Shown here: piece by piece, positions 1-64,000 of the stretch
How the letters are laid out: the number at the start of each line of letters is the position of its first letter
Numbering within the stretch: the first letter of the stretch is position 1
From: Escherichia coli
GTDB lineage: Bacteria > Pseudomonadota > Gammaproteobacteria > Enterobacterales > Enterobacteriaceae
Reading direction: 5' to 3' (one strand)
Assembly: GCF_013315695.1 (NCBI RefSeq)
Contig: NZ_CP054353.1
Length of the DNA stretch: 64,000 nt
Made by a program: the position numbers and the translations under genes
Notes under the pieces: model-generated
Database searches by the model: none
Told to the model about the DNA's origin: nothing
What the model saw: the letters and a program-made list of their open reading frames with translations, nothing else

Positions 1-612
1 GAAGTGCTCACGCTGGACGGTTTCTGCAAACTGCGTCGTGAACTGGATGCGCAACCAACTGGTTTCCTCGACAGCCGCATTCGTCGCTTCCAGTCATTTG
101 CTGAAATTAGCACTGAACCCGGTCCTCACTTTGGCCTCGGTCTGGAGGCATACGCCACCTGGACTTCGCCGATCCGTAAATATGGCGACATGATCAACCA
201 CCGTCTGCTGAAAGCGGTTATCAAAGGCGAAACTGCGACGCGTCCGCAGGATGAAATCACTGTCCAAATGGCCGAGCGTCGCCGTCTCAACCGAATGGCA
301 GAACGTGATGTTGGCGACTGGTTATACGCACGCTTCCTGAAAGACAAAGCCGGGACCGACACCCGTTTCGCGGCGGAAATTGTCGATATCAGCCGTGGCG
401 GCATGCGTGTGCGTTTGGTTGATAACGGCGCTATCGCCTTTATTCCAGCACCTTTCTTACACGCTGTGCGCGATGAACTGGTTTGCAGCCAGGAAAACGG
501 CACCGTACAAATTAAAGGTGAAACGGTTTATAAAGTGACTGACGTTATTGACGTCACTATTGCCGAAGTCCGCATGGAAACCCGCAGCATTATTGCGCGC
601 CCAGTCGCGTAA
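1..612 (+). CDS. rnb: ribonuclease II, C-terminal part (gene begins upstream of window)
   Basis: ORF in frame to window edge; C-terminal sequence (...[43 protein letters not shown]...) recognised as E. coli RNase II S1-domain region. Confidence 0.85.
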
Positions 613-847
613 TCTCCTTTCACGGCCCATTTCTCATGGATGGGCCGTTTATTTCCCCGCTCCACCTTCGTCATATCCCGGCAGTTTTTTTAACTGACTT
701 TCGTTTGAAAACTGGCGTTTTTCCAAAACTGGATTACAAATAAATATATAAAAAAAACAATGCGTTTAGCCGCCGTTAATTTCATGTAAGTCATGTTGTT
801 CCTTTTATTTAACCGCGGACTCCGCTGTTAACCGGAGGATATGCATC

Positions 848-2833
848 ATGAAAACCGTTAGGGAGTCCACAACGTTGTACAACTTTCTCGGATCGCACAA
901 TCCATACTGGCGGTTAACGGAAAGCAGCGATGTTTTGCGCTTTTCTACCACCGAAACCACAGAACCTGAACGTACGTTGCAGTTATCTGCCGAACAGGCT
1001 GCTCGCATCAGGGAAATGACGGTCATCACCTCCAGCCTGATGATGAGTCTGACCGTCGATGAAAGCGATCTTTCTGTGCATCTGGTAGGACGAAAAATCA
1101 ATAAACGGGAATGGGCTGGCAACGCGTCTGCATGGCATGACACACCAGCAGTTGCTCGTGATTTATCACACGGACTTTCCTTTGCTGAGCAGGTAGTTTC
1201 TGAAGCACATTCCGCAATAGTGATTCTCGACAGCCGGGGGAATATCCAACGCTTCAATCGGTTATGTGAAGATTACACTGGGTTGAAAGAACACGACGTC
1301 ATTGGCCAAAGCGTGTTTAAACTGTTTATGAGCCGTCGTGAAGCTGCGGCATCCAGGCGCAATAACCGTGTATTTTTTCGAAGCGGCAATGCATATGAAG
1401 TCGAACTGTGGATACCAACACGTAAAGGCCAGCGGCTGTTTCTGTTTCGCAATAAATTTGTCCACAGCGGCAGTGGCAAGAACGAGATTTTTTTAATCTG
1501 TTCCGGCACCGACATTACCGAAGAGCGCCGCGCTCAGGAGCGACTGCGTATTCTGGCAAATACCGACAGTATCACCGGACTGCCGAATCGTAACGCAATG
1601 CAGGAGTTAATCGATCACGCTATTAATCAGGCAGATAACAATAAAGTTGGGGTTGTGTATCTTGATTTGGATAATTTTAAAAAGGTCAACGACGCCTATG
1701 GGCATTTATTTGGTGACCAGTTATTACGCGACGTGTCATTGGCCATTTTAAGCTGTCTCGAACATGACCAGGTGTTGGCGCGTCCAGGTGGCGATGAGTT
1801 TCTGGTACTGGCATCCAATACCTCACAAAGCGCGCTGGCAGCAATGGCATCACGAATTTTGACCCGCTTACGACTCCCCTTCCGCATTGGTTTAATTGAA
1901 GTTTATACCAGCTGTTCAGTGGGTATTTCACTCTCTCCCGAACATGGTTCGGACAGCGCGGCTATTATTCGTCACGCCGACACAGCAATGTACACAGCGA
2001 AGGAAGGCGGACGAGGACAATTTTGCGTTTTTACTCCAGAAATGAATCAGCGGGTATTTGAATATCTCTGGCTGGATACCAACTTGCGTAAAGCACTGGA
2101 AAACGATCAGTTGGTTATTCACTATCAACCGAAAATCACCTGGCGTGGCGAAGTGCGCAGTCTGGAAGCACTAGTACGTTGGCAGTCACCTGAACGTGGG
2201 TTGATTCCACCGTTGGACTTCATTTCCTACGCCGAAGAGTCAGGGCTAATTGTGCCTTTAGGCCGTTGGGTGATTCTCGATGTCGTACGCCAGGTGGCAA
2301 AGTGGCGGGATAAAGGTATTAACCTGCGAGTGGCGGTAAACATTTCTGCACGTCAGCTCGCCGATCAAACCATTTTCACCGCCCTGAAACAGGTTCTCCA
2401 GGAACTCAATTTTGAATACTGCCCTATTGATGTTGAACTGACGGAGAGCTGCCTGATTGAGAATGATGAACTTGCACTGTCTGTTATTCAACAATTTAGC
2501 CAACTAGGTGCGCAAGTGCATCTGGACGATTTTGGTACCGGCTACTCTTCACTTTCGCAACTGGCGCGCTTTCCGATCGATGCGATTAAACTTGACCAGG
2601 TTTTTGTTCGGGATATTCACAAACAACCTGTCTCGCAGTCGCTGGTCCGGGCGATCGTCGCTGTGGCCCAGGCATTGAATCTTCAGGTGATCGCTGAAGG
2701 AGTGGAGAGTAAAAAGGAAGATGCTTTTTTAACCAAGAACGGGATCAATGAGCGGCAAGGATTTTTGTTTGCCAAACCGATGCCCGCCGTCGCCTTCGAA
2801 CGTTGGTATAAACGCTATCTGAAGCGCGCATAA
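848..2833 (+). CDS. pdeR: cyclic-di-GMP phosphodiesterase PdeR (PAS-GGDEF-EAL protein)
   Basis: 661-aa ORF with degenerate GGDEF region and EAL domain; position between rnb and yciT as in K-12 (gmr/yciR). Confidence 0.85.
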   Translation: MKTVRESTTLYNFLGSHNPYWRLTESSDVLRFSTTETTEPERTLQLSAEQAARIREMTVITSSLMMSLTVDESDLSVHLVGRKINKREWAGNASAWHDTPAVARDLSHGLSFAEQVVSEAHSAIVILDSRGNIQRFNRLCEDYTGLKEHDVIGQSVFKLFMSRREAAASRRNNRVFFRSGNAYEVELWIPTRKGQRLFLFRNKFVHSGSGKNEIFLICSGTDITEERRAQERLRILANTDSITGLPNRNAMQELIDHAINQADNNKVGVVYLDLDNFKKVNDAYGHLFGDQLLRDVSLAILSCLEHDQVLARPGGDEFLVLASNTSQSALAAMASRILTRLRLPFRIGLIEVYTSCSVGISLSPEHGSDSAAIIRHADTAMYTAKEGGRGQFCVFTPEMNQRVFEYLWLDTNLRKALENDQLVIHYQPKITWRGEVRSLEALVRWQSPERGLIPPLDFISYAEESGLIVPLGRWVILDVVRQVAKWRDKGINLRVAVNISARQLADQTIFTALKQVLQELNFEYCPIDVELTESCLIENDELALSVIQQFSQLGAQVHLDDFGTGYSSLSQLARFPIDAIKLDQVFVRDIHKQPVSQSLVRAIVAVAQALNLQVIAEGVESKKEDAFLTKNGINERQGFLFAKPMPAVAFERWYKRYLKRA

Positions 2834-2980
2834 GTAGATGAATATATATACTTAGCGATATATTCCGTCATTATATATCGTATTCCCGGATGATAATTAG
2901 CCGTTGCTGTTAAACACTTCTCTTTTAGCGGCAATTTTTGCATTATTCATTTTCCCCCTTTTGCTATAAGGATGTCCTTG

Positions 2981-3154
2981 ATGTCTGAATTTGATGCCCA
3001 GCGCGTTGCCGAACGTATTGATATTGTGTTAGATATCCTTGTGGCAGGCGATTACCACTCTGCGATCCATAATCTCGAGATACTTAAAGCAGAACTCTTG
3101 CGCCAGGTTGCTGAATCTACGCCAGACATCCCGAAGGCACCGTGGGAGATTTAA
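2981..3154 (+). CDS. yciZ: small protein YciZ (UPF0509)
   Basis: 57-aa [60 protein letters not shown] matches remembered YciZ; start chosen at internal Met of 2972..3154 ORF. Confidence 0.75.
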
Positions 3155-3243
3155 CAATCGTGCCTTCAGGTTTTCCTATTTGAGGATGCCCGGCGCGTCA
3201 GTATTTTTTTATTTAGTATTATAACGTTATAAGAATTACAGCG

Positions 3244-3993
3244 ATGAATTCCCGACAACAAACTATTCTACAGATGGTCATTGACCAGGGTCAGGTTAGC
3301 GTAACCGATCTGGCAAAAGCCACTGGAGTTTCTGAAGTTACCATTCGCCAGGATCTCAACACCCTCGAAAAACTGAGTTACCTCCGCCGTGCACATGGCT
3401 TTGCAGTATCGCTTGATAGTGATGACGTCGAAACTCGTATGATGAGCAACTATACGCTGAAGCGTGAACTCGCTGAGTTTGCCGCGTCACTGGTTCAACC
3501 GGGCGAAACCATCTTTATCGAAAATGGCAGCAGCAATGCCTTGCTCGCCCGGACTCTGGGCGAGCAGAAGAAAAATGTCACGATCATCACGGTCAGCAGC
3601 TACATCGCGCATTTGCTGAAAGACGCGCCTTGTGAAGTTATTTTGCTCGGTGGCGTGTACCAGAAAAAAAGCGAAAGTATGGTTGGTCCTTTGACACGCC
3701 AGTGCATCCAACAGGTGCATTTCAGCAAAGCATTTATTGGTATTGATGGCTGGCAACCTGAAACTGGGTTTACCGGTCGCGATATGATGCGTACCGATGT
3801 GGTCAATGCCGTGCTGGAAAAAGAGTGCGAGGCGATAGTCCTGACTGACAGCTCGAAATTTAGTGCTGTACATTCATACTCCATCGGCCCCGTTGAGCGA
3901 TTCAATCGCGTGATTACCGATTCGAAAATACGCGCCAGCGATCTGATGCATCTTGAGCACAGTAAACTCACCGTTCACGTCGTTGACATTTAA
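3244..3993 (+). CDS. yciT: DeoR-family transcriptional regulator YciT
   Basis: 249-aa ORF with N-terminal HTH and DeoR C-terminal sugar-binding domain; synteny. Confidence 0.85.
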
Positions 3994-4261
3994 CCATTTC
4001 CCTTCTCTACGGATGATTTGCTGTTTTGCAAATCATCCGCTCTAAGATGATTCCTGGTTGATAATTAAGACTATTTACCTGTTATTAACACTTTCAAGAT
4101 ATAAAATTATTATCAGCGATATAACAGGAAGTCATTATCACCTGCGTGATATAACCCTGCGCGCGAGCGGATTTCACGGAATAATTTCACCAGGCTTATT
4201 CTTAGCTATTATAGTTATAGAGAGCTTACTTCCGTGAATCATAAATTCAGGAGAGAGTATT

Positions 4262-4480
4262 ATGTTTGTAACGAGCAAAAAAATGACCGCGGCTGTTCTG
4301 GCAATTACCCTGGCAATGTCTCTGAGTGCCTGTTCTAACTGGTCTAAACGAGACCGTAACACCGCAATTGGCGCGGGCGCAGGTGCATTAGGCGGTGCAG
4401 TACTGACCGATGGCAGTACGTTGGGTACATTAGGTGGTGCAGCCATCGGTGGTGTTATTGGTCACCAGGTCGGTAAATAA
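4262..4480 (+). CDS. osmB: osmotically inducible lipoprotein OsmB
   Basis: 72-aa ORF with lipobox (LSAC) and Gly-rich repeats; good RBS; synteny. Confidence 0.9.
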   Translation: MFVTSKKMTAAVLAITLAMSLSACSNWSKRDRNTAIGAGAGALGGAVLTDGSTLGTLGGAAIGGVIGHQVGK

Positions 4481-4574
4481 TCGTAAATAAATGTCGATTA
4501 TCGACTCGCAATTATAATACGCTTGATTCTGTTCAGTACGAAATAACTGAATAATACACACAGTAAAATATTCG

Positions 4575-4602
4575 AAAGCCACGGATATATCCGTGGCTTT
4601 TT
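4575..4602 (+). terminator. rho-independent terminator downstream of osmB
   Basis: GC hairpin gccacggatatatccgtggc followed by TTTTT. Confidence 0.6.
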
Positions 4603-4605
4603 ATG

Positions 4606-4932
4606 TTAGCCGCCTGCGAGTTTTACCTTCATCCCTTTCGCTTCAAGCAGTGATTTTAATAAATCACGCTTATCGCCCTGGATTTCAATAATTCCATCTT
4701 TAACTGCTCCGCCGCAGCCGCATTTTTTCTTCAGTTCCGCTGCCAGTTTCGTCAGTTCGGCATCATCGAGATCGACACCGGTAATCAGGCAAACGCCCTT
4801 ACCTTTACGTCCACTGGTCTGACGCTGAATACGCACCACACCGTCGCCTTTAGGGCGTACAGGGGCCGCTTTTGGCTCATCAATACGTCCGGTTTCCGTT
4901 GAGTAGACCAGACGGCTGTTGGAATCACTCAT
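4606..4932 (-). CDS. yciH: SUI1/eIF1-like translation factor YciH
   Basis: 108-aa product [21 protein letters not shown]...; overlaps pyrF stop as in K-12. Confidence 0.85.
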   Translation of the reverse strand: MSDSNSRLVYSTETGRIDEPKAAPVRPKGDGVVRIQRQTSGRKGKGVCLITGVDLDDAELTKLAAELKKKCGCGGAVKDGIIEIQGDKRDLLKSLLEAKGMKVKLAGG

Positions 4933-5669
4933 CATGCACTCCGCTGTAAAGAGGCGTTGATCGCTTTCAGCGTCTGCGCTGGATCTACCGATTGCGTTAC
5001 CGGGCGACCAATCACCATATAATCAACACCAGCCGCCAACGCCTGTTCTGGCGTCATAATGCGGCGCTGGTCACCTGCTTCACTCCCCTGCGGACGAATG
5101 CCCGGTGTAACCAGTTTGAACTCCTGACCGAATACCTGTTTAAAGCGCACAGCTTCCTGAGCAGAACACACCACACCATCAAGGCCACATTTTTGCGTCA
5201 GTGCCGCCAGACGTTCTGCATAATCTGCAGGTGACAGTGTCACGCCAAGATCGGCCAGGTCGCTGGCTTCCATGCTGGTCAATACTGTCACAGCAATCAA
5301 AAGCGGTGCATCTTTGCCAAACGGAACCAGTGCCTCACGCGCTGCGGTCATCATACGCGCCCCACCGGAGGCGTGAACATTCACCATCCACACGCCTAAG
5401 TCAGCTGCAGCAGCGACAGCGTGCGCTGCAGTGTTGGGAATATCGTGAAATTTCAGGTCGAGGAAGATATCAAAACCACGCTGTTGAAGTTCGCGTACAA
5501 ATTGAGGTCCAAACAGCGTAAACATCTCTTTGCCGACTTTCAGACGACAATCGCGTGGGTCGATCTTGTCGACAAAGGCCAGCGCGGCATCACGATTATG
5601 ATAATCAAGGGCAACAACCACAGGAGAATTCGTAACAGCGCGGGAAGAAGATGAAGCAGTTAACGTCAT
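4932..5669 (-). CDS. pyrF: orotidine-5'-phosphate decarboxylase
   Basis: Start chosen at [23 protein letters not shown]... within longer ORF 4932..5729; OMP decarboxylase family. Confidence 0.9.
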
Positions 5670-5860
5670 GACCAGACCTTCTTGATGATGGGCACCGGAA
5701 GTGGCGCGAAACAGGTAAACGGCGAGCATTCTACCCGTGGAAATAAAAAATTAACAGTTGCGATTTCTCCCCTGGCAGGCTTTTCCGCGCCGTCGGTGCC
5801 GGAGCACAATAGAACATCAATAATTAGTATGTTGTAACTAAAGTCGGATTTTTTTGAAAA

Positions 5861-7030
5861 TTACAGGCCATCAAGACCGCGAATCGGTTTAATGGTTGAC
5901 CAGGCCCGACAAGACGGACAATGCCAGTAGAGAGTGTATGCGGTAAAACCACATTTCTGGCAGCGATAACGAGGCTTACTACGCACCCTCTCGCCAACCA
6001 TGTCACGCAGCACCATCAGACTCTCTTTGGCACGCCCTTCTTCTGCTTCATTTAAGTGGTAATCCATTAACTTATGGAACACACGCATGGTCGGATGACG
6101 CTGAAGCTGGCGCGTAATATAGACCTGTGCGGCCTCACTACCGTCGCGCGCTTCGATGATATCCGCAAGCATCAATTCAGCATCGGCACCGGTGTTCTCT
6201 TCCACCGCGCGCTGCAGGAATTCTGCCCATTCGGCAGTTTTACCCAACTGCTGATAGCATGTTTGCAGCATTTCCAGCGTTTCGCTGACCAGTTCTCTGT
6301 CCTGGGATATCACGCGTTGCAGACTTTCGACGGCTTTGGCGTATTCTCCTTTCGCCATAAATACGCGTCCCATCATGATGGATACGCGGGCGCTGTTTTT
6401 ATCTGCCGCCGCACCTTTTTTTAACAAGGCCATGGCACGATCGAGATCGTCGCTGGCCATATGCTGCAGGGCTAACTCACAGTAGAAATGGGCAATTTCG
6501 ACGCGCTGTTTATCTTTACCCAGCTTCACCAGGCGTTCGGCAACATCAATTGCTTTCTGCCACTCGCTGGTAGCCTGGTAGATTTGTAGCAACTGTTGCA
6601 GCGCGCCAATGCGGAAGTCAGTTTCATCGGTCAGCTGATTGAACATGTCTTCCGCGCGGTCGTATAACCCGGCGGCCATGTAATCACGCCCCAATTGTTG
6701 AATCGCCAACAGACGCTGTTCATAGGTCAGCGAGGCGCTTTCCATTAGGGTCTGATGGATGCGAATAGCGCGATCAACTTCGCCACGCGAACGGAACAGG
6801 TTTCCGAGCGTAAGGTGGGCTTCAACGGTACCTGTATCCTCTTTAAGCATATCGAGAAACAGATCTACCGCTTTATCCTGTTGATTACTAAGCAGGAAGT
6901 TAACCCCCGCTACGTAATCACGCGACAAGCGGTTGGCTTCATCTTGCTTGTTTTGTTGCGCACTTCTGCGGCCCATATACCAGCCATAGGCAGCGGCTAC
7001 AGGCAAAAGCAGAAACAACAACTCCAGCAT
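5861..7030 (-). CDS. lapB: LPS assembly protein LapB (YciM), TPR plus rubredoxin-like C-terminus
   Basis: 389-aa ORF with TPR repeats and C-terminal CxxC...CxxC motif; adjacent to lapA. Confidence 0.9.
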   Translation of the reverse strand: MLELLFLLLPVAAAYGWYMGRRSAQQNKQDEANRLSRDYVAGVNFLLSNQQDKAVDLFLDMLKEDTGTVEAHLTLGNLFRSRGEVDRAIRIHQTLMESASLTYEQRLLAIQQLGRDYMAAGLYDRAEDMFNQLTDETDFRIGALQQLLQIYQATSEWQKAIDVAERLVKLGKDKQRVEIAHFYCELALQHMASDDLDRAMALLKKGAAADKNSARVSIMMGRVFMAKGEYAKAVESLQRVISQDRELVSETLEMLQTCYQQLGKTAEWAEFLQRAVEENTGADAELMLADIIEARDGSEAAQVYITRQLQRHPTMRVFHKLMDYHLNEAEEGRAKESLMVLRDMVGERVRSKPRYRCQKCGFTAYTLYWHCPSCRAWSTIKPIRGLDGL

Positions 7031-7036
7031 AGAAAG

Positions 7037-7345
7037 TTATTCCTTCGACGCAGACGAGTGCGGCGCTACAGCCACGTCAGTCGCGGGTGAAAGCTGGTTT
7101 TCCAGTCGCTTTATTTTACGTTCAGCGCGCGCCAGGGAAACACGAACTCGCAGCCAGAAAAGGCCGCAAATCAGCCAACCGATAGCAAACCCCGCAGCAA
7201 ACAATACCGCCAGCAATGTGGAAATACGGTACTCCCCTTGCGCTAACAGATAATTAAACGTCACCTGTTGATCGTTCTGCGCACCTAACGTAACCGAAAT
7301 CACGAAGATCGCTAACACCAGTAAGAAAATGAGTAAATATTTCAC
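7037..7345 (-). CDS. lapA: LPS assembly protein LapA (YciS)
   Basis: 102-aa inner-membrane protein immediately upstream of lapB. Confidence 0.85.
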   Translation of the reverse strand: MKYLLIFLLVLAIFVISVTLGAQNDQQVTFNYLLAQGEYRISTLLAVLFAAGFAIGWLICGLFWLRVRVSLARAERKIKRLENQLSPATDVAVAPHSSASKE

Positions 7346-7493
7346 ATTACTTCCCGTTATGTGGTTAGAGCGAATAAATTATGATCAACTTACCGCAATA
7401 GCCCTTTAAAGTACCATTTTCGCGCCGTCTGCGAAATGGCATCCACGCGCATTGTTGATGATTTAAGGCCTAAATTCGGAAAATCAACCAGCG

Positions 7494-8258
7494 TTAACTT
7501 TCTTGTTCTCGTTGCGCTATTTCGCGATTTTCTTCCGCAGGTGGTGTTAATGGCCCACAAATTCGTTGCGCAAGCCACGTTGCCACCGCCACCAGCGCCC
7601 ACGAAATCAACGTAGCTACTACCAGATCGCGTGGCCAATGCATCCCGAGCAGCAGGCGGCTTCCCATGACTCCAGTTGCCCAGACCAGCAAGATAGCAAT
7701 GGTTAACGTTCGCCGACGCGGCCACAGCAAACCAACGGCCAGCAGTGCCCAACTGGCAGCAAACATCGTGTGACCGGAAGGAAAGGCAAACCCCGTCTCT
7801 TTCTGCCAGTGTGAACGCAAATATTGTGGGATATTTTTCTCTTCAGCCAACTGTTCTTTCACTAGATTTCCGCGTTCTGCTCGCTTTAAAGTGTAGAACT
7901 CATCAACCGGAATATGATGTGTTTTTTCCAGCCAGATAACAAAAGGTCGTGGTTCCTGGACTTTGTCTTTGATCCAGGATTTAACGCCTTGTCCCACAAG
8001 GATTGCGGCCGCCAGAATGGCAAATAATACAAAGGCAGCCTTAATGCGAAAACGCAGACACCAGAAAAACCAGCCGAATAAAATCAAATGTGTAATGACG
8101 CCCCAGGGCTGGGTGACAGTTTCAGTAACCCAAAAAGCCGCTTTTAGTAGCCAACTTTGTTCTCCAGGTTGCCAACGCCAGCCAGAAATCCATACGGCTA
8201 CTGGCATGACAAGCAATAGTGCAGCTCCCACTGCGGTACGTCTGGCAATCGAACGCAT
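7494..8258 (-). CDS. pgpB: phosphatidylglycerophosphatase B (PAP2 family)
   Basis: 254-aa polytopic membrane ORF with PAP2 motifs (PSGH, SRxxxxxH); synteny. Confidence 0.9.
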   Translation of the reverse strand: MRSIARRTAVGAALLLVMPVAVWISGWRWQPGEQSWLLKAAFWVTETVTQPWGVITHLILFGWFFWCLRFRIKAAFVLFAILAAAILVGQGVKSWIKDKVQEPRPFVIWLEKTHHIPVDEFYTLKRAERGNLVKEQLAEEKNIPQYLRSHWQKETGFAFPSGHTMFAASWALLAVGLLWPRRRTLTIAILLVWATGVMGSRLLLGMHWPRDLVVATLISWALVAVATWLAQRICGPLTPPAEENREIAQREQES

Positions 8259-8427
8259 GGCCTCTCCTTTTTGATAAGTCCCACAATCATAACTGAAAAC
8301 GCCAGTTCCAGGAAAAATTGACAGATTTGTGCCATTCCGTGAACGATCGACGCGTCGTGATTAGGTGAACCCCTTCTCGTTATGGCAAAATAAGCCAATA
8401 CAGAACCAGCATTATCTGGAGAATTTC

Positions 8428-9018
8428 ATGCAGCTTAAACGTGTGGCAGAAGCCAAACTGCCAACCCCATGGGGCGATTTCCTGATGGTGGGATTTGAAG
8501 AACTGGCAACCGGACACGATCATGTCGCGCTAGTCTATGGCGATACTTCCGGGCATACCCCGGTACTTGCGCGCGTCCATTCCGAATGTCTGACCGGTGA
8601 CGCCCTGTTCAGCTTGCGCTGCGATTGTGGCTTCCAGCTCGAAGCGGCACTGACGCAAATTGCCGAAGAAGGCCGTGGTATTTTGCTGTATCACCGTCAG
8701 GAAGGTCGTAACATTGGTCTGCTGAATAAAATCCGCGCTTATGCACTGCAGGATCAAGGTTACGATACTGTAGAGGCTAACCACCAGTTAGGCTTCGCCG
8801 CTGATGAGCGCGACTTCACTCTTTGCGCTGATATGTTCAAACTCCTTGGCGTCAATGAAGTCCGCTTGTTAACCAACAACCCGAAAAAAGTCGAAATTCT
8901 GACCGAAGCAGGGATTAATATTGTTGAACGCGTACCGTTGATTGTAGGTCGTAACCCCAATAACGAACATTATCTCGATACCAAAGCCGAGAAAATGGGT
9001 CATTTGCTGAACAAATAA
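8428..9018 (+). CDS. ribA: GTP cyclohydrolase II
   Basis: 196-aa product [18 protein letters not shown]... with Cys-rich zinc motif [14 protein letters not shown]; start at internal Met of ORF 8365..9018. Confidence 0.9.
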
Positions 9019-9081
9019 CCCTCTTGCATTGTGTAATTCATTTGCTTGCCGGAAGCAAAATAACCGGCAAGCAAATACTCG

Positions 9082-11757
9082 TTACTTCAACATATTACGA
9101 ATGACATAATGCAAAATGCCGTCGTTCTGGTAGTAGGTCAACTCCGTCGCGGTGTCGATACGACAACGGCAGGGTACGACCTCCTGGCTACCATCCGCGC
9201 GCGTAAGCGTCACCGGAACCGTCGCACCGGGCTGTAGATTTTGCAGATCGCCAATATCAATCTTCTCTTCCCCGGTTAGCCCTAACGTTTTACGCGTTAC
9301 GCCTTGCGGAAATTCCAGCGGCAGGATGCCCATGCCAATTAAATTCGAACGGTGAATTCGTTCAAACGATTCGGCAATCACCACACGAATGCCAAGTAGA
9401 CGCGGACCTTTTGCCGCCCAGTCACGGCTGGAGCCTGATCCATACTCTTTCCCGGCAATCACCGCCAGCGGCGTTTGCTCCTGCTTATAGCGCATCGCGG
9501 CATCATAAATAGAGATGACCTCGCTGTCAGGTAAATGCCGCGTCATCCCCCCTTCAACGCCAGGCACCATTTCATTACGGATGCGAATATTGGCGAAGGT
9601 GCCGCGCATCATCACTTCATGGTTACCACGCCGCGAACCGTAGGAGTTAAAGTCTTTGCGCTCAACACCCCGACCTTGTAGATATCGCCCCGCTGGGCTG
9701 TCGGGCTTAATACTGCCCGCCGGAGAGATATGGTCAGTGGTGACTGAATCCCCCAGCATTGCGAGGATCCGCGCACCGTGAATATCTTCCACAGGTGCTG
9801 GTGTTGCCTGCATTTCATCAAAGAAAGGCGATAAGCGAATATAGGTTGAATCCTCCTGCCAACCGTAGGTATCGGATCGTGCGACGTTAATTTCCTTCCA
9901 CTCTGCTGTGCCTTCAAAAACTTCTGCGTACTCTTTACGGAACATTTCTGTGGAGACTTGTTCTACCGCACGGGCAATTTCTTGTGCCGAGGGCCAGATA
10001 TCTTTCAGATATACCGGGTCGCCTTTACGATCGTGACCAATAGGCTCAGAAGCGAGGTTAATATTCATATTTCCCGCTAGCGCATAGGCAACCACCAGCG
10101 GCGGCGAGGCCAGCCAGTTAGTTTTAACCAGCGGATGGATACGGCCTTCAAAGTTACGGTTGCCGGACAGCACCGCACCGACGGTTAAATCGCCTTTTTT
10201 GATTGCCGTTTCGATAGGATCGGGCAATGGACCAGAGTTACCAATACAGGTGGTACAACCGTATCCCACAAGGTTAAACCCCAGTTCATCGAGATACGGT
10301 GTCAGTTTCGCTTTTGCCAAATAATCAGAAACGACTTTCGAGCCTGGTGCCAGCGACGCTTTGACCCACGGTTGCCGCTTGAGGCCCAGAGTTACAGCTT
10401 TTTTCGCCAGCAAACCTGCGGCCATCAGCACACTTGGGTTAGAGGTGTTGGTGCACGACGTTATCGCAGCAATGACCACCGCGCCATCAGGTAACTGATA
10501 CTGATGTCCGTTCATAACATAATCGACCGGCTGGCGATCTTTATGCGTGGCATTTACTTCCAGTTCGTTACTGGCGGCAAATGCTTTTGGTACATCGGGC
10601 AGTGCAACGCGATCCTGTGGGCGTTTTGGCCCTGCCAGGCTCGCTTCAACGTCATTCATATCCAGTTCTAACGTACTGGTAAAAATCGGTTCATCGCCCG
10701 GGTTACGCCACATGCCCTGCGCTTTGGCATATTTTTCGACCAACTCGACCTGATCTTCGCTGCGCCCGCTTAAACGCATGTAATCGAGGGTGACAGCATC
10801 GATTGGGAAGAAGCCACAGGTGGCACCATATTCTGGCGACATATTGGCAATGGTGGCGCGATCCGCCAGCGGTAGTGAATCCAGACCATCACCATAAAAT
10901 TCGACGAATTTCCCCACCACGCCATGTTTGCGCAGCATTTGGGTAACGGTGAGAACCAGGTCTGTGGCGGTAATACCTTCACGTAATTTTCCGGTAAGTT
11001 TAAAGCCTACTACGTCCGGGATAAGCATGGAAACCGGCTGGCCTAACATTGCGGCTTCGGCTTCGATCCCACCAACGCCCCACCCCAGCACGCCAAGGCC
11101 GTTGATCATGGTGGTGTGCGAGTCAGTACCAACGAGTGTATCCGGATAAGCAATCCATTCACCGTCCTGCAATTCGCTCCACACTGCTTTGCCGAGATAT
11201 TCGAGGTTAACCTGATGGCAAATGCCTGTGCCTGGCGGCACGACACTAAAACGACTGAACGCCTGCTTTCCCCATTTCAGGAACACATAACGTTCGTGGT
11301 TGCGCTCCATTTCCAGGCGCACGTTTTCTTCAAATGCCTCATCATCACCAAAACGATCGACGGTCACCGAGTGGTCAATGACCAGGTCGACCGGTGAGAG
11401 CGGGTTAACCTTTGCAGTATCGCCGCCGAGGCGTTTAACCGCTTCGCGCATTGCCGCCAGATCAACAACGGCAGGTACGCCGGTAAAGTCCTGCATCAGC
11501 ACTCTTGCCGGGCGGTAGGCAATTTCACGGTCAGCATGGGCATTTTTCAGCCATCCCGCCAGCGCGTGGATATCCTCTTCGGTAACCGATTTACCATCCT
11601 GCCAACGCAGCAGGTTTTCGAGCAAAACTTTGAGTGACTTGGGTAGACGGGTGATATCGCCCAGTGATTTGGCAGCAAGCGGCAAGCTGTAGTAGTGGTA
11701 AGTTTTATCTTTGGCCTGCAACGTGTCCTTACTGGCTTCTCGTAGGGTTGACGACAT
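9082..11757 (-). CDS. acnA: aconitate hydratase A
   Basis: 891-aa ORF, aconitase family with Fe-S ligand Cys residues; synteny. Confidence 0.95.
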
Positions 11758-12115
11758 AGCTCCTCCTTAATGACAGGGTTGCGAAGCCCTGATTCTCTTC
11801 AGGGTGAATATTAAAGATAACACAAACATCGCGTAACGATTTGATAACAACCCAAATTGATAAAAGAGGAGAAACCTTGAGACAAAGCAAACAGCGGGGT
11901 CAGGGATCAGTGAGTAATGATCCAGAGGAGTTCGGCCCAGAAGAGCATCGACAGAGAAAATGCGCCCATCCAGGACCAATATTTCATATTTGTGTTGATC
12001 ATAGGCTACACCCTTAACGGTTATTACTTTGTGTTGAGATAACTCAACCTGTTATTGCTGCGGTGTATTAAAAGCCCTGTGATTCATTAAAAATGGGTAA
12101 TAAGAATGATGATAA

Positions 12116-12283
12116 TTATTGTTTCGGCTGATCATCTTCAGCAAACAGTTCTATAAAGGCTTGTTGCTGCGATGTTAGTTGCCAGTCGTCTGGAATAACG
12201 ACGGAACATTCCCGTTTTGCTTCTGGTTCATTGTCACTATGCTGACATAATGGTGACGACTCCAGTTGCTCCTGACCGACCAT
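12116..12283 (-). CDS. yciX: small protein YciX
   Basis: Short ORF between acnA and cysB at the K-12 yciX position; start uncertain. Confidence 0.5.
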   Translation of the reverse strand: MVGQEQLESSPLCQHSDNEPEAKRECSVVIPDDWQLTSQQQAFIELFAEDDQPKQ

Positions 12284-12285
12284 AG

Positions 12286-12414
12286 TTATCCCCACACTTT
12301 CCAAATCAGCAGTGCGACAACCACCCAGAAAAGTGCAGAACCAAGAAAAACCGCCAGCCAGGCTTTACGTTTTAATTCAGGATCGCGGCGGGGTTCCTGA
12401 TTTCCAGAAGGCAT
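12286..12414 (-). CDS. ymiA: small membrane protein YmiA
   Basis: 42-aa ORF MPSGNQEPRRDPELKRKAWLAVFLGSALFWVVVALLIWKVWG read from sequence (below ORF-track length cutoff). Confidence 0.6.
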   Translation of the reverse strand: MPSGNQEPRRDPELKRKAWLAVFLGSALFWVVVALLIWKVWG

Positions 12415-12744
12415 TGCTAACCTCATATAATCGCCATCACTTATCAGCAAGACGTTGAACGATTGGTGTAATTAATCATACGATGAGACAAATCCTAAAG
12501 AAACTTTAGTCAAAAATCCAGCGAATTTACGAATCGTCTCCAGTGAATAATTCAATCTTTTGACCTGAAATAGATATTTGAAAACTGGAGTTTGCGAGGC
12601 GGGTAATTAGACACTACTTTACAGGTAATTTACCCTATAAATATGAGGGATAAAAATATTGTGCACGGTATAGAAATAAGTAACAAAAGAGAATATATTC
12701 CGGCACCTTCGCTACATAAAAGGTGCCGAAAATAACGCAAGAAA

Positions 12745-13743
<999 letters not shown>

Positions 13744-13928
13744 TCAGAACATCGTTTTTTCGTCACGCCAGGCGGGTGACTAATACGATTTAATAATAAA
13801 AAAGGGGCTAACTATAACCACTATATCATTTATAGCCTTAGTGTATAGGTGTGAAGAAAAAATAATATGCAATAAAAAAGGGCCGCTTTCGCGACCCTTT
13901 GTTTATAAAAACCTGACAAAATTAAAGG

Positions 13929-16526
13929 TTATTTTTTCCCTTCAACCCATTTGCCATCAACATAAAATGCTGACCAGCCAGTCGCCTTTCCGTCTTTTTC
14001 CGAAGAGACATATTGCTGTTTGGTTTTACGGCTAAAGCGAACCATGGTCTTATTACCTTCCGGATCCTGCTGTGGCGCATCGGCCAGATAACGCAGTTTT
14101 TCCGGCAGACGGTCGCGGAAGCGATAAAGCTCTTCCACCAGTGGCGCACGTGTTTCACGCGATTTCGGGAAGGTATTGGCCGCCAGGAACACACCGGCAG
14201 CACCGTCACGCAGCACGAAATAAGCATCTGATTTTTCGCACGGCAGCTCAGGTAATGGCACCGGATCTTCTTTCGGTGGTGCCACTTCGCCGTTACGTAA
14301 AATCTTACGTGTGTTTTTACACTCTTCGTTGGTGCAGGCCATGTATTTACCGAAACGGCCCATTTTCAGGTGCATTTCAGAGCCACATTTTTCACACTCA
14401 ACGATCGGGCCGTCATAACCTTTAATGCGGAATTCGCCCTCTTCGATCTCGTAACCGTCGCAGGTTGGGTTATTACCACAGACATGCAACTTACGTTTCG
14501 GATCGATGAGATAGCTGTCCATCGCCGTGCCGCATTTCGGGCAACGACGTTTTGCGCGCAGCGCGTTGGTTTCAGCGTCTTCGCCTTCCAGCACGTTCAG
14601 CACTTCGTTTTCCGGCACCAGGTTAATGGTGGTTTTGCAACGCTCTTTCGGCGGCAGCGCATAACCAGAACAGCCAAGGAATACCCCGGTGCTCGCTGTG
14701 CGAATCCCCATTTTGCGACCACAAGTCGGGCAGTCAATGCTGGTCAGAACCATCTGGTTCGGGCGCATACCACCCTCTTCCGGATCTTTTTCAGCTTTAT
14801 CTAACTGCTGAGTGAAATCCGAGAAGAAGTGATCCAGTACAGCTTTCCACTCTGCTTCGTGATTGGCCACCTGGTCGAGGCTGTTTTCCATCTGCGCAGT
14901 AAAGTCGTAGTTCATTAACTCGCGGAAATTCTCTTCCAGGCGATCGGTGACGATTTCGCCCATTTTTTCCGCATAGAAACGACGATTTTCTACTCGCACA
15001 TAGCCACGATCCTGAATGGTCGAAATGATCGACGCATAGGTAGAAGGACGACCGATACCGCGTTTTTCCAGCTCTTTGACCAGCGATGCTTCACTGAAAC
15101 GGGCTGGAGGCTTGGTAAAGTGCTGGGCTGGTGTCAGTTCAACGAGCGTCAGAGCATCGCCTTTATCGACTGCCGGTAAGATACGATCTTCATCGCCTTT
15201 ACGCAGTGCAGGCATCACTTTCGTCCAGCCATCAAAGCGTAAAATACGACCGCGTGCTTTCAGGCGGAAATCGCCCGCACCAACGGTCAGCGTCGTGGAG
15301 TCATATTTCGCTGGGGTCATCTGGCAGGCTACGAACTGACGCCAGATTAACTGGTACAGTTTCTGCGCATCTGCTTCCATATCCTTCAACGATTCCGCCA
15401 TCACATTGACGTCAGAAGGACGAATCGCTTCGTGCGCTTCCTGTGAGTTTTCTTTGCTGGCGTACTGATTCGGACTTTCCGGCAGATATTTCTTACCAAA
15501 ATTATCGCTGATATAACCGCGAACCATATTTACCGCGTCCTGACTCAGGTTAGTGGAGTCGGTACGCATGTAAGTGATATAGCCTGCTTCATACAAACGC
15601 TGCGCCATCATCATGGTTTTTTTCACGCCAAATCCAAGACGGGTGCTGGCAGCTTGTTGCAGCGTAGAGGTAATAAAAGGAGCGCCAGGTTTACTGGTTG
15701 TCGGTTTGTCTTCACGTTCCAGCACGCTGTAGCGCGCTTTTTCCAGCAGACTTACCGCAGCCTGAGTTTGTTCTTTGTTGACCGGACGGAACGGTTTGTC
15801 GTTCTGATGAGTCACCTGTAACGCCAACGCTTCACCAGATGGCGTGGTCGTGCTGGCATCGACTTCCCAGAACTCTTCCGGCACGAACGCTTTAATTTCA
15901 CGCTCACGCTCGACCACCAGGCGGACCGCCACCGACTGCACACGACCGGCAGACAGACCACGAGCGATCTTTTTCCATAGCAGCGGCGAAACCATATACC
16001 CCACCACGCGGTCCATAAAGCGACGCGCCTGCTGGGCATTAACACGATCAATATTCAGCTCACCCGGTTTGTTAAATGCCTGGCGGATCGCGTTTTTAGT
16101 AATTTCGTTAAACACCACTCGGCTATAGCGCGCATCATCACCACCAATCACTTCCCGCAGGTGCCATGCAATGGCTTCCCCTTCGCGGTCAAGGTCGGTT
16201 GCGAGATAGATGTGGTCGGCTTTTTCAGCCAGTTGTTTCAGTTCAGAGACGACCTTCTCTTTACCAGGCAACACTTCATAGTGCGCCTCCCAATTGTGCC
16301 ACGGGTCAACCCCCATACGGTTGACGAGAGCGCCACGTTCATCCTTTTTAGGCTTTTTAGCCGTCTTGGTGGAGGTAGAGTCGGCACTCTTTTTGGCAGC
16401 TGAGCCACTGGTCGGCAAATCGCGGATGTGACCGACGCTGGATTTCACCACGTAGTCACTACCCAGATACTTGTTGATCGTTTTGGCTTTTGCCGGGGAC
16501 TCAACGATGACAAGAGCTTTACCCAT
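13929..16526 (-). CDS. topA: DNA topoisomerase I
   Basis: Start at [22 protein letters not shown] within ORF 13929..16568; TOPRIM domain and C-terminal zinc ribbons. Confidence 0.95.
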
Positions 16527-16905
16527 ATTCACCTTACCTAATTTGATTCTTCCAGGAATGCGTCGCACGTTGATAAACCTTCCACTGGCAACGAGTTACC
16601 GATATGGACTCGCTCTCTGCGGATATCAACCCCTTGTCGTGACTCTGTTCACGAAAATTCAGGTGACTGAGTTAACAGGTCTTGGCCTACAGGCGCTATA
16701 GCACGACGGAATTTTGGTCGAATGTCAAGCAAATCTATTGCCAGATTGACGAAAGCGTCACACTGTACCTGATAAAATCCGATACGCAACTTTATTAGCA
16801 TGCAAAATCCAAAGTTGCCAGTAAGGCGCTCTTGCCACCAGCGTGGTATATTTGTCTGCAAGCCATGCCTGGCGTAGACTAATGTCCTTGTTTAAGGAGT
16901 AAATA

Positions 16906-17157
16906 ATGAACAAAGAGACACAACCCATCGACCGCGAGACGCTGTTGAAAGAGGCCAACAAAATCATTCGTGAGCATGAGGATACGCTCGCAGGGATTGA
17001 AGCCACCGGCGTCACGCAGCGTAATGGCGTGCTGGTATTTACCGGCGACTACTTTTTAGATGAACAAGGATTGCCAACAGCCAAAAGCACCGCGGTGTTT
17101 AATATGTTCAAACACCTGGCCCATGTGCTTTCAGAAAAATATCACCTGGTTGATTAA
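16906..17157 (+). CDS. yciN: small protein YciN
   Basis: 83-aa ORF between topA and sohB. Confidence 0.8.
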
Positions 17158-17192
17158 AGCAAAACGCGAGGTCTTAGCCTCGCGTTTGTCTT

Positions 17193-18242
17193 TTACATCA
17201 ATGGCTTTTGACCCCGCTGCCACCAGCGTAACAACAATCGATCGGCGCTCTCTGCCGCGCTGCCGGTGAATCGGTCAATGAGTCGTTTACGTTGCATATA
17301 GCGTACATTGACCACTTCACGGCCTTCCATCAGGCTAAGAATAACTTCATCACTGGTGTTGATTTCATCAACCAGGCCTTTCTCTACCGCCTGTTGTCCG
17401 TACCAGTGTTCACCCGTTGCCACCTGTTCAATATCCAGAGACGGACGCATACGCTTCACAAAATCTTTAAATAACTGATGCGTTTCGTTCAGCTCTTCGC
17501 GGAATTTCTCCCGCCCTTCTTCGGTGTTTTCACCCAGCAAGGTCAGCGTGCGCTTATACTGCCCGGCGGTGTGCAGTTCGATATCAATATCTTTGCTTTT
17601 CAGGAAGCGGTTAAAGTTGGGCATTTGTGCCACCACGCCAATGGAACCCACAATAGCAAACGGTGCGGAAACAATTTTGTCCGCCACACAGGCCATCATG
17701 TAACCGCCGCTGGCAGCGACTTTGTCTACCGTAACAGTTAAAGGAATGTTTTTATCACGCAGACGCTGCAGCTGCGAAGCCGCCAACCCGTAACCATGCA
17801 CCATGCCACCAGGGCTTTCCAGACGGAGCACAACCTGATCCTGCGGTTTGAATGCTGCGAGTACCGCCGTTATCTCTTCACGTAGCGAGTTCACTTCATG
17901 GGCGTCCATGCTGCCTTTAAAATCCAGCACCCAGACGCGAGGTTTACTGTCAGTTGCCATCTCGCCCAGTTTGGCTTTCGCTTTTGCTGCTTTCGCTTCT
18001 TGCTTGTGCTTTTTCTTCTGCGCTTTGTGCCACTGTTTTTGCTGATGTGAGTCCATCAGCGCCGCGGCCAGTTCTTCTTTCATCTCCTTATACTGTTCGC
18101 TGAGATTGTTGACCCGTAACTCGCCACGCTGGCGTTTATTACGTTGAGCAACATTGACTATAATGGCGGCAATCGCCGCAATCGCTAGCACAACGGTAAC
18201 GATTTTCGCCAAAAACAAACCATATTCAGACAACAATTCCAC
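17193..18242 (-). CDS. sohB: S49-family periplasmic protease SohB
   Basis: 349-aa ORF with N-terminal TM segment and ClpP/SppA-like domain. Confidence 0.9.
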   Translation of the reverse strand: MELLSEYGLFLAKIVTVVLAIAAIAAIIVNVAQRNKRQRGELRVNNLSEQYKEMKEELAAALMDSHQQKQWHKAQKKKHKQEAKAAKAKAKLGEMATDSKPRVWVLDFKGSMDAHEVNSLREEITAVLAAFKPQDQVVLRLESPGGMVHGYGLAASQLQRLRDKNIPLTVTVDKVAASGGYMMACVADKIVSAPFAIVGSIGVVAQMPNFNRFLKSKDIDIELHTAGQYKRTLTLLGENTEEGREKFREELNETHQLFKDFVKRMRPSLDIEQVATGEHWYGQQAVEKGLVDEINTSDEVILSLMEGREVVNVRYMQRKRLIDRFTGSAAESADRLLLRWWQRGQKPLM

Positions 18243-18461
18243 GAGTCCCCACCTTGGTTAAACAACGCTTTGGCTCACAGTTTACAACAGGCATGTTAAG
18301 CCGTCTCGCAGAGATGTTATTGCAGCGAAAGTATGACAAAGTATCCATTTTGCGGTGTTATCGCCCCAGGCTGATTGAAATGCCCTTCTGTTTCAGGCAT
18401 AAAGCCCCAAAGTCTTAAAGTACACTGGCAGCGCGACAGACAACGTCGTTGAGGAGTAGCC

Positions 18462-19220
18462 ATGCATTACCAGCCAAAACAAGATTTACTCAATGATCGC
18501 ATTATCCTGGTGACGGGAGCCAGCAATGGTATTGGTCGTGAAGCCGCGATGACGTATGCACGCTATGGTGCGACAGTGATTCTGTTGGGCCGTAATGAAG
18601 AAAAATTACGTCAGGTAGCCAGCCACATAAACGAAGAAACTGGGCGTCAGCCACAGTGGTTTATTCTCGATTTGCTGACCTGCACGTCCGAAGATTGCCA
18701 ACAACTGGCACAGCGCATTGCCGTTAATTATCCGCGTCTGGATGGTGTTTTGCATAATGCCGGATTGCTCGGCGATGTTTGCCCAATGAGCGAACAAAAT
18801 CCGCAGGTCTGGCAGGACGTCATGCAGGTCAACGTTAATGCCACCTTTATGCTCACCCAGGCACTGCTTCCTTTATTACTCAAATCGGACGCCGGTTCAC
18901 TGGTCTTTACTTCATCAAGCGTTGGACGTCAGGGGCGTGCAAACTGGGGCGCTTATGCAGCGTCGAAATTTGCCACCGAAGGGATGATGCAGGTACTGGC
19001 CGATGAATATCAGCAGCGCCTGCGCGTCAACTGCATTAACCCAGGCGGTACGCGCACCGCAATGCGTGCCAGCGCCTTCCCGACCGAAGATCCACAGAAA
19101 CTTAAAACACCCGCTGATATCATGCCGCTCTACCTCTGGCTGATGGGCGATGACAGCCGCCGTAAAACCGGCATGACCTTTGACGCCCAACCGGGCCGTA
19201 AACCAGGAATTTCCCAATGA
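18462..19220 (+). CDS. yciK: short-chain dehydrogenase/reductase YciK
   Basis: 252-aa ORF with TGASNGIG Rossmann motif. Confidence 0.9.
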   Translation: MHYQPKQDLLNDRIILVTGASNGIGREAAMTYARYGATVILLGRNEEKLRQVASHINEETGRQPQWFILDLLTCTSEDCQQLAQRIAVNYPRLDGVLHNAGLLGDVCPMSEQNPQVWQDVMQVNVNATFMLTQALLPLLLKSDAGSLVFTSSSVGRQGRANWGAYAASKFATEGMMQVLADEYQQRLRVNCINPGGTRTAMRASAFPTEDPQKLKTPADIMPLYLWLMGDDSRRKTGMTFDAQPGRKPGISQ

Positions 19221-19807
19221 GTGATGAACGCTACCAACAGCGTCAGCAGCGAGTGAAAGAAAAAGTCGATGCTCGTGTGGCCCAGGCCCAGGATGAACGC
19301 GGTATTATCATCGTCTTTACCGGCAATGGAAAAGGCAAAACCACCGCGGCATTTGGTACGGCAACACGCGCAGTTGGTCACGGAAAAAAAGTGGGCGTCG
19401 TGCAGTTTATTAAAGGCACCTGGCCTAATGGCGAACGAAATCTGCTGGAGCCGCATGGCGTTGAGTTTCAGGTAATGGCAACGGGCTTTACCTGGGATAC
19501 GCAGAATCGCGAGTCGGATACCGCCGCCTGCCGTGAAGTCTGGCAACATGCCAAACGGATGTTGGCAGATCCCTCACTGGATATGGTTTTGCTCGATGAG
19601 CTGACTTATATGGTCGCGTATGACTATTTGCCACCTGAAGAAGTGATTCAGGCGTTAAATGAACGTCCACATCAGCAAACCGTCATTATTACGGGTCGAG
19701 GCTGTCATCGGGATATACTCGAACTGGCGGATACGGTAAGTGAGTTACGCCCCGTGAAACATGCGTTTGATGCTGGCGTAAAAGCACAGATAGGGATTGA
19801 TTACTAA
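19217..19807 (+). CDS. btuR: cob(I)alamin adenosyltransferase
   Basis: 196-aa ORF with P-loop GNGKGKTTAAFG; overlaps yciK stop. Confidence 0.9.
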   Translation: MSDERYQQRQQRVKEKVDARVAQAQDERGIIIVFTGNGKGKTTAAFGTATRAVGHGKKVGVVQFIKGTWPNGERNLLEPHGVEFQVMATGFTWDTQNRESDTAACREVWQHAKRMLADPSLDMVLLDELTYMVAYDYLPPEEVIQALNERPHQQTVIITGRGCHRDILELADTVSELRPVKHAFDAGVKAQIGIDY

Positions 19808-19812
19808 GTGAA

Positions 19813-19846
19813 AGCACCTCAAAAGATTGCCTCTTGAGGTGCTTTA
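19813..19846. terminator. hairpin terminator downstream of btuR, at left edge of inserted islet
   Basis: Inverted repeat gcacctcaa...ttgaggtgc followed by T-rich tract. Confidence 0.5.
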
Positions 19847-19859
19847 ATCATAATTATAT

Positions 19860-20168
19860 TCAAGCGGCAATAGCAAAATTCAGAATGCGTATAATCTCAT
19901 TGAAATGTCTCTGATATGTTTCATGATTCTCAGCGTCAACATCTTCAATAAATAATATCAGTTCAGTAATTAGCGCATTAGCATCGTCATAATTTATCCC
20001 TGCTAACTCTGGCGAAGTTTCAGTACCATAGTTAATCGTCAGGTTGTTCATAACTGTGAGGATATGGATAAAATATTTATGACAAACATTACATGTGGTT
20101 TTATTGCCCAGGGTATTATACAGCATATCAAGTAATGCCAGTATTCTACGATTTTGCACATCGTTCAT
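19860..20168 (-). CDS. hypothetical 102-aa protein, co-operonic with upstream lipoprotein gene (islet)
   Basis: ORF 11 bp downstream of lipoprotein ORF stop; AT-rich; not recognised. Confidence 0.5.
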   Translation of the reverse strand: MNDVQNRRILALLDMLYNTLGNKTTCNVCHKYFIHILTVMNNLTINYGTETSPELAGINYDDANALITELILFIEDVDAENHETYQRHFNEIIRILNFAIAA

Positions 20169-20178
20169 AAAAAGCCTC

Positions 20179-21144
20179 CTATAACATTATTCCGCTGGCA
20201 ATAAGTAATTTTGCCAGCCCCTCAGACGCCTTTAACCCACTAATGACCTGTGCGCGCAATATCTCATTTAACCTTTTTTGTTCAGCTGCCGTGCGTGTTT
20301 TATTAACATATAAATTATTCAGATAATCACCCTTATCTATAAAGGCATTTAAAGCCTCAATTGCGGGCATGGCAGGTGCCGATGCCTGTAGCCTGGTTTC
20401 ATTCACATTGATTACTGAACTTAGAAACTCCTTCCTGTTTTTCAGAGTGTTAAACTCTGTATTCTTAGCGTTTTTAGATGCCGTACTATAATAAAACATA
20501 TTATCATGCACATTCGCAAAGGTATAATTTTCAATCTTATTGCTTTTTGTATAAATATCATTACGCAAAACTGTCATGTTCCCTATAAGTCTTACCCAGT
20601 TTTCATCTACCGTTTTGCCTATTTTTCCAGAATTGACTTTTATTATATATAACTCATTGAAATAATTTACCAAATCTTTAACCGCTGCTGCAGATTGTGC
20701 TAAATCTTTGCTATGTGAAATACCAAGTAGTGTTTGTGCGTTATTTGCGTGATCCAGAGCCTGTTTAAGTAATGCCACTTGCTGACTTTCTGTCGTTGCC
20801 ATGTCCTCATTCAGAAGTTCTACATAAGCGCTCATGCTATTAATGACTTCCATTGAAGCCAGTAATTTTTCTTTCTCGAAAGTGACTAATTGTACTTTTT
20901 TTGTATTTGGCCCAGGGCGCTGGCATAATTTTCCGCCATTACCATCACCGCCTATATCTATGGTATAATCAGGTCGCAATGCACAATCCGGATTAGTCGC
21001 ATAAAAATTAACAAGGAAGTTTTCACGAGAAGCATAGTATTGTTTAAAGAAACTTGCATTCGCCGCAACCGCCTTGTTACCCGCAGTAATAACAGTTTCA
21101 GCTTGTTCATTCTTCAATGCTTCGGTTGCACAACCTGAAAGCAT
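20179..21144 (-). CDS. hypothetical lipoprotein, 5' end (signal-peptide region) split by IS1
   Basis: ORF begins MLSGCATE (lipobox Cys); remaining N-terminal codons MIRYSGIFLSLL lie across IS1 at 21921..21957 on the minus strand; low GC. Confidence 0.6.
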   Translation of the reverse strand: MLSGCATEALKNEQAETVITAGNKAVAANASFFKQYYASRENFLVNFYATNPDCALRPDYTIDIGGDGNGGKLCQRPGPNTKKVQLVTFEKEKLLASMEVINSMSAYVELLNEDMATTESQQVALLKQALDHANNAQTLLGISHSKDLAQSAAAVKDLVNYFNELYIIKVNSGKIGKTVDENWVRLIGNMTVLRNDIYTKSNKIENYTFANVHDNMFYYSTASKNAKNTEFNTLKNRKEFLSSVINVNETRLQASAPAMPAIEALNAFIDKGDYLNNLYVNKTRTAAEQKRLNEILRAQVISGLKASEGLAKLLIASGIML

Positions 21145-21207
21145 TAACAGCGGGTGATGCTGCCAACTTACTGATTTAGTGTATGATGGTGTTTTTGAGG
21201 TGCTCCA

Positions 21208-21483
21208 GTGGCTTCTGTTTCTATCAGCTGTCCCTCCTGTTCAGCTACTGACGGGGTGGTGCGTAACGGCAAAAGCACCGCCGGACATCAGCGCTATCTC
21301 TGCTCTCACTGCCGTAAAACATGGCAACTGCAGTTCACTTACACCGCTTCTCAACCCGGTACGCACCAGAAAATCATTGATATGGCCATGAATGGCGTTG
21401 GATGCCGGGCAACAGCCCGCATTATGGGCGTTGGCCTCAACACGATTTTACGTCACTTAAAAAACTCAGGCCGCAGTCGGTAA
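21208..21483 (+). CDS. insA: IS1 InsA
   Basis: 91-aa [46 protein letters not shown]... (zinc finger plus HTH). Confidence 0.95.
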
Positions 21484-21905
21484 CCTCGCGCATACAGCCG
21501 GGCAGTGACGTCATCGTCTGCGCGGAAATGGACGAACAGTGGGGCTATGTCGGGGCTAAATCGCGCCAGCGCTGGCTGTTTTACGCGTATGACAGGCTCC
21601 GGAAGACGGTTGTTGCGCACGTATTCGGTGAACGCACTATGGCGACGCTGGGGCGTCTTATGAGCCTGCTGTCACCCTTTGACGTGGTGATATGGATGAC
21701 GGATGGCTGGCCGCTGTATGAATCCCGCCTGAAGGGAAAGCTGCACGTAATCAGCAAGCGATATACGCAGCGAATTGAGCGGCATAACCTGAATCTGAGG
21801 CAGCACCTGGCACGGCTGGGACGGAAGTCGCTGTCGTTCTCAAAATCGGTGGAGCTGCATGACAAAGTCATCGGGCATTATCTGAACATAAAACACTATC
21901 AATAA
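21402..21905 (+). CDS. insB: IS1 InsB (expressed as InsAB' transposase by -1 frameshift)
   Basis: 167-aa ORF overlapping insA 3' end, typical IS1 organisation. Confidence 0.9.
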
Positions 21906-22126
21906 GTTGGAGTCATTACCTTAACAGCGATAGAAATATTCCACTATATCTAATCATAACCCACCTCTTGACGTTGAGTTTATCTCAGATAATTAAATAG
22001 TAATGTGGCTATTTCCTGGTAATATTCATAAGCAAGTATGAAATTAAATTAAAATACTGCGACTATTTATCATACTTCAAATGAAGAAAAGGCCCCGCAG
22101 GGCCTTTATTTTATACTTAACTTAAA

Positions 22127-23002
22127 TTAACCGTTATTATTACGTCCGCCAGAACGACGACCGCCGCTCACCTGACTGTGACGTTTCACCGCACGACGAA
22201 TCTGATTCGCCTTCATGCGACGACGGTCTTTTTCTACAGCGACTTTAGAGCTGGTTTCTGGCGGTAGCTCCACCAGTTCGCGCAGATAGTTAGTCTGGGC
22301 GAGGTCCAGCTCCGTCCAGCCACCGCGTGGCAGACCTTTTGGCAGTGGGATATCACCGTAACGAACACGGATCAGGCGGCTCACCTGCACACCAACCGCT
22401 TCCCAAAGACGACGAACTTCACGGTTACGGCCTTCGGTCAGAGTAACGTTGTACCACTGGTTGATCCCTTCGCCGCCGCTGAACTTGATGGTTTTAAAGG
22501 CTGCCGGACCATCTTCCAACTGCACGCCACGACTCAAATCACGCAGTTTCGCGTCGTCAACCTGACCAAATACACGCACGGCATATTCACGTTCAACTTC
22601 ACGGCTTGGGTGCATTAAACGGTTTGCCAGTTCACCATCGGTGGTGAACAGCAGCAGACCACAGGTATTAACGTCCAGGCGCCCCACGGCAATCCAGCGT
22701 GCGCCACGCAGTTTTGGCAGACGGTCAAACACCGTTGGACGTCCTTCCGGATCGTTACGGGTACACAACTCACCTTCCGGTTTGTAATAGGCCAGAACGC
22801 GACAAATTTGTTCAGCGGACTCACGTACCGAAATCAGGTGACCATCGATACGGATTTTCAATCCAGGGGTAACTTCAACGCGATCGCCGAGTTTAGCAAT
22901 TTTGCCATCAACACTCACACGACCGGCTTCAATAATAGATTCGATTTCACGGCGAGAGCCGTGGCCGGCACGCGCCAGCACTTTCTGTAGCTTTTCGCTC
23001 AT
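22127..23002 (-). CDS. rluB: 23S rRNA pseudouridine(2605) synthase
   Basis: 291-aa ORF with S4 domain and RsuA/RluB catalytic domain, Arg/Gly-rich C-terminal tail. Confidence 0.9.
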
Positions 23003-23212
23003 AGAGCTTCCTTTTGGTGTCGCCTTCCCAGGCGTCTGATATGCTTTTGTGCAACAGTGAGTCAGAATTTACATCTGACTCACTGATAGTAAAGTCTGTT
23101 TGAACTCTTCAGGCCTTAAGTAAACGACTCGACGTTTATCGGCCTGGCTTTGAGGCGCAACATACTACACTATCTTTATGGTTAAAGCTTGTTTCGATTA
23201 ACATCAGCTTAA

Positions 23213-25108
23213 TTACCAGCCACCACCGCCTCCGCCACCCGCCCCGCCGCCAGCACCACCACCGGAATAACTTCGCCCCAACAAACTGGTATTGGCCCCC
23301 AGGCTCAGGTGCATCTGTAATGAAAACAAAACGCCACTACGGGCAATTTCCGGGGCGTGAACAGCCGCTGTGAGTGATGGGGTGATACGTGCTGCCCATT
23401 CTTTTCCAAGGTTTGCCGAGACTGCCCAACCTAGCAACGCGTAATCCAGTTTCCGTGTTTCCCCTTTCCGCCGCCGCCCACTGTGTGTTGCTGCCTCTTT
23501 ACGCGCAAGATAGTTAACGATAGCTTCACCGTGGGCATAACGTTGCTGCCCAGTTTGGGTAAACTTTGGCAGAAAAATATACCCCATGCCAGTGAGATAA
23601 CCGGTCAGGAAAACAGCGCTAAAATAACCCGCTGGCATATACCAGTAAAAGAATACATCTCCGACATTGATATAGAGAGAATAAAAGGCCACGCCTGAAC
23701 AAATCAGCGGTAAAAACAAAGTGATGATTACACGATTAACGCAAGGCTTGTCATCATCGCGGACAAACAAAAGCTCAAGGGAACAAAATAAAAAAGGAAG
23801 AAGCCAGCAGATCATAATAAACATATCGCCAACCAGACTCATTCCTGCCCAACCTACGGGACTCAGGTTACCGTAGAGAATGACCGCCAATATCGCCATT
23901 CCGCCCCATTGCAAAAACGTATCTGGTCGATAAAACGAAGACTTTTTACGCGGCAGATAAAATTTCTGCATCCGTAAAAATGCCCTGCGTAAGACTCTGT
24001 TGCGTCTCCCCGTAAGAACGACCTTATCGCCTTTACGAAATAACGCTTCCAGTAATAACTGCTCTGCGGGCAGTAATACCGCATTATTTCTGGTCGCGCC
24101 TTCATTAACACAAATCAGGATTTGCTGGTTCTTGTCATACTGATCTTCCAGATGAATTTTTCCTTTAACAATCAGATTTACGATATCGGCACAAAAACCT
24201 TTATCGTCGTAAACCAGCTTCGCATCGAGACGTAACATGCCGGGTGTGTAATCTGGCGGAATGACATCGGTTTCAATCACATCTACCGGCGTAAATTGCG
24301 GCCTGCGCTTCCAGAGATATAACCATCCACACGCCAGGAAGAGACACGGAAACCAAATTAACAACGATGACGTAGAGGGTAAAAGAAGATGGCTGAAAAT
24401 ATTCGTCGTTTGTGGTGCCGGGGCATTACCAAGTAAAGCGTGAGGCCAGCGGTAGAGGACCGTGAAATCTTCACGATAAAACGGATCGCGGGATTCAATT
24501 CTTCCGTCCTCAAGGATGCGGCCATTTCGATATGTGTCGCCCTCTTCTCCAGTAAAGAGATCGATTTCGCTAAATGGATTACCCGCAATATCAGGCAACT
24601 TGAGTGAAAATAGGGTCTTATAAATTTCAAACGGCCAGTGGTTACCGGTCACGTTCCAGATTAGCAGATCAGAATCCCCTTCACGCAGGAAAGCATTTTT
24701 AACCTGATAATGAATTTGATAATGATAGTCGCCTTGAGGCAAGAAACGTTGTTTATCGCCCACGACAATACTCATTAACCCGATATGCCAGTCAAGATGC
24801 CAGGGTTCAGGAATACCATCACGGGTGACGCCAACAATATGATAGTTCAGCAGTGCAGCGTCCCCATCAGGCTGCATCCAGAGTCGTGGTAAATCACGAT
24901 AAAATCCGTGCTTAATCTGCTGATTTCGCGCCTGAAAATGAATATTTTCTTTGATGTCGAGCACCCCATCCGGTTGCAGAGTGGCTTCAACATCAAAGAG
25001 AGAGATCCCTTCTTCATAAGAAGGGATCTCCGTGTTTTTCGCATAACTCAACGAAGAGAAAAAAAGCCCAACTATCAACAGCAAAATGCAGCGAAACTTC
25101 CCTGCCAT
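23213..25108 (-). CDS. yciQ: DUF2207 membrane protein YciQ
   Basis: 631-aa ORF with signal peptide, TM segments and Gly-rich C-terminus; synteny. Confidence 0.85.
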   Translation of the reverse strand: MAGKFRCILLLIVGLFFSSLSYAKNTEIPSYEEGISLFDVEATLQPDGVLDIKENIHFQARNQQIKHGFYRDLPRLWMQPDGDAALLNYHIVGVTRDGIPEPWHLDWHIGLMSIVVGDKQRFLPQGDYHYQIHYQVKNAFLREGDSDLLIWNVTGNHWPFEIYKTLFSLKLPDIAGNPFSEIDLFTGEEGDTYRNGRILEDGRIESRDPFYREDFTVLYRWPHALLGNAPAPQTTNIFSHLLLPSTSSLLIWFPCLFLACGWLYLWKRRPQFTPVDVIETDVIPPDYTPGMLRLDAKLVYDDKGFCADIVNLIVKGKIHLEDQYDKNQQILICVNEGATRNNAVLLPAEQLLLEALFRKGDKVVLTGRRNRVLRRAFLRMQKFYLPRKKSSFYRPDTFLQWGGMAILAVILYGNLSPVGWAGMSLVGDMFIMICWLLPFLFCSLELLFVRDDDKPCVNRVIITLFLPLICSGVAFYSLYINVGDVFFYWYMPAGYFSAVFLTGYLTGMGYIFLPKFTQTGQQRYAHGEAIVNYLARKEAATHSGRRRKGETRKLDYALLGWAVSANLGKEWAARITPSLTAAVHAPEIARSGVLFSLQMHLSLGANTSLLGRSYSGGGAGGGAGGGGGGGW

Positions 25109-25135
25109 AGTCTTCCATCCGTGGAACGCAATTTG

Positions 25136-25756
25136 TTATAAGAAAGGCTTCACATCACCTACGCCTTCACGCACCACGACCGGCGTATCATCGGTAAGAT
25201 CAATAACCGTTGTCGGTTTCTGCCCGAGATAGCCACCGTGAATAATCAAATCCACCTGTTTTTCCAGACGGTCTTTAATTTCTTCCGGATCGGATTCGGT
25301 AAATTCACTGCCTGGCAGCATTAGCGAAGTGGAAAGCATCGGTTCGCCCAATGCTTCAAGCAGCGCCTGCGCAATCGGGTTAGACGGCACACGCATACCG
25401 ATGGTTTTGCGTTTTTCCTGCAACAGACGGCGTGGCACTTCCTTCGTCCCCTTCAGGATGAAGGTATAGTTGCCCGGCGTGTTGTTTTTCATTAAACGAA
25501 ACGCAACGTTATCGACAAATGAATAGGTCGAGAGTTCAGAAAGATCGCGACACATCAGGGTAAAGTTGTGACCGTCCGGCAGCTGGCGAATACGACAAAT
25601 ACGCTCCATGGCGTTTTTATCTTCAATTTTACAGCCGAGCGCATAGCCGGAATCAGTTGGATAAACAATCACCCCGCCTTTACGCACGATCTCCACCGCC
25701 TGGTTGATCAGACGTTGCTGCGGGTTATCAGGATGAATATAAAAAAACTGGCTCAT
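25136..25756 (-). CDS. yciO: YrdC/Sua5-like dsRNA-binding protein YciO
   Basis: Start at MSQFFYIHPDNPQQRLINQAVEIVRKGG... within ORF 25136..25792. Confidence 0.9.
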   Translation of the reverse strand: MSQFFYIHPDNPQQRLINQAVEIVRKGGVIVYPTDSGYALGCKIEDKNAMERICRIRQLPDGHNFTLMCRDLSELSTYSFVDNVAFRLMKNNTPGNYTFILKGTKEVPRRLLQEKRKTIGMRVPSNPIAQALLEALGEPMLSTSLMLPGSEFTESDPEEIKDRLEKQVDLIIHGGYLGQKPTTVIDLTDDTPVVVREGVGDVKPFL

Positions 25757-26634
25757 AATTCCCTCTCTGTGGTGTTCTGCGGCTGTTCCCATAGCTGCCA
25801 GACGCCTTCAACGCCTGCGGGCAGCCAGAGTTTACGACCCAGTTCGATCCACGGGCATGGCTGATGAAAATCAGATCCTTGTGATGCCCATAAATGATGC
25901 TGACGCGCAAGTGTCGCCAGCTGGGTGCGTTCATTGGGCGATTGCTGGCACTGCGCGACTTCCATCGCGTCGCCGTGGTGTTCAGCAAAATGCGCAACCA
26001 ATCTTTTCAGCCATTTAGCACTAAGATTGTACCGCCCAGGATGAGCTAGCACCGCCTTACCGCCAGAATGATGAATGACATCAATAGCTTGTTCTATTGT
26101 ACACCACTGTGGCGGAACGTATCCGGTTTTCCCGCGCGCCAGATATTTTTTAAAGACATCCGCCATTGAACTGGCTTTGCCGCACTCCACAAGGAAACGA
26201 GCAAAATGACCGCGCGTCACCGCACCGCCCTGCGCCAGTCGTTGCGCGCCTTCCAGTGCCCCAGGTATTTGCGCTTTTTCAAGTCTTTCGGCAATCAGCT
26301 GCGCCCGCTGATTGCGCCGTTCTGTCTGCTGCGCGAGGAACTCACACATTAGCGGATGAGTAATATCAATATTCAGCCCGACAATATGAATTTCATGATT
26401 TTCCCAGACCGTGGAAATTTCCACGCCGGGAATAAGATTCAGCGCCAGTCCCGAACGTGAAATTTCCTCTCTTGCTGGTGCAATTGCAGCTGTGGTGTCA
26501 TGGTCGGTGATCGCCAGGGTGCCGACGCGCATCTCGACTGCACGGCGCACCAATGCTTCTGGCGTCAGGCAGCCATCGGAAGCTGTGGTATGGCTGTGCA
26601 GGTCGTAAATCACTGCGTAATTCGTGTCGCTCAA
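25753..26634 (-). CDS. yciV: PHP-domain 5'-3' exoribonuclease (RNase AM; TrpH/YciV)
   Basis: 293-aa ORF with PHP motifs (HSHTTASDG ... DHDT). Confidence 0.9.
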   Translation of the reverse strand: MSDTNYAVIYDLHSHTTASDGCLTPEALVRRAVEMRVGTLAITDHDTTAAIAPAREEISRSGLALNLIPGVEISTVWENHEIHIVGLNIDITHPLMCEFLAQQTERRNQRAQLIAERLEKAQIPGALEGAQRLAQGGAVTRGHFARFLVECGKASSMADVFKKYLARGKTGYVPPQWCTIEQAIDVIHHSGGKAVLAHPGRYNLSAKWLKRLVAHFAEHHGDAMEVAQCQQSPNERTQLATLARQHHLWASQGSDFHQPCPWIELGRKLWLPAGVEGVWQLWEQPQNTTEREL

Positions 26635-26709
26635 GGCGCACTCCCGTTCTGGATAATGTTTTTTGCGCCGACATCATAACGGTTCTGGCAAATATTCTGA
26701 AATGAGCTG

Positions 26710-26744
26710 TTGACAATTAATCATCGAACTAGTTAACTAGTACG
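26710..26744 (+). promoter_or_regulatory. trp promoter (-35 ttgaca, -10 ttaact) with TrpR operator palindrome cgaactagttaactagtacg
   Basis: Canonical trp promoter/operator sequence read directly upstream of trpL. Confidence 0.9.
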
Positions 26745-26771
26745 CAAGTTCACGTAAAAAGGGTATCGACA

Positions 26772-26816
26772 ATGAAAGCAATTTTCGTACTGAAAGGTTG
26801 GTGGCGCACTTCCTGA
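26772..26816 (+). CDS. trpL: trp operon leader peptide
   Basis: 14-codon [17 protein letters not shown] with tandem Trp codons. Confidence 0.95.
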
Positions 26817-26857
26817 AACGGGCAGTGTATTCACCATGCGTAAAGCAATCAGATACC

Positions 26858-26887
26858 CAGCCCGCCTAATTAGCGGGCTTTTTTTTG
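26858..26887 (+). terminator. trp attenuator (3:4 terminator hairpin)
   Basis: cagcccgcctaattagcgggc followed by T8. Confidence 0.9.
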
Positions 26888-26907
26888 AACAAAATTAGAG
26901 AATAACA

Positions 26908-28470
26908 ATGCAAACACAAAAACCGACTCTCGAACTGCTAACTTGCAAAGGCGCTTATCGCGACAACCCGACTGCGCTTTTTCACCAGTTGTGTGGGGAT
27001 CGTCCGGCAACGCTGCTGCTGGAATCCGCAGATATCGACAGCAAAGATGATTTAAAAAGTCTATTGCTAGTGGACAGTGCGCTGCGCATTACAGCATTAG
27101 GTGACACTGTCACTATTCAGGCACTTTCCGGCAATGGCGAAGCCCTGTTGGCATTACTGGATAACGCCCTGCCTGCGGGTGTGGAAAATGAACAATCACC
27201 AAACTGCCGCGTGCTGCGCTTCCCTCCTGTCAGTCCATTGCTGGATGAAGACGCCCGCTTATGCTCCCTTTCGGTTTTTGACGCTTTCCGCTTATTGCAG
27301 AATCTGTTGAATGTACCGAAGGAAGAACGGGAAGCGATGTTCTTTGGTGGCCTGTTCTCTTACGACCTGGTCGCAGGATTTGAAGATTTACCGCAACTGG
27401 CAGCGGAAAATAACTGCCCTGATTTCTGTTTTTATCTCGCTGAAACGCTGATGGTGATTGACCATCAGAAAAAAAGCACCCGTATTCAGGCCAGCCTGTT
27501 TGCTCCCAATGAAAAAGAAAAACAACGTCTCACTGCTCGCCTGAACGAACTTCGCCAGCAACTGACCGAAACCGCGCCACCGCTGCCGGTGGTTTCCGTG
27601 CCGCATATGCGTTGTGAATGTAATCAGAGCGATGAAGAGTTCGGTGGCGTGGTGCGTTCGTTGCAAAAAGCGATTCGCGCCGGAGAAATTTTCCAGGTGG
27701 TGCCATCTCGCCGTTTCTCTCTACCCTGCCCGTCACCGCTGGCGGCTTATTACGTGCTGAAAAAGAGTAATCCCAGCCCGTACATGTTTTTTATGCAGGA
27801 TAATGATTTCACCCTGTTTGGCGCGTCGCCGGAAAGTTCGCTCAAGTATGACGCCACCAGCCGCCAGATTGAGATCTACCCGATTGCCGGAACACGCCCA
27901 CGCGGTCGTCGTGCCGATGGTTCACTGGACAGAGACCTCGACAGCCGCATCGAACTCGAAATGCGTACCGACCATAAAGAGCTTTCTGAACATCTGATGC
28001 TGGTGGATCTCGCCCGTAATGACCTGGCTCGCATTTGCACACCCGGCAGCCGCTACGTTGCCGATCTCACCAAAGTTGACCGTTACTCTTACGTGATGCA
28101 CCTGGTCTCCCGCGTTGTTGGTGAGCTGCGCCACGATCTCGACGCCCTGCACGCTTACCGCGCCTGTATGAATATGGGGACGTTAAGCGGTGCGCCGAAA
28201 GTACGCGCTATGCAGTTAATTGCCGAAGCAGAAGGTCGTCGACGCGGCAGCTACGGCGGCGCGGTAGGTTATTTTACCGCGCATGGCGATCTCGACACCT
28301 GCATTGTGATCCGCTCGGCGCTGGTGGAAAACGGTATCGCCACCGTGCAAGCCGGTGCTGGCGTAGTCCTTGATTCTGTTCCGCAGTCGGAAGCCGACGA
28401 AACCCGTAATAAAGCCCGCGCTGTACTGCGCGCTATTGCCACCGCGCATCATGCACAGGAGACCTTCTGA
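26908..28470 (+). CDS. trpE: anthranilate synthase component I
   Basis: 520-aa ORF, chorismate-binding family; operon context. Confidence 0.95.
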
Positions 28471-30065
28471 TGGCTGACATTCTGCTGCTCGATAATATCG
28501 ATTCTTTTACTTACAACCTGGCAGATCAGTTGCGCAGCAATGGTCATAACGTGGTGATTTACCGCAACCATATTCCGGCGCAGACCTTAATTGAACGCCT
28601 GGCGACGATGAGCAATCCGGTGCTGATGCTCTCTCCTGGCCCCGGTGTGCCGAGCGAAGCCGGTTGTATGCCGGAACTCCTCACCCGCCTGCGCGGCAAG
28701 CTGCCAATTATTGGCATTTGCCTCGGTCATCAGGCGATTGTCGAAGCTTACGGGGGCTATGTCGGTCAGGCGGGCGAAATTCTTCACGGTAAAGCGTCGA
28801 GCATTGAACATGACGGTCAGGCGATGTTTGCCGGATTAACAAACCCGCTGCCAGTGGCGCGTTATCACTCGCTGGTTGGCAGTAATATTCCGGCAGGTTT
28901 AACCATCAACGCCCATTTTAATGGCATGGTGATGGCGGTGCGCCATGATGCGGATCGCGTTTGTGGATTCCAGTTCCATCCGGAATCCATTCTTACTACC
29001 CAGGGCGCTCGCCTGCTGGAACAAACGCTGGCCTGGGCGCAGCAGAAACTAGAGCCAACCAACACGCTGCAACCGATTCTGGAAAAACTGTATCAGGCGC
29101 AGACCCTTAGTCAGCAGGAAAGCCACCAGCTATTTTCAGCGGTGGTGCGTGGCGAACTGAAACCGGAACAACTGGCGGCGGCGCTGGTGAGCATGAAAAT
29201 TCGCGGCGAGCACCCGAATGAAATCGCCGGGGCAGCAACCGCGCTACTGGAAAACGCCGCGCCGTTCCCGCGCCCGGATTATCTGTTTGCCGATATCGTC
29301 GGTACTGGCGGTGACGGCAGCAACAGTATCAATATTTCTACCGCCAGTGCGTTTGTCGCCGCGGCCTGCGGGCTGAAAGTGGCGAAACACGGCAACCGTA
29401 GCGTCTCCAGTAAATCCGGCTCGTCGGATCTGCTGGCGGCGTTCGGTATTAATCTTGATATGAACGCCGATAAATCGCGCCAGGCGCTGGATGAGTTAGG
29501 CGTCTGTTTCCTCTTTGCGCCGAAATATCACACCGGATTCCGCCATGCAATGCCGGTTCGCCAGCAACTGAAAACCCGCACCCTGTTCAATGTTCTGGGG
29601 CCATTAATTAACCCGGCGCATCCTCCGCTGGCGTTAATTGGTGTCTACAGCCCGGAGCTGGTGCTGCCGATTGCCGAAACCTTGCGCGTGCTGGGGTATC
29701 AACGCGCGGCGGTGGTGCACAGCGGCGGGATGGATGAAGTTTCATTACACGCGCCGACAATCGTTGCCGAACTGCATGACGGCGAAATTAAAAGCTATCA
29801 GCTCACCGCAGAAGACTTTGGCCTGACACCCTACCACCAGGAGCAATTGGCAGGCGGAACACCGGAAGAAAACCGTGACATTTTAACACGCTTGTTACAA
29901 GGTAAAGGCGACGCCGCCCATGAAGCAGCCGTCGCGGCGAATGTCGCCATGTTAATGCGCCTGCATGGCCATGAAGATCTGCAAGCCAATGCGCAAACCG
30001 TTCTTGAGGTACTGCGCAGTGGTTCCGCTTACGACAGAGTCACCGCACTGGCGGCACGAGGGTAA
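28470..30065 (+). CDS. trpD: anthranilate synthase component II / anthranilate phosphoribosyltransferase
   Basis: 531-aa bifunctional ORF (GATase plus PRT domain), overlapping trpE stop. Confidence 0.95.
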
Positions 30066-31427
30066 ATGATGCAAACCGTTTTAGCGAAAATCGTCGCAGA
30101 CAAGGCGATTTGGGTAGAAACCCGCAAAGAGCAGCAACCGCTGGCCAGTTTTCAGAATGAGGTTCAGCCGAGCACGCGACATTTTTATGATGCACTTCAG
30201 GGCGCACGCACGGCGTTTATTCTGGAGTGTAAAAAAGCGTCGCCGTCAAAAGGCGTGATCCGTGATGATTTCGATCCGGCACGCATTGCAACCGTCTACA
30301 GAAATTACGCTTCGGCAATTTCGGTGCTGACTGACGAGAAATATTTTCAGGGGAGCTTTGATTTCCTCCCCATTGTCAGCCAAATCGCCCCACAGCCGAT
30401 TTTATGTAAAGACTTTATTATCGACCCTTACCAGATCTATCTGGCGCGCTATTACCAGGCTGATGCCTGCTTATTAATGCTTTCAGTACTGGATGACGAA
30501 CAATATCGCCAGCTTGCCGCCGTCGCCCACAGTCTGGAGATGGGTGTGCTGACCGAAGTCAGTAATGAAGAGGAACTGGAGCGCGCCATTGCATTGGGGG
30601 CAAAGGTCGTTGGCATCAACAACCGCGATCTGCGCGATTTGTCGATTGATCTCAACCGTACCCGCGAGCTTGCACCGAAACTGGGGCACAACGTGACGGT
30701 AATCAGCGAATCCGGCATCAATACTTACGCTCAGGTGCGCGAGTTAAGCCACTTCGCTAACGGTTTTCTGATTGGTTCGGCGTTGATGGCCCATGACGAT
30801 TTGAACGCCGCCGTGCGCCGGGTGTTGCTGGGTGAGAATAAAGTGTGTGGCCTGACGCGTGGGCAAGATGCTAAAGCAGCTTATGACGCGGGCGCGATTT
30901 ACGGTGGGTTGATTTTTGTTGCGACATCACCGCGTTGCGTCAACGTTGAACAGGCGCAGGAAGTGATGGCTGCGGCACCGTTGCAGTATGTTGGCGTGTT
31001 CCGCAATCACGATATTGCCGATGTGGTGGACAAAGCTAAGGTGTTATCGCTGGCGGCAGTGCAACTGCATGGTAAAGAAGATCAGCTGTATATCGACACT
31101 CTGCGTGAGGCTCTGCCAGCACACGTCGCCATCTGGAAGGCTTTAAGTGTCGGTGAAACTCTTCCCGCGCGCGATTTTCAGCACATCGATAAATATGTAT
31201 TCGACAACGGTCAGGGCGGGAGCGGACAACGTTTCGACTGGTCACTATTAAATGGTCAATCGCTTGGCAACGTTCTGCTGGCGGGGGGCTTAGGCGCAGA
31301 TAACTGCGTGGAAGCGGCACAAACCGGCTGCGCCGGACTTGATTTTAATTCTGCTGTAGAGTCGCAACCGGGCATCAAAGACGCACGTCTTTTGGCCTCG
31401 GTTTTCCAGACGCTGCGCGCATATTAA
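30066..31427 (+). CDS. trpC: indole-3-glycerol phosphate synthase / phosphoribosylanthranilate isomerase
   Basis: 453-aa bifunctional ORF. Confidence 0.95.
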
Positions 31428-31438
31428 GGAAAGGAACA

Positions 31439-32632
31439 ATGACAACATTACTTAACCCGTATTTTGGTGAGTTTGGCGGCATGTACGTGCCACAAATCCT
31501 GATGCCTGCTCTGCGCCAGCTGGAAGAAGCTTTTGTCAGTGCGCAAAAAGATCCTGAATTTCAGGCTCAGTTCAACGACCTGCTGAAAAACTATGCCGGG
31601 CGTCCAACCGCGCTGACCAAATGCCAGAACATTACAGCCGGGACGAACACCACGCTGTATCTGAAGCGCGAAGATTTGCTGCACGGCGGCGCGCATAAAA
31701 CTAACCAGGTGCTGGGACAGGCGTTGCTGGCGAAGCGGATGGGTAAAACGGAAATCATCGCCGAAACCGGAGCCGGTCAGCATGGCGTGGCGTCGGCCCT
31801 TGCCAGCGCCCTGCTCGGCCTGAAATGCCGTATTTATATGGGTGCCAAAGACGTTGAACGCCAGTCGCCAAACGTTTTTCGTATGCGCTTAATGGGTGCG
31901 GAAGTGATCCCGGTACATAGCGGTTCCGCGACGCTGAAAGATGCCTGTAACGAGGCGCTGCGCGACTGGTCCGGCAGTTATGAAACCGCGCACTATATGC
32001 TGGGCACCGCAGCTGGCCCACATCCTTATCCGACCATTGTCCGTGAGTTTCAGCGAATGATTGGCGAAGAAACCAAAGCACAGATTCTGGAAAGAGAAGG
32101 TCGCCTGCCGGATGCGGTTATCGCCTGTGTTGGCGGCGGTTCGAATGCCATCGGCATGTTTGCAGATTTCATCAACGAAACCGACGTCGGCCTGATTGGT
32201 GTGGAGCCTGGCGGCCACGGTATCGAAACTGGCGAGCACGGCGCACCGTTAAAACATGGTCGCGTGGGCATCTATTTCGGTATGAAAGCGCCGATGATGC
32301 AAACCGAAGACGGGCAAATTGAAGAGTCTTACTCCATTTCTGCCGGGCTGGATTTCCCGTCCGTCGGCCCGCAACATGCGTATCTCAACAGCACTGGACG
32401 CGCTGATTACGTGTCTATTACCGACGATGAAGCCCTGGAAGCCTTTAAAACGCTTTGCCTGCATGAAGGGATCATCCCGGCGCTGGAATCCTCCCACGCC
32501 CTGGCCCATGCGCTGAAAATGATGCGCGAAAATCCGGAAAAAGAGCAGCTATTGGTGGTTAACCTTTCCGGTCGCGGCGATAAAGACATCTTCACCGTTC
32601 ACGATATTTTGAAAGCACGAGGGGAAATCTGA
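31439..32632 (+). CDS. trpB: tryptophan synthase beta chain
   Basis: 397-aa PLP enzyme (HGGAHKTNQ lysine motif). Confidence 0.95.
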
Positions 32633-33438
32633 TGGAACGCTACGAATCTCTGTTTGCCCGTTTGAAGGAGCGCAAAGAAGGCGCATTCGTTCCTTTCGTC
32701 ACCCTCGGTGATCCGGGCATTGAGCAGTCGCTGAAAATTATCGATGCGCTAATTGAAGCCGGTGCTGACGCGCTGGAGTTAGGCATCCCCTTCTCCGACC
32801 CACTGGCAGATGGCCCGACGATTCAAAACGCCACACTGCGTGCCTTTGCGGCAGGTGTGACCCCGGCGCAGTGCTTTGAGATGCTGGCACTCATTCGCCA
32901 GAAACACCCGACCATTCCCATTGGCCTGCTGATGTATGCCAACCTGGTGTTTAACAAAGGCATTGATGAGTTTTATGCCCAGTGCGAAAAAGTCGGCGTC
33001 GATTCGGTGCTGGTTGCCGATGTGCCCGTGGAAGAGTCCGCGCCCTTCCGCCAGGCCGCGTTGCGTCATAATGTCGCACCTATCTTTATCTGCCCGCCAA
33101 ATGCCGATGACGACCTGCTGCGCCAGATAGCCTCTTACGGTCGTGGTTACACCTATTTATTGTCGCGTGCGGGCGTGACCGGCGCAGAAAACCGCGCCGC
33201 GTTACCCCTCAATCATCTGGTCACGAAGCTGAAAGAATACAATGCTGCGCCTCCATTGCAGGGATTTGGTATTTCCGCCCCGGATCAGGTAAAAGCAGCG
33301 ATTGATGCAGGAGCTGCGGGCGCGATTTCTGGTTCGGCCATCGTTAAAATCATCGAGCAACATATTAATGAGCCAGAGAAAATGCTGGCGGCACTGAAAG
33401 CTTTTGTACAACCGATGAAAGCGGCGACGCGCAGTTAA
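32632..33438 (+). CDS. trpA: tryptophan synthase alpha chain
   Basis: 268-aa ORF overlapping trpB stop. Confidence 0.95.
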
Positions 33439-33442
33439 TCCC

Positions 33443-33470
33443 ACAGCCGCCAGTTCCGCTGGCGGCATTT
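33443..33470 (+). terminator. trp operon terminator
   Basis: cagccgccagttccgctggcggc hairpin followed by T-run. Confidence 0.8.
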
Positions 33471-33818
33471 TTACTTTCTTTAACGAAGCCGGAAAAATCC
33501 TAAATTCATTTATTATTTATCTTTTTACCGTTTCGCTTACCCCTGTCGAACGTCAACTTACGTCTTTTTTCCGCCCAACAGTAATATAATCAAACAAATT
33601 AATCCCGCAACATAACACCAGTAAAGTCAATAATTTTCTCTAAGTCACTTATTCCTCAGGCAATTGTTAATATATCCAGAATGTTCCTCAAAATATATTT
33701 TTCCTCTTTTTTCTCGTTACGCTTAATTTGACTAATTCTCATTTGCGACTAATTTTAATGAGTGTCGACACACAACACTCATATTAATCAAACAATGCAG
33801 CGCAACGGGAGAAATAAC

Positions 33819-33998
33819 ATGGCCGAACATCGTGGTGGTTCAGGAAATTTCGCCGAAGACCGTGAGAAGGCATCCGACGCAGGCCGTAAAGGCGGTCAGC
33901 ATAGCGGCGGTAATTTTAAAAATGATCCGCAACGCGCATCTGAAGCAGGTAAAAAATGCGGTCAACAAAGCGGTGGTAATAAATCAGGAAAATCCTGA
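33819..33998 (+). CDS. yciG: KGG-repeat stress protein YciG
   Basis: 59-aa ORF MAEHRGGSGNFAEDREKASDAGRKGGQHSGGNFKNDPQRASEAGKKCGQQSGGNKSGKS. Confidence 0.85.
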   Translation: MAEHRGGSGNFAEDREKASDAGRKGGQHSGGNFKNDPQRASEAGKKCGQQSGGNKSGKS

Positions 33999-34083
33999 TT
34001 CACCGTTCATTATTAATATCAGCTGATAAAGATAATTGCATCTGCGGGCCGTATGGCTCGCAGTGATTTCACTGGAGAAAAAT

Positions 34084-34584
34084 ATGAATATGAAGACCAT
34101 TGAAGATGTATTTATTCACCTGCTTTCAGACACCTACAGTGCAGAAAAACAATTAACACGTGCACTGGCAAAACTCGCTAGAGCAACATCAAACGAAAAA
34201 TTAAGTCAGGCTTTTCATGCGCACCTCGAGGAAACACATGGACAGATTGAACGTATTGATCAAGTTGTGGAATCAGAATCGAATCTGAAAATTAAGCGCA
34301 TGAAATGTGTGGCAATGGAAGGTCTTATTGAAGAAGCTAATGAGGTCATCGAAAGTACCGAGAAAAACGAAGTGCGTGATGCCGCACTGATTGCCGCAGC
34401 ACAGAAAGTCGAGCATTATGAGATTGCCAGTTACGGGACATTAGCGACGCTGGCTGAACAATTAGGTTACCGTAAAGCAGCTAAGCTTCTGAAAGAAACT
34501 CTTGAAGAAGAAAAGGCCACCGACATCAAACTAACTGATCTGGCCCTTAATAACGTAAATAAGAAAGCCGAAAATAAAGCCTGA
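34084..34584 (+). CDS. yciF: DUF892/ferritin-like protein YciF
   Basis: 166-aa ORF MNMKTIEDVFIHLLSDTYSAEKQLTRALAKLARATS... Confidence 0.9.
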   Translation: MNMKTIEDVFIHLLSDTYSAEKQLTRALAKLARATSNEKLSQAFHAHLEETHGQIERIDQVVESESNLKIKRMKCVAMEGLIEEANEVIESTEKNEVRDAALIAAAQKVEHYEIASYGTLATLAEQLGYRKAAKLLKETLEEEKATDIKLTDLALNNVNKKAENKA

Positions 34585-34629
34585 AATATGAACTTTAACT
34601 TTTAGTCATTTTATAAAGAGGACATTTTC

Positions 34630-34921
34630 ATGAATCGTATTGAACATTATCATGACTGGTTACGTGACGCCCACGCAATGGAAAAGCAAGCCGAATCTAT
34701 GCTTTAATCCATGGCCAGCCGTATAGATAATTATCCTGAACTACGCGCTCGTATTGAACAACATCTTAGTGAAACCAAAAACCGATTGTTCAACTGGAAA
34801 CTATTCTTGATCGTAATGACATTTCACGTTCAGTCATTAAAGATTCCATGAGTAAAATGGCTGCGCTTGGGCAGTCAATCGGTGGTATATTTCCTTCTGA
34901 TGAAATAGTCAAAGGCTCTAT
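34630..34921 (+). pseudogene. yciE: yciE pseudogene: in-frame TAA at codon 26, 1-bp deletion frameshift, 3' end removed by IS1
   Basis: MNRIEHYHDWLRDAHAMEKQAESML* then YciE-like sequence continues in the same frame (SMASRIDNYPELRARIEQHLSETKN), then shifts frame (…SVIKDSMSKMAALGQSIGGIFPSDEIVKGS) until the IS1 end. Confidence 0.8.
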
Positions 34922-34976
34922 GGTGATGCTGCCAACTTACTGATTTAGTGTATGATGGTGTTTTTGAGGTGCTCCA

Positions 34977-35252
34977 GTGGCTTCTGTTTCTATCAGCTGT
35001 CCCTCCTGTTCAGCTACTGACGGGGTGGTGCGTAACGGCAAAAGCACCGCCGGACATCAGCGCTATCTCTGCTCTCACTGCCGTAAAACATGGCAACTGC
35101 AGTTCACTTACACCGCTTCTCAACCCGGTACGCACCAGAAAATCATTGATATGGCCATGAATGGCGTTGGATGCCGGGCAACAGCCCGCATTATGGGCGT
35201 TGGCCTCAACACGATTTTACGTCACTTAAAAAACTCAGGCCGCAGTCGGTAA
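34977..35252 (+). CDS. insA: IS1 InsA
   Basis: Identical translation to copy 1. Confidence 0.95.
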
Positions 35253-35674
35253 CCTCGCGCATACAGCCGGGCAGTGACGTCATCGTCTGCGCGGAAATGG
35301 ACGAACAGTGGGGCTATGTCGGGGCTAAATCGCGCCAGCGCTGGCTGTTTTACGCGTATGACAGGCTCCGGAAGACGGTTGTTGCGCACGTATTCGGTGA
35401 ACGCACTATGGCGACGCTGGGGCGTCTTATGAGCCTGCTGTCACCCTTTGACGTGGTGATATGGATGACGGATGGCTGGCCGCTGTATGAATCCCGCCTG
35501 AAGGGAAAGCTGCACGTAATCAGCAAGCGATATACGCAGCGAATTGAGCGGCATAACCTGAATCTGAGGCAGCACCTGGCACGGCTGGGACGGAAGTCGC
35601 TGTCGTTCTCAAAATCGGTGGAGCTGCATGACAAAGTCATCGGGCATTATCTGAACATAAAACACTATCAATAA
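35171..35674 (+). CDS. insB: IS1 InsB
   Basis: Identical translation to copy 1. Confidence 0.9.
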
Positions 35675-35888
35675 GTTGGAGTCATTACCGTGATAAACAT
35701 CCGGTTTCTTCCACCATCGCACCGGACAGGCGACTATGAGGGGACAACGCCGCGCTCCGTTAACGCGGTAAACCCCGGTGTGTATCGTTTTTGATTATCC
35801 CCGCACACTCGCGCAGAGGAGTCTCCCTGTCGGGCTGCGGTCTCTGTTAATGAGGGAATACAGCGACGATACGGCGCATCAACAAAAC

Positions 35889-36356
35889 TTATTTCAGGCA
35901 CTGAGTACGGATATATTCCTGCGCCCCTTCCAGTTGCTTCTGCATCGTCATCAGCCGCTCTCTGAGGGTGAAATAATCCCGTGTAACGGTGTCTGCCAGT
36001 TGGGGGCCGGTTGCATTATCCACGCGGGCGGTGCCGGTGGCTTCACGCACGGGACCTGGACAGGTGGCGTTGATACGCAGGCGCTTACGACCAGCGGCAA
36101 CGTCAGCGCGAAGAGTTTCATTTTCAGCTTTCGCATCAGCTAACTCCTTCGTGTATTTTGCATCGAGCGCAGCAACATCACGCTGACGCATCTGCATGTC
36201 AGTAATTGCCGCGTTCGCCAGCTTCAGTTCTCTGACATTTTTGTCGCGCTGGGCTTTGTAGGTAATGGCGTTATCACGGTAATGATTCAGCCCCAGACTA
36301 AGCGCACCACAGGCCACCAGCAGGGCAATGATGACCACGCACAGTACGCGGTTCAT
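35889..36356 (-). CDS. i-spanin Rz
   Basis: 155-aa ORF …[70 protein letters not shown]… closely resembles lambda Rz. Confidence 0.9.
35951..36136 (-). CDS. o-spanin Rz1 lipoprotein (embedded in Rz, +1 frame)
   Basis: 61-aa [25 protein letters not shown]…[32 protein letters not shown]; lipobox and Pro-rich, lambda Rz1-like. Confidence 0.85.
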
Positions 36357-36357
36357 T

Positions 36358-36456
36358 TCACCACCAGCGTATCTGACCGATGAAATAACCGGAGGCCATA
36401 ATCACAAACACCAGCCAGATAAGAATGAACTTCCAGGTGGATAATTTTTCAGCCAT
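36358..36456 (-). CDS. possible 32-aa single-TM peptide between endolysin and Rz
   Basis: [35 protein letters not shown] read from sequence; stop two bases before the Rz start codon; below ORF-track cutoff. Confidence 0.3.
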
Positions 36457-36654
36457 CACTCGAATCTCCCGAATCAGTTTGCTAAAATCAAACACACTTT
36501 CTCCTTTGACTTTTCCGGAGTCAGGAAACACAAAACCCCGCTTGGTGCCAACAAACGGGGTTTTTACTTTTATTCACTTACGTTTCGCCAGTTCGCAGGA
36601 TTTCGTGTTATCCGCCCGCGTGGCCATGCCTTATTTTTCAGCAAAATATTCTGC

Positions 36655-37188
36655 TTATCTGTCGATTCCCCAGCACGCCAGCGCGCTCTCCTGGTCACGA
36701 CGGGATACCTGACCATAACAGTTGTTTGAGCGGATACGGCAGTCTCTGCCACCGTCCTTAATCCACCAGCGAATCGCCTCACACGCTCCCCTGCGATCAC
36801 CTGCATTAATTCGTTTATAAAACGTCGACGGGAAACACTTACCGGGACCAATGTTGTACGGACAGAATGACGCGATCCCCGCTTTCTGGGGTTCACTCAA
36901 TGGCACTCTGATGTTTTTCTCCACCCATGCCAGCGCCTCATCACGCTCAATGGCGTTAACCCGGTCGCATTTTTCCTTCGACAACTTCATGCCCGGAACG
37001 ACAGGTTTGCCATCCACCAGGATGGCACCGCGGCAGATGGTCCAGATACCCGCACCATCACGGTATGCCGTGGTGTGGTTACCTTCCTTTTCATCCAGAA
37101 ACTGGTCGAGAATGTCAGGCGCAGGCGCACCAGCGGCAATCAGCGCCAGAACGGCAGCCGACAGGCCGTATCTGATTTTTGCGTTCAT
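36655..37188 (-). CDS. phage endolysin (GH24 lysozyme with N-terminal signal-anchor-release-like segment), RrrD-like
   Basis: 177-aa ORF MNAKIRYGLSAAVLALIAAGAPAPDILDQFLDEKEGNHTTAYRDGAGIWTICRG… closely resembles cryptic-prophage lysozyme RrrD. Confidence 0.9.
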   Translation of the reverse strand: MNAKIRYGLSAAVLALIAAGAPAPDILDQFLDEKEGNHTTAYRDGAGIWTICRGAILVDGKPVVPGMKLSKEKCDRVNAIERDEALAWVEKNIRVPLSEPQKAGIASFCPYNIGPGKCFPSTFYKRINAGDRRGACEAIRWWIKDGGRDCRIRSNNCYGQVSRRDQESALACWGIDR

Positions 37189-37293
37189 GGATATTTATCA
37201 GGATTTATCGGTTTCTGAGCCCTGGATATGTTTATCAGTTCCAGCCTGTTGCCTCAGGCTGCTAACAGGTCAATACAATCATGAGGATTATTT

Positions 37294-37566
37294 ATGGACA
37301 ATAACACCATTTCTCTACAGGAGTTGCTCGACAGCATTTCCAGGCTTCGGGAAGACGTGAATACCCTTACCGTCGCCTTCTCATATCTGGCATTCTCAAT
37401 TCCAAGGGAACAGATGCAATCAACGCTGGCATCAATCCAGTTTGAATCATGCAATCCCAAATGGTCTCAGGAACAACAAGACTCTTTCAGGCGGCTTGCT
37501 GTATTACTGGATGAAAAATATGCTGGTAAAATTACCATTTCGGCGGACTCTTCAGAGAACCCGTAA
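37294..37566 (+). CDS. hypothetical 90-aa protein, antisense-oriented inside lysis cassette
   Basis: ORF with strong SD (gaggatt, 6 nt before ATG); convergent with orf114, overlapping it by 35 nt. Confidence 0.45.
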   Translation: MDNNTISLQELLDSISRLREDVNTLTVAFSYLAFSIPREQMQSTLASIQFESCNPKWSQEQQDSFRRLAVLLDEKYAGKITISADSSENP

Positions 37567-37876
37567 TTATTCCCGGTAGTTTTCCTCTGTAGGTTATCAA
37601 CACATCCTGCGCCTCTAAAATTACGGGGCGCTTTTCCGGCGACTGCTCATCCCCTTCACATAACCCGGCAGCAACATCCAGGAAGACCTGTCTGATGCTC
37701 CTTCTGGCTGCTGCCTCATAAAACTCCAGCGCGGCACCTTCAACACGGTCCAGCGAGATGTCCAGGTCAAAAATTTCACCGTCAAAGCGTTTTTTGTCCC
37801 GTAACGCTAAAGTTACCGTAACTTTATTCTCAAAATTGCGGATCCCTTTCACAATCAGTTCATAGTTTTGAGTCAT
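37532..37876 (-). CDS. hypothetical 114-aa phage protein between holin and endolysin (position of ydfR-type genes)
   Basis: ORF immediately downstream of holin stop, co-directional with lysis genes. Confidence 0.55.
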   Translation of the reverse strand: MTQNYELIVKGIRNFENKVTVTLALRDKKRFDGEIFDLDISLDRVEGAALEFYEAAARRSIRQVFLDVAAGLCEGDEQSPEKRPVILEAQDVLITYRGKLPGIITGSLKSPPKW

Positions 37877-37880
37877 TGAA

Positions 37881-38096
37881 TTACTCTCCCCGTGCAGCCT
37901 TACGACGGTCCTCTCTGATTTTGAAATACAGGTTAGTCAGATATGTCAGCAGCCCAAACAGCAGACTCCCCAGCACGCCTATTGCCGCCCACTGAGACGG
38001 GGAAACCCTGTCCAGCAACTGCAGGAACCAGTAGCCCGTTCCCACCGCTGACGTGGTGTATGACACACCTGTTGTGATTTTTTCCATCTGGTACAT
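37881..38096 (-). CDS. phage 21-type pinholin S with dual-start motif
   Basis: [71 protein letters not shown] resembles S21 (MKSMDKISTG…); start set at dual-start Met within ORF 37881..38174. Confidence 0.85.
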
Positions 38097-38246
38097 ACCC
38101 CGTCTCCCGTTATCCGGAAGCTGACAACAATAAAAAAAGCCACCAGTTAAGTACTGATGGCTCTGATAACTCATGCAGGCATCTCAGACGACCCACTGAC
38201 ACTACCGGTGAGTTTAACGATACCTTCCATTTGGCTGGCTCACTTT

Positions 38247-40100
38247 TTATGATGATGCCGGTGCATTTATCTCCAGCACCAGACTTTCTATCTCAACGCC
38301 ATACGCTGCATTTTTGGTAATATCCGTCAGCGTCAGCGCATTCAGCCCCAGTGTCAGACTGTCTTTTATGACCTGGAATGCCGGGCCAGCCACTCCATTC
38401 AGTTTCGGAGTAACCGTGGCACTGCCGGCGGTGAACACCAGCTCCAGCGTCTGCCAGTCGTTACTGTAATTCCCGAACTCGCCCAACTTTGTGTTTCCTG
38501 CTTTCTTGTGATGCATCAGATTCAGTTTGCCGTCTGTGGTCTGGGTGAAGAACGACATCAGGAACGGGTTACCAGTCCCGGTCATCGCCACGACGTCAGG
38601 TAACGCTACATCGGTATACAGATAAATTCCCAGACCGAACTGGTTGTTGGTCAGTGCGCCTGACAGTCGAAACTTACAGCTCAGTCTGCCACCCCGTGTC
38701 AGCAGGGAGACTGCGTCATCCACCGGGCGCGTCAGGGACCAGGCTTTATTGCTCTGCTTGGTGATCTTAAATACACCATCTGACAACTGAATTCCGCCAT
38801 TCTTAATGCTCCAGCCCTGCGCAGCAGCGTCTCCGGCTGTCGGCAACAGGGAGATTGTGCGTATGGATGCATCTTCAGACGGCCCCGATGGCGTGTCGCC
38901 GCCGGGCGAGGGTTTGATTTCCGGTGCCTTACCACTAATGAAGGCTAAGGTGCGACCGGCTACGTTCAGAATAGCAGTTGCCATACGATCGGGAATAATG
39001 CCACGACGCGCCCATGAGCTGAAATGCGTCGGGCGATTTGATGATACCCAGTTTTTGTTCGTTCGGGATGCCGAACCGTAATAACCAGACCCGGCAATAT
39101 CAGGATCTTCTGACGGGTTGTTTGTCGGTGTATTAACTCCGCTACCATCGGTCATAAAGGGAACAAAATAAATCTGCTGGGATTCTTTACCTTTATATGC
39201 ACCATATACCACTTCATATTGCGTACCGTGTTCTTGTTTCCACGCGTATGTCGTGTCGCCACAAATCCAGGGGACTGATGCCGGACTTCCACCGTGACAC
39301 TGCGCCGCCAGCCCGGCAAGGTCAGCACGGAACTGCTGTACCATTGCAAGAAATGCTGCTGGCTGCTGGGCGTAACTGGCATTCGTCATATCGAATTCCC
39401 CCTGCATCCAGCATATCGCCAGCAAAACGTTTTTCGGGTTTTTCTGCAATGCTGCCTTCGTGCGGAAAAGCAGATCCTGATATAACGGCTTACCCACTCC
39501 CCAGCGAGCCGAATCCTGACTGGCTCCCGTGGACTCGCTGAATGTCCCCTCCGTGCCCTGGGTGAATGCCGAACCACCACGACAGCATGGTACCAGCAGG
39601 ATCCCCGCATTATTAGGGATATACGGAAGCAGTTTTTTGGCAATATGTAAGCCCTGTCCGACACAGCCGTACTGCCCTTTGCTCAGGTCAGCCCGGGGAT
39701 GGTTAATCGTACTCATATCCTGAACATCATGCAGACAATGGTCAGCAGGAATGATGTCGTTAAATACGCATACTTCACCACCGGGAGTCACTGTGTTACG
39801 ACGGGCCAGTTGCTTAATGCGCGGATGGGGCGCATCGTATGAATCCGGAAGCGGAAGCCCTTCACCGTAAGCCATGGCATTGGATTGCCCGGCCAGTACG
39901 ATGACGTAGTACCACTCCGGCTCAGTTGCACCACTGACGACCACATCACCTTCTGCTGCAATCGCCTGCATCAGGGTATAAGGGGTTATGGCCACCGGAC
40001 TACCAAACGGCTGCCAGCCCTCCTTCAGTTTTTGTGTCAGTCGTTTCGCAAGGTCTGACGGCGATGCCGCCCTGACCACGTCATAGTGTTTAAATGCCAT
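38247..40100 (-). CDS. prophage sialate O-acetylesterase NanS-p (N-terminal DUF1737-like, SASA/SGNH esterase domain)
   Basis: 617-aa ORF; N-terminus MAFKHYDVVRAASPSDLAKRL…; VIVLAGQSNAMAYGEG esterase motif; located between tRNAs and holin as in Stx-type phages. Confidence 0.8.
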   Translation of the reverse strand: MAFKHYDVVRAASPSDLAKRLTQKLKEGWQPFGSPVAITPYTLMQAIAAEGDVVVSGATEPEWYYVIVLAGQSNAMAYGEGLPLPDSYDAPHPRIKQLARRNTVTPGGEVCVFNDIIPADHCLHDVQDMSTINHPRADLSKGQYGCVGQGLHIAKKLLPYIPNNAGILLVPCCRGGSAFTQGTEGTFSESTGASQDSARWGVGKPLYQDLLFRTKAALQKNPKNVLLAICWMQGEFDMTNASYAQQPAAFLAMVQQFRADLAGLAAQCHGGSPASVPWICGDTTYAWKQEHGTQYEVVYGAYKGKESQQIYFVPFMTDGSGVNTPTNNPSEDPDIAGSGYYGSASRTNKNWVSSNRPTHFSSWARRGIIPDRMATAILNVAGRTLAFISGKAPEIKPSPGGDTPSGPSEDASIRTISLLPTAGDAAAQGWSIKNGGIQLSDGVFKITKQSNKAWSLTRPVDDAVSLLTRGGRLSCKFRLSGALTNNQFGLGIYLYTDVALPDVVAMTGTGNPFLMSFFTQTTDGKLNLMHHKKAGNTKLGEFGNYSNDWQTLELVFTAGSATVTPKLNGVAGPAFQVIKDSLTLGLNALTLTDITKNAAYGVEIESLVLEINAPASS

Positions 40101-40330
40101 GAATCCTCCCGGGCGGGATAATGTTGTGAGTCAGATAAGGAGCAGGCTGAAGTCCGGAAGTTACAGGACAATGGCAGAAGGGAGACTACAGCCCGCAATT
40201 CGAAAAAGACCGCGCAGTTGCGCAGAGTGATTACTATGGGGTATTATTCGCCAGCTGAAATATTACTTCACGTTTTATTGTTTATTCCTTGCCGCCCGCG
40301 TCTCCCAGCGCGGGCTTTTTTTGTCCATAA

Positions 40331-40568
40331 GAAAGCCCCTCCGGAGAGGGGCTAAAGCCGCGTATCTGTATCATCATGCACATGGTGCCGGGTGCCTCCC
40401 GGTGAGTTCAGCCCGGTGCCACTAAACCCGCGTCATTCTCGTTTTGATAATCAGAGATTATACCGTCACCAGTCGCCCCTCCGCTCAGGGGGATTCACCA
40501 TGCGAAATTTTTTTAACAAATGCCCAGTCTGACAGGCAACTGTCAACTTACTGAATTGTGAGCAACAT
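40331..40568. repeat. hairpin-rich noncoding repeat unit, copy A
   Basis: Shares blocks aaagcccctccggagaggggct, catggtgccgggtgcctcccggtga, cccctccgc.cagggggattcaccatgc, ttttaacaaa, ctgaattgtgag with copy B. Confidence 0.7.
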
Positions 40569-40815
40569 AGCATTTAACGGGGAACCTGTTTTCTGCAGTA
40601 AAAAGGCCCACCGGAGCGGATGGGCCTGGAAGGATAGCGGTCATGTGATGCCGGTTTCCCGGTAACTCAGCACCGGTATCTGAGTCAACGTTTTCTCTAC
40701 TGGGTCATTTCCGATACGCCCTGCCTGCTGACAGGCTTTCATCACATCTGAAAATATAGCACCCTGACTGATACTGTAGTACCTAAGGTTCCAGAAACTG
40801 TGATGTATCCGGCAC

Positions 40816-41036
40816 AGAAAAGCCCCTCCGGAGAGGGGCTGGAGAGTGGCGCTATGTGCCATTGCATGGTGCCGGGTGCCTCCCGGTGAATTCAGTACCA
40901 GCACCTGAATCCGCGATTATCCCATATACCTACTCGCTGATTGCCCCTCCGCACAGGGGGATTCACCATGCCAGTTTCTTTTAACAAACTCCCCGCAAAC
41001 CAGACAACAGTCAACCGCCTGAATTGTGAGACATTT
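40816..41036. repeat. hairpin-rich noncoding repeat unit, copy B
   Basis: Degenerate direct repeat of copy A (~485 bp period); a third partial copy of the ccgg-hairpin block lies at ~40690..40740. Confidence 0.7.
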
Positions 41037-41074
41037 AAAAAAAGCCCGCAAAAGCGAGCCAGGGAAAATAAGTG

Positions 41075-41151
41075 TGGCGCGTTGTACTGGATTCGAACCA
41101 GTGACCGATTGCTTAGAAGGCAATTGCTCTGTCCGGCTGAGCTAACAACGC
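41075..41151 (-). tRNA. tRNA-Arg (anticodon UCU)
   Basis: Manual fold: acceptor GCGTTGT/ACAACGC, D-arm GCTC..GAGC, anticodon stem ATTGC/GCAAT with loop CTTCTAA, T-arm ACTGG TTCGAAT CCAGT, CCA end. Confidence 0.9.
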
Positions 41152-41164
41152 AGGATACAGATAA

Positions 41165-41241
41165 TGGACCGCCTTCGGGGACCCGAACTCCGCGCAACCA
41201 GCTTCGAAAGCTGGCGCTCTTTCCTGATGAGCTAATGGCGG
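41165..41241 (-). tRNA. tRNA-Arg-like (anticodon UCG), possibly degenerate
   Basis: Perfect anticodon stem CCAGC/GCTGG with loop TTTCGAA, but one mismatch each in acceptor and T stems and T-loop TTCGGGT lacks the conserved A58. Confidence 0.5.
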
Positions 41242-41248
41242 TATGTGA

Positions 41249-41324
41249 TGGTGGCCCTTGCTGGATTTGAACCAGCGACCTGGCGATTATGAGTCGCTCG
41301 CTCTCACCACTGAGCTAAAGGGCC
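41249..41324 (-). tRNA. tRNA-Ile2/Met type (anticodon CAU), ileX/ileZ-like
   Basis: GGCCCTTTAGCTCAGTGGTGAGAGCGAGCGACTCATAATCGCCAGGTCGCTGGTTCAAATCCAGCAAGGGCCACCA; near-identical to remembered E. coli tRNA-Ile2 (k2CAU). Confidence 0.85.
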
Positions 41325-41373
41325 GGGAGCAGAATAATAATGGTGCGTAATTAATTCTGCAATCTCATCCGTT

Positions 41374-42423
41374 TCAAACGATTAAATCCTGAACTTCCCT
41401 GACTGTCTGCTCAAAACGTCCGGTCTCCAGTTCAACGCCAATCGCACGACGCCCAAGCGCCAGTGCCGCTTTTACCGTTGAACCTGAGCCCATAAAAAAA
41501 TCTGCAACCAGGTCACCCGGACGACTGCTTGCGCTGATTATCTGCTGCAGCATTTCTGCCGGTTTTTCGCACGGATGTTTCCCGGGATAGAACTGCACCG
41601 GTTTATGTGTCCACACATCCGTGTACGGCACCTGCGCCGTCACACCAAAATACCGCCGCAGATGCTTATATTCACTCTGCAGCTCCACATACTGCCGGTT
41701 CAGTGACGTATACGTATCCACCAGCTGGTGGTGGGGCTTTTCCAGTTCACCGCGCTGATGTTTCTCTTCTGCCACCCGGGCAAACAGCGACTGTAATTTC
41801 AGATAATCGCTTTCGTTCGGTAGCTGCCACTGACTGGCACTGAACCAGTGCGACACCATGTTTTTCTTTCCTGTGGCATCTGCAATCTGTTTTGCCGTTA
41901 TCCCCAGGGCAGCGCGCGCATCACGAAAGTAAGAAATCAGCGGGGCCATCACATGCTGTTTCAGTGCACTGCCCTTCGCCGCATACCCGGCATCTTTCGG
42001 ACGATACGGCCCCTGATAATGTTCCGCGAACAGAATGCGCTCTGTGGCGGGGAAATACGCCCGCAGGCTTTCCTTGTTGCATCCGTTCCAGCGTCCGGAC
42101 GGCTTCGCCCAGATAATATGGTTCAGCACACTGAAGCGTTCACGCATCATGATTTCGATATCAGATGCCAGGCGATGACCACAGAACAGGTAAAGACTTC
42201 CGACAGGTTTCAGCACCCGCCAGAACTGCGCCAGACACTGGTCCAGCCACTTCAGGTAATCATCGTCGCCCTTCCACTGGTTATCCCAGCCCTCAGGCTT
42301 CACTTTAAAGTACGGCGGGTCCGTGACTATCAGGTCAACAGAATTTTCGGGTAACGACCGGATAAATTCCAGGCAGTCGGCGTTGATTAACTCACAACTG
42401 GATATTTTTACAGTATTAAGCAT
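41374..42423 (-). CDS. orphan DNA methyltransferase (N6-adenine/N4-cytosine class, DPPY motif)
   Basis: 349-aa ORF with DPPY catalytic motif (LIVTDPPYF) and C-terminal AdoMet-binding FxGSGST motif; no adjacent restriction endonuclease gene. Confidence 0.8.
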   Translation of the reverse strand: MLNTVKISSCELINADCLEFIRSLPENSVDLIVTDPPYFKVKPEGWDNQWKGDDDYLKWLDQCLAQFWRVLKPVGSLYLFCGHRLASDIEIMMRERFSVLNHIIWAKPSGRWNGCNKESLRAYFPATERILFAEHYQGPYRPKDAGYAAKGSALKQHVMAPLISYFRDARAALGITAKQIADATGKKNMVSHWFSASQWQLPNESDYLKLQSLFARVAEEKHQRGELEKPHHQLVDTYTSLNRQYVELQSEYKHLRRYFGVTAQVPYTDVWTHKPVQFYPGKHPCEKPAEMLQQIISASSRPGDLVADFFMGSGSTVKAALALGRRAIGVELETGRFEQTVREVQDLIV

Positions 42424-42573
42424 GGATCATTAAGCCTGTCTCTGATAGGCTCATTCTGCTTTTGCGCAAAGCAGTGGGCCTGAGGTTTGCTTGTGAACCC
42501 AACGCATGAGCAGATGGCTGGTGGGTGCCCCTAACACCCACCAGCCGCCCATTTACCACAAATAAAAAAGCCT

Positions 42574-42858
42574 TCAGGACTGAAGGCGTCTGTAACAACC
42601 GAACTGATAGTCTGCCAGACCCGCCATAACCAGCTGGGTCAGTATTAACTGGCAGCGTTCGCGTGAAAGGTAAGTATTCTGCGCTATCTCCCCGACTGTC
42701 GCCGGTTCGGTAACGCTTAATTCATTAAACACCACTCTGGCGGTTTCTGTCATATCCTGCTGTTTTAGCATGTCTTTTTCCTTTTTCCGGTTAACGTGAC
42801 ATACCAATAACTCTTGTCGAAAAAGCCAGCAAGCTGAAAGACCCGTATTCGCAACCAC
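42574..42858 (-). CDS. hypothetical small phage protein (possible HTH)
   Basis: ORF between the Q-like gene/terminator and the methyltransferase; start may be an internal Met (MLKQQDMTETAR…). Confidence 0.4.
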   Translation of the reverse strand: MVANTGLSACWLFRQELLVCHVNRKKEKDMLKQQDMTETARVVFNELSVTEPATVGEIAQNTYLSRERCQLILTQLVMAGLADYQFGCYRRLQS

Positions 42859-42896
42859 CAGCGTGTTTACTGTACTGACGCGATTTTGGGCATAAA

Positions 42897-42930
42897 AAAA
42901 AACCGCCTGACGGCAGTTTTTTTTCTTACT
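42897..42930 (-). terminator. candidate tR'-like terminator downstream of Q-like gene
   Basis: A-run, short GC hairpin (ccgcctgacggcag), T-run; reads as terminator on both strands. Confidence 0.45.
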
Positions 42931-42985
42931 TTGCCATCGCGTACAAAATCGGCAAAATATCAGATTTATATGAAACGTACGCTAT

Positions 42986-43675
42986 TTAATTGACTTTTGC
43001 AATATCTCGTCGTGAAAAAGTCGCTTTTTGTTGCGCTCTTATTTTCACGGTGCAAATCACAGATTCTCTATCGAGACTCTTAAAAATATCGCACATCTCA
43101 CGCCAGTAGTTCGCATAATTATGGCTCCAGTTATCAGGCTTAACTCCACACAGTCTGGCAAGCTCCTGTCTCTGGTAGACCTCACACCCGGTAATCCATC
43201 CTCTGACATCCTGTGCCGCCAGCCAGATCAACTTCTTCACGCGCTCCTGCGTTTTCCCTGCAATTTTTCTGGTGCCGTACCGGGTTTTAAATTCATTCCA
43301 CACCCACTGCGTTATCGCGATCTGATATTCCCAACAAATACTCCCGCTGTAACACCACAACAACCAGGCTTTATGATGTTCTTCAAGAGACAGAACAGCC
43401 CGCCGCCACGATGATGTCGAAAACTCAACCGGACTGACGAGAGGAATTGACACCCCCTTCGCCAGCGATTGCTTTCCCGGGATTGGTGGATTATCCCGCG
43501 TTATCATTTTTCCAGTCACTTCATCGCGGTACCGGATTTTTTTACGCCTGTAACGCCCTGTATCAAACATGGCATTCTCCTGCCAGGCCTCAAGCTGCCC
43601 TTTTGTTGATCCACTCAAATCGGCGGTGGCAATCATGAGTTGCTCACGAACAAACTGTAAATACTGGTTATTCAT
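42986..43675 (-). CDS. putative late-gene antiterminator (Q-like), assigned by position
   Basis: 229-aa ORF immediately downstream of rusA and upstream of terminator and late genes; sequence itself not confidently recognised. Confidence 0.4.
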   Translation of the reverse strand: MNNQYLQFVREQLMIATADLSGSTKGQLEAWQENAMFDTGRYRRKKIRYRDEVTGKMITRDNPPIPGKQSLAKGVSIPLVSPVEFSTSSWRRAVLSLEEHHKAWLLWCYSGSICWEYQIAITQWVWNEFKTRYGTRKIAGKTQERVKKLIWLAAQDVRGWITGCEVYQRQELARLCGVKPDNWSHNYANYWREMCDIFKSLDRESVICTVKIRAQQKATFSRRDIAKVN

Positions 43676-44037
43676 GCGTACTCCAGTTCTGTGATTTTTA
43701 TCCCCAACCGCCCACCAGGAACAAGCTGACCGCGCACAATATTAATTTCATCAAACTGCTCGTCGTCTATGAGCAGCCCCGCATGCGTCAGTACATCCAG
43801 TGGTGCCTTCAGGATATTGTCCAGGTCACGACGGCGCTTATCCGGTGGCTCTGCAATAATTTCTATTGCCGGCCTTCCGGACAGGTTTAATTTCAGTTGC
43901 TGCTGGCGAACAATAAGCGCCACATCACGGCGATAACGCTCACCGACTTTTGATACAAAATATGTGCTGCCACGACGTCGCCAGTAAGTGTTCACCGTTG
44001 GCGGGTAAGGCAAAACAAATTCTATGCGTTCAGTCAT
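43672..44037 (-). CDS. rusA: Holliday-junction resolvase RusA
   Basis: 121-aa ORF with RusA motifs (LPYPPTVNTYW…, PDKRRRDLDNILKAPLDVLTHAGLLIDD). Confidence 0.85.
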   Translation of the reverse strand: MTERIEFVLPYPPTVNTYWRRRGSTYFVSKVGERYRRDVALIVRQQQLKLNLSGRPAIEIIAEPPDKRRRDLDNILKAPLDVLTHAGLLIDDEQFDEINIVRGQLVPGGRLGIKITELEYA

Positions 44038-45093
44038 TTATGCTTTCCACTTCAGAACACCCGAATTTCTCGCGTGCATTAAAAAACGAATCAGCAACAA
44101 CAGCTGGCTGCCGTGTTTTTCTTCAAAATCTTTTACCCCGGCGTGTAGTTCGCTATGGCATTTACGGCACAGCGGAATAACAAACAAATCATCAGCCTTT
44201 GTTCCCATCCCTCCCAGTCCATGACCAATGATGTGATGCGGATCATCTGCCTGATTGCCACACGTCATGCATTTCTGCGTTTTTACCCAACGCGTGTATA
44301 CAGGCATCTCTTCCCGTTGTGATTTCTGGCGCTGGAGATACTGAGCCGGTGACTCCGGATCAACGGCAATGCTGACCACCGTCTTTTCCTGTGGCGGGTT
44401 TTGCTGGTGGGCGTGAGGCAGCGGCGCAAGATTTTTTGTGCGCTGCTTCAGTATGCTGGTGGCGGTCTGCTCTCCCGGTACGATGTCGCTTTCACGGTAC
44501 ATTGAGCGGATTTTTTCCGCACGCAACCCCAGCGAACGACGTAATACCGCTTCCGGTAGCGCGTCCGCCACCTGATTGCGGACCGCCCACCAGGATAATT
44601 CAGCCAGCGATAATTCCCGTTCCTGCGAGCCATTCATTGCATGGCGTATGACGTCAATCATCCATGCAGACAGGTTTTGGTGAGCAAGTTGCCCGAGTGA
44701 TTCGGAGGTCTGGTCGCGCAGCTGGTTGTCGCAGTGCCAGCACAACACCATTGCGCCGGTACCATAACGGTGAATGACGGTTTCACTGTGGTGATAATCG
44801 CCGTGTGGCCACTGGCAGGATTTAACATGGCGCAGTAACCAGTCAGACAATGCGCCAGCGCCACCAGCAGCACGAATCACTCGTTCGTCGCTGAAAAATG
44901 GCAGTAATGATTTATCCTCCGCCAGCGGCTGGCGAACGGCAGGAACGACCCCGGACGGCAGATTACGCATGCTTTTCGGTTCCGGCTCCACCAGTACCCG
45001 GGTATTGTGGAATACCGGCATGGATTCACGGCCCGGCTTAACGATCACCAGCCCGAGTTCCGGTACCAGAACAGGTCGAAGTAATACCCGCAC
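44038..45093 (-). CDS. nin-region protein, DUF968-like with Cys/His-rich C-terminal region
   Basis: 351-aa ORF; C-terminus …CMTCGNQADDPHHIIGHGLGG…CRKCHSELH…; translationally coupled to upstream orf90. Confidence 0.45.
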   Translation of the reverse strand: MRVLLRPVLVPELGLVIVKPGRESMPVFHNTRVLVEPEPKSMRNLPSGVVPAVRQPLAEDKSLLPFFSDERVIRAAGGAGALSDWLLRHVKSCQWPHGDYHHSETVIHRYGTGAMVLCWHCDNQLRDQTSESLGQLAHQNLSAWMIDVIRHAMNGSQERELSLAELSWWAVRNQVADALPEAVLRRSLGLRAEKIRSMYRESDIVPGEQTATSILKQRTKNLAPLPHAHQQNPPQEKTVVSIAVDPESPAQYLQRQKSQREEMPVYTRWVKTQKCMTCGNQADDPHHIIGHGLGGMGTKADDLFVIPLCRKCHSELHAGVKDFEEKHGSQLLLLIRFLMHARNSGVLKWKA

Positions 45094-45094
45094 G

Positions 45095-45367
45095 TTACCT
45101 CCAGATGCGTTGCTGGAATGTGCGGGACGGACGCGGTGGGCGTTCAGAGTAAGGAAGCCTGACGGAGATTATCCAGTGACGATAATCGAGGCTGAGGGCT
45201 TTCTTAATCTCGTATCCGCGTCTGCGGTAGTTATGAATTAGCCATTCGGCCTGTTCTTCAGTACATGGTGGGTGTTGGTACCAGTCGGTTTTAAATGCGT
45301 GTGAACGCCGCCCATGCCGGATGGCAAGGTCGGTATCAGAATTGTGAAATTTGGTTTTGTGCGCCAT
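45095..45367 (-). CDS. hypothetical nin-region protein
   Basis: 90-aa ORF whose stop abuts the next start. Confidence 0.45.
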   Translation of the reverse strand: MAHKTKFHNSDTDLAIRHGRRSHAFKTDWYQHPPCTEEQAEWLIHNYRRRGYEIKKALSLDYRHWIISVRLPYSERPPRPSRTFQQRIWR

Positions 45368-45534
45368 CTGTTTTCTCTGCTGGCGCAGCAGGTGTCAGGT
45401 GTTCAGGCTGACGTGCGAATTGTAAACCAGAATGCCAGAAAAAAACAAAACCCGCCGAAGCGGGTTAAGTGCGGGTGCGTTGAGGATGCCTGACACATCA
45501 GAGGTGGCGAGGGATTTCTCCCCCGCCAGGTCTC

Positions 45535-45690
45535 TTACTCCTCAGGTTCGTAAGCTGTGAAGACAGCGACCTCCGTCTGGCCGGTTCGGAGTCGTACCTC
45601 GCAGAGGTCTTTCCTCGTTACCAGTGCCGTCACTATGACGGTTAAACAGATGACGATCAGGGCGATTAACATCGCCTTTTGCTGCTTCAT
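45535..45690 (-). CDS. hok: Hok/Gef-family type I toxin (HokD/RelF-like)
   Basis: MKQQKAMLIALIVICLTVIVTALVTRKDLCEVRLRTGQTEVAVFTAYEPEE, essentially the remembered HokD sequence; extended upstream frame (to 45747) corresponds to mok-like leader. Confidence 0.9.
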   Translation of the reverse strand: MKQQKAMLIALIVICLTVIVTALVTRKDLCEVRLRTGQTEVAVFTAYEPEE

Positions 45691-45927
45691 AGCCTGCTTC
45701 CCCTTGCCTTTCGGCACGTAAGAGGCTAACCTACATTTGTGAGACATAGATTGGGCCTCAGATTAATGTTAAGCGTCTTGCAGGACGCGAAATGTTAACT
45801 GGGGCTTTTCTCTATCTGCCTTTCAGTGTTCATGCCTGAGACAGATAGCCTCAAGCACCCGCAGCCATTCTACTTAACTCACGTCACCTCGCCAATATGA
45901 AATCAATCAGAAAGGTGATCCATAAAA

Positions 45928-46614
45928 TCACTCCTTCTCTTCTTTTCCGTAGTGGAGTTGGCCAATTTTGATAAGAGGGCGTCCCTGAGATTTGCGGTGT
46001 AGATTGGTATCGCGCAGAGAATACACACAGCCACAATATTCCTGCTGATAGAATTTTTCGCGCTTGCTGATTTCAATCATACGGGACGAGCCGCCCTGCT
46101 TGCGCCAGTTATAATCCCAGTACACCATACCCGGATAATGCGCAACAGCTCGCCGCCCACACTCGTTAACCTGCTGCATATTTTTCCAGCGTGAAATGCC
46201 CAGTGAACTGCTGATCACACTGAAACCATTTTCAGCAGCGTACAACGCTGTCCGCTCAAAACGCATGTCAAAACACATGGTACAACGGATCCCCCTCTCA
46301 GGCTCCCATTCCATTCCTTTGGCACGTTCAAACCAGTTGTCGGTGTCGTAATCAGCATCGATAAACGGCACGCCGTGTTGTTCAGCAAAGCGAATATTTT
46401 CATCCTTACGAATTAAATACTCTTTCTGAGGATGAATGTTCGGGTTGTAGAAAAAGATGGTGTAGTCGATTCCCGAGGCCTGAAGCGCCTCCATCACTTC
46501 ACCGGAACATGGAGCACAGCAAGAGTGCAGTAGTAGTTTGTTTGCCCCGTTTGGGAGCTCCAATTTAGGCCGTTTGAAATCAGCAATAGTCATAAATATT
46601 TTTATTGGGGTCAT
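45928..46614 (-). CDS. QueH-like (DUF208) putative epoxyqueuosine reductase
   Basis: 228-aa ORF with [11 protein letters not shown] motif plus additional Cys clusters (CTMCFD, YCGC) recalled as QueH/DUF208 signature; not verified by search. Confidence 0.5.
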
Positions 46615-46767
46615 GAAAATAGCACAGAGTGTAGCATCAGAGCAGGTCTATCGGGAATATATGTCTAAATCTGGTAATATCTGGTTTTGACGCAAAGCGG
46701 ACAACCACGCTGGCTCTACCCTGCGCCATGAAAATGTCAATTCACATCTGAACTAATGCTCTTTAAT

Positions 46768-47208
46768 CTAGTAACGTCTAAAATACCTAACATTTCCTTG
46801 ATAAAATGCCAGTACACGCTGCATAGCTTCGCTCTTCCGGCACTCGCGACAGATTATATTCAGGCGCCTGTCGTAGCGGCGTATTTCGCCGTCTGGTAAC
46901 GACCAGATAAGGTCCGGATCAACCACTGCAGGTTTCTTCACCTTTGCCCTTGAGAGTTTTTTGCGAGCATTTTGCCAGTCCTTACGCGCCTGTTCAGACG
47001 GGAATAACCCGTAACCAGAGTTGTATACATCGCCACTGGCAACCAGCTCTCTGGCGAGAACACTCATCAGATATCTTGTCGCACCTGTCCTGGCTTCCAG
47101 TTGCCGCAACGTCTCGCGACCGCTCAGACGTACAAGTTCAACAACCTGCCCTTTAATTTTTTCCCGCTCTTCTTGTGTAAATACTTTTGCCATAAGCGCC
47201 TCCGGCAA
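46768..47208 (-). CDS. hypothetical phage protein
   Basis: 146-aa ORF in replication/nin region. Confidence 0.5.
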   Translation of the reverse strand: MPEALMAKVFTQEEREKIKGQVVELVRLSGRETLRQLEARTGATRYLMSVLARELVASGDVYNSGYGLFPSEQARKDWQNARKKLSRAKVKKPAVVDPDLIWSLPDGEIRRYDRRLNIICRECRKSEAMQRVLAFYQGNVRYFRRY

Positions 47209-47979
47209 TCACTTTTCCGATACAACACGGCGGGAAGAATCAGTAATCTGTCGAACAATATCCCGGTGCTTGTTCAGCTCCCGCAGCGCGGCGCAGACTC
47301 GCTCCCACTTCTGAACATCACTTTTCGCCCTGCGCAGCGCCAGGTTTGCCCTGCGAAGGGACGGAAAAATCAGCTCATCTGCTTGCGTTTCGGTAAACGA
47401 TGGCAACGGCTGCACAATGTCCGCCACAGTTTCTGTTTTAATTTCTTCCTGTGTTGCGGCTTCCCGGACTGGTAACGCAGCACCTGCTGGCTGAGGAAAG
47501 GCCTTACCATCACTTTCCGTTACCAGCGCGGCTTTCGGCTCTGCTGGTAAATTATCGCCCGGCATGCAGTAACGAAATTTACCGTTCTGATTAACGCGTG
47601 CCAGCCGCCCCGTTGCGGTTACCACCGCCAGCGTGGAAGCAACCTTGCGAGTACTGACACCGAACTTACCCGCCAGTTCCTCACACGTTTTAGCCCCATC
47701 CTGACCGATAAACTCAATCATCATGTCTGCGGTAACTTTTTGTTCGACCTCCCCGGTCAGCATATCCTGTGCTTCAGATTTTACTGGCCGCTCTTCGGTT
47801 ACCCGGGATTCACCTTCGCCAGCCAGAAACCAGGTGTGACCAGTTTTATCAACGACGCCTTTTCTTTTGAGTTCCCACAGCTCGTTGACAGCCTCTTCAC
47901 GACTGATTCCAAGGCGAGCTGCCACCACATGTGAAGAGGCTTTTTTCAGTGCTTTCAGTGCGTCAGATACGGTTTCCAT
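47209..47979 (-). CDS. hypothetical phage protein with putative winged-helix segment
   Basis: 256-aa ORF immediately downstream of DnaC-like gene. Confidence 0.5.
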   Translation of the reverse strand: METVSDALKALKKASSHVVAARLGISREEAVNELWELKRKGVVDKTGHTWFLAGEGESRVTEERPVKSEAQDMLTGEVEQKVTADMMIEFIGQDGAKTCEELAGKFGVSTRKVASTLAVVTATGRLARVNQNGKFRYCMPGDNLPAEPKAALVTESDGKAFPQPAGAALPVREAATQEEIKTETVADIVQPLPSFTETQADELIFPSLRRANLALRRAKSDVQKWERVCAALRELNKHRDIVRQITDSSRRVVSEK

Positions 47980-48000
47980 TAAAATTTCCTCCGGACAAAA

Positions 48001-48747
48001 TTACTTCACAACCCTCATATTGCTGACATTTGGACGCCAGCTATCCCAGTTAAACGTCACCCATCGACCACCGTTCATGGTCATGCGGTCCATAATCCTC
48101 TCACCAAGAAGCGTACTCATTGCGGCATGATTCAGGTTTGTTAACATCCCGACACTGCACAGTGATGCTGTCCGGCGATCAATTATCTGGTGCAATACCA
48201 CCTGCTCGTTTTTCGTCTCCCGCTGAACGCCTATTTCATCCAGGACCAGCAAATCAACCCCGCAAAGCTCCTGTAAAAATTTTTCCCCGGATTTGCCGTT
48301 GTCGTAGCTGTCATGCAACACGCTCATGACGTCAGACACGGTGACGATAATCACGCTGCGCCCCTTCACCATCAGCCGGTTGCCCATCGCCGCTGCAAGG
48401 TGATTTTTCCCGGTGCCGGTTTTACCGCTGAACACAAAATTCGTGCACCCGGTCATCAGTTCGTCAGCTATGGATTTGGCCTGGCTCAGCGCGTATTTTT
48501 GCCCGTCGTTCTGCACCTGATAATTTGCAAACGAGCATTTGCTGTGCAGAGGCTGGATGCCCGAACGATTCAGGATTTTTTCCACCCGCAACTGGCGATT
48601 CTGGCGGTTAATCTCCTCGCTGCGTTTTCGTCCTTCAGCAAGTTGCCATTCCCGCCACTCCTCCACCGTCCGGTACGGTGGAACCGACCCCTGTGGTGCA
48701 AGTCTGCGAATACGTTCAAGACCCCCAACTGCCGCAATGTTTTTCAT
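48001..48747 (-). CDS. DnaC/IstB-like replication ATPase (helicase loader)
   Basis: 248-aa ORF with Walker A GKTGTGKNHLAAA and Walker B LLVLDEIG. Confidence 0.85.
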   Translation of the reverse strand: MKNIAAVGGLERIRRLAPQGSVPPYRTVEEWREWQLAEGRKRSEEINRQNRQLRVEKILNRSGIQPLHSKCSFANYQVQNDGQKYALSQAKSIADELMTGCTNFVFSGKTGTGKNHLAAAMGNRLMVKGRSVIIVTVSDVMSVLHDSYDNGKSGEKFLQELCGVDLLVLDEIGVQRETKNEQVVLHQIIDRRTASLCSVGMLTNLNHAAMSTLLGERIMDRMTMNGGRWVTFNWDSWRPNVSNMRVVK

Positions 48748-48753
48748 GACACG

Positions 48754-49731
48754 TCACCCCCTGAATCCCGGCGGTATTTCAGTGTCCGGTTCAGAAATGT
48801 GATTCACGCAACGCTGCGCAGGCGAACGCCCCAGGCGGATAACCAGTTCATCCCATTTTTCCCGGAGTTTTGCCGGACTCATGATGTTTTTTACCCAGAA
48901 CGAATCCCGCTGGAGACGCCCAAACATTTCACAAATTTGTCTGTGAGTTCTGCCATCCAGCATCCGCATTGTGCGAACGTCATTGGCCCATGCTGTCCAG
49001 TTGGGTTCTTTCGGTCTAGTGATCTCGCCATCATAGCTGGCCGCCTGCTCGTAAAGACTCACGATTCGTCCCCAGATCCACTGTGCGCACACCAAATCTT
49101 CCTGACTTCCCCACTGGCGTTTTTTCGCACTGAACACAACCGCGTCAGGGTGTCGGGTTAAAAAATCCTGTTCAGCCGTCTGCGGGTCCGGTTGCGAAGC
49201 GTCCGGACAAGAAGATCTTTTATCTGACGGATCAGGTTTTAATACTGACGGATCGGGGTCAATCATCGCCCCCCTAATCGGCAGTTTTTTATCAACAGTT
49301 GATCCATCAAAATTTGACGGGTCAACCGTTGAGGGGTCAATATTTGACGGGTCAACTGTTAACGGGTCATTTTTTGCCGGGCTAATTTTTCTTTTCGGTT
49401 TATATGACTCACGCGCCGCCGCCGCAGCTGCTTCGAGTTTTTCCACATTAAGCCGATAGATATTGCTTACATTACGCCCACCGACCTTACGCTCTTCCTT
49501 CGTCAGCCAGCCCTCTTTCGCCAGTTCTGCAATAGCCGATTTCACTGTGGATTCACTTCTTGCACCGATCTGACGCCGGATAGTTTCAATGGCAGGCCAT
49601 GACACGCCCTCGTCATTGCTGTAGTCTGCAAGACGGGCCATAACCGCCACCCTGGATAAGATCATGCCGGTGAAGGCGCACCCTTCCCAGACAAGACCAT
49701 GAAGCTTGCTGCTCATAAAACCCCCGAACAC
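48754..49731 (-). CDS. replication initiator (lambda O / YdaU-like) with internal origin iterons
   Basis: 325-aa ORF; N-terminal HTH region; repeated DPSNIDPSTVDPSNFDGSTVD peptide encoded by DNA iterons. Confidence 0.75.
   Translation of the reverse strand: MFGGFMSSKLHGLVWEGCAFTGMILSRVAVMARLADYSNDEGVSWPAIETIRRQIGARSESTVKSAIAELAKEGWLTKEERKVGGRNVSNIYRLNVEKLEAAAAAARESYKPKRKISPAKNDPLTVDPSNIDPSTVDPSNFDGSTVDKKLPIRGAMIDPDPSVLKPDPSDKRSSCPDASQPDPQTAEQDFLTRHPDAVVFSAKKRQWGSQEDLVCAQWIWGRIVSLYEQAASYDGEITRPKEPNWTAWANDVRTMRMLDGRTHRQICEMFGRLQRDSFWVKNIMSPAKLREKWDELVIRLGRSPAQRCVNHISEPDTEIPPGFRG
49299..49373. repeat. origin-like iterons (five ~15-bp direct repeats, ttgacgggtcaac-type) inside the O-like gene
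   Basis: ttgatccatcaaaat / ttgacgggtcaaccg / ttgaggggtcaatat / ttgacgggtcaactg / ttaacgggtcatttt. Confidence 0.7.
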
Positions 49732-49738
49732 CGTGCTT

Positions 49739-50164
49739 TTAGTGCATCACCACAGCATTCCCTGCCGGGCCGCCGCGATTCATCTGGTCATACAAAACAA
49801 CCGCTGACGCAACAAAATCATCGACATCCTTCACCAGCCGATCCCTCCGTTCGACGATCTCACGGTAATATTCAGAACTGTGGCTGCGCATACGGGCCAC
49901 CAGCAAAGGCGGCATCGCCTTTTCGATCGCCGGTAACAGAGCCTGCATTTTTTCAACAGCATCAGGGGGGGCTTTCTCTACCCAGCGGAAAATTTTCTGG
50001 GTATTGCGAGCCAGGGCTTCCGGATGGCTGTCGTCATACAGTTCCGGGAACGTCATACCCAACTCAAAATAAGCCTGGGTTATTCCAGCTGCTGGAACTT
50101 TTTCGCCATCAGGACGCGCCCAGGCATTCATCGCCATGCGGATGTGTTCATGCTTGATTTTCAT
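49739..50164 (-). CDS. YdaT-like protein (cII-position gene)
   Basis: 141-aa ORF beginning MKIKHEHI…, as remembered for Rac YdaT. Confidence 0.65.
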   Translation of the reverse strand: MKIKHEHIRMAMNAWARPDGEKVPAAGITQAYFELGMTFPELYDDSHPEALARNTQKIFRWVEKAPPDAVEKMQALLPAIEKAMPPLLVARMRSHSSEYYREIVERRDRLVKDVDDFVASAVVLYDQMNRGGPAGNAVVMH

Positions 50165-50429
50165 GAATCAAGCTCCTAGAAAGTGGTTGTGTTAACGTTT
50201 TGGTATCTTCCAGCTCGGGCCAAATATTCATCCAATCAAAAGGCCTTAGTTGCTGACGTGTAACTTCACCATTACTGGCTCGCTCAATAAGGACACATAA
50301 CGATGCCCCTAACACTTGACCTTTACTCAATGCCTTTCTTAGATAACCGATGCTGGTACCACACTCGCATGCAAACATACGCTGTTCATCTGACGAAAGA
50401 GAATTGAGAAATATTCTTAATTCTTCCAT
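50148..50429 (-). CDS. Cro-like/YdaS-family HTH regulator
   Basis: 93-aa ORF with HTH (ECGTSIGYLRKALSKGQ) and YdaS-like C-terminus (QQLRPFDWMNIWPEL); divergent from repressor gene. Confidence 0.7.
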   Translation of the reverse strand: MEELRIFLNSLSSDEQRMFACECGTSIGYLRKALSKGQVLGASLCVLIERASNGEVTRQQLRPFDWMNIWPELEDTKTLTQPLSRSLIHENQA

Positions 50430-50456
50430 AGCTACTCCTTAGTAAACACAGCAAAG

Positions 50457-50493
50457 AATACCCACAGGTAAACAAAAGCCAATACCCACAGGT
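50457..50493. promoter_or_regulatory. right operator region (two aatacccacaggt sites within gtaaacaa/ttgtttac inverted repeat)
   Basis: Repeated 13-mers at 50457..50469 and 50481..50493 in the 100-bp divergent intergenic region. Confidence 0.6.
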
Positions 50494-50529
50494 TGTTTAC
50501 CTTGCGGTAATCGCATCTATTATTTACCT

Positions 50530-50949
50530 ATGGACAAATATGAATTTAGACGACAGCAACTCATCAAAATTCGTGATGAGAAATGCGATGGTAAAGCGGT
50601 TAACGTGGCCAGAAAGATCGGGCGCGAGCCTTCTTATGTATCAAGAATGTTGTACCCAGAGGGGAAAAAGGGAAAAAAACGGATCGCTGATGATATGGTG
50701 GAGATTATCGAAGAGTCCTTTGGGTTACCCCGGGGATGGATGGATGGTATCGTTTCATCATCAACGAACACAGCCTCCAGTTATGAAACAAGGGTTCTAA
50801 CGCCACGACAACGTATTTTTTTAGATCTCTTAGACGAACTGCCAGAAAGTGAAGCGGATAAATTATTAAAAACTCTTGAAGAGAAAAAACAGTATTACAA
50901 TATGATCTACGAAGAAATCCGTAAAAAGAAAGCACAAAACGCATCATAG
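50530..50949 (+). CDS. prophage repressor, RacR-like (HTH, no S24 peptidase domain)
   Basis: 139-aa ORF with HTH (AVNVARKIGREPSYVSRMLY); divergent from cro-like gene. Confidence 0.7.
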   Translation: MDKYEFRRQQLIKIRDEKCDGKAVNVARKIGREPSYVSRMLYPEGKKGKKRIADDMVEIIEESFGLPRGWMDGIVSSSTNTASSYETRVLTPRQRIFLDLLDELPESEADKLLKTLEEKKQYYNMIYEEIRKKKAQNAS

Positions 50950-50989
50950 CTCACCAAACAACTAGTCACCAGTTAAGACACCGCAAAAT

Positions 50990-51028
50990 TTACCCATGGG
51001 TATTTACTTTTTAAATACCTATGGGTAT
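50990..51028. promoter_or_regulatory. left operator-like palindromes (tacccatgggta, atacctatgggtat)
   Basis: Palindromes sharing the accca.(g)ggt core with the right operator, just upstream of the leftward early operon. Confidence 0.5.
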
Positions 51029-51213
51029 CCTTCTTTTCATACCAACCCACCCCGCCCCACAGAATGCAGGGCAATACTTCGAGTTACCAGGCAGTGGTCA
51101 GGGGTTAAGTAGCCAGCCCGAGGCGTAAGAACATGACGGCAGGGTTCAACTTTAATAACTATGCAGCAGGTTTTTGTTCCGCTACCCCGGCGTTAAGGGG
51201 AAATGAGGTCAGC

Positions 51214-51366
51214 ATGGATACTATCGATCTTGGCAACAGCGAATCTCTGGTATGTGGCGTGTTCCCCAACCAGGACGGTACGTTCACCGCGATGACGTAT
51301 ACCAGAAGCAAAACGTTTAAAACTGAAGCTGGCGCGCGTCGCTGGTTAACCAGAAACACTGACTGA
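51214..51366 (+). CDS. hypothetical small early protein (YdaF-like by position)
   Basis: 50-aa ORF MDTIDLGNSESLVCGVFPNQDGTFTAMTYTRSKTFKTEAGARRWLTRNTD with RBS; alternative start at 51133. Confidence 0.45.
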   Translation: MDTIDLGNSESLVCGVFPNQDGTFTAMTYTRSKTFKTEAGARRWLTRNTD

Positions 51367-51779
51367 TGAGGTTGACGATGGAATTTAAAGATTTACCAGT
51401 ACCATTCCAGGAAATGGCATCGAATGTGGTTCGCTCTCAACTGGCGACTCTTGACCTGAGTACCGTAGAAAAGGAAACCATCGATACTATATCCGGTAAC
51501 GTGCGTCGTGCCTTTATAGGTCTGTATGAAGAGAAGCGCCTATTCGGCGGACAGAATTCGCCTGAAAACAAGAATCAAGCAAATGATGAGAAGCTGAAAC
51601 ACATTATCGCCTTACTTTTGGAAGACGCAAAACGTCTACAGCAACTGGAACCAAATGCAGGCACAGAGGCCCGCATTTGGATTGCCATGAAATCACTCAA
51701 ATGTGAAAGCAGTGATTATTTCAAAACAACAATTAAAACTACTCAACTTTCGGGAGAGCTACTGAAGAAATTGCCATAA
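51366..51779 (+). CDS. hypothetical early protein
   Basis: 137-aa ORF whose start overlaps the previous stop. Confidence 0.5.
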   Translation: MRLTMEFKDLPVPFQEMASNVVRSQLATLDLSTVEKETIDTISGNVRRAFIGLYEEKRLFGGQNSPENKNQANDEKLKHIIALLLEDAKRLQQLEPNAGTEARIWIAMKSLKCESSDYFKTTIKTTQLSGELLKKLP

Positions 51780-52056
51780 GAGCATGGTCTTTCTCTTGTT
51801 CTGCAAGATGAGCATTAATACCTGGTATGGTTTTTTCAAATTTATCTATCTGTTGAATAACAACTTCGCGGTATACGTTTGTTTTTGTACCACCAAGCGC
51901 AGCCGTTAATGCAGAAAGCATATTTAGTATCATATCAGTGCGATATGAAAGAATCCTGATAGCTTCATCTTGTTCTTCAATAATAGATTGCAGGGCCTCA
52001 ATTTGCTTTTTATCCATTTCACCCTCCTGAGGGTTGGTAATTAAGGAGTTCTCCAC
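51739..52056 (-). CDS. hypothetical protein, opposite orientation within early-left operon
   Basis: 105-aa ORF convergent with orf137; predicted coiled-coil-like composition. Confidence 0.4.
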   Translation of the reverse strand: MENSLITNPQEGEMDKKQIEALQSIIEEQDEAIRILSYRTDMILNMLSALTAALGGTKTNVYREVVIQQIDKFEKTIPGINAHLAEQEKDHALMAISSVALPKVE

Positions 52057-52588
52057 GGGTCAGGTGGAGTGCGTGCGCCGGACACGGGTGAGCATCCGGC
52101 ACTGACAGCTTACTGAAAGGATATGTCCCTGAAAAGTCAGGGCATAACGCGAAAGCGCACGGCGAAATTGGTCTCTCTGTACGGTGTCGTTAAATTTAGT
52201 TCGACCGTGCGCTTCCGGTTGTGGCACTCCGCGAAATGGCGCGGCGGTAAGTATGGCTGGGGTTTCCTCCATTGCTCCAGAAAATGCACCGGGTTGTCAG
52301 GTTGACCATACGCTTAAGTGACAACCCCGCTACAACGCCCTCTGTTATCAATTTTCTGGTGACATTTGGCGGTATCAGTTTTACTCCGTGACTGCTCTGC
52401 CGCCCTTTTTAAAGTGAATTTTGTGATGCGGTGAATGCGGCTATGCGCACGCGGAACAGTTAAAGCAGTAAGGCGGTATTTTACGGGCGTAACGAGCATC
52501 AACTAACCCGGCGTTAATTGTTAACTGGTTAACGTCACCTGGAGGCACCAGGCACTGCATCACAAAATTCATTGTTGAGGACGCGATA

Positions 52589-52777
52589 ATGGAAACGTTA
52601 TTACCAAACGTTAATACGTCTGAAGGTTGTTTTGATATTGGTGTTCTGCTCAGTAACCGGGAGTTTACTGAAGATGCCATTAATATGAGGAAATATGAGC
52701 CTTATCTGCTCAATGATAATTCCATACTTTCCCGAATTGCTCTTCTTGAACTTGGTATTTTCGGAGAACGTCAATGA
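52589..52777 (+). CDS. hypothetical small protein
   Basis: 62-aa ORF with RBS; stop overlaps next start (ATGA). Confidence 0.45.
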   Translation: METLLPNVNTSEGCFDIGVLLSNREFTEDAINMRKYEPYLLNDNSILSRIALLELGIFGERQ

Positions 52778-52962
52778 CTTCAGCATTTGCACTGATGATG
52801 ACGGTTTTTCTTATAACGGGTGAATCACAGAATGTGATTACCGGAATTTATGCAAGTAAAGAATCCTGCCTCCAGGCAAGAGACGAGCAAAAAATTTCTG
52901 GTGAATGCCTCCCGCTAAAAAAAGTATCGCTGTACCTGAATAACGAAACACCGGCTGGATAA
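52774..52962 (+). CDS. hypothetical small protein with N-terminal hydrophobic segment
   Basis: 62-aa ORF MTSAFALMMTVFLITGESQ…, translationally coupled to previous ORF. Confidence 0.45.
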   Translation: MTSAFALMMTVFLITGESQNVITGIYASKESCLQARDEQKISGECLPLKKVSLYLNNETPAG

Positions 52963-53057
52963 CCCTCCAGCCATATTAACACCATACCAACGGATTAAAA
53001 ATGCCAGCAATGGCAGGGATTCGTTCACCCTGAAATCTGTAATGAGGTTAAAACAAA

Positions 53058-55529
53058 ATGAGTAAGGTCTTTATTTGCGCTGCTATTCCTGATGAACAGG
53101 CCATAAAAGAAGATAGCGCTGTTGCGGTGGCCACTGCCATTGAAGCTGGTGATGAGCGTCGCGCACGCGCAAAATTTCATTGGCAATTTCTGGAGCAATT
53201 CCCTGCAGCTCAGGACTGCGCTTATAAATTTATTGTCTGTGAGGATAAACCCGGCATACCCCGCCCTGCCCTCGATTCCTGGGATGCTGAATATATGCAG
53301 GAAAACCGCTGGGATGAGGAGTCTGCTTCCTTTGTCCCGGTTGAGACTGAATCCGATCCGATGAACGTCACTTTTGACAAGCTGGCCCCTGAAGTACAGA
53401 ACGCTGTCATGGTTAAGTTCGACACATGTGAAAACATCACCGTTGATATGGTTATTAGCGCACAGGAATTGTTGCAGGAAGACATGGCAACATTCGACGG
53501 ACATATCGTTGAAGCGTTGATGAAAATGCCAGAAGTTAACGCCATGTATCCGGAGCTTAAGCTGCATGCCATCGGGTGGGTTAAGCATAAATGTAAGCCT
53601 GGTGCCAAATGGCCCGAAATTCAGGCAGAGATGCGCATCTGGAAAAAACGTCGCGAAGGTGAACGTAAGGAAACCGGAAAATACACGTCTGTTATTGATC
53701 TCGCCCGCGCCAGAACCAATCAACAGCACAGTGAAAATTCAACAGGAAAAATCAGCCCGGTCATTGCTGCCATTCATCGCGAATACAAGCAGACATGGAA
53801 AACACTGGATGACGAACTGGCCTACGCTCTCTGGCCTGGTGATGTGGATGCCGGAAACATTGACGGCAGCATCCATCGCTGGGCAAAAAATGAAGTTATC
53901 GACAACGACCGCGAAGACTGGAAGCGTATCTCGGCATCAATGCGCAAACAGCCTGATGCCCTTCGCTACGACCGCCAAACTATTTTTGGCCTTGTCCGTG
54001 AGCGTCCGATCGACATTCACAAAGATCCCGTAGCACTGAACAAATATATCTGCGAATACCTGACGACAAAGGGCGTGTTTGAGAATGAAGAAACAGACCT
54101 GGGCACTGTTGATGTTCTCCAGTCATCAGAAACACAAACTGATGCAGTGGAAACTGAGGTATCTGATATCCCAAAAAATGAAACCGCGCCGGAAGCTGAA
54201 CCATCTGTAGAGCGTGAGGGGCCGTTCTATTTCCTCTTCGCAGATAAGGACGGAGAAAAATGCGGTCGCGCAAACAAACTTTCTGGTCTGGATAAGGCAC
54301 TGGCTGCTGGCGCCACTGAAATCACAAAAGAAGAATATTTTGCCCGAAAAAATGGCACATACACGGGCTTACCGCAAAATGTAGATACCGCTGAAGATTC
54401 AGAACAACCAGAGCCGATAAAAGTTACCGCTGACGAAGTAAACAAAATTATGCAGGCAGCCAATATCAGCCAGCCTGACGCCGATAAGTTGCTTGCTGCA
54501 TCACGTGGTGAATTTGTTGAAGGGATTAGTGACCCGAATGATCCGAAATGGGTTAAGGGGATCCAGACCCGCGATTCTGTGAACCAGAACCAGCATGAAT
54601 CGGAACGGAACTACCAAAAAGCGGAACAAAACAGCCCAAATGCGTTACAAAACGAGCCAGAAACGAAACAGCCTGAACCAGTGGCGCAACAGGAAGTGGA
54701 AAAAGTCTGCACCGCCTGCGGTCAGACCGGCGGCGGCAACTGCCCTGATTGTGGCGCGGTGATGGGCGACGCAACATACCAGGAAACATTCGATGAAGAG
54801 TATCAGGTTGAAGTTCAGGAAGATGATCCGGAGGAAATGGAAGGCGCTGAACATCCACACAAGGAGAACACTGGCGGCAATCAGCATCACGATAGCGATA
54901 ATGAAACTGGCGAGACGGCAGATCGCTCAATTAAGGTGAACGGTCATCACGAAATCACATCCACCAGCAGGACGTGTGACCATCTAATGATCGACCTTGA
55001 AACCATGGGAAAAAATCCTGATGCCCCGATCATCTCAATAGGTGCAATATTTTTCGATCCGCAAACCGGAGATATGGGACCGGAATTTAGTAAGACTATC
55101 GATCTGGAAACTGCTGGCGGAGTCATTGATCGGGACACCATTAAATGGTGGCTTAAGCAATCACGCGAAGCGCAATCTGCCATTATGACCGATGAAATCC
55201 CGTTAGATGATGCACTGTTACAATTGCGGGAATTTATCGACGAAAACTCCGGTGAATTTTTTGTTCAGGTTTGGGGAAATGGAGCCAACTTCGACAACAC
55301 GATTTTGCGCCGTTCATACGAACGGCAGGGGATCCCCTGCCCGTGGCGTTACTACAACGATCGCGATGTACGCACAATCGTTGAGCTGGGGAAAGCCATA
55401 GACTTCGATGCCAGAACGGCTATTCCATTCGAAGGTGAGCGCCATAATGCACTTGATGACGCCCGTTACCAGGCAAAATACGTTTCAGTTATCTGGCAAA
55501 AACTGATCCCGAGTCAGGCTGATTTTTAA
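53058..55529 (+). CDS. exodeoxyribonuclease VIII-like protein with C-terminal DnaQ-type (DEDDh) 3'-5' exonuclease domain
   Basis: 823-aa ORF; acidic linker; C-terminal HLMIDLETMG…WGNGANFDNTIL…HNALDDARYQA exonuclease motifs. Confidence 0.7.
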   Translation: MSKVFICAAIPDEQAIKEDSAVAVATAIEAGDERRARAKFHWQFLEQFPAAQDCAYKFIVCEDKPGIPRPALDSWDAEYMQENRWDEESASFVPVETESDPMNVTFDKLAPEVQNAVMVKFDTCENITVDMVISAQELLQEDMATFDGHIVEALMKMPEVNAMYPELKLHAIGWVKHKCKPGAKWPEIQAEMRIWKKRREGERKETGKYTSVIDLARARTNQQHSENSTGKISPVIAAIHREYKQTWKTLDDELAYALWPGDVDAGNIDGSIHRWAKNEVIDNDREDWKRISASMRKQPDALRYDRQTIFGLVRERPIDIHKDPVALNKYICEYLTTKGVFENEETDLGTVDVLQSSETQTDAVETEVSDIPKNETAPEAEPSVEREGPFYFLFADKDGEKCGRANKLSGLDKALAAGATEITKEEYFARKNGTYTGLPQNVDTAEDSEQPEPIKVTADEVNKIMQAANISQPDADKLLAASRGEFVEGISDPNDPKWVKGIQTRDSVNQNQHESERNYQKAEQNSPNALQNEPETKQPEPVAQQEVEKVCTACGQTGGGNCPDCGAVMGDATYQETFDEEYQVEVQEDDPEEMEGAEHPHKENTGGNQHHDSDNETGETADRSIKVNGHHEITSTSRTCDHLMIDLETMGKNPDAPIISIGAIFFDPQTGDMGPEFSKTIDLETAGGVIDRDTIKWWLKQSREAQSAIMTDEIPLDDALLQLREFIDENSGEFFVQVWGNGANFDNTILRRSYERQGIPCPWRYYNDRDVRTIVELGKAIDFDARTAIPFEGERHNALDDARYQAKYVSVIWQKLIPSQADF

Positions 55530-55593
55530 TGTTCAACCCCGGTCGTTGCCCACCAGCTATAGTGGCGGCGACCATGATTAGCGAACGACGCCC

Positions 55594-55842
55594 ATGGCAA
55601 GACTTATTCTGCTCACTGAGTGGGCAAAAGAGGAATTCAGTGAACCGGTCCCTACTCCGAGTACGTTAAGTAAATACGCTAAAGCCGGAATGATATTTCC
55701 TCTCCCCAAAAAAGTTGGAAGACGCTGGCGAGTGGATCCGCAAGCTCGCTTTGTCGGAATGGTAAACAAGCCGGAGGTGATCGCCACAGATCACCCTGCT
55801 TTGAAGAGGATACTGGAAGATGGCGCGCCCGCGAAAATATAA
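55594..55842 (+). CDS. xis: excisionase-like protein
   Basis: 82-aa ORF immediately upstream of and overlapping the integrase gene. Confidence 0.6.
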   Translation: MARLILLTEWAKEEFSEPVPTPSTLSKYAKAGMIFPLPKKVGRRWRVDPQARFVGMVNKPEVIATDHPALKRILEDGAPAKI

Positions 55843-56950
55843 AACCGATGTTCCGGGATTATCTCCGTATTTTGACAAAAGAAATAACAAAGTTTACTGG
55901 CGTTACAGGCATCCCATAACAGGCAAAAATCACGGTCTCGGCAGTATTGACCAGAAACTGGCAGAAACTATTGCAGCAGAAGCGAACAGCCGTCTTGCCC
56001 GGCAGCAAATGGAACAAATGCTCAGTCTGCAGGAGAAAATTATTAGTGATACCGGCGGTTCATCAACCGTTACCATTTTTCTGAATAATTACAGAAAAAT
56101 TCAACAGGAAAGATATGAAAACGGCGAGATCAAACTCAACACGCTGAAACAGAAAGCAGCTCCTCTCAGGGTATTTGATGAACGTTTTGGCACCAGACCG
56201 TTAGATGCCATAACCGTAAAAGATGTGGTATCAGTACTGGAAGAGTACAAGGCCAGAGGACATAACAGAATGGGACAAATTTTCAGGAAAGTACTGATCG
56301 ATGTTTTCCGGGAAGCTCAGCAAACGGGCGATGTCCCGCCAGGCTTTAACCCTGCAGAATCGGCAAAAAAACCGCAGGTGCGGATATCAAGACAGCGACT
56401 GACTTTTGATGAGTGGATGATGATTTATAACGCAGCGGAAAAGGATGGTTACTTTTTACAGCGCGGTATGCTGCTGGCACTGATGACAGGCCAGCGCCTT
56501 TCAGATATTTGCAAAATGCAATTTTCGGATATCCGGGATGGTTATCTTCATGTCGAACAGCAAAAAACAGGAACCCGGATTGCCATCCCTCTGGCTCTGC
56601 GTTGCGATAAATTAAATCTCACCCTGGATGATGTGGTGTCATCCTGCCGCGATTGCGTTCTTAGTCCGTGGCTATTGCACCACCATCACGCGAAAGGGAC
56701 AGCTAAGCGCGGCGGGATGGTTAAGCCAGCAACATTAACCGTTGCATTTAAAAAAGCCCGGGATTCTGTGGATTACAACTGGCGTGCTAATGGCACCCCT
56801 CCCTCTTTCCATGAGCAGAGATCTTTATCAGAGCGATTGTTCAGAGAGCAGGGGGTTGATACCAAAATTTTGCTAGGCCATTCGAATCAAAAAATGACCG
56901 ATATTTACAACGACGCACGCGGTAAGGAATGGAAAAAACTGGTCATTTGA
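55820..56950 (+). CDS. int: tyrosine recombinase (lambda-type integrase)
   Basis: 376-aa ORF with catalytic-region motifs (…LMTGQRLSDICKMQFSDI…, …HHHAKGTAKRGG…, …LLGHSNQKMTDIY…); 3' end 35 bp from ompW stop. Confidence 0.85.
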   Translation: MARPRKYKTDVPGLSPYFDKRNNKVYWRYRHPITGKNHGLGSIDQKLAETIAAEANSRLARQQMEQMLSLQEKIISDTGGSSTVTIFLNNYRKIQQERYENGEIKLNTLKQKAAPLRVFDERFGTRPLDAITVKDVVSVLEEYKARGHNRMGQIFRKVLIDVFREAQQTGDVPPGFNPAESAKKPQVRISRQRLTFDEWMMIYNAAEKDGYFLQRGMLLALMTGQRLSDICKMQFSDIRDGYLHVEQQKTGTRIAIPLALRCDKLNLTLDDVVSSCRDCVLSPWLLHHHHAKGTAKRGGMVKPATLTVAFKKARDSVDYNWRANGTPPSFHEQRSLSERLFREQGVDTKILLGHSNQKMTDIYNDARGKEWKKLVI

Positions 56951-56984
56951 TGACCAGTTTTGCAGAGGGGTTTTGCAGAGAAAA

Positions 56985-57623
56985 TTAAAAACGATATCCT
57001 GCGGAGAACATAAACACCCACGGATCCAGTCGTACCGAGTCTTTTACGGTAGTAACACCAGATTTGTACTTAGCCGTGGTATCGATATCCATGTACCACA
57101 CTGACATGTTAACCAACCAGTCACGGTTAATCAGATAATCAACCCCCACCTGCCCGGCAGCTCCCCAGGAATCTTTCAGACTGAGATCGGAAAGCCCCGC
57201 CTCTTTGCCATGATCGTTAAATCCATTATCAAAGAAGGTGGTGTAGTTAATACCTGCCCCAACGTAAGGACGGAATTTGCTGCTGGCATCACCAAAATAC
57301 CACTGCGCCATCAGTGTTGGCGGCAGATGATGAACGGTTGCAATATCGCCGGTCGCCCGGGTGCCGATTTTATGGCGGAACGGCGTCGCAGCCAGTAATT
57401 CCACACCAATGTTGTCGGTCGCCATATAAGTAAACGTCAGGCCCAGTTGCGTGTTATTGGTCACGCTGAATCCACCCAGACTTCCTAACGTACCACCAGC
57501 ACCTTCTGTTGGACGTACGGTTGCAGACCCTGCACGCATAAAAAATTCGCCTGCTTCATGCGCATAGGCACTGCCAGAGAGAAGAGTTGTTACTGCCAAA
57601 GCCGCCACTGTTAACTTTTTCAT
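56985..57623 (-). CDS. ompW: outer membrane protein W
   Basis: Start at MKKLTVAALAVTTLLSGSAYA… within ORF 56985..57701; C-terminus …SAGYRF. Confidence 0.9.
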   Translation of the reverse strand: MKKLTVAALAVTTLLSGSAYAHEAGEFFMRAGSATVRPTEGAGGTLGSLGGFSVTNNTQLGLTFTYMATDNIGVELLAATPFRHKIGTRATGDIATVHHLPPTLMAQWYFGDASSKFRPYVGAGINYTTFFDNGFNDHGKEAGLSDLSLKDSWGAAGQVGVDYLINRDWLVNMSVWYMDIDTTAKYKSGVTTVKDSVRLDPWVFMFSAGYRF

Positions 57624-57977
57624 ATCCGCTCCGTCGTTATGGTTATAAAAACGTGACGAATATACCCACATTGGAGTAACAAATGATCCTACACAGATCA
57701 CATTATATATGATAATTCACCCTTTATTGATCTGGATTAATTTAGAAGTTGCACTGTGAATCCTGGTTAATGTGATTTAAATCAATTCCTATATATTTCA
57801 CTACGCAAACATTAACTCGCTCGCCACTTGCTGCGGTTTGCCCATAGCTTAGACCCGCAATTACCTCCGCTTTACAAAGATATGCTTTTCCATACAAGAC
57901 CTGATGCTGCCACCCGAGGCTTAACCAGGGTACAATTGCCCGCTAATTAACACCTGCATAAAACTCAAGGAGAGTGC

Positions 57978-58721
57978 ATGTCTATCACGGCGCAGTCCGT
58001 ATACCGTGACACCGGAAATTTCTTCCGTAATCAATTTATGACCATTCTGTTGGTATCGTTGCTATGTGCGTTTATCACAGTGGTGTTAGGGCATGTTTTC
58101 TCACCCAGTGATGCACAGCTTGCTCAGCTCAATGACGGCGTGCCCGTTAGCGGCAGTAGTGGGTTGTTCGACCTGGTTCAGAATATGTCACCTGAACAGC
58201 AACAAATTTTGCTGCAGGCTTCAGCGGCGTCCACTTTTTCAGGATTAATCGGTAACGCCATTCTCGCCGGAGGCGTAATATTAATTATCCAGCTGGTGTC
58301 TGCGGGTCAGAGAGTCAGTGCGCTTCGAGCTATTGGTGCCAGTGCGCCGATATTGCCAAAGTTATTTATTCTGATTTTTCTGACTACCCTTTTAGTACAG
58401 ATTGGCATCATGCTGGTGGTCGTTCCGGGAATTATCATGGCCATTTTACTGGCTCTGGCACCGGTGATGTTGGTACAGGACAAAATGGGCATTTTTGCCT
58501 CGATGCGTAGCAGTATGCGGCTGACATGGGCGAATATGCGTCTGGTGGCACCCGCAGTACTGAGCTGGTTGCTGGCAAAAACACTGTTGCTGCTTTTTGC
58601 CTCTTCTTTTGCCGCATTAACCCCGGAAATTGGTGCCGTACTGGCGAACACCTTGAGCAACCTGATTTCAGCCGTATTGCTCATCTATCTGTTCCGCCTG
58701 TATATGTTGATTCGCCAATAA
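57978..58721 (+). CDS. yciC: UPF0259 inner membrane protein YciC
   Basis: 247-aa polytopic membrane ORF; synteny. Confidence 0.85.
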
Positions 58722-58750
58722 CCTTAAGCATTTGATTACGGAATCGTAAA

Positions 58751-59290
58751 ATGAAGCAGTTTCTTGATTTTTTACCGCTGGTTGTCTTTTTCGCGTTCTA
58801 CAAGATTTATGACATCTATGCGGCTACTGCGGCGCTCATCGTCGCCACGGCGATTGTGCTTATCTATAGCTGGGTTCGCTTTCGTAAGGTTGAGAAGATG
58901 GCCCTGATCACTTTTGTTCTGGTGGTCGTCTTCGGTGGCTTAACGCTGTTCTTCCACAATGATGAGTTTATTAAATGGAAGGTTACTGTCATTTATGCCC
59001 TGTTTGCGGGTGCCCTGTTAGTCAGTCAATGGGTGATGAAAAAGCCGCTAATTCAGCGGATGCTGGGTAAAGAACTCACCCTGCCGCAATCGGTATGGTC
59101 GAAGCTGAATCTGGCCTGGGCTGTTTTCTTTATCCTTTGCGGCCTGGCAAACATCTACATCGCATTCTGGCTGCCGCAAAATATTTGGGTCAACTTTAAA
59201 GTCTTTGGCCTGACCGCCCTTACCTTAATCTTCACATTGTTAAGCGGTATCTATATCTACCGCCACATGCCGCAGGAAGATAAATCCTAA
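58751..59290 (+). CDS. yciB: inner membrane protein YciB
   Basis: 179-aa membrane [26 protein letters not shown]…. Confidence 0.9.
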
Positions 59291-59394
59291 CCAGACTGCC
59301 AGTCCTTCGGGGCTGGCGCTGTATCTCCTCTGTTCTCCTCAGGAAAATCATAGTAGCATCGCGCCTGTGATTTTCCTTTTAAGTCGGTTTTACC

Positions 59395-59793
59395 ATGTCT
59401 ACAACACATAACGTCCCTCAGGGCGATCTTGTTTTACGTACTTTAGCCATGCCCGCCGATACCAATGCCAATGGTGACATCTTTGGTGGTTGGTTAATGT
59501 CACAAATGGATATTGGCGGCGCTATTCTGGCGAAAGAAATTGCCCACGGTCGTGTAGTGACCGTGCGGGTTGAAGGAATGACTTTCTTACGACCGGTTGC
59601 GGTCGGCGATGTGGTGTGCTGCTATGCACGCTGTGTCCAGAAAGGGACGACATCGGTCAGCATTAATATTGAAGTGTGGGTGAAAAAAGTCGCGTCTGAA
59701 CCCATCGGGCAACGCTATAAAGCGACAGAAGCATTATTTAAGTATGTCGCGGTTGATCCTGAAGGAAAACCTCGCGCCTTACCTGTTGAGTAA
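59395..59793 (+). CDS. yciA: acyl-CoA thioesterase YciA (hotdog fold)
   Basis: 132-aa ORF MSTTHNVPQGDLVLRTLAMPADTNANGDIFGG…. Confidence 0.9.
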   Translation: MSTTHNVPQGDLVLRTLAMPADTNANGDIFGGWLMSQMDIGGAILAKEIAHGRVVTVRVEGMTFLRPVAVGDVVCCYARCVQKGTTSVSINIEVWVKKVASEPIGQRYKATEALFKYVAVDPEGKPRALPVE

Positions 59794-59832
59794 TAGTCAA
59801 AAGCCTCCGGTCGGAGGCTTTTGACTTTATGC

Positions 59833-60549
59833 TTACTGAATTTCGGTAGTGCCGTTAATTTTAAACAGGATATTCACCACAATCCCACTGCCTGGCTTAC
59901 CCGGCTCATAACGCCATCTGCGCATCGCATTTTTCACTTCACGCTCAAACATGTTCGCAGGCTTGGCTGAGAGGATTTGTACGTTATCCACGCGACCATC
60001 TGGCGTGACATCAAATTTAACTTTAACCTGCCCTTCAATGCGCAATGCCTGTGCTCGTGCCGGATACTGCGGCTGATTACGGCTTAATGCGCGTGGTCCT
60101 GAAGCCACACTGGTAACCGGCTTGCTGGTTGCAGCCGTTGCCGTACTTGATGTCGGGCGCGCGGGTGCCGTATTTTCAAACGGTGATGCCGGACGCGACT
60201 CTACGGGTTTGACATCGCGTTTTGGCTGCTCCACCTTTTTCACCGGCTTCGGTTTTGGCTTAGGTTTCGGCTTCGGCTTTTCAATGACCACCGGAGCTTC
60301 TTTTGGCGGTTCAGGGATCGGCTCAGGTTCCGGTTCTGGCTCTACCACCGGCTCCGGTGGTGGTTGAACGGCTTGTGGCGGTTCGAGATCCGCTGGCGCA
60401 ACCATCGTGACAGAAATCGGCTGCGCGGGCGCAGGTAGTTCAATAACCTGATGTACCGAGGTATAGAGCAAACCCGCCACAACAGCACCATGAATGCAGA
60501 CCGAAAGTAACGTCGGCCAGGGGAAGCGGCGAGGTAAATCAAGGGTCAT
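59833..60549 (-). CDS. tonB: energy transducer TonB
   Basis: Start at [26 protein letters not shown]… within ORF 59833..60600; Pro-rich EP/KP repeats. Confidence 0.9.
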
Positions 60550-60772
60550 TGAAGTCATAATCATTTCAGTAGAAAAACCAGGCCCCGATTTTAAATGCAA
60601 ATAGCAATCATATTCAATAAGGCAAGACGATCAGGATCAGTGAAAATGTCATTTTTGGCGTAATTGACCTTACTTTATGCATGGTCTTAACAAAGACATC
60701 ATCTTTCCGTTGCAGATCTTCGCCCTTTCAAATAACGTACTTTACAACTTTCCCGAACAAGGAGTTGTGCCT

Positions 60773-61069
60773 GTGTTGTATGTTATTTACGCTCAAGACA
60801 AAGCTGATAGCCTCGAAAAACGCCTTTCCGTTCGTCCGGCACATTTAGCACGTTTACAGTTACTGCATGATGAAGGTCGTTTGTTGACCGCCGGTCCAAT
60901 GCCAGCAGTAGACAGTAACGATCCAGGGGCTGCGGGATTTACTGGCTCAACCGTTATTGCTGAATTTGAGTCGCTGGAAGCAGCTCAGGCCTGGGCCGAT
61001 GCTGACCCGTACGTAGCGGCAGGAGTCTATGAACACGTTTCAGTGAAACCATTTAAGAAAGTGTTTTGA
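60773..61069 (+). CDS. yciI: YciI-like protein (GTG start)
   Basis: GTG start preceded by aaggag; product [38 protein letters not shown]…. Confidence 0.8.
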
Positions 61070-61221
61070 ATAAATTAAATATTATTTAAATTCAAAGCAA
61101 TAACGAAAGACAGTCAACATAATCAATAATAAAGGGCGCATTTAAGTACACATTAATCTAAGCGCCCCTTTTTTTTCGCTACGACTTATACTTTCAGTCT
61201 GACATCTGGCTGGAGGTTTCT

Positions 61222-61479
61222 ATGTGCGGACGCTTTTCACAGTCAATGACGCGTGAAGACTATCTCGCCCTTCTCGCAGATGAAGTCGAGCAAGACATTC
61301 CATATGACCCTGAACCGATCGGACGTTTCAACGTTGCGCCAGGCACCAAAGTTCTGCTTCTGAGCGAACGTGACGAGAAACTCCATCTTGATCCAGTTTT
61401 CTGGGGATACGCCCCGGATGGTGGGATAAACCTGGATTTTTACACATACCAAAGACAGATTAGATACTCTACTAATTAG
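61222..61479 (+). pseudogene. 5' fragment of an SOS-response-associated peptidase (SRAP/YedK-family) gene, truncated after ~70 codons
   Basis: MCGRFSQSMTREDYLALLADEVEQDIPYDPEPIGRFNVAPGTKVLLLSERDEKLHLDPVFWGYAP then unrelated residues and stop at the AT-rich junction. Confidence 0.7.
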
Positions 61480-61587
61480 ATTTTAAACTCATGATTAGTA
61501 AGAGAGACTACCATGATTTATTTAACCAAAATGTCATTTTGTGATATTCTGCATAAAAGTTCATTATTCTAGAGATAGAGCATTAAT

Positions 61588-63381
61588 ATGAGTATCGGTT
61601 TGAGCAAAGTCGTTACAAGATATAAAAACTTAAAGTTGAAATCATATGTTTTCGACATTGTCAACGTTATGTTTTTATTGTACTTATTTTGTTTTCTAAA
61701 TCAGTCAATAGTTATCATAGGAAATATTGAACCGCCTAAAGAGTTAATTGGTGCAATATTGAATTTCATCTGGCGTTCATCCCCCATTTTGTTTATTTAT
61801 TTGTTATTTAGAATAATAAACATTCCAATTTTTCTATGTTCTTATTTATCAGGCATCGCAATTATAACATTGATGTTTGTGAACAGTACTAAAATGGCGT
61901 TAACCGGTGAGCCTTTATCATTTAATGACATTGTTTCTGGATTCAATTTGAGTGTCGCAGGAAAATACCTCAACTTATCATCCATTACTTACTCTGTCGC
62001 TATTCTAATTGGCGCAATAATCTCAATCCTACTTAGCAAAAAAACGGTCACAACAAGAAAAAATTATATATCGTTATTTCTTTTAATTATCATTACGATC
62101 CCCTTTTCATTCTACCCCTATATTGGAACCATTTTTAGCCCTAACAATAGGATTTCTGAAATCATAAACTCCAGCGCGAACAACTTAAATATAAAATATA
62201 TTTACTGGAATTGGTCTCAAAATATTGGCGTTAATGGCTTGCCAATGCATATAATACAAACAAGTGTCAGAAAATCTGTACCACATGCAACTGATGCAGA
62301 ACAATTAAGATATTTAGATGAAAAAAGATCTTTAGTATCCACTCATATAAAAAATAAAACCATTATTTATGTTTTATGTGAATCATGTTGGTATGATAAA
62401 AAAAACTTCCGAGAAAATTTCAAACCTGTTATTGATGAAGGTTACAGTGAATTACGGGCCATCTCACCAGTTTACGGTGGAGGTACCGCAAATGCCGAAT
62501 TTGAAATGCTGACAGGACTACCAAGTAATTCAGATAAAATATCAGGAATCATCTATCAAGAATATTCAGATGCATTCAAACCAAAAGTTGACGCATTACC
62601 TAATGCCCTGAAAAACAAAGGCTATATTACTTTCGCAGCACATAATTACCAAGCAGACTTTTGGTATAGGAATAAAATTTACCCTAAATTTGGATTTGAT
62701 AGATTTGATAGCATTATTAATATGGGAGATTTACCACCAGAGTATAGCAGTATTAAAAAACCATGGCAGTGGCAACCTGATGACTACCTGCTTTACAATG
62801 CAGCATTAAAAGCCATCCAAAATGCAGGAAACAAAGATATTTTTGTACATTTGATCACTATGTCAACTCATGGTCCTTATCAACACATTAATGATTATGG
62901 TGAAGGTGTTTATACCTATGAGATTAATGAGGCAGTCAAAAGATTCGTTCAATTTTCACAGCAAGTAGAAAAAATAGATCCAAATGCTGTAATCGTCTTT
63001 TACGGTGACCATAAACCACCACTAAATAAATATTTCGTCGAAAATGGGGTGCTACCAAGTAATATTTTCAACAAAATCGGAGAAGAAAAAGATGAAGATT
63101 TCGTCTTTAAAATGAGCACAACCCCACTCGATTTTGGTGATGTTCCTGTGCTTATTAAATCAAATGATAAAGACGCCATTAAAAAATTCATAACCGACGC
63201 CAATGGAAAACCTTTTTTCTGTGTATCTTCATTAGTTGATAAACATTTCATTCAATCTGGATTGGTATCATTTAATCACAACGCAAAGCATGTCTGTGAA
63301 AACAGTGATAACTTTAATTATGATAAGTTAATTAACATGACCCCGTCGTGGATTTATTCAATGTCATTATTTCACGATTAG
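61588..63381 (+). CDS. LtaS-like sulfatase-family membrane enzyme (5 N-terminal TM helices plus alkaline-phosphatase-superfamily domain), very AT-rich
   Basis: 597-aa ORF; N-terminal TM segments; GGGTANAEFEMLTG nucleophile-type motif and YGDHKP metal-binding motif typical of LtaS/phosphoglycerol-transferase-like enzymes. Confidence 0.6.
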   Translation: MSIGLSKVVTRYKNLKLKSYVFDIVNVMFLLYLFCFLNQSIVIIGNIEPPKELIGAILNFIWRSSPILFIYLLFRIINIPIFLCSYLSGIAIITLMFVNSTKMALTGEPLSFNDIVSGFNLSVAGKYLNLSSITYSVAILIGAIISILLSKKTVTTRKNYISLFLLIIITIPFSFYPYIGTIFSPNNRISEIINSSANNLNIKYIYWNWSQNIGVNGLPMHIIQTSVRKSVPHATDAEQLRYLDEKRSLVSTHIKNKTIIYVLCESCWYDKKNFRENFKPVIDEGYSELRAISPVYGGGTANAEFEMLTGLPSNSDKISGIIYQEYSDAFKPKVDALPNALKNKGYITFAAHNYQADFWYRNKIYPKFGFDRFDSIINMGDLPPEYSSIKKPWQWQPDDYLLYNAALKAIQNAGNKDIFVHLITMSTHGPYQHINDYGEGVYTYEINEAVKRFVQFSQQVEKIDPNAVIVFYGDHKPPLNKYFVENGVLPSNIFNKIGEEKDEDFVFKMSTTPLDFGDVPVLIKSNDKDAIKKFITDANGKPFFCVSSLVDKHFIQSGLVSFNHNAKHVCENSDNFNYDKLINMTPSWIYSMSLFHD

Positions 63382-63731
63382 TATCTAGAAAATAATTGTA
63401 ATAAATCATCATTAATTATGTAGACGCCTAAAATTAGGCATCTACATTTTATTAGAAAAGAGGTTGTCCTGACTAGGTTGTGGAAATGTGCATCGCATAA
63501 ATCAAGGCTATAGAGCATGAAAGTGCGTTCTTCCCCCTCTACCATTGATAAATATTTAAAAGTGCTCACGCTGGATTCGATCCAGGCATTAGCATCTTTG
63601 AGTGAGAATTCCCAGTTAACTTTGCTCAACCCCTGAACAAATCGCTGTGTAGTGACGGTCTTCCGGCCATTCGGCTCTTGCTGTATCGAAGAATACCAGG
63701 CTATTTCAATATCGCTGCGTCGTGGCATCAT
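63378..63731 (-). pseudogene. 5' fragment of an unidentified (likely mobile-element-associated) gene running into the AT-rich cassette
   Basis: First ~85 codons (MMPRRSDIEIAWYSSIQQEPNGRKTVTTQRFVQGLSKVNWEF…) look like a real protein; remainder reads into low-complexity AT-rich DNA. Confidence 0.35.
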
Positions 63732-63806
63732 TACGCCCTCTCTTGAATACCGGATAAAAACACAGTATAAATACTGTATATACACCCAGTAAAGAGGCAA
63801 TGAGCA

Positions 63807-64000
63807 ATGTTCGTGGAACTCGTTTATGGCAAAAGGAATTTTGATGGACTGCCCGGTGCAAAAGATATCATTCTGGGCGAGTTGACCAAGAGGGTTCACC
63901 GGATTTTCCCCGGCGCTGATGTCCGGGTTAAACCGATGATGACATTGCCGGCGATCAACACTGACGCCAACAAGCATGAGAATGAACAGATAAGCCGTAC
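63807..64000 (+). CDS. DinI-like protein (partial; runs off window end)
   Basis: RBS aaagagg then MFVELVYGKRNFDGLPGAKDIILGELTKRVHRIFPGADVRVKPMMTLPAINTDANKHENEQISR, recalled as prophage DinI-family protein. Confidence 0.6.
   Translation, partial: MFVELVYGKRNFDGLPGAKDIILGELTKRVHRIFPGADVRVKPMMTLPAINTDANKHENEQISR

Follow-up and report, generated by a model that had tools for sequence, protein, structure and literature searches.

The window analysed here, a 64,000-nucleotide stretch of Escherichia coli contig NZ_CP054353.1, has between btuR and rluB a spacer (19808-22126) that contains a minus-strand operon of two genes, the first for a 333-aa lipoprotein (MIRYSGIFLSLLMLSGC...) and the second a 102-aa ORF. 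The corresponding rluB-btuR spacer of K-12 is 39 bp only. Without its IS1 copy the cassette has a GC content of 36% (38% in the lipoprotein gene and 35% in the small gene) vs. 51% in btuR and 54% in rluB, in agreement with a preliminary description of this DNA, which had noted an AT-rich cassette missing from K-12. The same description placed the two genes 11 bp apart; they are indeed adjacent, but the distance from the TAG stop of the lipoprotein gene to the ATG of the small gene is 10 nt. The AGGAGG Shine-Dalgarno sequence of the small gene overlaps the lipoprotein stop codon. The features of the spacer, in window coordinates, are the following.

19811..19845, no strand: hairpin terminator common to btuR (plus strand) and the small gene (minus strand), with 15-nt arms, 93% complementary, and a 5-nt loop
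19860..20168, minus strand: small partner gene, an ORF of 102 aa, intact in the window
20179..21152, minus strand: 3' part of the lipoprotein gene, beginning late in codon 10 and running through codon 333 and the stop
21144..21152, no strand: left copy of the 9-bp target-site duplication TTAACAGCG, present as a single copy in the uninterrupted AF3 locus
21153..21920, plus strand: IS1, 768 bp, with 23-nt terminal inverted repeats, insA (21208-21483) and insB (21402-21905)
21921..21929, no strand: right copy of the target-site duplication TTAACAGCG, a direct repeat of the left one
21921..21957, minus strand: 5' fragment of the lipoprotein gene, codons 1-12 (MIRYSGIFLSLL) plus 1 nt
21958..22087, minus strand: AT-rich DNA upstream of the operon, presumably its promoter and 5' UTR, containing the Shine-Dalgarno sequence AAGAGGTGG
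22088..22107, no strand: bidirectional terminator hairpin of rluB, 8-bp stem with 5 GC pairs and T-runs on both strands

The shared terminator hairpin is placed between the stop codons of btuR (19807) and the small gene (19860). The upstream region (21958..22087) is 95-100% identical among the allele classes of E. coli, and a consensus scan for a sigma-70 promoter upstream of the operon gave no convincing match.

The lipoprotein gene of the window is split after codon 12 by IS1. Hallmarks of this element are a length of ~768 bp, terminal inverted repeats of ~23 bp, the insA and insB frames and a target duplication of 8-9 bp; the copy here has 768 bp, 23-nt inverted repeats, both ORFs and flanking copies of the 9-bp TTAACAGCG. 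Strain AF3 (NZ_OZ547117.1) has the empty site: it carries the uninterrupted version and matches window positions 18000-21152 and 21921-24000 at 99.97-100% identity. These alignments share 9 nt, the single target copy, and contain one mismatch in 5.2 kb. Joining 21957..21921 to 21143..20179 restores an intact ORF of 1002 nt encoding 333 aa, and the join proposed in the preliminary description is equivalent. That description had also recognized IS1 within the signal-peptide region with a clean 9-bp duplication (21144-21152 and 21921-21929) and the separation of the promoter and first 12 codons (fragment 21921..21957) from the body of the gene, and both observations hold. The residual ORF has 321 aa, starting at Met13 (ATG at 21144), and lacks the n- and h-regions of the signal peptide. 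Because IS1 removes both the promoter and these regions, any residual product is expected to be neither exported nor lipidated. Strain MSB1_4I has an identical IS1-interrupted locus, annotated in RefSeq as an IS1A family transposase and, for the truncated ORF, a hypothetical protein; it also carries ISKpn26 in the small gene, an insertion absent from the small gene of the window. The window copy of the operon is inactive, a pseudogene resulting from a lineage-specific IS1 insertion.

Bacterial lipoprotein signals, the substrates of Lgt and LspA, consist of a positive n-region, a hydrophobic h-region and a terminal lipobox, [LVI][ASTVI][GAS]C. The restored N-terminus, M-I-R-YSGIFLSLLM-L-S-G-C17, shows all of these with the lipobox L-S-G-C17, and the signal peptide is the only hydrophobic 19-mer in the protein. 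The lipobox Cys is invariant in 41 family members, in agreement with the earlier designation of the first product as a lipoprotein. By the Lol rule of E. coli, lipoproteins with a residue other than Asp at position +2 are sorted to the outer membrane; the residue following C17 is Ala, and an outer-membrane location is predicted for this reason. Two further invariant cysteines, C66 (a fixed 49 residues past the lipid-anchored Cys) and C86, bracket a β-hairpin that varies in length and sequence. In the hairpin region (codons 61-90) there are indels among alleles, and in one allele pair dN is about equal to dS. An AF2 model built on a 41-sequence alignment (pLDDT 71, pTM 0.67) has eight long helices and the hairpin; with a 14-sequence alignment the model was unusable (pLDDT 45). 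The first gene product is an all-helical lipoprotein of predicted outer-membrane location.

The 102-aa partner is acidic (pI 4.8) and has neither a signal peptide nor a transmembrane segment. Since the predicted compartments of the two proteins differ, a direct complex between them is not obvious. A heme or zinc site in the small protein (CxxCH; zf-FCS match with E 0.14) was considered and rejected, as distant partners keep the first Cys only and an export signal is absent.

Of 5426 complete E. coli genomes, 1234-1237 (~23%) carry the cassette, 424 of them with the allele of the window (allele 1) and 812 with allele 2, the latter including ST131; the K-12-type empty site is found in 4182 (~77%). 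Three allele classes occur in E. coli, with 50-70% DNA identity to each other vs. 98-100% in the flanks; AF3 represents allele 1 and strain AF40 allele 3. The diverged block runs from the small gene through codon ~66 of the lipoprotein gene, and the rluB side together with the first ~60 lipoprotein codons is 98-100% identical among classes; dS is 0.9 to saturated in the block vs. 0.03-0.09 in rluB. The alleles are homologous end to end (52-67% aa identity). E. whittamii, E. albertii and Citrobacter have the same gene pair at the rluB-btuR position; allele 1 tracks E. whittamii and allele 2 tracks E. albertii. Allele 1 and E. whittamii have 93-100% nucleotide identity in the cassette and 91-98% in the flanks, and this similar identity across both points to vertical orthology. 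The type strain of E. albertii has a split lipoprotein gene and an intact small gene.

For the lipoprotein gene, dN/dS was 0.17-0.26 between alleles and 0.07 in comparison with E. whittamii; for the small gene (19860-20168) it was 0.08-0.19 between alleles and species. With dN/dS of 0.1-0.26 and retention in more than 1200 genomes, the ORFs are not chance ones: both are real genes under purifying selection, the 102-aa ORF included, as had been proposed. In Escherichia and Citrobacter the operon has long resided between rluB and btuR; within E. coli it persists as three deeply diverged classes beside a common null allele. Loci under long-term balancing or diversifying selection typically show such a pattern. 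Selection of another kind, immune-driven or not, or an old introgression in which selection had no part could also have produced the deep alleles.

Searches of both proteins, using the E. coli sequences and distant members, against Pfam, NCBIfam, PHROGs, PADLOC and PDB gave noise or signal-peptide matches only, which agrees with the earlier statement that neither belongs to a named family. PADLOC-DB v2, which covers known as well as candidate systems, was searched with four proteins from E. coli and with nine from distant members or partners, and gave no match with E <0.04. PHROGs matches were restricted to the signal peptide, with E >0.04 (phrog_890, 'lipoprotein', E 0.14); at this weak level they do not indicate membership of the Cor/Llp/Bor/TraT families, and that assignment was rejected. 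Sequence profiles from PDB yielded nothing meaningful for either protein, PDB fold searches with the lipoprotein returned generic helical bundles, and a Foldseek search of AFDB50 retrieved models labelled DUF3829 or imelysin-like (TM 0.5-0.75). An arrangement of two four-helix bundles arising by internal duplication was also considered, but no duplication is detectable in the lipoprotein. Literature searches found no published work on the pair. The two-gene family is uncharacterised, homology offers no evidence of its function, and we infer function from context.

An exhaustive profile search gave 59 matches, the full-length ones being lipoproteins of 324-357 aa with invariant C17, C66, C86 and Y119. 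The distant lipoproteins are 17-25% identical and sporadic across Proteobacteria. Environmental homologues occur in Methylomonas, a Chlorobiaceae MAG, Pantoea and Rahnella. A gene for 96-107 aa lies directly downstream in all but one of the ten distant settings with downstream sequence. The partner sequence is poorly kept (11-27% identity); pI values are 4.3-5.0 except for one partner, which is basic and lacks the Cys. In Buttiauxella the pair forms a low-GC insert at a moron site of a P2-like prophage, precisely at the junction of the tail-completion (gpS-like) gene with the baseplate V gene. The Klebsiella variicola copy is in an island bounded by an integrase, and a complete Hachiman system (HamA/HamB) lies 543 bp away; that of Raoultella is in an island with integrase, AlpA, putAbiC, HicB and PDC-S15. 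In Methylomonas the pair adjoins VapBC, Fic and a Y1 transposase, and in Rahnella it is found among resolvases and transposases, 2.4 kb from a pore-forming colicin gene. Distant relatives of the pair thus occur sporadically in other Proteobacteria as mobile cargo. Guilt by association draws on about five such distant contexts, too few for statistics. Defence genes or a phage hotspot adjoin the pair in Klebsiella, Raoultella and Buttiauxella, and housekeeping genes in Escherichia and Citrobacter. The family was found neither among the INPHARED phage genomes nor in four IMG/VR scans, so that the prophage case is a single instance, and the sole match in a plasmid search was an E. coli chromosome-sized record.

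The contexts in which distant relatives are found (the P2-like moron site, the Hachiman neighbour and the islands with AbiC and toxin-antitoxin genes) lend circumstantial support to a role in defence or conflict, one of the options that the preliminary description had named beside toxin/immunity and surface modulation. That the module acts in envelope conflict, most likely in phage exclusion or defence, seems to us a reasonable supposition, at somewhat less than even odds. A more specific reading, with a probability of roughly 0.3, is that the pair is an unrecognised two-component envelope defence or exclusion system, made up of an outer-membrane helical lipoprotein with a disulfide-clamped hypervariable hairpin that sets specificity and an acidic cytoplasmic partner; it would travel as cargo of defence islands and prophages, and in Escherichia would be maintained as a balanced trans-species polymorphism older than the species, with three specificities and a null. 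On the broader reading, that of a module acting in envelope conflict, Sec export and lipidation of the lipoprotein would be followed by sorting to the outer membrane, where its elongated helical bundle would present the clamped hairpin at the end far from the anchor, a position suggested by helix length in a model of medium confidence. The hairpin might then be a recognition surface for an incoming antagonist, whether a bacteriocin or a component of a phage tail or ejection apparatus, and the small partner could serve in the cytoplasm as chaperone, regulator or neutraliser of the lipoprotein before export. A defence role is counted against by the position of the Escherichia operon, between housekeeping genes and outside any defence island.

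Other explanations must be weighed, the first being a toxin and neutraliser of the addiction or bacteriocin type, with the helical lipoprotein as a harmful, membrane-active effector that the acidic partner neutralises before export. Im proteins, which neutralise nuclease colicins, are likewise acidic and helical and have ~85 aa, and the partner here (~100 aa, pI 4.3-5.0), the compact layout, in which the stop codon of the first gene lies within a strong Shine-Dalgarno sequence for the second, and the conserved N-terminus followed by a variable body with a co-varying downstream gene would all fit; so would the colicin gene beside the Rahnella copy and the toxin-antitoxin genes near those of Methylomonas and Raoultella. 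However, linkage inside a single diverged block would account for the co-variation as well, searches detected no toxin or immunity domain and no pore-forming or enzymatic one, and the alleles are homologous over their whole length with no domain swaps. An exported lipoprotein and a cytoplasmic partner would, moreover, be in separate compartments after export. A polymorphic toxin-immunity pair in particular was rejected, as there is no toxin domain, variants are homologous throughout, and the partner lacks an export signal while the lipoprotein is predicted to be exported. In both decayed lineages, that of the window and MSB1_4I with their common IS1 and that of the type strain of E. albertii, the lipoprotein gene was hit first, but these are two cases and neutral decay fits them equally well. 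We regard this explanation as unlikely.

A similarly low probability attaches to a surface lipoprotein engaged in interaction with the host (serum resistance, adhesion or an immune-exposed antigen, as with Bor/Iss and TraT), whose alleles were diversified by host immunity and not by phages. Prophage morons often encode surface or serum-resistance lipoproteins, e.g. lambda Bor, and this background, the deep trans-species allele classes with a variable disulfide-bounded loop, and the frequency of the cassette in extra-intestinal lineages such as ST131 speak for it. Nevertheless, there is no similarity to Bor, Iss or TraT, surface exposure is without support, homologues occur in environmental bacteria, for which host immunity is irrelevant, and three Enterobacterales contexts include defence genes and not virulence genes.

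It is no less doubtful that the product is an ordinary helical lipoprotein of the periplasm, similar to YiiG/DUF3829 or to imelysin-like proteins, serving ligand or metal binding or envelope physiology, dispensable and lost in most E. coli, with its mobile contexts incidental. The labels of the Foldseek models, the housekeeping neighbours and vertical inheritance in Escherichia and Citrobacter, and the absence from the phage collections searched are in keeping with this. Membership of DUF3829/YiiG was nevertheless rejected, as hhalign of the family profile against E. coli YiiG gave a probability of 4.5% and aligned the signal peptide only, and none of 41 members matched Pfam DUF3829. The Peptidase_M75 (imelysin-like) family has an HxxE metal-binding motif in a duplicated four-helix bundle; here a conserved HxxE is absent and none of the 41 members matched that Pfam family, and this assignment was rejected as well. 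Fold searches of PDB with their generic bundles do not favour these families either, and an ordinary lipoprotein leaves unexplained both the 50-70% allele identity within flanks of 98-100% and the repeated presence in defence or mobile islands. Least probable is a recent foreign acquisition, the islet that the preliminary description had placed at the btuR/rluB terminator by insertion: the GC content of 36% vs. 51-54% in the flanks and the absence from K-12 and 77% of E. coli would suit it, but no integrase, att-like or other flanking repeat, or remnant of the K-12 spacer was found, the pair fills this site in E. whittamii, E. albertii and Citrobacter as well, and divergence of allele 1 from E. 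whittamii is equal in cassette and flanks.

If the pair is an envelope exclusion or defence system, it would add a family missed by current defence catalogues, since PADLOC has no match to it and the more than 1200 RefSeq copies are annotated as 'hypothetical protein'. Being carried by about a quarter of E. coli, including ST131, it could then affect the choice of therapeutic phages. Quite apart from function, the locus offers a clear and compact case of very old alleles at a fixed site beside a common null allele, and is for this reason convenient for studying balancing selection in bacteria.

Among known systems, the exclusion lipoproteins (Cor of phi80 and N15, Llp of T5, Ltp of the Streptococcus thermophilus phage TP-J34, TraT of F and Bor of lambda) share with the first gene product the character of an accessory lipoprotein at the envelope, and one homologous pair, that of Buttiauxella, is a low-GC moron in a P2-like prophage. 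Ltp of TP-J34 is a helical lipoprotein that blocks DNA injection. These proteins nonetheless show no sequence similarity to the lipoprotein described here and are much shorter (about 60-240 vs. 333 aa), and the pair differs further in its small cytoplasmic partner and in being chromosomal and vertically inherited in Escherichia. DUF3829/YiiG and imelysin-like proteins are also all-helical lipoproteins of about 330-350 aa, with the Foldseek scores given above, but the rluB-btuR lipoprotein has no profile similarity to YiiG, no Pfam match, no HxxE and no detectable internal duplication; we know of no established function for DUF3829.

The colicin/Im and CdiA-CT/CdiI systems resemble the operon in that a conserved 5' part gives way to divergent sequence and a small acidic gene directly downstream co-varies with it, whereas the rluB-btuR alleles are homologous end to end (52-67% aa identity) and have no toxin domain. 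Because identity on the 5' side of these alleles continues into rluB, its edge marks a recombination boundary and not a domain boundary. Among the hypervariable loci of the E. coli chromosome that are under balancing selection, the hsd 'immigration control region', rfb and fliC, although unrelated in gene content, share with the rluB-btuR operon a fixed position, sharply bounded old alleles within near-identical flanks, and the occurrence of trans-species and null alleles.

The spacer between the convergent genes btuR and rluB measures 2319 bp in the window vs. 39 bp in K-12, and holds a cassette of two minus-strand genes, encoding a lipoprotein (333 aa when restored) and a small partner, with a GC content of 36% against 51-54% in the flanking genes. 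The locus is composed as follows:

19217-19807, plus strand, btuR/cobO, convergent with rluB
19811-19845, hairpin terminator common to the operon and btuR
20168-19860, minus strand, small partner ORF (102 aa)
21152-20179, minus strand, remainder of the lipoprotein gene
21153-21920, IS1 (768 bp; 23-nt terminal repeats and insA/insB frames)
21144-21152 and 21921-21929, direct repeat copies of TTAACAGCG around IS1
21957-21921, minus strand, first 12 codons of the lipoprotein gene (MIRYSGIFLSLL)
22087-21958, minus strand, AT-rich region upstream of the operon
22127-23002, minus strand, rluB, convergent with btuR

The AGGAGG Shine-Dalgarno sequence of the small ORF overlaps the TAG stop codon of the lipoprotein gene. 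The preliminary description of this AT-rich, IS1-split gene pair was borne out in every detail except the gap between the two genes, which is 10 nt and not 11.

Removal of IS1 and one repeat copy restores the intact 333-aa ORF. The uninterrupted locus of strain AF3 aligns to the window at 99.97-100% on either side of IS1, the two alignments sharing 9 nt that represent the single target copy. The window copy of the operon is a pseudogene. The same IS1 junction was found in one of the 5426 complete E. coli genomes, that of MSB1_4I (locus L004, NZ_LR898874.1; L numbers denote loci of other genomes, in their own coordinates), which shows no difference from the window over 19700-22300 (100% identity) and has an additional ISKpn26 (IS5-like) within the 102-aa gene, at window-equivalent 20003-20006, so that both operon genes were struck successively in one lineage. 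In EC488 (L005) an unrelated IS1 variant (93% identical) lies at window-equivalent 22106-22113, separating rluB from the promoter region of allele 2 (the class that includes ST131). This brings the independent IS insertions in this AT-rich interval to three among about 1240 carriers. The E. albertii type strain NBRC 107761 has its lipoprotein gene broken into ORFs of 244 and 96 aa next to an intact 102-aa gene (L019 2898-3919); in this strain yciQ is also absent between yciO and rluB. In almost all carriers both genes are intact and labelled "hypothetical protein" in RefSeq. With the IS1 junction in a single other genome and few further broken copies, inactivation of the operon is rare and lineage-specific. 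The left terminal repeat of IS1 recurs exactly at 34922-34944, which indicates at least two IS1 elements in the window.

The cassette had been taken for an inserted islet, which proved to be wrong: the same pair occupies the rluB-btuR interval in Citrobacter, E. whittamii and E. albertii, and the cassette shows neither an integrase nor flanking repeats nor any trace of the K-12 spacer. It is carried by 1234-1237 of the 5426 complete E. coli genomes, with allele 1 (that of the window) in 424, allele 2 in 812 and a third class, allele 3, in few; the K-12-type empty junction is found in 4182, a null (deletion) allele being its best reading. In sliding-window comparisons the three E. coli classes are 98-100% identical in rluB, the upstream region and the first ~60 codons, and identity drops to 50-70% over the stretch that runs from about codon 66 to the end of the small gene; allele 1 and E. 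whittamii show an even 91-100% identity over cassette and flanks, and the nearest relative of allele 2 is E. albertii. Between alleles dS ranges from 0.9 to saturated, against 0.03-0.09 in rluB, with dN/dS of 0.17-0.26 for the lipoprotein and 0.08-0.19 for the small partner. Judged by these substitution rates and the allele comparison, both genes are real and constrained, and the alleles predate the species. The dS of btuR (19217-19807) between E. coli strains, 0.10-0.38, is much above that of rluB, as expected from linkage to a diverged block, and suggests that the old block, or its recombination tract, reaches into btuR. The signature of a balanced polymorphism of ancient date is unusually clean here.

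The lipobox of the lipoprotein, L-S-G-C17, is canonical and its +2 residue is Ala, which predicts sorting to the outer membrane; the protein has no hydrophobic segment besides the signal peptide and no detectable internal duplication. Neither protein matched Pfam, NCBIfam, PHROGs, PADLOC or PDB sequences, and the pair is absent from the literature found by searching. Word-indexed searches gave relatives in Escherichia and Citrobacter only. An exhaustive profile search gave 59 matches, the full-length ones being lipoproteins of 324-357 aa with 17-25% identity; the family's hosts, in which all members are labelled hypothetical, include Buttiauxella, Raoultella, Klebsiella, Rahnella, Pantoea, Methylomonas and a Chlorobiaceae MAG. 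Four residues are invariant in the family, i.e. the lipobox Cys, C66, C86 and Y119, and C66 lies exactly 49 residues C-terminal of the lipid-anchored Cys in nearly all members. An AF2 model (41-sequence alignment; pLDDT 71, pTM 0.67) has eight long helices and, between C66 and C86, a beta-hairpin (residues 73-97) that is the most variable part of the lipoprotein in both length and sequence. That the protein is a surface antigen exposed to the host is conceivable, if improbable. Fold searches returned generic helical bundles only from PDB, and from AFDB the family itself plus models labelled DUF3829- or imelysin-like. Kinship with DUF3829/YiiG was rejected, the profile comparison with E. coli YiiG aligning the signal peptide only, and a dispensable YiiG-like periplasmic lipoprotein is an unlikely reading.

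The small partner is acidic in 11 of 12 examples (pI 4.3-5.0), lacks a signal peptide or membrane segment and has one nearly invariant Cys. Where downstream sequence was available for distant members, a gene of 96-107 aa follows the lipoprotein gene by 1-26 nt, with one exception (L014 2171-2980), a 269-aa Ala-rich protein with C-terminal membrane helices that may be an alternative partner type. The unit is the pair; that it consists of a toxin and its neutraliser has little probability in our view.

In Buttiauxella agrestis the pair is an insert of 34-40% GC within a P2-like prophage of 55-60% GC, placed precisely where the tail-completion gene (gpS-like, phrog_26) meets that for baseplate V (phrog_6142); in P2 this site is occupied by the non-essential orf30. 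The gpS-like ORF just upstream (L013 4388-4762; 124 aa) covers positions 84-197 only of the 321 in phrog_26, and may have been cut short by the insertion. Absence of the lipoprotein family from INPHARED and four IMG/VR scans counts against a phage origin. The Klebsiella variicola pair belongs to an integrase-bounded island, and a complete Hachiman system (HamA E 1e-135, HamB E 1e-278) is found 543 bp away; the Raoultella island holds an integrase, AlpA, putAbiC, HicB and the candidate system PDC-S15. A 72-aa ORF (MSTEVIKSQVVGINAVIASLQTHDLSPCYD...; L026 8434-8652 and L029 9461-9679), ~350 bp upstream of the pair and 97% identical between these two islands, suggests that the unit may comprise three genes there; no equivalent ORF precedes the E. 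coli cassette. The Methylomonas pair neighbours VapBC, Fic and a Y1 transposase. In Rahnella sp. PCH160 (L028) the pair sits amid dense transposases and resolvases, 2.4 kb upstream of a gene for a 426-aa protein with a pore-forming colicin domain (PF01024; 12506-13786). A TraX-family gene 2-4 kb upstream of the pair in Pantoea (L016 3338-4114), where it adjoins an H-NS-like gene, and in Rahnella (L028 4065-4772), where it adjoins a resolvase gene, may mark a mobile element common to both.

Within the window itself, Rfam matches at 40323-52405 are characteristic of a prophage region, lambdoid or cryptic:

40323-40532 and 40810-41000, two copies of STnc100
41078-41324, three tRNA genes
45685-45860, sok antitoxin RNA
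52354-52405, DicF

The suggestion of a toxin/immunity, defence or surface-modulation role, drawn from sequence, is plausible, if unproven. We tentatively propose, with a probability of roughly 0.4, that the module takes part in conflict at the envelope level, phage exclusion or defence being the likeliest form; the lipoprotein would use its variable, disulfide-clamped hairpin as recognition surface, with the small partner working on the cytoplasmic side. Such a role is favoured by a population pattern typical of loci facing co-evolving antagonists and by the recurrent defence-island and prophage-moron settings of distant members. Against it stand the small number of contexts, the housekeeping neighbourhood in Escherichia and the differing predicted compartments of the two proteins. 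That no known system is homologous also speaks against envelope conflict; helical exclusion lipoproteins, in its favour, provide a precedent. The family is presented as an uncharacterised candidate for a new envelope conflict module.

Follow-up and report, generated by a model that had tools for sequence, protein, structure and literature searches.

In Tn9-type transposons a direct pair of IS1 copies flanks cat, and in E. coli K-12 an argF segment is said to be flanked by IS1 as well, as reportedly described by Hu and Deonier in 1981 and by York and Stodolsky in 1981; in K-12 this argF is additional and peculiar to the strain, and its segment is believed to have been imported as a unit. The classical deletions caused by IS1 are those of the gal region, reportedly described by Reif and Saedler in 1975. 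IS-adjacent deletions that grow stepwise and leave no target duplications have been shown experimentally in E. coli, and stepwise deletions adjacent to IS150 are known from the Lenski long-term lines (PMC11708052). For IS1 itself, an architecture in which InsAB' results from a -1 frameshift at A6C has been described, and replicative transposition is reported as its main mode (PMC12428005). In the window analysed here, a stretch of 64 kb of E. coli DNA, a direct pair of IS1 copies encloses the trp operon. It is very probable that the native trp region came to be bracketed by chance, through two independent and ordinary IS1 events, one of the two copies having reached its present state by insertion followed by a deletion of about 26 kb. 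The locus is a natural, cleanly resolved example of textbook IS1 behaviour and implies no new mechanism or class of element.

Pairwise comparison revealed two complete IS1 copies of 768 bp each, copy A at 21153-21920 and copy B at 34922-35689, both located on the plus strand and hence in direct orientation, with 0 mismatches between them (100% identity) and with the identity ending exactly at the IS boundaries. The proposal of the first-pass annotation, i.e. a direct pair of identical IS1 copies in the same orientation around the trp operon, was borne out, the copies being neither divergent nor inverted. They are 13,769 bp apart from start to start, with 13,001 bp in between, so that the unit measures 14,537 bp overall; the pair is the sole long repeat within the window, and no further IS1 fragments were found in these 64 kb. 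In copy A, insA spans 21208-21483, the A6C frameshift motif is at 21457 and insB' extends to 21905, and copy B has the same sequence. Both copies retain intact ends, in which 18 of 23 positions agree between IRL and IRR, and intact transposase frames: insA encodes 91 aa, TTAAAAAACTC is found at IS position 305, the fused InsAB' frame is open for 232 aa, and a promoter-like site is located in IRL. Length, ends, frames and similarity are those expected of IS1 (about 768 bp, imperfect inverted repeats of about 23 bp, insA and insB' joined at A6C, and near-identity to the reference) and agree with its description in PMC12428005. Compared with IS1A of K-12 (MG1655), the length, the inverted repeats, insA, the A6C -1 site and the 232-aa InsAB' are the same, and 767 of 768 positions are identical, the lone difference being G444 for T, which gives R130 for S130 in InsAB'. 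The 9-bp target duplication typical of IS1 is present at copy A and absent at copy B.

The region between the copies was delineated by ORFs together with the RefSeq annotation of MSB1_4I, which was transferred to the window with an offset of +13,699. It contains 1) rluB (22127-23002), yciQ (23213-25108), yciO (25136-25756) and rnm/trpH (25753-26634), all on the minus strand, 2) the trp operon (26772-33466) on the plus strand, consisting of trpL (26772-26816), trpE (26908-28470), trpD (28470-30065), trpCF (30066-31427), trpB (31439-32632) and trpA (32632-33438) and a terminator-like hairpin after trpA (33446-33466), and 3) yciG (33819-33998) and yciF (34084-34584), also on the plus strand. The gene content that had been assigned to this region from the ORFs agreed with the MSB1_4I annotation. 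Along the 13,001 bp enclosed by the IS1 pair, the window differed by 1 SNP from MSB1_4I and by 1 SNP from AF3, and the neighbours of the trp block were those found in other E. coli, native synteny being seen in all relatives examined.

Copy A is flanked on both sides by TTAACAGCG, a 9-bp duplication at 21144-21152 and 21921-21929 (strand not applicable). Site A is empty in IAI39 and AF3, each having one TTAACAGCG, which in AF3 appears as a 9-bp overlap of two alignments, and removal of copy A in silico restores the empty site as it occurs there. The description of copy A as a simple insertion with a target duplication was therefore confirmed. Its target is an AT-rich islet of two genes in the interval between cobO and rluB. 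The first gene of the islet is an ORF of 102 aa on the minus strand (19860-20168), annotated as hypothetical protein WP_001000712.1 in MS 21-1, IAI39 and AF3, and no NCBIfam or PADLOC match was found for it. The other gene encodes a predicted lipoprotein of 333 aa and has been split by copy A inside the signal peptide: its 3' part, from about codon 11-13, lies at 20179-21152 (minus strand), whereas the detached 5' end of about 10 first codons, together with the upstream region, lies at 21930-22126 (minus strand), where a bidirectional terminator-like hairpin (22088-22107) is located downstream of rluB. When the flanks were rejoined without IS1 and one copy of the duplication, a 333-aa ORF beginning with MIRYSGIFLSLLMLSGC was regained; in AF3 the gene is uninterrupted (WP_001571343.1). 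The lipoprotein had no Pfam, NCBIfam or PADLOC match. It was also noticed that the islet is a recurrent target of IS1. MS 21-1, which at 100% query coverage had initially seemed to share copy A, was rejected by exact mapping: its own IS1 is situated 139 bp from site A, is flanked by the duplication AACTTAACA and has 3 base differences, and it is therefore an independent insertion that gives no ancestral state.

The flanks of copy B differ from each other, the left one being AGGCTCTAT and the right one GTGATAAAC, and copy B is thus without a target duplication. The junctions read AGGCTCTAT/GGTGATGC on the left and CATTACC/GTGATAAAC on the right. On the left, copy B cuts a 5' stub of yciE (34630-34921, plus strand) at 34921. 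Codon 26 of the stub is a TAA and its reading frame is shifted as well, and the yciE of MS 21-1, which is free of IS1, is likewise annotated as containing a frameshift and an internal stop; yciE had become a pseudogene before the arrival of IS1. On the right, the identity with IS1 ends at 35689, and a remnant of a lambdoid prophage starts 199 bp past Rz, at what is the end point of a deletion. The left junction is common to AF3 and MSB1_4I. The near-clonal AF3 has an identical IS1 and an identical yciE junction, together with a complete prophage and another right flank (CATTACC/AAATTTTCT). Compared with AR_0013, AF3 lacks 704 bp beside the yciE IS1, and the right flank of copy B in the window is collinear with the AF3 prophage 25,328 bp further in; measured against MS 21-1, the gap in the window is 24,954 bp. 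The deletion thus begins exactly at the IS terminus, with the IS kept and no duplication. The first-pass annotation had stated that copy B has no matching 9-bp duplication and adjoins both a truncated prophage and a truncated yciE, all of which is found in the window, and its suggestion that copy B marks an IS1-associated deletion gained support from the junctions in AF3, AR_0013 and MS 21-1.

A history in two steps, as characterises an adjacent deletion, is reflected in AF3, where IS1 sits at the left junction with the prophage still there. The region of copy B accordingly shows a nested series of deletions anchored on one IS1 end and amounting to about 26 kb in total, of which AF3 would be a natural intermediate, unless it lies on a side branch and not in the direct line. 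Intramolecular replicative transposition of IS1, i.e. the classical adjacent deletion, is the likeliest mechanism and also explains the lack of a duplication at copy B. IS1 would first have entered the pseudogene yciE, beside the tail end of the lambdoid prophage integrated at ompW. This first step is reconstructed rather than observed, since a yciE carrying a simple IS1 insertion, with the duplication on both sides, was found in no genome. Deletions would then have run outward from the IRR end of the fixed yciE IS1, taking 704 bp (the state kept in AF3) and subsequently 25,328 bp more (the state in the window), so that IS1 would have been kept, the duplication lost and yciE' fused to the point beyond Rz. 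As in the adjacent deletions known for IS1 at gal and for IS150 in the Lenski lines, the IS remains exactly at one end point without a duplication, the junction on one side stays constant and the opposite end varies, and a small deletion was extended later. Unlike the deletions selected in the laboratory, these occurred in a natural clinical lineage, and the DNA lost was the late half of a prophage with an att site. In AF3, which has the yciE-IS1 junction, site A is empty, and the insertion of copy B in yciE is therefore older than copy A. In the later step, a second IS1 of identical sequence entered the signal-peptide codons of the lipoprotein gene by simple insertion with a 9-bp duplication, and this hop bracketed a core operon incidentally.

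The same sequence outcome at junction B, namely a lone IS1 between collinear flanks that share no duplication, would be expected from RecA-dependent recombination between the yciE IS1 and an IS1 of the same orientation downstream of Rz, with loss of about 25 kb and one IS1. Such inter-IS recombination is a frequent cause of missing target duplications (PMC11708052), and a second copy nearby is plausible in an IS1-rich clone: the window comes from a clone of the lineage to which IAI39 and CE10 also belong, a clone in which IS1 has become numerous, and at least 40 places matching IS1 were counted in each of MSB1_4I and AF3, compared with 6-20 in CE10, IAI39 and MS 21-1. However, an IS1 at the prophage site was present in no complete genome, the 704-bp deletion of AF3 would need yet another IS1 merely 704 bp away, and nested end points that start from a single fixed IS terminus are the classical mark of an adjacent deletion, so that recombination between two copies is a possible but rather unlikely origin of the junction, and the deletion was probably transposase-mediated rather than recombinational. 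The sole apparent candidate was E18, in which the right junction of copy B seemed to be present; the match proved to be an artefact of joined pieces, and the IS1 of E18 is located beyond the holin gene, elsewhere in the prophage. Identical IS copies commonly cause misjoins and are a hazard for short-read assembly, and junction B or the whole arrangement might in principle have resulted from collapse of the identical 768-bp repeats. Since MSB1_4I, a complete genome assembled independently, has the four junctions of the window as well, and AF3 has the yciE-IS1 junction, such an assembly artefact is hardly credible. MSB1_4I is a different isolate, as it has an extra ISKpn26, a SNP in copy B and a few other SNPs relative to the window. 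With adjacent deletion as the preferred reading, AF3, MSB1_4I and the window make up three near-clonal genomes that record an IS1 end advancing into a prophage and immobilising it.

The 14.5-kb unit as a whole might alternatively be a genuine, active compound transposon or an amplifiable cassette carrying the trp operon. As in Tn9-type elements, two complete direct copies surround a passenger, and the outer IRL and IRR as well as the InsAB' frame are intact. IS1 is also abundant on plasmids (about 15,500 matching places on E. coli plasmid records), so that a circle, once excised, would find homologous sites for docking. Unlike in Tn9, the passenger is a 13-kb stretch of core genes still in their native chromosomal place, the outer flanks (TTAACAGCG left, GTGATAAAC right) form no duplication around the whole unit, the copies were acquired at different times (AF3 has copy B and not copy A), and the unit was found in no second context or replicon, all relatives examined having the conserved chromosomal synteny. 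Native synteny and differing outer flanks indicate that the trp block was not acquired by transposition. Chimeric junctions were searched for among 5,426 complete E. coli genomes, with a match defined as at least 80% coverage, and neither the deletion junction (left flank of A, IS1, right flank of B) nor the amplification or circle junction (left flank of B, IS1, right flank of A) was found in any of them (0/5,426 each), although the clone of the window accounts for only 2-3 of these genomes and the absence says little on rare events within populations. A search for the trp operon on plasmids returned 14 records, all with less than 99% identity, three of which were chromosome-sized (about 4.8-4.9 Mb). 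Of the smaller records, the one examined, that of KE48 (385 kb), was considered as a case of mobilised trp and rejected, for it has the full chromosomal synteny from cysB to oppC and no IS1 flanks; no plasmid carrying an IS1-flanked trp unit was found among the records. In addition, the transposition frequency of IS1-flanked transposons is said to drop steeply with length, reportedly after Chandler, Clerget and Galas in 1982, which also argues against an active transposon. Taken with the differing arrival times of the copies, these data make an active element exceedingly unlikely, and the pair, judged from its sequence, seems to be composite-transposon-like in structure only.

The claim that the unit can delete, amplify or mobilise its content accordingly stands in part: it is reasonable from the structure, but no product of deletion, of amplification or circle formation, or of transfer to a plasmid was found. 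RecA-dependent deletion or tandem duplication and future mobility would represent a potential of the locus rather than its observed history, and the strain may be predisposed to spontaneous Trp auxotrophy or to duplication of the trp region. As in the K-12 argF segment, a locus for amino-acid biosynthesis lies between direct IS1 copies and is prone to IS1-IS1 recombination, whereas the only trp operon of the window was bracketed in situ. It is very unlikely that the pair already serves as a working copy-number switch or a nascent "Tn-trp", acting by amplification on starvation, loss in rich niches or docking of a circle. Were it so, unequal exchange between the IS1 copies would amplify the 13.8-kb unit in sub-populations of this clinical clone under tryptophan starvation (e.g. 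by depletion through host IDO), and in rich niches the unit would be lost, giving Trp auxotrophs; another route might be the docking of an excised IS1-trp circle in an IS1-bearing conjugative plasmid, moving a core operon towards mobility.

The prophage remnant left beside copy B (35690-56950, minus strand with strands mixed, about 21.3 kb) is integrated at ompW (56985-57623, minus strand), which is intact and is the attachment locus. From the copy B side it carries Rz (35889-36356), lysozyme (36655-37188), a SASA-family esterase (38247-40100), three tRNAs (41075-41324), an exonuclease (53058-55529), xis (55594-55842) and int (55820-56950), and a holin, Q and replication genes are present as well. 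The remnant has no terminase, no head, tail or tail-fibre genes and no att copy on the yciE side; the ompW' att fragment occurs once only in the window (56983-57103), the second copy being missing. Having lost one att, cos/terminase and all virion genes, the remnant is predicted to be unable to excise by Int/Xis or to form particles, and it should not be scored as inducible. The same modules (int-xis, early, replication, Q and lysis) are kept in the cryptic lambdoid prophages of K-12, in which the structural genes and one att site have similarly been lost. Unlike in those prophages, the inactivation here can be pinned to one IS1 end, and the sister isolate AF3 keeps the prophage at full length.

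The two 768-bp IS1 copies, copy A at 21153-21920 and copy B at 34922-35689, lie on the same strand around the trp operon, and this observation of the first-pass annotation was accurate. Pairwise comparison revealed every base to be identical (0 differing bases), with the match ending exactly at the IS termini, which bore out the earlier description of identical, co-oriented copies; no further IS1 fragments were found in the 64-kb window. The copies are 13,769 bp apart from start to start, with 13,001 bp between them, and the whole unit spans 14,537 bp. Each has an IRL and an IRR matching at 18 of 23 positions, a 91-aa insA, an A6C slippery motif and an open 232-aa InsAB' frame, in agreement with the architecture of active IS1 (PMC12428005), and differs by one base from IS1A of K-12 MG1655, giving R130 for S130 in InsAB'.

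Copy A is bordered on the left and right by TTAACAGCG, a 9-bp duplication. Removal of the IS1 and one repeat from the window yielded the uninterrupted IAI39 sequence base for base, and in the near-clonal isolate AF3 the flanks of the copy A target overlapped by exactly the 9 bp of TTAACAGCG. These comparisons identify copy A as a simple insertion with target duplication, as had been proposed. It interrupts a gene for a predicted lipoprotein of 333 aa (MIRYSGIFLSLLMLSGC...), cutting the signal-peptide region some 10-12 codons from the start; this protein had no Pfam match, and neither it nor its 102-aa neighbour had a match in NCBIfam or PADLOC. The two genes form an islet of 37-38% GC between cobO and rluB (19860-22080), which is missing from K-12-like arrangements and is a hot spot for IS1, struck independently at least five times, in different strains and at different positions: 1) copy A, in the window and MSB1_4I, 2) an insertion in MS 21-1 with the duplication AACTTAACA, 139 bp from the copy A site, 3) an inverted insertion in the lipoprotein gene of AR_0013 (L006, 18902-19669) with the duplication GATTGTGCT, and 4) insertions in WP4-S17-ESBL-03 and NR1442, each at a position other than that of copy A. 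Since the AR_0013 element is a divergent isoform, 91.3% identical to the window IS1 and inverted in the same lipoprotein gene, the islet is targeted by more than one IS1 lineage.

Copy B has AGGCTCTAT to its left and GTGATAAAC to its right, and flank comparison detected no target duplication; as had been noted from the sequence, it adjoins a truncated yciE and a truncated prophage. The left flank lies within yciE (34630-34921), which in this clone carries a TAA at codon 26 and a frameshift, defects older than the arrival of IS1 and found in MS 21-1 without the element. To its right, copy B borders on a lambdoid prophage integrated at ompW, at a point 199 bp downstream of that prophage's Rz ('lysis protein') gene. 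MS 21-1 retains the prophage in full, and by comparison the window is short of 24,954 bp at copy B. AF3 (NZ_OZ547117), differing from the window by one SNP across the 13,001 bp between the copies, shares both the IS1 and the yciE junction exactly, yet to the right it reads AAATTTTCT... and runs on into the complete prophage; relative to AR_0013, it has lost only 704 bp, comprising the yciE 3' end, the ompW' att fragment and a bit of the prophage end. The right flank in the window is collinear with the AF3 prophage, 25,328 bp further along. Deletions from a single, stationary IS1 end thus reach two end points, one nested within the other, and total about 26 kb. In the larger one, 28 genes annotated in AF3 are gone: a VapA/VapB-family gene, a YkgJ-family gene, two hypothetical genes, a tail-fibre gene, lom, J, the rest of the tail and head genes, both terminase subunits and two small ORFs. 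The remnant (35690-56950, about 21.3 kb from Rz to int) retains lysis, Q, replication, exo, xis and int, and no second att copy was found in the window; it is capable of neither packaging nor site-specific excision. Also within the remnant, at 38247-41324, are a SASA-family carbohydrate esterase of 617 aa and three clustered tRNA genes, identified by ARAGORN as Arg-tct, Arg-tcg and one with a CAT anticodon (Met by ARAGORN, Ile by RefSeq); the tRNA cluster is located downstream of Q and upstream of the esterase and lysis genes.

The first-pass annotation had offered adjacent deletion or inter-IS recombination for this junction. The genome comparisons with AF3, AR_0013 and MS 21-1 established the deletion, and both mechanisms fit the sequence. 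An IS1-mediated adjacent deletion, in which intramolecular replicative transposition would proceed from the IRR end of copy B, is the most likely origin, given a retained IS, no duplication, collinear flanks and nested end points. IS1 transposition is reported to be mainly replicative (PMC12428005), and in evolving E. coli lines IS-adjacent deletions have been seen to grow in steps (PMC11708052). The same final sequence would result if copy B had undergone homologous recombination with another IS1 in the prophage that has since been lost; however, no genome with such an intermediate was found among the complete genomes searched, and the 704-bp deletion in AF3 would require another IS1 just 704 bp away, for which reasons we regard adjacent deletion as roughly twice as probable. 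Because copy B points the same way as yciGF and the + strand showed no terminator-like site from yciG to the IRL of copy B (33819-34956), read-through from this stress operon into insA/insAB' could raise its transposase and make copy B unusually active; context effects on IS1 transposase expression have been reported (PMC12428005). In the unrelated strain F829 (L012), an IS1 lies in yciF, so that the yciGFE region was struck there too.

As AF3 has the yciE-IS1 junction with an empty copy A site, and MSB1_4I and the window have both the junction and copy A, the yciE insertion is the earlier and copy A the younger event, which fits the intact duplication of copy A and its identity to copy B. The closest complete genome is that of MSB1_4I; differences in an ISKpn26 between cobO and the 102-aa ORF (L002, 5109-6303; absent from the window at about 20003-20007), a private SNP (G625A) in its copy B and an 11-bp length difference in the att region between int and ompW (56950-56985) show that the window derives from a sister isolate rather than the same genome. 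The clone is rich in IS1, with at least 40 matching places each in MSB1_4I and AF3, 18-20 in MS 21-1 and 6-12 in CE10 and IAI39.

The pair resembles Tn9 in its direct IS1 copies, competent outer ends and intact transposase frame. Nevertheless, because the outer flanks of the unit are not alike, the rluB-to-yciF block has the same synteny in every other E. coli examined and the two copies were acquired at different times, the pair is Tn9-like in structure but not a compound transposon in history. The earlier designation as a composite-transposon-like unit thus stands for the structure (direct copies, intact ends, open InsAB') and not for the history, and most of the first interpretation is correct, now stated more exactly. 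The arrangement arose incidentally as IS1 expanded in one clone and is a fresh instance of the known phenomena of IS1 insertion, adjacent deletion, prophage grounding and compound-transposon-like configuration.

The unit had also been credited with the ability to delete, amplify and mobilise the block. Paired direct IS1 copies have the potential for RecA-mediated deletion, tandem amplification and rare transposition, and the structure here would give the same potential; however, neither the predicted deletion product (left flank A-IS1-right flank B) nor the duplication or circle junction (left flank B-IS1-right flank A) occurred in any of 5,426 complete genomes, and no plasmid copy with IS1 flanks was found. 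Among 72,556 plasmid records, only 14 contained the trp operon, all below 99% identity. Three of the 14 were chromosome-sized, several 4.8-4.9 Mb 'plasmid' records evidently being chromosomes. The one smaller record examined, KE48 'plasmid unnamed1' (L009, NZ_CP141085.1, 385,579 bp; PLSDB), has cysB-topA-...-trp-...-oppC in full chromosomal synteny without IS1; rather than a trp plasmid, it is probably part of a chromosome or a wrongly assigned replicon. Chandler et al. are said to have found in 1982 that longer IS1-flanked transposons transpose at lower frequency. None of rluB, yciQ, yciO, rnm, trpLEDCBA and yciGF is known to be essential in K-12, so deletion of the block should be viable yet leave the strain a Trp auxotroph.

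Follow-up and report, generated by a model that had tools for sequence, protein, structure and literature searches.

The gene yciE in the 64,000-nucleotide stretch of Escherichia coli chromosome analysed here (hereafter the window) is, judging from its intact K-12 orthologue at the same locus, three disabling lesions and the pseudogene call made by PGAP, a pseudogene, and its remnant very probably decayed stepwise, through a frameshift, a stop codon, the insertion of an IS1 element and deletions starting at the end of that element. The remnant itself was already known, as RefSeq/PGAP flags it as a pseudogene in near-identical genomes, and in this respect it is an ordinary dead gene. What we add is the order of the events, the deletion at the IS1 end by which the prophage next to yciE lost its structural genes, and the finding that one IS1 target was used repeatedly.

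The gene order of the window is pdeR ... topA ... trpEDCBA - yciG - yciF - yciE' - IS1 - prophage - ompW - yciC .... Its nearest complete genomes include those of strains AF3 (NZ_OZ547117.1), which is 100% identical across window positions 29760-35689, MSB1_4I (NZ_LR898874.1), which is collinear with the entire window save for one added ISKpn26, and MS 21-1 (NZ_CP146670.1). The ISKpn26 element (IS5 family, ~1.2 kb) sits in MSB1_4I at window position ~20003-20006 and is missing from the window, so that the source strain is a separate member of the same clone. The window and MSB1_4I differ by 7 substitutions in 9.2 kb, five of them packed into 106 bp (36628-36733) between the Rz and lysozyme genes of the prophage; this cluster looks like a small recombination patch, perhaps derived from another prophage.

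The yciGFE region of the window contains the following features:

33819-33998, plus strand: yciG, first gene of yciGFE, full length (59 aa), its third KGG motif altered by G47C (T at 33957)
34084-34584, plus strand: yciF, intact DUF892 paralogue of yciE (166 aa; Pfam DUF892 E=5e-52 over the full profile length)
34630-34921, plus strand: yciE pseudogene remnant, equal to nt 1-293 of K-12 yciE less one base (from the alignment and the PGAP pseudogene note)
34705-34707, plus strand: premature TAA at codon 26 (G to T at 34705; GAA in K-12)
34783-34784, plus strand: site of the 1-bp deletion, the oldest lesion (codon 52, CAG, has lost its A)

A preliminary description, based on the letters of the window alone, had called yciE a multiply inactivated pseudogene and proposed checking this against K-12. 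The reference, K-12 yciE (b1257, 507 nt; DUF892, PF05974; structure 3OGH from CFT073), lies at the same locus, trpA-yciG-yciF-yciE, and is intact, with neither the stop nor the frameshift; aligned with it, the window copy has both, in addition to a truncation associated with IS1. The reading frame opens with the ATG at 34630 and meets the TAA at codon 26 and then the 1-bp deletion, just as described; the deletion falls in codon 52, and past it YciE residues 53-97 run on in the shifted frame and are 100% identical to those of K-12. Apart from the two lesions, repairing the frame of 34630-34921 gives residues 1-97 of K-12 YciE unchanged, and the sole other nucleotide difference is a synonymous C to T change at K-12 nt 264 (window 34892). 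Homology to K-12 yciE ends at 34921, corresponding to nt 293 of 507, and IS1 begins at the next base. The lost portion, codons 98-168, amounts to 214 of the 507 nt (42%), more than the third that had been estimated. This missing part, as an IS1-mediated inversion would leave it, had no match elsewhere in the window, nor was it found in AF3 within 49 kb to the right of IS1.

The repaired translation matches the Pfam family DUF892 (PF05974) with E=1.5e-28 and a score of 100 bits (cut-off 23.7). The match spans positions 4-95 of the 159 in the profile, so that the remnant retains part of the domain, in more than one frame, instead of a complete domain in one open frame. Stopped, frameshifted and truncated, the window copy could not encode the four-helix bundle of K-12 YciE. 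In AF3 and MSB1_4I, PGAP gives the identical sequence the label 'DUF892 family protein; frameshifted; internal stop; incomplete; missing C-terminus'; these RefSeq pseudogenes, AC9VVF_RS06620 (AF3) and JMX41_RS11280 (MSB1_4I), are 100% identical to the window yciE and have the same IS1 junction. Salmonella YciF binds iron and is a ferroxidase whose activity requires Q54, E113 and E143 (bioRxiv 10.1101/2023.01.20.524870). In an alignment at 25% identity, these ligands correspond to YciE Q52, E107 and E137; in the remnant the frameshift hits the codon for Q52, and E107 and E137 are deleted. The original yciE start would yield a peptide of at most 25 residues, and the window copy is probably unable to give a functional YciE.

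To place the two point lesions in time, we counted exact k-mer matches among 5,426 complete E. coli genomes. The 61-mer around the stop occurs in 116 of them and the 62-mer around the deletion in 39, both being present in 31 genomes. A further 83 genomes carry an ST648-type 62-mer with the same deletion plus a G to T change (S47I) 15 nt upstream, which brings the frameshift to a total of ~122 complete genomes. Two of the 116 stop genomes match neither frameshift 62-mer exactly. Eight genomes, including TCM3e1 and CE-O153H30, have the deletion with GAA at codon 26, and the yciE genes of these two strains are called only 'frameshifted' by PGAP. A synthetic stop-only query, with the missing A restored, had no exact match in any of the 5,426 complete genomes. 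These matches point to only three yciE haplotypes: wild type, frameshift only, and frameshift plus stop. Since frameshift-only genomes exist and a stop-only haplotype was not found, we infer that the frameshift came first and that the stop arose inside the frameshift clade. The raw counts (116 versus 39) would suggest that the stop is the older lesion; this order can be ruled out, given that the ST648-type SNP broke the exact 62-mer and that frameshift-only genomes exist. Strains of the MS 21-1, ST648 and SMS-3-5 type share the frameshift and the stop with the window, but their yciE pseudogene is full length (506 nt) and has no IS1, and the ST648-type copies add the S47I change.

This order bears on the meaning of the lesions. 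The preliminary description took three independent lesions as a sign of relaxed selection on yciE in this lineage. They did arise by separate mutations, but in a nested order, and two of them fell on a gene that was already dead. The stop and the IS1 event thus attest to neutral decay after inactivation and are not independent proof of an earlier relaxation of selection.

Two alternatives would deny that the remnant is dead, or that it died in this order. If the stop and the frameshift were sequencing or assembly errors, yciE would have been intact until the IS1 event. The deletion does adjoin an A-rich stretch (AAAAACC-G), a context that some platforms miscall, but the deleted A itself lies outside any homopolymer run, and both lesions recur in dozens of complete genomes that different laboratories sequenced independently and on different platforms, and are annotated by PGAP. 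Their recurrence in 116 and ~122 independent complete assemblies argues that they are not artefacts, and we give this explanation practically no weight. It is also very improbable, if slightly less so, that the locus still makes a useful product by reinitiation or recoding. An ATG at 34711, four bases past the TAA, opens a 46-aa reading frame with 24 YciE residues and a hydrophobic out-of-frame tail, which keeps a weak DUF892 signal (E=1.5e-4, under the Pfam cut-off). Nevertheless, this fragment lacks the helices bearing the residues aligned to the YciF ligands E113 and E143, and its tail exists solely through the deletion. The gene is uninterrupted in K-12 and most E. coli, so that the lesions are derived and not conserved recoding signals, and the ST648-type copies add a missense change in this stretch, as neutral decay predicts.

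The 3' truncation brings in the insertion sequence and the DNA to its right, for which the relevant features are:

21153-21920, plus strand: second IS1 copy, in direct orientation and 100% identical to the yciE IS1, with the 9-bp duplication TTAACAGCG
34913-34921, plus strand: left copy of the IS1 target AGGCTCTAT, with no matching copy to the right of IS1
34922-35689, plus strand: IS1 (IS1A type, 768 bp), with insA and insB' in the direction of yciE and no target-site duplication
35690-56984: lambdoid prophage remnant at ompW, from the lysis cassette to the integrase; 35690 is the deletion endpoint
35889-36356, minus strand: Rz-like lysis gene (from annotation and ORFs)
36655-37188, minus strand: lysozyme gene (from annotation and ORFs)
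55820-56950: prophage integrase (from annotation and ORFs)

The element at 34922 starts with GGTGATGCTGCC... and has the size (~768 bp), the terminal inverted repeats and the insA/insB' organization with programmed frameshift of the IS1 family: an insA ORF at 34977-35252, the A-run TTAAAAAAC of the programmed frameshift at 35227-35235, and an insB' frame extending to 35674. PGAP describes it in AF3 and MSB1_4I as 'IS1-like element IS1A family transposase, programmed frameshift'. The feature that it lacks is the 9-bp target-site duplication, as its flanks are AGGCTCTAT on the left and GTGATAAAC on the right; the second IS1, which has TTAACAGCG on either side, illustrates what a simple insertion looks like. 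The missing duplication indicates a secondary rearrangement and not that the element falls outside the IS1 family. The preliminary description had the 3' end of yciE lost to IS1. The truncation at IS1 stands, but a simple insertion does not account for it, as there is no target-site duplication and the sequence beyond IS1 is prophage DNA instead of yciE; the phrase hides at least two steps, insertion at AGGCTCTAT and then one or more rightward deletions into the prophage.

The distribution of the two junctions is narrow. Among complete genomes, the left one occurs only in AF3, MSB1_4I and, independently, strain 510016, and the right one only in MSB1_4I; a search for the right junction of a simple insertion in the clone of the window turned up only the independent events of 510016 and APEC-O117H42. 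Deletions adjacent to IS1 are reportedly known from classical work on the gal region. A missing target duplication commonly results from an adjacent deletion or from recombination between two IS copies (PMC11708052). The adjacent deletions of IS150 in the long-term evolution experiment (PMC11708052) left one IS and no target duplication, as for the yciE IS1, and IS-adjacent deletions begin exactly at the IS end, again as here, with the difference that in our case the mechanism is deduced from natural isolates.

What was lost on the right can be followed by comparing the three genomes. The prophage is integrated at the 3' end of ompW, which begins at 56985. MS 21-1 has it in full, with ompW on one side and yciE on the other, and relative to this genome IS1 replaces 24,954 bp. 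In AF3 the same IS1 junction is followed by cargo genes (VapA/VapB-like, YkgJ-like) and by all of the tail, head and terminase genes. The window lacks positions 1135-26462 of the AF3 locus, that is, 25,328 bp counted from the first base after IS1. Unlike the window, AF3 thus still has a complete ompW prophage to the right of IS1; with IS1 in place, the yciE 3' end gone and the prophage undeleted, its arrangement makes it an informative intermediate. MSB1_4I has the arrangement of the window. The ompW prophage of the window keeps an integrase, an excisionase, an exonuclease, dicB, hokD, Q, three tRNA genes, a holin, a lysozyme and Rz, and is devoid of any terminase, head or tail gene. With its structural genes lost by the IS1-end deletion, it would be unable to form particles unaided.

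We therefore propose the following sequence of events. The 1-bp deletion at codon 52 killed the gene in an ancestor common to many lineages, including ST648, SMS-3-5 and TCM3e1, and the G to T change that makes codon 26 a TAA followed within a sub-clade of the frameshift lineages; both steps are documented by the haplotypes described above. In a recent ancestor of the window, AF3 and MSB1_4I, IS1 then entered the 9-bp target AGGCTCTAT after nt 293, as the common left junction records. To the right of IS1, the yciE 3' end and a fragment of the prophage attachment region would have been lost next, giving the state of AF3, and the branch of the window and MSB1_4I would later have lost 25.3 kb from the IS1 end, including all virion structural genes of the ompW prophage. 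The end states of these last two steps are directly visible in part, and their mechanism is the more conjectural element. Insertion of IS1 followed by successive deletions from its right end is the simplest reading of the right-hand losses, whose pattern fits deletion adjacent to IS1.

These losses could instead have come from recombination between the yciE IS1 and a second direct IS1 further right. Either route leaves one IS1 without target duplication (PMC11708052), and the element is abundant in this clone, with at least 40 matching pieces in AF3 and MSB1_4I and a second identical copy in the window. However, an IS1 at the prophage endpoint occurs in no complete genome other than MSB1_4I, itself deleted; AF3 has the same IS1 and an undeleted prophage, with no second IS1 annotated within the missing 25.3 kb; and the missing segment starts right at the IS1 boundary, which is how adjacent deletions behave. 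We regard recombination as the less likely route, although one deserving some consideration. On the side of the first inactivation, the loss of yciE in the ancestor of the frameshift clade may have been adaptive instead of neutral. The dead allele is fixed over a large and widespread set of lineages (~122 complete genomes), and IS1 elements disrupt yciE independently in other lineages. Nonetheless, a single founding mutation inherited by descent requires no selection, and the repeated IS1 hits share one hot-spot site, which points to mutational bias; an adaptive loss seems unlikely to us. Regarding the two IS1 copies of the window, recombination between them would delete ~13 kb including the trp operon.

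The same 9-bp target as in the window, AGGCTCTAT, was used in two other strains by independent events. Strain 510016 has an IS1 differing by 3 nt in an otherwise intact yciE, with AGGCTCTAT on both sides (5033-5818 of the compared locus). In APEC-O117H42, an IS1X2 that is 94% identical and in the opposite orientation adjoins AGGCTCTAT (1770-2545 of the compared locus), and the deletion went leftward, with loss of yciF and of the 5' part of yciE. That three different IS1-family copies landed at the same nucleotide in unrelated strains suggests a target-site hot spot. The outcomes at this site differ: a simple insertion in 510016, a rightward deletion in the window and a leftward deletion removing yciF in APEC-O117H42. 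Strain 26561 has an IS1 between yciF and yciE. A bolder reading is that AGGCTCTAT is a genuine hot spot, used on at least three independent occasions (by IS1A in this clone, an IS1A variant in 510016 and IS1X2 in APEC-O117H42), and, at the same time, that the recurrent loss of yciE, sometimes with yciF, is favoured and not merely tolerated in some extra-intestinal lineages. We consider this combination doubtful; if true, one could use this locus to study, in natural isolates, how IS1 chooses its targets and what a ferritin-like protein of the RpoS regulon costs.

The stress operon yciGFE, of which yciE is the last gene, has a putative RpoS-dependent promoter and was described for Salmonella as yciGFE-katN (PMC8208086); YciE and YciF are paralogues (PMC12419081) that share 25% identity. 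The preliminary description presented yciF and yciG as intact paralogues upstream of yciE. This holds for yciF, which differs from K-12 at 15 nt, 14 of them synonymous and one resulting in I155L, a pattern indicating that the gene is intact and constrained by purifying selection. As for yciG, it is full length, but it encodes a KGG-repeat protein (Pfam KGG, PF10685, E=5e-16) instead of a DUF892 protein and is therefore no paralogue, and it carries the G47C change (GGC to TGC). This is the sole difference from the YciG of K-12 and MS 21-1, both with Gly, and is common only to the window, AF3 and MSB1_4I (WP_001571340.1); it could be either a further decay of the operon or a neutral marker of the clone. 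Divergence from K-12 is uneven along the operon, with 15 substitutions in the 501 nt of yciF and one, lesions aside, in the 292 retained nt of yciE, which may reflect a recombination boundary between the two genes. In 701 of the 5,426 complete genomes there was no megablast match to yciG-yciF-yciE' (query: window 33760-34921), so that the entire operon seems to be missing from ~13% of sequenced strains.

An Rfam scan of 33000-36500 on both strands (E<=0.1) found nothing, and the promoter and terminator scans yielded sites no more numerous than in shuffled controls. Within the terminator scan, two results stood out, namely the trp terminator hairpin, which was already known, and the disappearance of the hairpin following yciE: in K-12 a terminator-like hairpin lies 24-46 nt past the yciE stop, and it falls in the segment deleted from the window, where no terminator-like site was found on the plus strand between yciF and the IS1 end. 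With this predicted terminator gone, yciGFE transcripts probably run on into IS1, where insA is co-directional.

The IS1-end deletion locks in a defective ompW prophage that still has its genes for lysis and regulation, hokD, dicB and its tRNA genes. Within the frameshift-bearing clade, the nested yciE lesions are usable as lineage markers, and the return of different IS1 elements to the same 9-bp target offers a small but concrete case of target-site preference. Finally, YciE appears to be dispensable in nature over many successful lineages of E. coli, while its paralogue YciF stays conserved.

What the first reader, a model, noticed from the sequence alone, without database searches (positions are those of the whole stretch)
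35690..56984. Mosaic defective lambdoid prophage at the ompW 3' end, with its morphogenesis arm deleted at an IS1
The element runs int-xis-exonuclease, RacR/YdaS/YdaT-like immunity, O-like and DnaC-like replication, nin/RusA/Q-like, methyltransferase, tRNAs, nanS-p, pinholin-endolysin-Rz/Rz1, then stops ~200 bp after Rz at IS1. There are no terminase, head or tail genes and no second attachment site. The early half resembles Rac, while the late half resembles Stx-converting phages but has no stx. It should be non-inducible as a virion but still carries lysis genes, a hok toxin and an exonuclease.
Basis: partly seen in the sequence, partly recalled or inferred. Interest (0 to 1): 0.5.

Follow-up and report, generated by a model that had tools for sequence, protein, structure and literature searches.

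The report
IS1-truncated lambdoid prophage at ompW
A 21-kb leftover of a lambda-like virus sits at the E. coli ompW gene, and an IS1 insertion sequence has removed its particle-building half and one of its two attachment sites, which is an ordinary and well-understood way for prophages to decay.

Summary
Window 35690-57103 is a 21.4-kb remnant of a PPompW-type lambdoid prophage. Its integrase and excisionase are 100% identical to PPompW_EH1846, and it has the published 121-bp att inside the ompW 3' end. The gene order is int-xis-exonuclease-dicB/DicF, immunity, O/DnaC-like replication, QueH, hokD/sok, DUF968-RusA-Q, methyltransferase, three tRNAs, NanS-p, holin-endolysin-Rz/Rz1. It stops 199 bp past Rz at a 768-bp IS1 (34922-35689). 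This IS1 has no target-site duplication. An identical IS1 at 21153-21920 has a perfect 9-bp one. On its other side the IS1 abuts a truncated yciE.

Comparative genomes show the history. CE10 has the full ~48-kb prophage with attR. Strain 510016 has a simple IS1 insertion at the same yciE site, with a duplication. Isolate AF3 has the identical yciE'-IS1 junction but lacks only 704 bp (attR plus the yciE 3' end) and keeps the whole morphogenesis arm. The window and MSB1_4I lack a further 25,328 bp.

Corrections: resemblance to Rac is weak (Qin and PPompW are closer), and the right boundary lies inside ompW. This is ordinary IS-mediated prophage decay, so interest is low.

The parts
34630..34921 (+). 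yciE' pseudogene: the first 292 bp of 507, cut by IS1. It also carries an older internal stop and frameshift.
   Evidence: Homology to K-12 and CE10 yciE stops at 34921.
34922..35689 (+). IS1 (IS1A), 768 bp, with insA and insAB'. It has no target-site duplication (AGGCTCTAT on the left, GTGATAAAC on the right). This is the deletion scar.
   Evidence: It is 100% identical to the IS1 at 21153-21920, which has the 9-bp TSD TTAACAGCG.
35690..35888 (.). 199 bp of phage sequence distal to Rz. The rest of the late arm was removed beyond this point.
   Evidence: Colinear with CE10 and AF3 from exactly 35690.
35889..36356 (-). Rz i-spanin, with the Rz1 o-spanin embedded at 35951-36136.
   Evidence: phrog_13, E=5e-76. 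PGAP calls it 'lysis protein'. The Rz1 ORF is, and it is 84% identical to Stx2_95.
36655..37188 (-). GH24 endolysin with an Ala/Gly-rich N-terminal hydrophobic segment (a SAR-type candidate).
   Evidence: phrog_7. Matches 3HDE/3HDF and RrrD 4ZPU at E~1e-15. 94% identical to the Stx2_95 endolysin.
37532..37876 (-). YdfR-family protein. An overlapping 90-aa ORF lies on the + strand at 37294-37566.
37881..38096 (-). Class II holin, 71 aa, with two possible start codons (Met1 and Met4). It is a pinholin candidate.
   Evidence: PGAP 'class II holin family'. phrog_9876 and phrog_20.
38247..40100 (-). NanS-p-like SASA-family carbohydrate esterase, 617 aa.
   Evidence: 54% identical to the yjhS 9-O-acetyl-Neu5Ac deacetylase of Stx2_95.
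40323..41000 (-). Two STnc100 sRNA-like modules (40323-40532 and 40810-41000), each ending in an intrinsic terminator. The upstream one occupies the position where stx2AB sits in Stx2 phages.
   Evidence: Rfam, 165 and 136 bits. Alignment to Stx2_95..
41075..41324 (-). Three tRNA genes: Arg(TCT), Arg(TCG) and a CAT-anticodon tRNA. ARAGORN calls the last one Met and PGAP calls it Ile.
   Evidence: The same trio lies upstream of stx2 in Stx2_95.
41374..42423 (-). Orphan type II DNA methyltransferase. A 65-aa ORF lies at 42574-42771.
   Evidence: 96% identical to the Stx2_95 methylase.
42986..45367 (-). Nin-type region: Q antiterminator (42986-43675), RusA (43672-44037), DUF968/YdfU HNH protein (44038-45093) and a 90-aa ORF.
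   Evidence: 76-95% identical to PPompW_EH1846.
45535..45860 (-). hokD toxin gene (45535-45690) with the hok/sok regulatory RNA region (45685-45860).
   Evidence: NCBIfam Hok. Rfam sok at 120 bits.
45928..46593 (-). QueH epoxyqueuosine reductase (a moron gene).
46768..49716 (-). DUF977 (Ren-like), DUF1627 (YdaW-like), a DnaC-like helicase loader (48001-48747) and an O-like replication initiator (48754-49716).
   Evidence: The helicase loader is 80% identical to Rac YdaV.
49739..50949 (.). Immunity switch. It comprises a YdaT-family/CII-like gene (49739-50164, -), a YdaS/Cro-like HTH gene (50148-50429, -), an operator-like repeat region (50456-50533) and a divergent 139-aa HTH repressor with no S24 peptidase domain (50530-50949, +).
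51214..52962 (+). Early-left accessory genes: DUF1391, a 133-aa ORF, a 92-aa ORF (- strand), DicF sRNA (52354-52405), DicB (52589-52777) and a DUF1482/YdfD-like gene (52774-52962).
53058..55529 (+). 823-aa exonuclease. Its middle part is RecE-like and it has a C-terminal DEDDh-type 3'-5' exonuclease domain. It is intact here and frameshifted in CE10.
55594..56950 (+). Excisionase (55594-55842) and tyrosine integrase (55820-56950).
   Evidence: Both are 100% aa-identical to PPompW_EH1846 xisE and intE.
56983..57103 (.). The only surviving attachment site (the int-proximal one): 121 bp overlapping the ompW 3' end, with the identity core at 57085-57103. The phage supplies a variant ompW C-terminus.
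   Evidence: It corresponds to the repeat_region annotated in PPompW_EH1846. The 121-bp att is reported in PMC8112680.
56985..57623 (-). Chimeric but intact ompW. The last ~40 codons are phage-derived.

Best explanation
This is the int-proximal 21.4 kb of a PPompW-type mosaic lambdoid prophage that integrated into the 3' end of ompW. An IS1 that had inserted into the neighbouring yciE gene generated deletions extending from its right end (IRR) into the prophage. The first loss was 704 bp carrying the yciE 3' end and the distal att site, which is the state preserved in isolate AF3. A further 25.3 kb was then lost, or the whole 26 kb went in one event from the simple-insertion state. The lost DNA carried cos, terminase, head, tail, tail-fibre and cargo genes, and the deletion ended 199 bp past Rz.

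The sequence shows these points directly: the junctions, the missing target duplication, the intermediate genomes, and the intact ORFs. The following consequences are inferred. With a single att site, Int and Xis cannot excise the element. Without cos, terminase, capsid or tail genes it cannot make virions. It still encodes an apparently intact repressor switch, an O/DnaC-like replication module, Q, a holin-endolysin-spanin cassette, hok/sok, DicB/DicF, an exonuclease, a methyltransferase and three tRNAs. It can therefore still confer immunity. If derepressed, it could replicate in situ and lyse the cell.
For: The gene content and order are lambdoid. Int and Xis are 100% identical to PPompW_EH1846, and the 121-bp att coincides with that phage's annotated duplication. 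The published att length is also 121 bp.

The IS1 at 34922-35689 has no TSD, while the identical IS1 at 21153-21920 has the perfect 9-bp TSD TTAACAGCG. CE10 carries the same prophage at 99.7% identity, continuing through terminase...tail fibre...ompW' remnant...full-length yciE. The window lacks 27,284 bp of CE10 coordinates, including a CE10-specific IS3.

AF3 is 100% identical to the window over the 6,534 bp ending at the IS1 right end. In AF3 the IS1 is followed by the phage distal end and the complete morphogenesis arm, so only 704 bp is missing there. The window lacks AF3 L010 6535-31862, which is 25,328 bp. Strain 510016 has an IS1 at the very same yciE site and orientation with the TSD AGGCTCTAT, which shows what the undeleted insertion state looks like.

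The IS1/post-Rz junction is present in the closed genome MSB1_4I and in only 1 of 5,426 complete genomes. The window differs from MSB1_4I by SNPs, an 11-bp indel and an ISKpn26, so the two are independent assemblies. The att core occurs once in the window.
Against: Sequence cannot distinguish transposase-mediated adjacent deletion from RecA recombination between two direct IS1 copies. Whether the window state arose through the AF3 state or directly from a simple insertion is also not resolvable.

Only 64 kb of the source genome is visible. Relocation of the arm elsewhere in that genome is excluded only indirectly. MSB1_4I is not among the 19 genomes listed at 100% coverage of the intact distal junction, and only 60 of the 97 genomes with at least 80% coverage were listed.

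All functional statements (immunity, no excision, lysis on derepression) are inferred from gene content. The repressor lacks a recognisable S24 autocleavage domain, so the inducing signal is unknown.
Confidence: 0.9

Rival explanations
1. The outcome is the same but the mechanism differs. A second IS1 inserted just downstream of Rz in direct orientation, and RecA-dependent homologous recombination between it and the yciE IS1 deleted the intervening 25-26 kb, leaving one hybrid IS1.
For: A hybrid IS1 would also lack a TSD. The genome carries many IS1 copies, and the window holds two identical direct copies. IS1 insertions in and around prophage ends and yciE recur across genomes.
Against: No genome in the collection shows an IS1 at the post-Rz site, and that junction is unique to MSB1_4I. 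AF3 has only the one IS1 in this locus. Two different right-hand endpoints share one fixed left junction, which is the classic signature of repeated one-ended IS1 adjacent deletion (established knowledge of IS1 biology).
Confidence: 0.25
2. Assembly artefact: contigs were mis-joined across the identical 768-bp IS1 repeats, and the real genome has an intact prophage.
For: The window holds two 100%-identical IS1 copies. Short-read assemblers can collapse such repeats.
Against: The same yciE'-IS1-Rz arrangement is present in the independently assembled closed chromosome of MSB1_4I, which differs from the window by 13 SNPs, an 11-bp indel and an ISKpn26. AF3 independently confirms the yciE'-IS1 left junction.
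Confidence: 0.02
3. The morphogenesis arm was not lost. It was moved elsewhere in the chromosome by an IS1-mediated inversion or translocation, so the prophage is split rather than truncated.
For: Inversions between prophages at ompW and ydfJ are reported in O145:H28 (PMC8112680). Only 64 kb of the source genome is visible.
Against: MSB1_4I is not among the 19 genomes listed at 100% coverage of the phage-end/ompW'/yciE-3' junction (60 of the 97 genomes with at least 80% coverage were listed). The flanks on both sides of the locus are in normal K-12/CE10 order: trp-yciGF on one side and ompW-yciCBA-tonB on the other. Even a relocated arm would lack Q-driven late transcription and linkage to cos-replication.
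Confidence: 0.03
4. The element never had structural genes. It is a phage satellite or PICI-like island that hijacks helper capsids.
For: It has int, xis, a repressor and replication genes but no capsid genes, which superficially resembles a satellite.
Against: At 21.4 kb it carries a full lambdoid Q-lysis arm. It is 99.7-99.9% identical to the corresponding part of complete ~48-kb prophages. It ends at an IS1 without a TSD, and it has no second att.
Confidence: 0.01

Closest known systems
PPompW lambda-like prophages of STEC O145:H28 (e.g. PPompW_EH1846, LC567839; P08 of strain 112648; PMC8112680)
   Same: Integrase and excisionase are identical (100% aa). The integration site is the same, inside the ompW 3' end, with the same 121-bp att. 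The exonuclease-dicB early-left region is 92% nt identical, and hokD, DUF968, RusA and Q are 76-98% identical.
   Different: The immunity and replication modules differ (no match for the repressor, the YdaS-like gene or the O-like gene; DnaC-like instead of theirs). The late region differs (methyltransferase, NanS-p, S21-type lysis). Here the morphogenesis arm, the distal att and the attB-in-prophage cargo end are deleted, and the 21-bp attB-in-PP sequence is absent from the window.
Full-length ompW prophage of E. coli CE10 (NC_017646.1) and of bloodstream isolate AF3 (NZ_OZ547117.1)
   Same: 99.7-99.9% nt identity across the whole remnant, with the same genes in the same order.
   Different: CE10 retains attR, yciE and the 26-kb lambda-like terminase-to-tail-fibre arm, plus its own IS3 insertion and frameshifts in Rz and the exonuclease. 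AF3 retains the arm but has already lost attR to the same IS1.
K-12 cryptic lambdoid prophages Qin, Rac and DLP12
   Same: The kind of object is the same: defective lambdoid remnants that keep regulatory, lysis and toxin genes and have lost morphogenesis genes, with IS elements at or near truncation points. Shared with Qin: hokD (98%), endolysin (88%), holin (79%), YdfU (79%), DicB (67%) and a DicF sRNA (Rfam). Shared with Rac: YdaV (80%) and YdaF (84%).
   Different: The integration site and integrase differ. There is no RacR homology. This remnant is very recent: all ORFs are intact, the event is private to one lineage, and a sister genome still has the arm.
Late regions of Stx2-converting phages (e.g. 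Stx2_95, LC567838)
   Same: The order methyltransferase, then tRNA trio, then NanS-p, then class II holin, endolysin and Rz/Rz1 is the same. MTase is 96%, holin 93% and endolysin 94% identical.
   Different: There is no stx. The 1,335-bp stx2AB segment is replaced by 471 bp containing a second STnc100-like module. The Q gene is of a different type, and NanS-p is only 54% identical.

Membership tests
PPompW-type lambdoid prophage | Integrase >90% identical over >90% of its length to the PPompW integrase (criterion used in PMC8112680) | tested here: met
   376/376 aa identical to intE of PPompW_EH1846. Xis is 82/82 identical.
PPompW-type lambdoid prophage | Insertion in the ompW 3' end, bounded by two copies of a 121-bp att | tested here: not met
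   The int-proximal copy is present at 56983-57103. The distal copy is absent from the window. It is present in CE10 as the ompW' remnant and was deleted together with the yciE 3' end. The element is therefore a truncated derivative, not a complete member.
PPompW-type lambdoid prophage | Lambdoid modular order: int-xis, early left, immunity, replication, nin/Q, lysis, morphogenesis | tested here: not met
   All modules up to Rz/Rz1 are present and in order. The morphogenesis module is absent from the window, but it is present in AF3 and CE10.
IS1 | 768-bp element with terminal inverted repeats and insA/insB' with a programmed frameshift | tested here: met
   768 bp, with ends GGTGATGCTGCCAACTTACTGAT... 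and ...AAGTTGGAGTCATTACC. PGAP calls it an IS1A family transposase with a programmed frameshift.
IS1 | 9-bp target-site duplication for a simple insertion | tested here: not met
   The flanks are AGGCTCTAT and GTGATAAAC. This is expected for a deletion derivative. The control copy at 21153 has the TSD TTAACAGCG, and strain 510016 has the TSD AGGCTCTAT at the same yciE site.
Stx-converting phage | stxA and stxB genes between the tRNA genes and nanS-p in the late operon | tested here: not met
   The stx2AB segment of Stx2_95 has no counterpart. Window 40562-41032 contains an STnc100-like module instead.
Rac prophage | Homology to the Rac integration, immunity and recombination genes (intR, racR, ydaS, recET) | tested here: not met
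   There is no tblastn hit for Int, Xis, the repressor or the O-like protein. RacR BLASTP gives E=2.3. YdaS gives a 28-aa local match only. The RecE match is 40% over the middle 44% of the protein.
Pinholin/SAR-endolysin lysis system (phage 21 type) | A small class II holin with two TMDs, plus a GH24 endolysin carrying an N-terminal signal-anchor-release segment | tested here: inconclusive
   The holin is called class II by PGAP and matches PHROG holin families. The endolysin aligns to lysozyme chains 3HDE/3HDF and to RrrD 4ZPU at E~1e-15, and it has an Ala/Gly-rich hydrophobic N-terminus at residues ~8-24. That 3HDE/3HDF are the phage-21 SAR endolysin comes from my own knowledge, not from a tool output. 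Membrane release and pinhole formation cannot be tested with these tools.
hok/sok type I toxin-antitoxin | A Hok-family toxin ORF with the overlapping sok/mok regulatory RNA region | tested here: met
   A 51-aa HokD (PGAP; NCBIfam Hok subfamily). The Rfam sok model matches full length at 120.5 bits against a gathering score of 59.

The most novel reading that the evidence does not exclude
The remnant may not be mere debris. It may be a freshly 'locked-in' but fully functional regulatory-replication-lysis circuit. Every ORF is intact, there is no way to excise and there are no virions. On derepression it would amplify the flanking ompW-trp region in situ and lyse a subpopulation, releasing DNA or vesicles. 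It might also be rescued into new mosaic phages by recombination with co-resident lambdoid prophages. The private 106-bp SNP patch in the endolysin hints at such exchange. In that case selection, not chance, would explain why deletion stopped just past the lysis cassette.
Probability: 0.07. Interest if true: 0.35.

Novelty: already known. Interest (0 to 1): 0.1.

Why it matters
It matters little beyond bookkeeping. The locus is a clean, nucleotide-resolved example of how an insertion sequence next to a prophage first locks it in (loss of attR) and then strips its virion genes. All intermediate states are preserved in public genomes: intact, simple IS1 insertion, 0.7-kb deletion, and 26-kb deletion. 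For annotation, the locus should be called a defective PPompW-type prophage and not an inducible phage. The ompW gene is chimeric, with a phage-derived C-terminus. The retained lysis, hok/sok, DicB/DicF, methyltransferase and tRNA genes may still influence host physiology and phage immunity.

Tried and rejected
- Rac as the closest comparator was rejected. The protein-by-protein table and BLASTP of the repressor and YdaS show only patchy similarity. Qin and PPompW share more.
- A hidden second att was sought and not found. The att core searched with up to 3 mismatches gives one hit only. The 21-bp attB-in-prophage sequence of PPompW phages gives none.
- A hidden stx was sought and not found (alignment to Stx2_95).
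- Defence systems among the unannotated ORFs were sought. PADLOC gave only the orphan type II methyltransferase and sub-threshold noise.
- NCBIfam added little for the holin, NanS-p, QueH and the YdaS/T-like proteins.
- A literature search for IS1 adjacent deletions in prophages returned only generic IS-deletion papers. The mechanism is cited from established knowledge instead.
- H95 (CEA106S), which has an IS1 near the phage end, turned out to be an unrelated insertion.
- The two side islands (19.9-21.1 kb and 61-64 kb) gave no informative family hits.
Full report
**Identity of the window.** The 64-kb window is E. coli chromosome from the pdeR-topA-trp-ompW-tonB region. It is 99.93% identical over 28500-64000 to the closed genome of strain MSB1_4I (NZ_LR898874.1). 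It differs from that genome by 13 SNPs, one 11-bp indel and the absence of an ISKpn26 next to cobO. The window is therefore an independent assembly of a very close relative.

**Checking the observation.**
- On the + strand, reading toward ompW, lie DicF (52354-52405), dicB, a DUF1482 gene, an 823-aa exonuclease (53058-55529), xis (55594-55842) and int (55820-56950).
- A 139-aa HTH repressor (50530-50949, +) sits divergent from the rightward genes.
- On the - strand, in order, lie a YdaS/Cro-like gene, a YdaT-family gene, an O-like initiator, a DnaC-like loader, DUF1627, DUF977, QueH, hokD with its sok region, a 90-aa ORF, DUF968/YdfU, RusA and Q. These are followed by a 65-aa ORF, a DNA methyltransferase and three tRNAs. 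Then come two STnc100-like modules, a NanS-p-like esterase, a class II holin, YdfR, a GH24 endolysin and Rz with embedded Rz1 (35889-36356).

These identities rest on ORF calls (1 and 5), PGAP annotation of MSB1_4I (6), PHROGs (20 and 21), NCBIfam, ARAGORN, Rfam and PDB sequence matches for the endolysin (44). No terminase, capsid or tail gene exists anywhere in the window.

**Right boundary and att.** Alignment of the window, K-12 (unoccupied site) and both CE10 junctions shows that the phage carries its own version of the last ~120 bp of ompW. The identity core, ATATCCATGTACCACACTG, lies at 57085-57103 and occurs once in the window. The 121-bp segment 56983-57103 corresponds exactly to the 'duplication due to insertion' annotated in PPompW_EH1846. 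It also matches the 121-bp attL/R reported for prophages at ompW in STEC O145:H28 (PMC8112680). The remnant is therefore 35690-57103 (21,414 bp), and ompW (56985-57623) is an intact chimera with a phage-derived C-terminus.

**Left boundary and how the arm was lost.**
- The IS1 abuts a yciE fragment on its left (34630-34921, 292 of 507 bp) and the post-Rz phage sequence on its right. Its flanks (AGGCTCTAT and GTGATAAAC) are not a target duplication. The 100%-identical, co-oriented IS1 at 21153-21920 has a perfect 9-bp duplication, TTAACAGCG.
- CE10 carries the same prophage at 99.7% identity. Past Rz it continues through a YlcI/YnfO gene, a lambda-like terminase-portal-capsid-tail-J-Lom-tail-fibre arm, YkgJ and VapA/B cargo genes, a 126-bp ompW' remnant (the distal att) and full-length yciE. 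The window lacks 27,284 bp of CE10 coordinates, of which 1,252 bp is a CE10-specific IS3.
- The decisive comparison is bloodstream isolate AF3 (NZ_OZ547117.1). It is 100% identical to the window over the 6,534 bp ending at the IS1 right end, so it has the same yciE'-IS1 junction. In AF3 the IS1 is followed by the phage distal end, 140 bp past the VapA/B gene, and by the complete morphogenesis arm. AF3 lacks only 704 bp, comprising the yciE 3' end and ompW'/attR. The window lacks a further 25,328 bp.
- Strain 510016 (NZ_CP025851.1) has a simple IS1 insertion at the very same yciE position and orientation with the TSD AGGCTCTAT. This shows what the undeleted precursor state looks like.
- The IS1/post-Rz junction exists in only one of 5,426 complete genomes, MSB1_4I.

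Two different right endpoints sharing one fixed left IS junction, with neither carrying a TSD, is the textbook outcome of IS1-promoted adjacent deletion (established knowledge). Homologous recombination with a second, transient IS1 cannot be excluded from sequence alone.

**Mosaicism.** Int and Xis are 100% identical to PPompW_EH1846. The exonuclease-dicB block is 92% nt identical, and hokD, DUF968, RusA and Q are 76-98% identical to that phage. The methyltransferase (96%), the 65-aa ORF (97%), the holin (93%), the endolysin (94%) and Rz (86%) match Stx2a phage Stx2_95.

Against K-12 Rac, only the YdaV (80%), YdaF (84%), YdaW (55%), YdaT (30%), mid-RecE (40%) and Rz homologues match. RacR shows no similarity (E=2.3), and YdaS gives only a 28-aa local hit. 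K-12 Qin shares hokD (98%), endolysin (88%), YdfR, holin, YdfU, DicB and the N-terminal part of the exonuclease; DicF was identified by Rfam. 'Mosaic' is therefore right, 'Stx-phage-like late half without stx' is right, and 'Rac-like early half' is only partly right. The 1,335 bp holding stx2AB in Stx2_95 corresponds here to 471 bp (40562-41032) that contains a second STnc100-like module.

**How it works now (inferred).**
- With one att site, Int and Xis have no partner site for excision.
- Without cos, terminase, capsid and tail genes, no virion can form.
- All retained ORFs are intact, including the exonuclease and Rz, which are frameshifted in CE10. This fits a very recent deletion.
- The repressor/YdaS-YdaT switch has four operator-like ACAGGTAAACAA/TTGTTTACCT motifs in 50456-50533, so it should still confer immunity.
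- The repressor has no S24 autocleavage domain, so the inducing signal is unclear.
- If the switch is derepressed, O/DnaC-like replication would fire in situ, and Q would drive the late operon (methyltransferase, tRNAs, NanS-p, holin-endolysin-spanins). That would cause lysis without progeny.
- The holin/endolysin pair looks like the phage-21 pinholin/SAR type: a class II holin, an Ala/Gly-rich N-terminal segment on the endolysin, and matches to 3HDE/3HDF. This remains untested.

**Comparison with what is known, and verdict.** ompW is a documented lambdoid integration site, and the PPompW family is described (PMC8112680). IS-mediated truncation of prophages, and cryptic lambdoid remnants that retain lysis and toxin genes (Rac, Qin, DLP12), are classical. 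The exact configuration is already in RefSeq (MSB1_4I).

The finding is real and correctly interpreted, but it is ordinary. Its only added value is a tidy series of deletion states, from intact prophage to the 26-kb loss, reconstructed from public genomes. I rate novelty as already known and interest at about 0.1.

Noticed in passing
window 19860-21920: A second IS1 (21153-21920) is 100% identical to the yciE copy and in the same orientation, with a perfect 9-bp TSD TTAACAGCG. It lies next to a low-GC (0.37) two-gene islet (102 aa and a 321-aa putative lipoprotein) inserted between cobO and rluB. Neither protein hits NCBIfam or PADLOC. MSB1_4I also has an ISKpn26 here that the window lacks. 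Two direct identical IS1 copies 13 kb apart bracket the trp operon and could delete it by recombination.
   Followed up: partly
window 61200-64000: A low-GC (0.33-0.39) insert lies between yciI and kch and is absent in CE10. It holds an SOS-response-associated-peptidase pseudogene (61222-61479) and a 597-aa LTA-synthase/sulfatase-family membrane protein (61588-63381). In MSB1_4I these are followed by a DinI-like gene, a tail-fibre fragment, an IS3 and an integrase Arm-domain fragment. This looks like a second, much more decayed prophage or island remnant.
   Followed up: partly
window 40323-40532 and 40810-41000 (- strand): Two STnc100 (RF02076) sRNA-like modules are about 69% identical. Each ends in the terminator AGCCCCTCTCCGGAGGGGCTTT. 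The upstream copy sits exactly where Stx2 phages carry stx2AB, and the downstream copy corresponds to the segment just after stx2B in Stx2_95. Terminator-like sites are enriched in this late-operon leader (13 found against 3.2 expected).
   Followed up: partly
window 36628-36733: Five SNPs private to the window cluster in 106 bp at the endolysin 3' end. MSB1_4I, AF3 and CE10 all agree with each other at these positions. This is probably a gene-conversion patch from another resident prophage. Overall, 11 of the 13 SNPs against MSB1_4I in 28500-64000 lie inside the prophage remnant.
   Followed up: partly
window 56951-56984: An 11-bp unit, GGTTTTGCAGA, is repeated between the int stop and the ompW stop. 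The window has one copy fewer than MSB1_4I and CE10.
   Followed up: no
window 34630-34921; loci L011, L013: IS1 insertions in or near yciE recur in E. coli: 9 complete genomes match. One unrelated strain (510016) has the IS1 at the identical site and orientation with the TSD AGGCTCTAT, which suggests an IS1 hot spot. yciE already carried an internal stop in this lineage and in CE10 before the IS1 event.
   Followed up: partly
window 41249-41324: ARAGORN calls the CAT-anticodon tRNA Met, while PGAP annotates it as tRNA-Ile (lysidine-type). It belongs to an Ile/Met-Arg-Arg tRNA trio arranged as upstream of stx2 in Stx2_95.
   Followed up: no
window 45928-46593: An epoxyqueuosine reductase gene (QueH, as annotated by PGAP) is carried as a moron between the replication and nin regions. 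It has no counterpart in Rac, Qin, PPompW_EH1846 or Stx2_95.
   Followed up: no

What the first reader, a model, noticed from the sequence alone, without database searches (positions are those of the whole stretch)
36358..36456. Possible 32-aa transmembrane peptide between endolysin and Rz
A short ORF encoding a single hydrophobic helix ([32 protein letters not shown]) sits between the endolysin and Rz, with its stop two bases before the Rz start codon. Small membrane peptides in lysis cassettes can act as antiholins or release factors, but it is below usual gene-calling thresholds.
Basis: seen in the sequence. Interest (0 to 1): 0.25.

Follow-up and report, generated by a model that had tools for sequence, protein, structure and literature searches.

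The report
Mobile small membrane-peptide gene cassette
The short ORF between the prophage endolysin and Rz genes is a real, conserved gene for a 45-residue membrane-anchored peptide that travels between phages as a small, tightly repressed cassette, probably with its own antisense RNA, so it is unlikely to be a dedicated lysis gene.

Summary
The ORF exists as described, on the minus strand at 36358-36456. The conserved gene is longer: 45 aa, 36358-36495, with a GTG start 5 nt after an AAGGAG Shine-Dalgarno. It is RefSeq WP_000459345.1 ("hypothetical") and PHROG phrog_6632 (unknown function).

The frame is under purifying selection. An E. coli variant shows 5 synonymous and 0 non-synonymous changes. 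Against Salmonella phage SPN3UB, pS is 0.71 and pN 0.19. Homologs occur in Escherichia, Salmonella, Pseudomonas and Burkholderiaceae.

The gene is not tied to lysis. It sits at endolysin|spanin junctions of three unrelated cassette types, two with non-SAR endolysins. It also sits inside tail or baseplate modules and in toxin-antitoxin or defence hotspots.

What moves is a roughly 230-nt cassette: a bidirectional terminator hairpin, a stem that sequesters the Shine-Dalgarno, a GTG or TTG start, and the ORF. Synonymous sites in codons 3-5 are invariant across 15 lineages. On the opposite strand they spell an extended -10 promoter (TGcTAnnAT). This predicts a roughly 75-nt antisense RNA covering the ribosome-binding site and ending at that hairpin.

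Best reading, inferred and not shown: a type-I-toxin-like, antisense-controlled membrane peptide. The antiholin or releasin idea is not excluded but is poorly supported.

The parts
36358..36495 (-). 45-aa small ORF (GTG start): tail-anchored membrane peptide, phrog_6632 / WP_000459345.1
   Evidence: PGAP calls this extent in some genomes. GTG/TTG start with SD in all lineages. dN/dS well below 1.
36358..36456 (-).
   Evidence: Met14 is ATG in 14/15 lineages. It is preceded at 9 nt by the conserved GAG of codon 10 (15/15), giving GGAG in 10/15. Translation from this start is not shown.
36501..36506 (-). Shine-Dalgarno AAGGAG, 5 nt upstream of the GTG
   Evidence: read directly from the sequence. 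Equivalent SDs occur in Salmonella, Pseudomonas and Burkholderia copies.
36498..36528 (-). Small stem-loop pairing the U-rich tract (UUUCCUGACU) with the SD region (AGUCAAAGGAGAAA)
   Evidence: SD region predicted paired with P>=0.6 in 14/16 lineages, with different stem sequences; outer UUUC/GAGA pairs kept in 13-14 of 18.
36532..36564 (.). GC-rich hairpin flanked by an A-run and a U-run: bidirectional intrinsic-terminator-like element that travels with the ORF
   Evidence: 13-pair stem; 92.9% of cells paired, 6 pairs with compensatory changes; equal stability on both strands (-25.3 vs -25.0 kcal/mol).
36460..36488 (+). Predicted antisense promoter inside codons 3-12 of the ORF: -35 TCGAAT (36460-65), 17-nt spacer, TG (36480-81), -10 TAAAAT (36483-88)
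   Evidence: TGcTAnnAT at a fixed register in 13/15 lineages. The three third-codon positions that map to -10 A2, -10 A5 and the extended -10 G are conserved: invariant at two of them (15/15 each) and 13/15 at the third (codon 4, A2).
36495..36572 (+). Predicted ~75-nt cis-antisense RNA: 5' end complementary to the start codon and SD, 3' end at the hairpin plus U-run
   Evidence: folds to -23.2 kcal/mol, z -3.2. Prediction only; no expression data.
36655..37188 (-). Endolysin R (phage lysozyme; N-terminal Ala/Gly-rich SAR-like segment)
35889..36356 (-). Rz i-spanin, with Rz1 o-spanin embedded at 35951..36136
37881..38174 (-). S21-type class II holin (maximal ORF; PGAP calls a 71-aa form in relatives)

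Best explanation
The locus is one copy of a mobile, self-contained small-gene cassette of about 230 nt (window 36358-36580, minus strand). It encodes a 45-aa tail-anchored inner-membrane peptide. The peptide has a cytoplasmic amphipathic helix (residues 4-17), a kink, a transmembrane helix (about 20-43) and an RWW tail.

Expression looks held down at several levels. (1) A strong terminator hairpin sits immediately upstream, so in this prophage the gene can only be reached by Q-antiterminated late transcription through R. (2) A stem pairs the U-tract with the Shine-Dalgarno. (3) The start codon is GTG or TTG. (4) By inference, a roughly 75-nt cis-antisense RNA is launched from an extended -10 promoter embedded in codons 3-6. 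It would be complementary to the start codon and SD and would end at the same hairpin, which is bidirectional.

This is the architecture of a type I toxin-antitoxin module (for example symE/SymR) or of phage antisense control (P22 sar/ant). The peptide is therefore most likely a membrane-active, potentially toxic product made only when late transcription overwhelms these brakes. It is not a component specific to the S21/R/Rz lysis machinery.

Shown: coding status, extent, family, mobility, hairpins, and synonymous-site constraint. Inferred: the antisense RNA, toxicity and biological role.
For: Coding status and extent. PGAP and PHROG call the 45-aa form. An E. coli variant has 5 synonymous and 0 non-synonymous differences. 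pS/pN is 0.71/0.19 against SPN3UB, 0.59/0.27 against SEN34 and 0.81/0.34 against Pseudomonas. In the TMD, codon position 3 varies most (0.67, against 0.37 at position 2).

Family. There are 58 representative clusters at E<=1e-3. All 34 diverse members match phrog_6632.

Mobility. The gene lies at the R|Rz junction in E. coli and SPN3UB. It lies between a soluble endolysin and Rz in L137, and between a GH19-like endolysin and a different spanin in L134. It lies in baseplate and tail K|I or J junctions. It lies among ParE, RelB, HicAB and PrlF/YhaV modules, or next to an integrase and SIR2/WYL. Tandem copies exist. The cassette is absent from the homologous K-12 Qin junction.

Cassette structure. 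The hairpin is present in 15/16 lineages with covariation. The SD region is predicted paired in 14/16. GTG or TTG starts predominate.

Antisense promoter. Third codon positions are invariant at codons 3 and 5 and 13/15 at codon 4. Ser5 is always AGC. Neighbouring third positions are free. These map onto TGcTAnnAT in 13/15 lineages. Sense-strand mRNA pairing does not explain this: codons 3-5 are mostly unpaired. The one lineage lacking the -10 motif (L096) also lacks the antisense U-run. The conserved A-run upstream of the hairpin has no role for a sense-strand terminator but supplies the antisense U-tail.
Against: There are no expression data. No Rfam family matches. No Hfq-CRAC sRNA peak could be assigned to this cassette in the EHEC list, though cassette copies were not mapped in that strain.

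The -35 element is weak, 3/6. The contrast in third-position conservation between the N-terminal region and the TMD is only modestly significant (Fisher p 0.046), and the lineages are not independent. Part of the nucleotide constraint, GAG at codon 10 and Met14, fits an internal ribosome-binding site rather than a promoter.

In this window the cassette has no sense promoter of its own, unlike classical type I TA loci. Toxicity is untested. The gene recurs at endolysin|spanin junctions, with its stop one base before the Rz ATG, so a lysis-linked role remains plausible.
Confidence: 0.4

Rival explanations
1. Dedicated lysis accessory protein. The peptide, possibly as two isoforms of 45 and 32 aa from dual starts, acts in the inner membrane on the pinholin, endolysin or i-spanin. 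It would work like an antiholin, a pinholin cofactor such as LambdaSo Lcc6, or a functional analogue of a releasin.
For: It sits between the endolysin and spanin genes in three unrelated cassette types, co-oriented and abutting the spanin start. An internal SD+ATG at Met14 is conserved, recalling holin/antiholin dual starts. Other prophages carry different small TM ORFs in the same slot. Lcc6 shows that a small TM lysis cofactor can be encoded far from the cassette.
Against: About half of the variants are in tail modules or TA/defence hotspots. The gene occurs with both SAR and non-SAR endolysins and with different holins and spanins, so no constant phage partner exists. There is no holin or DUF2730 similarity. 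Its topology is opposite to that of releasin and Lcc6. Homologous cassettes such as K-12 Qin function-wise need no such gene.
Confidence: 0.22
2. Lysogen-benefit moron. The small inner-membrane protein would be expressed from the prophage to exclude superinfecting phage DNA (as with HK97 gp15) or to modulate a host membrane protein.
For: It behaves like a moron. Presence or absence varies between otherwise homologous neighbours. GC content is lower than in the flanks, 0.41-0.45 against 0.52-0.59. It inserts at classic moron sites in tail operons. It lies in defence/TA hotspots. A Burkholderia copy has a candidate own promoter with a palindromic operator. The conserved cytoplasmic helix suggests a conserved host target.
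Against: In the window and in all late-operon copies, no sense promoter fits between the terminator and the SD. The terminator would also block read-through in a lysogen. SD sequestration and non-ATG starts argue for minimal expression.
Confidence: 0.15
3. There is no antisense RNA. The nucleotide-level constraint in the first 55 nt reflects only translation signals (an A/U-rich initiation region and an internal SD for a second start). The upstream hairpin is simply a partial sense-strand terminator or mRNA-stability element that sets low late expression of a membrane peptide of unknown role.
For: GAG at codon 10 (15/15) and Met14 fit an internal RBS. Several hairpins carry G-U pairs that favour the sense strand, including the window's. 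The simple promoter scan did not flag the site.
Against: The invariant third positions coincide exactly with the critical extended -10 bases, while adjacent third positions vary. Codons 3-5 are not consistently paired in the sense RNA. The conserved A-run upstream of the hairpin is unexplained by a sense-only terminator.
Confidence: 0.18
4. Spurious ORF: a non-coding spacer that happens to be open.
For: It is short, usually unannotated, and has no Pfam or NCBIfam match.
Against: Purifying selection, codon periodicity, and conserved SD and start are seen across gamma- and beta-proteobacterial phages.
Confidence: 0.02

Closest known systems
Type I toxin-antitoxin modules with an antisense promoter inside the toxin ORF (symE/SymR; also hok/Sok, ibs/Sib). 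Comparison drawn from established knowledge.
   Same: A small ORF (<60 aa here) with a hydrophobic helix. A short cis-antisense RNA is predicted to cover the SD and start codon. The SD is sequestered. Copies are multiple or tandem, and some co-locate with other TA modules.
   Different: The antisense RNA and toxicity are only predicted. The late-operon copies have no sense promoter of their own and rely on phage late transcription. The TMD is C-terminal, behind a conserved 20-residue cytoplasmic helix. No Rfam or Pfam family matches.
Phage antisense RNAs: P22 sar (against the ant RBS) and lambda OOP (against cII). From established knowledge.
   Same: Short RNAs of about 70-80 nt, transcribed opposite to a phage gene and ending at an intrinsic terminator. 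They pair with the RBS or coding region.
   Different: Those RNAs control regulatory proteins at fixed positions in the genome. Here the RNA would belong to a mobile cassette that encodes a membrane peptide.
Mu gp25 releasin (DUF2730), PMC9239132
   Same: A small membrane protein encoded near an endolysin.
   Different: gp25 is 99 aa with an N-terminal TMD, N-out/C-in topology and a 73-aa anionic cytoplasmic domain, and it occurs only in Mu-like phages. There is no sequence relation (hhalign probability 1%). The family also occurs with non-SAR endolysins.
LambdaSo Lcc6 (bioRxiv 10.1101/2024.01.23.576932)
   Same: A small single-TMD phage protein in a pinholin/SAR-endolysin phage. It shows that lysis cofactors need not lie in the cassette.
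   Different: Overproduction was harmless.
Morons such as HK97 gp15, a superinfection-exclusion membrane protein in the tail operon. From established knowledge.
   Same: A small membrane-protein gene inserted between late genes. It is present or absent between related phages and has a lower GC content.
   Different: Classical morons carry their own promoter upstream and a terminator downstream. Here the terminator is upstream and no sense promoter is evident in late-operon copies.

Membership tests
phrog_6632 / RefSeq WP_000459345.1 (uncharacterised phage protein family) | Full-length match to the family profile | tested here: met
   E 1.4e-29, profile positions 1-45 of 45; all 34 diverse members match; identical 45-aa CDS annotated in RefSeq.
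Type I toxin-antitoxin | Small (<60 aa) hydrophobic or transmembrane toxin ORF | tested here: met
   45 aa. TMD at residues about 22-42. Helix-kink-helix model, pLDDT 82.
Type I toxin-antitoxin | Antisense RNA antitoxin that base-pairs with the toxin mRNA | tested here: inconclusive
   A conserved extended -10 motif lies on the antisense strand in 13/15 lineages, with synonymous-site invariance, and the terminator is bidirectional. There is no transcript evidence and no Rfam match.
Type I toxin-antitoxin | Toxin has its own promoter, and the peptide is toxic when overproduced | not testable with these tools
   No sense promoter in the window copy. A candidate promoter with operator exists in a Burkholderia copy. 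Toxicity requires an experiment.
Releasin (Mu gp25, DUF2730) | DUF2730 domain over the whole protein | tested here: not met
   No Pfam hit. hhalign probability against gp25 is 1%.
Releasin (Mu gp25, DUF2730) | N-terminal TMD, N-out/C-in topology, long anionic cytoplasmic domain | tested here: not met
   The TMD is C-terminal. The N-terminal 22 residues carry 5 positive and 3 negative charges. gp25 features come.
Releasin (Mu gp25, DUF2730) | Genetic pairing with an endolysin that needs release (SAR type) | tested here: not met
   Family members follow soluble endolysins, and many lie far from any endolysin.
Holin/antiholin | Membership of a holin family, or TMD similarity to the cognate holin | tested here: not met
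   No holin Pfam or PHROG match for any of the 34 members. The cassette's holin is the separate S21-type gene.
Holin/antiholin | Dual translational starts giving two isoforms | tested here: inconclusive
   A conserved internal GGAG/GAG plus Met14 lies 13 codons downstream of the GTG. Use of both starts is untested.
Moron (Hendrix/Juhala sense) | Extra gene present or absent between otherwise homologous late genes, with deviant composition | tested here: met
   Homology breaks at about 36499-36526. K-12 Qin has R overlapping Rz. Alternative inserts occur elsewhere. GC is 0.41-0.45 against 0.52-0.59.
Moron (Hendrix/Juhala sense) | Own promoter upstream and terminator downstream | tested here: not met
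   The terminator is upstream of the ORF. No sense promoter fits in the 35 nt between hairpin and SD.

The most novel reading that the evidence does not exclude
A promoter-less, type-I-toxin-like cassette has colonised phage late operons. It uses antiterminated late transcription as its only sense promoter and a constitutive embedded antisense RNA as its brake. The membrane peptide, perhaps as 45-aa and 32-aa isoforms, would then appear only at the end of infection. There it would depolarise the inner membrane and so tune holin triggering or SAR-endolysin release, or kill the cell abortively if late genes are mis-expressed. This would be a new, widespread and mostly unannotated class of lysis-timing or addiction module, present in about 16% of complete E. 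coli genomes.
Probability: 0.15. Interest if true: 0.7.

Novelty: new member of a known kind. Interest (0 to 1): 0.5.

Why it matters
The gene is common: 896 of 5426 complete E. coli genomes, including Stx1, Stx2a and Stx2c phages and H-19B. It is usually left unannotated and has no assigned function.

If the cassette is an antisense-controlled membrane peptide, it adds a new family to the type I toxin-like modules. It would also give a concrete example of a protein motif whose conservation is partly imposed by a promoter on the other strand.

Because it sits in the late operon of Shiga-toxin phages, any effect on membrane potential or lysis timing would bear on toxin and phage release. The same slot in other prophages holds further uncharacterised small membrane ORFs, so the R|Rz junction looks like a general docking site for such genes.

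Tried and rejected
- **Family libraries.** Pfam and NCBIfam scans of the peptide and of 34 homologs gave nothing meaningful.
- **Rfam.** Scans of the window region and of ten homologous loci gave only sub-threshold rimP-leader hits on the antisense strand (24.7 and 36 bits against a gathering score of 47). I treat these as hairpin look-alikes.
- **Literature.** Searches by accession, by peptide string and by phrases about the R-Rz interval found nothing. Supplements of the EHEC small-gene ribosome-profiling paper did not contain the peptide.
- **EHEC Hfq-CRAC sRNA list.** No peak could be tied to this cassette. In Sakai Sp15 the R|Rz junction carries an antirepressor and a different 48-aa TM ORF instead. 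EcOnc22 proved to be a different element in the tail I|J gap.
- **Pas sRNAs.** These lie between the esterase and the holin, or in structural operons.
- **Mu proteins.** Homology to gp25 or gp20 was rejected.
- **Type III TA-like repeats.** None were found upstream of the hairpin.
- **Sense-mRNA structure.** This was tested as the cause of the codon 3-5 constraint and rejected.
- **An earlier antisense promoter candidate.** A site at 36373-36402 was rejected because it is not conserved in homologs.
- **Tool limits.** The search for related loci failed with the single 45-aa protein and with the Pseudomonas-type alignment.

Full report
**1. The observation**

The window carries a lambdoid late region on the minus strand, in this order:
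- a SASA/NanS-type esterase (38247..40100);
- an S21-type class II holin (37881..38174, PF04971);
- a YdfR/DUF1327 protein (37532..37876);
- a phage lysozyme (36655..37188, PF00959);
- a 300-nt gap;
- Rz (35889..36356, PF03245) with embedded Rz1 (35951..36136, PF06085).

A near-identical prophage in strain AR_0013 shows the same order downstream of the antiterminator Q and three tRNA genes.

The reported ORF is present in the gap at 36358..36456 on the minus strand, with exactly the reported translation. Its TGA is followed by one base and then the Rz ATG.

**2. It is a real gene, but 45 aa rather than 32**

The open frame extends upstream. A GTG at 36495-36493 lies 5 nt after a perfect AAGGAG. 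NCBI's pipeline annotates exactly this 45-aa product (WP_000459345.1, "hypothetical protein") in some genomes. CP-1639 carries it as "putative bacteriophage protein". The peptide matches PHROG phrog_6632 (unknown function) end to end at E 1e-29. It has no Pfam or NCBIfam family.

Homologs keep the N-terminal extension. Salmonella phages SPN3UB and SEN34 and Pseudomonas phages YMC11/02/R656 and D14H all begin at the same position with an SD plus GTG or TTG. They share xDFSKLIRExRxM.

Nei-Gojobori counts against the window frame show purifying selection:

| Comparison | Result |
|---|---|
| An E. coli variant | 5 synonymous, 0 non-synonymous differences |
| SPN3UB | pS 0.71, pN 0.19 |
| SEN34 | pS 0.59, pN 0.27 |
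| Pseudomonas | pS 0.81, pN 0.34 |

Among about 110 E. coli and viral loci, four of the five nucleotide haplotypes encode the identical protein. In the hydrophobic half, codon position 3 varies most and position 2 least (0.67 against 0.37).

A profile search of 1.84 billion representatives found 58 clusters at E<=1e-3. Members come from Escherichia, Salmonella, Pseudomonas, Burkholderiaceae, Mycetohabitans and metagenomes. All are 40-55 aa and all are unnamed.

The 223-nt cassette is present at >=80% coverage in 896 of 5426 complete E. coli genomes and is mostly unannotated.

**3. The protein**

Hydropathy places one TMD at about residues 22-42. The N-terminal 22 residues carry 5 basic and 3 acidic residues and form an amphipathic segment with hydrophobic moment 0.49. 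AlphaFold with the family alignment gives helix 4-17, a break at 18-19, and helix 20-43, with mean pLDDT 82.

By the positive-inside rule this is a tail-anchored peptide, N-in and C-out, with only RWW on the periplasmic side. That topology is an inference.

**4. It is not tied to lysis genes**

Contexts of distinct family members are as follows.

- *R21-type lysozyme | Rz.* E. coli, H-19B, Stx1a/2a/2c phages and SPN3UB.
- *Two other, unrelated lysis cassettes.* In L137 the order is holin/antiholin phrog_126, then a soluble 138-aa endolysin, then the sORF, then Rz. In L134 it is a GH19-like endolysin, then the sORF, then a different spanin (phrog_1026).
- *Tail modules.* The gene lies between a baseplate protein and the wedge subunits in SEN34-like phages, which account for about 25 loci. 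It also lies after the baseplate hub, after the major tail protein, after tail-tip J, and at the K|I junction in Pseudomonas phages and in an enterobacterial prophage.
- *Accessory hotspots.* It lies among ParE/RelB, HicAB and BrnA modules upstream of the terminase in Burkholderia prophages. It lies next to PrlF/YhaV. It lies beside an integrase and SIR2/WYL genes.

K-12 Qin, with homologous R and Rz, has no gap at all. Other E. coli prophages fill the same R|Rz slot with different small TM ORFs (phrog_1115, 4493, 3246, 4906). Several of these also end in IRWW.

GC content falls to 0.41-0.45 over the cassette, against 0.52-0.59 in R and Rz. This is moron-like behaviour.

The recurrence at endolysin|spanin junctions keeps a lysis link possible. 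However, the partners differ: SAR and non-SAR endolysins, different holins and different spanins. Any target is therefore more likely a host factor or the membrane itself.

**5. What moves is a cassette with a conserved regulatory leader**

In 15 of 16 lineages a GC-rich hairpin lies about 35-40 nt upstream of the start codon. The window's hairpin is at 36532-36564 with a 13-pair stem.

On an 18-sequence alignment, 92.9% of its cells are paired and six pairs show compensatory changes. The covariation score exceeds all 500 shuffles and all slid controls.

The hairpin is flanked by a conserved A-run upstream (TAAAAG[C/T][G/A]AAA) and a U-run downstream. It folds equally well on both strands, with means of -25.3 and -25.0 kcal/mol. 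It therefore looks like a bidirectional intrinsic terminator.

Immediately downstream, the U-rich tract pairs with the SD region. In the window, UUUCCUGACU pairs with AGUCAAAGGAGAAA at 36498-36528. Other lineages use different stems: ACCUUG/CAAGG, CGUUA/UAACG, CUUCUG/CAGAAG and CCAUG/CAUGG. The SD is predicted paired with P>=0.6 in 14 of 16 lineages.

Start codons are GTG or TTG in almost all enterobacterial and Pseudomonas copies. No sigma-70-like sense promoter fits between hairpin and SD. In late-operon copies the ORF can therefore only be transcribed by read-through of the hairpin. In this prophage that means Q-modified polymerase; this step is an inference from established lambdoid biology.

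In a Burkholderia prophage the cassette has a roughly 430-nt leader with a TTTACA-17-TATCAT promoter inside a perfect 15-nt palindrome. The whole leader is duplicated with a 704-nt period in front of a second, different small TM ORF that also ends in IRWW.

**6. A nucleic-acid signal is superimposed on codons 3-12**

I compared 15 lineages that share less than 85% identity.

- *Constrained third positions:* invariant at codon 3 (T; GAT/AAT/TAT), codon 5 (Ser is always AGC), codon 10 (GAG) and codon 17. Nearly invariant at codon 4 (T in 13/15) and codon 12 (A in 12/15; the rare CGA in 10/15).
- *Free third positions:* codons 2 and 6-9, and throughout the TMD. For example, Phe23 is TTT in 8 lineages and TTC in 7.
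- *Statistic:* 5 of 19 degenerate N-terminal columns are >=13/15 conserved at position 3, against 0 of 19 in the TMD (Fisher p 0.046).

Read on the opposite strand, codons 3-6 spell TGcTAnnAT in 13 of 15 lineages: TAAAAT, TAATAT, TAAGAT or TAGAAT. The constrained third positions in codons 3-5 are exactly the -10 A2 (13/15), the -10 A5 (15/15) and the G of the extended -10 TG (15/15). A weak -35 (TCGAAT or TCGCAA, 3/6) lies 17 nt upstream in codons 11-12.

In the window, on the plus strand, the elements are: -35 at 36460-65, TG at 36480-81, and -10 at 36483-88.

A transcript starting about 7 nt downstream, near 36495, would begin with the complement of the start codon and SD. It would contain the complement of the small stem and would end at the hairpin and its U-run. 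Its length would be about 75 nt. That sequence folds to -23.2 kcal/mol, z = -3.2.

This model explains three otherwise odd facts:
- why a terminator sits upstream of the ORF and travels with it;
- why an A-run is conserved on its 5' side;
- why the N-terminal peptide motif is conserved even at synonymous sites.

Sense-strand mRNA pairing does not explain the constraint, because codons 3-5 are mostly unpaired and have no consistent partner. The one lineage without the -10 motif (L096) also has only a sense-oriented hairpin with no antisense U-run.

Not everything fits the promoter. GAG at codon 10, together with the usually G-ending codon 9, forms GGAG 9 nt before the nearly invariant Met14 ATG.

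**7. Mechanism and confidence**

*Shown:* a conserved coding gene, its extent and family, a predicted tail-anchored topology, a mobile cassette with a conserved hairpin and SD-sequestering stem, non-ATG starts, and synonymous-site constraint that matches an antisense extended -10 element.

*Inferred:* a cis-antisense RNA that blocks the ribosome-binding site, expression only when late transcription is massive, and a membrane-active and possibly toxic peptide.

This is the logic of type I toxin-antitoxin loci such as symE/SymR, and of phage antisense controls such as P22 sar/ant or lambda OOP (established knowledge). I put it at about 0.4.

The rivals are:
- a genuine lysis cofactor or antiholin-like protein (0.22), helped by the precedent of LambdaSo Lcc6;
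- a lysogen-benefit moron, such as a superinfection-exclusion protein (0.15);
- a reading in which there is no antisense RNA and the constraints are translational only (0.18);
- a spurious ORF, which is effectively excluded.

**8. Comparison with known systems**

Mu releasin gp25 is a 99-aa DUF2730 protein with an N-terminal TMD, N-out/C-in topology and an anionic cytoplasmic domain. The family shares none of these features and no sequence similarity.

No holin family matches. No Rfam family matches either strand of the leader. No paper in the searchable library mentions the accession or the peptide. The EHEC Hfq-CRAC list gave no assignable peak, but cassette copies were not located in that strain and type I antitoxins are often Hfq-independent.

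**9. Verdict**

The lysis-regulator interpretation is only weakly supported. The locus is a catalogued but uncharacterised small-protein family embedded in a previously undescribed, mobile regulatory cassette. It is best classed as a new member of the small membrane-peptide / type-I-toxin-like kind, pending detection of the predicted RNA and a toxicity or lysis phenotype.

Noticed in passing
window 34977-35674 (+), with 34036-34851 to its left: ORFs reading as IS1 InsA/InsB (recognised from my own knowledge of the sequences) lie about 200 nt downstream of Rz. They are followed by YciE/YciF-like ORFs. In the near-identical prophage of strain AR_0013, the region after Rz continues with YnfO-like, IS3, group II intron and terminase genes instead. 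The prophage in this window therefore appears truncated or rearranged just after the lysis cassette.
   Followed up: partly
window 37294-37566 (+): A 90-aa ORF (phrog_2411, E 1e-58, unknown function) lies on the strand opposite to the lysis genes, between YdfR and the lysozyme. RefSeq annotates it as hypothetical in relatives. It is an inversely oriented insert inside the lysis cassette.
   Followed up: no
window 38136-38164 (-), between the esterase (38247..40100) and the holin: A terminator-like hairpin with a long U-run lies in the esterase-holin gap. A 2026 preprint places the prophage sRNAs PasA/PasC in this position. Identity could not be checked because no sequences were available.
   Followed up: no
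L009:1703-2031, L011:1839-2187, L012:1766-1879, L184:1749-1895 (the R|Rz junction in other E. coli prophages): The same slot holds other small TM ORFs (phrog_1115, 4493, 3246, 4906; all unknown function). They are sometimes three or four in a row, and several end in IRWW immediately before the Rz ATG. In O157:H7 the hairpin and leader are retained but are followed by only an 8-codon remnant.
   Followed up: partly
L093:3590-4885 (Burkholderia prophage): A leader of about 430 nt is duplicated with a 704-nt period. It comprises a perfect 15-nt palindrome overlapping a TTTACA-17-TATCAT promoter, several hairpins and the cassette hairpin. The two copies stand in front of two different small TM ORFs that both end in IRWW. 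Further fragments lie at 6362-6589.
   Followed up: partly
L183:1190-1432 (Sakai Sp15, gap between tail genes I and J): The published Hfq-bound sRNA EcOnc22 (~85 nt by Northern, plus strand) maps to this gap, antisense to the tail operon. The gap contains hairpins and a 39-aa non-TM ORF and is unrelated to phrog_6632. It shows that antisense sRNAs embedded in late operons do exist. A coordinate offset between genome versions is possible.
   Followed up: partly
L144:4899-4983 (-): An Rfam sRNA-Xcc1 (RF02221) match above the gathering score (69.7 bits) lies about 1.8 kb downstream of a tail-module copy of the cassette.
   Followed up: no
L130-L132 (IMG/VR contigs): Two family copies lie in tandem after the baseplate hub genes. 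One has an apparently degenerate N-terminus and no recognisable start codon at the usual position.
   Followed up: no
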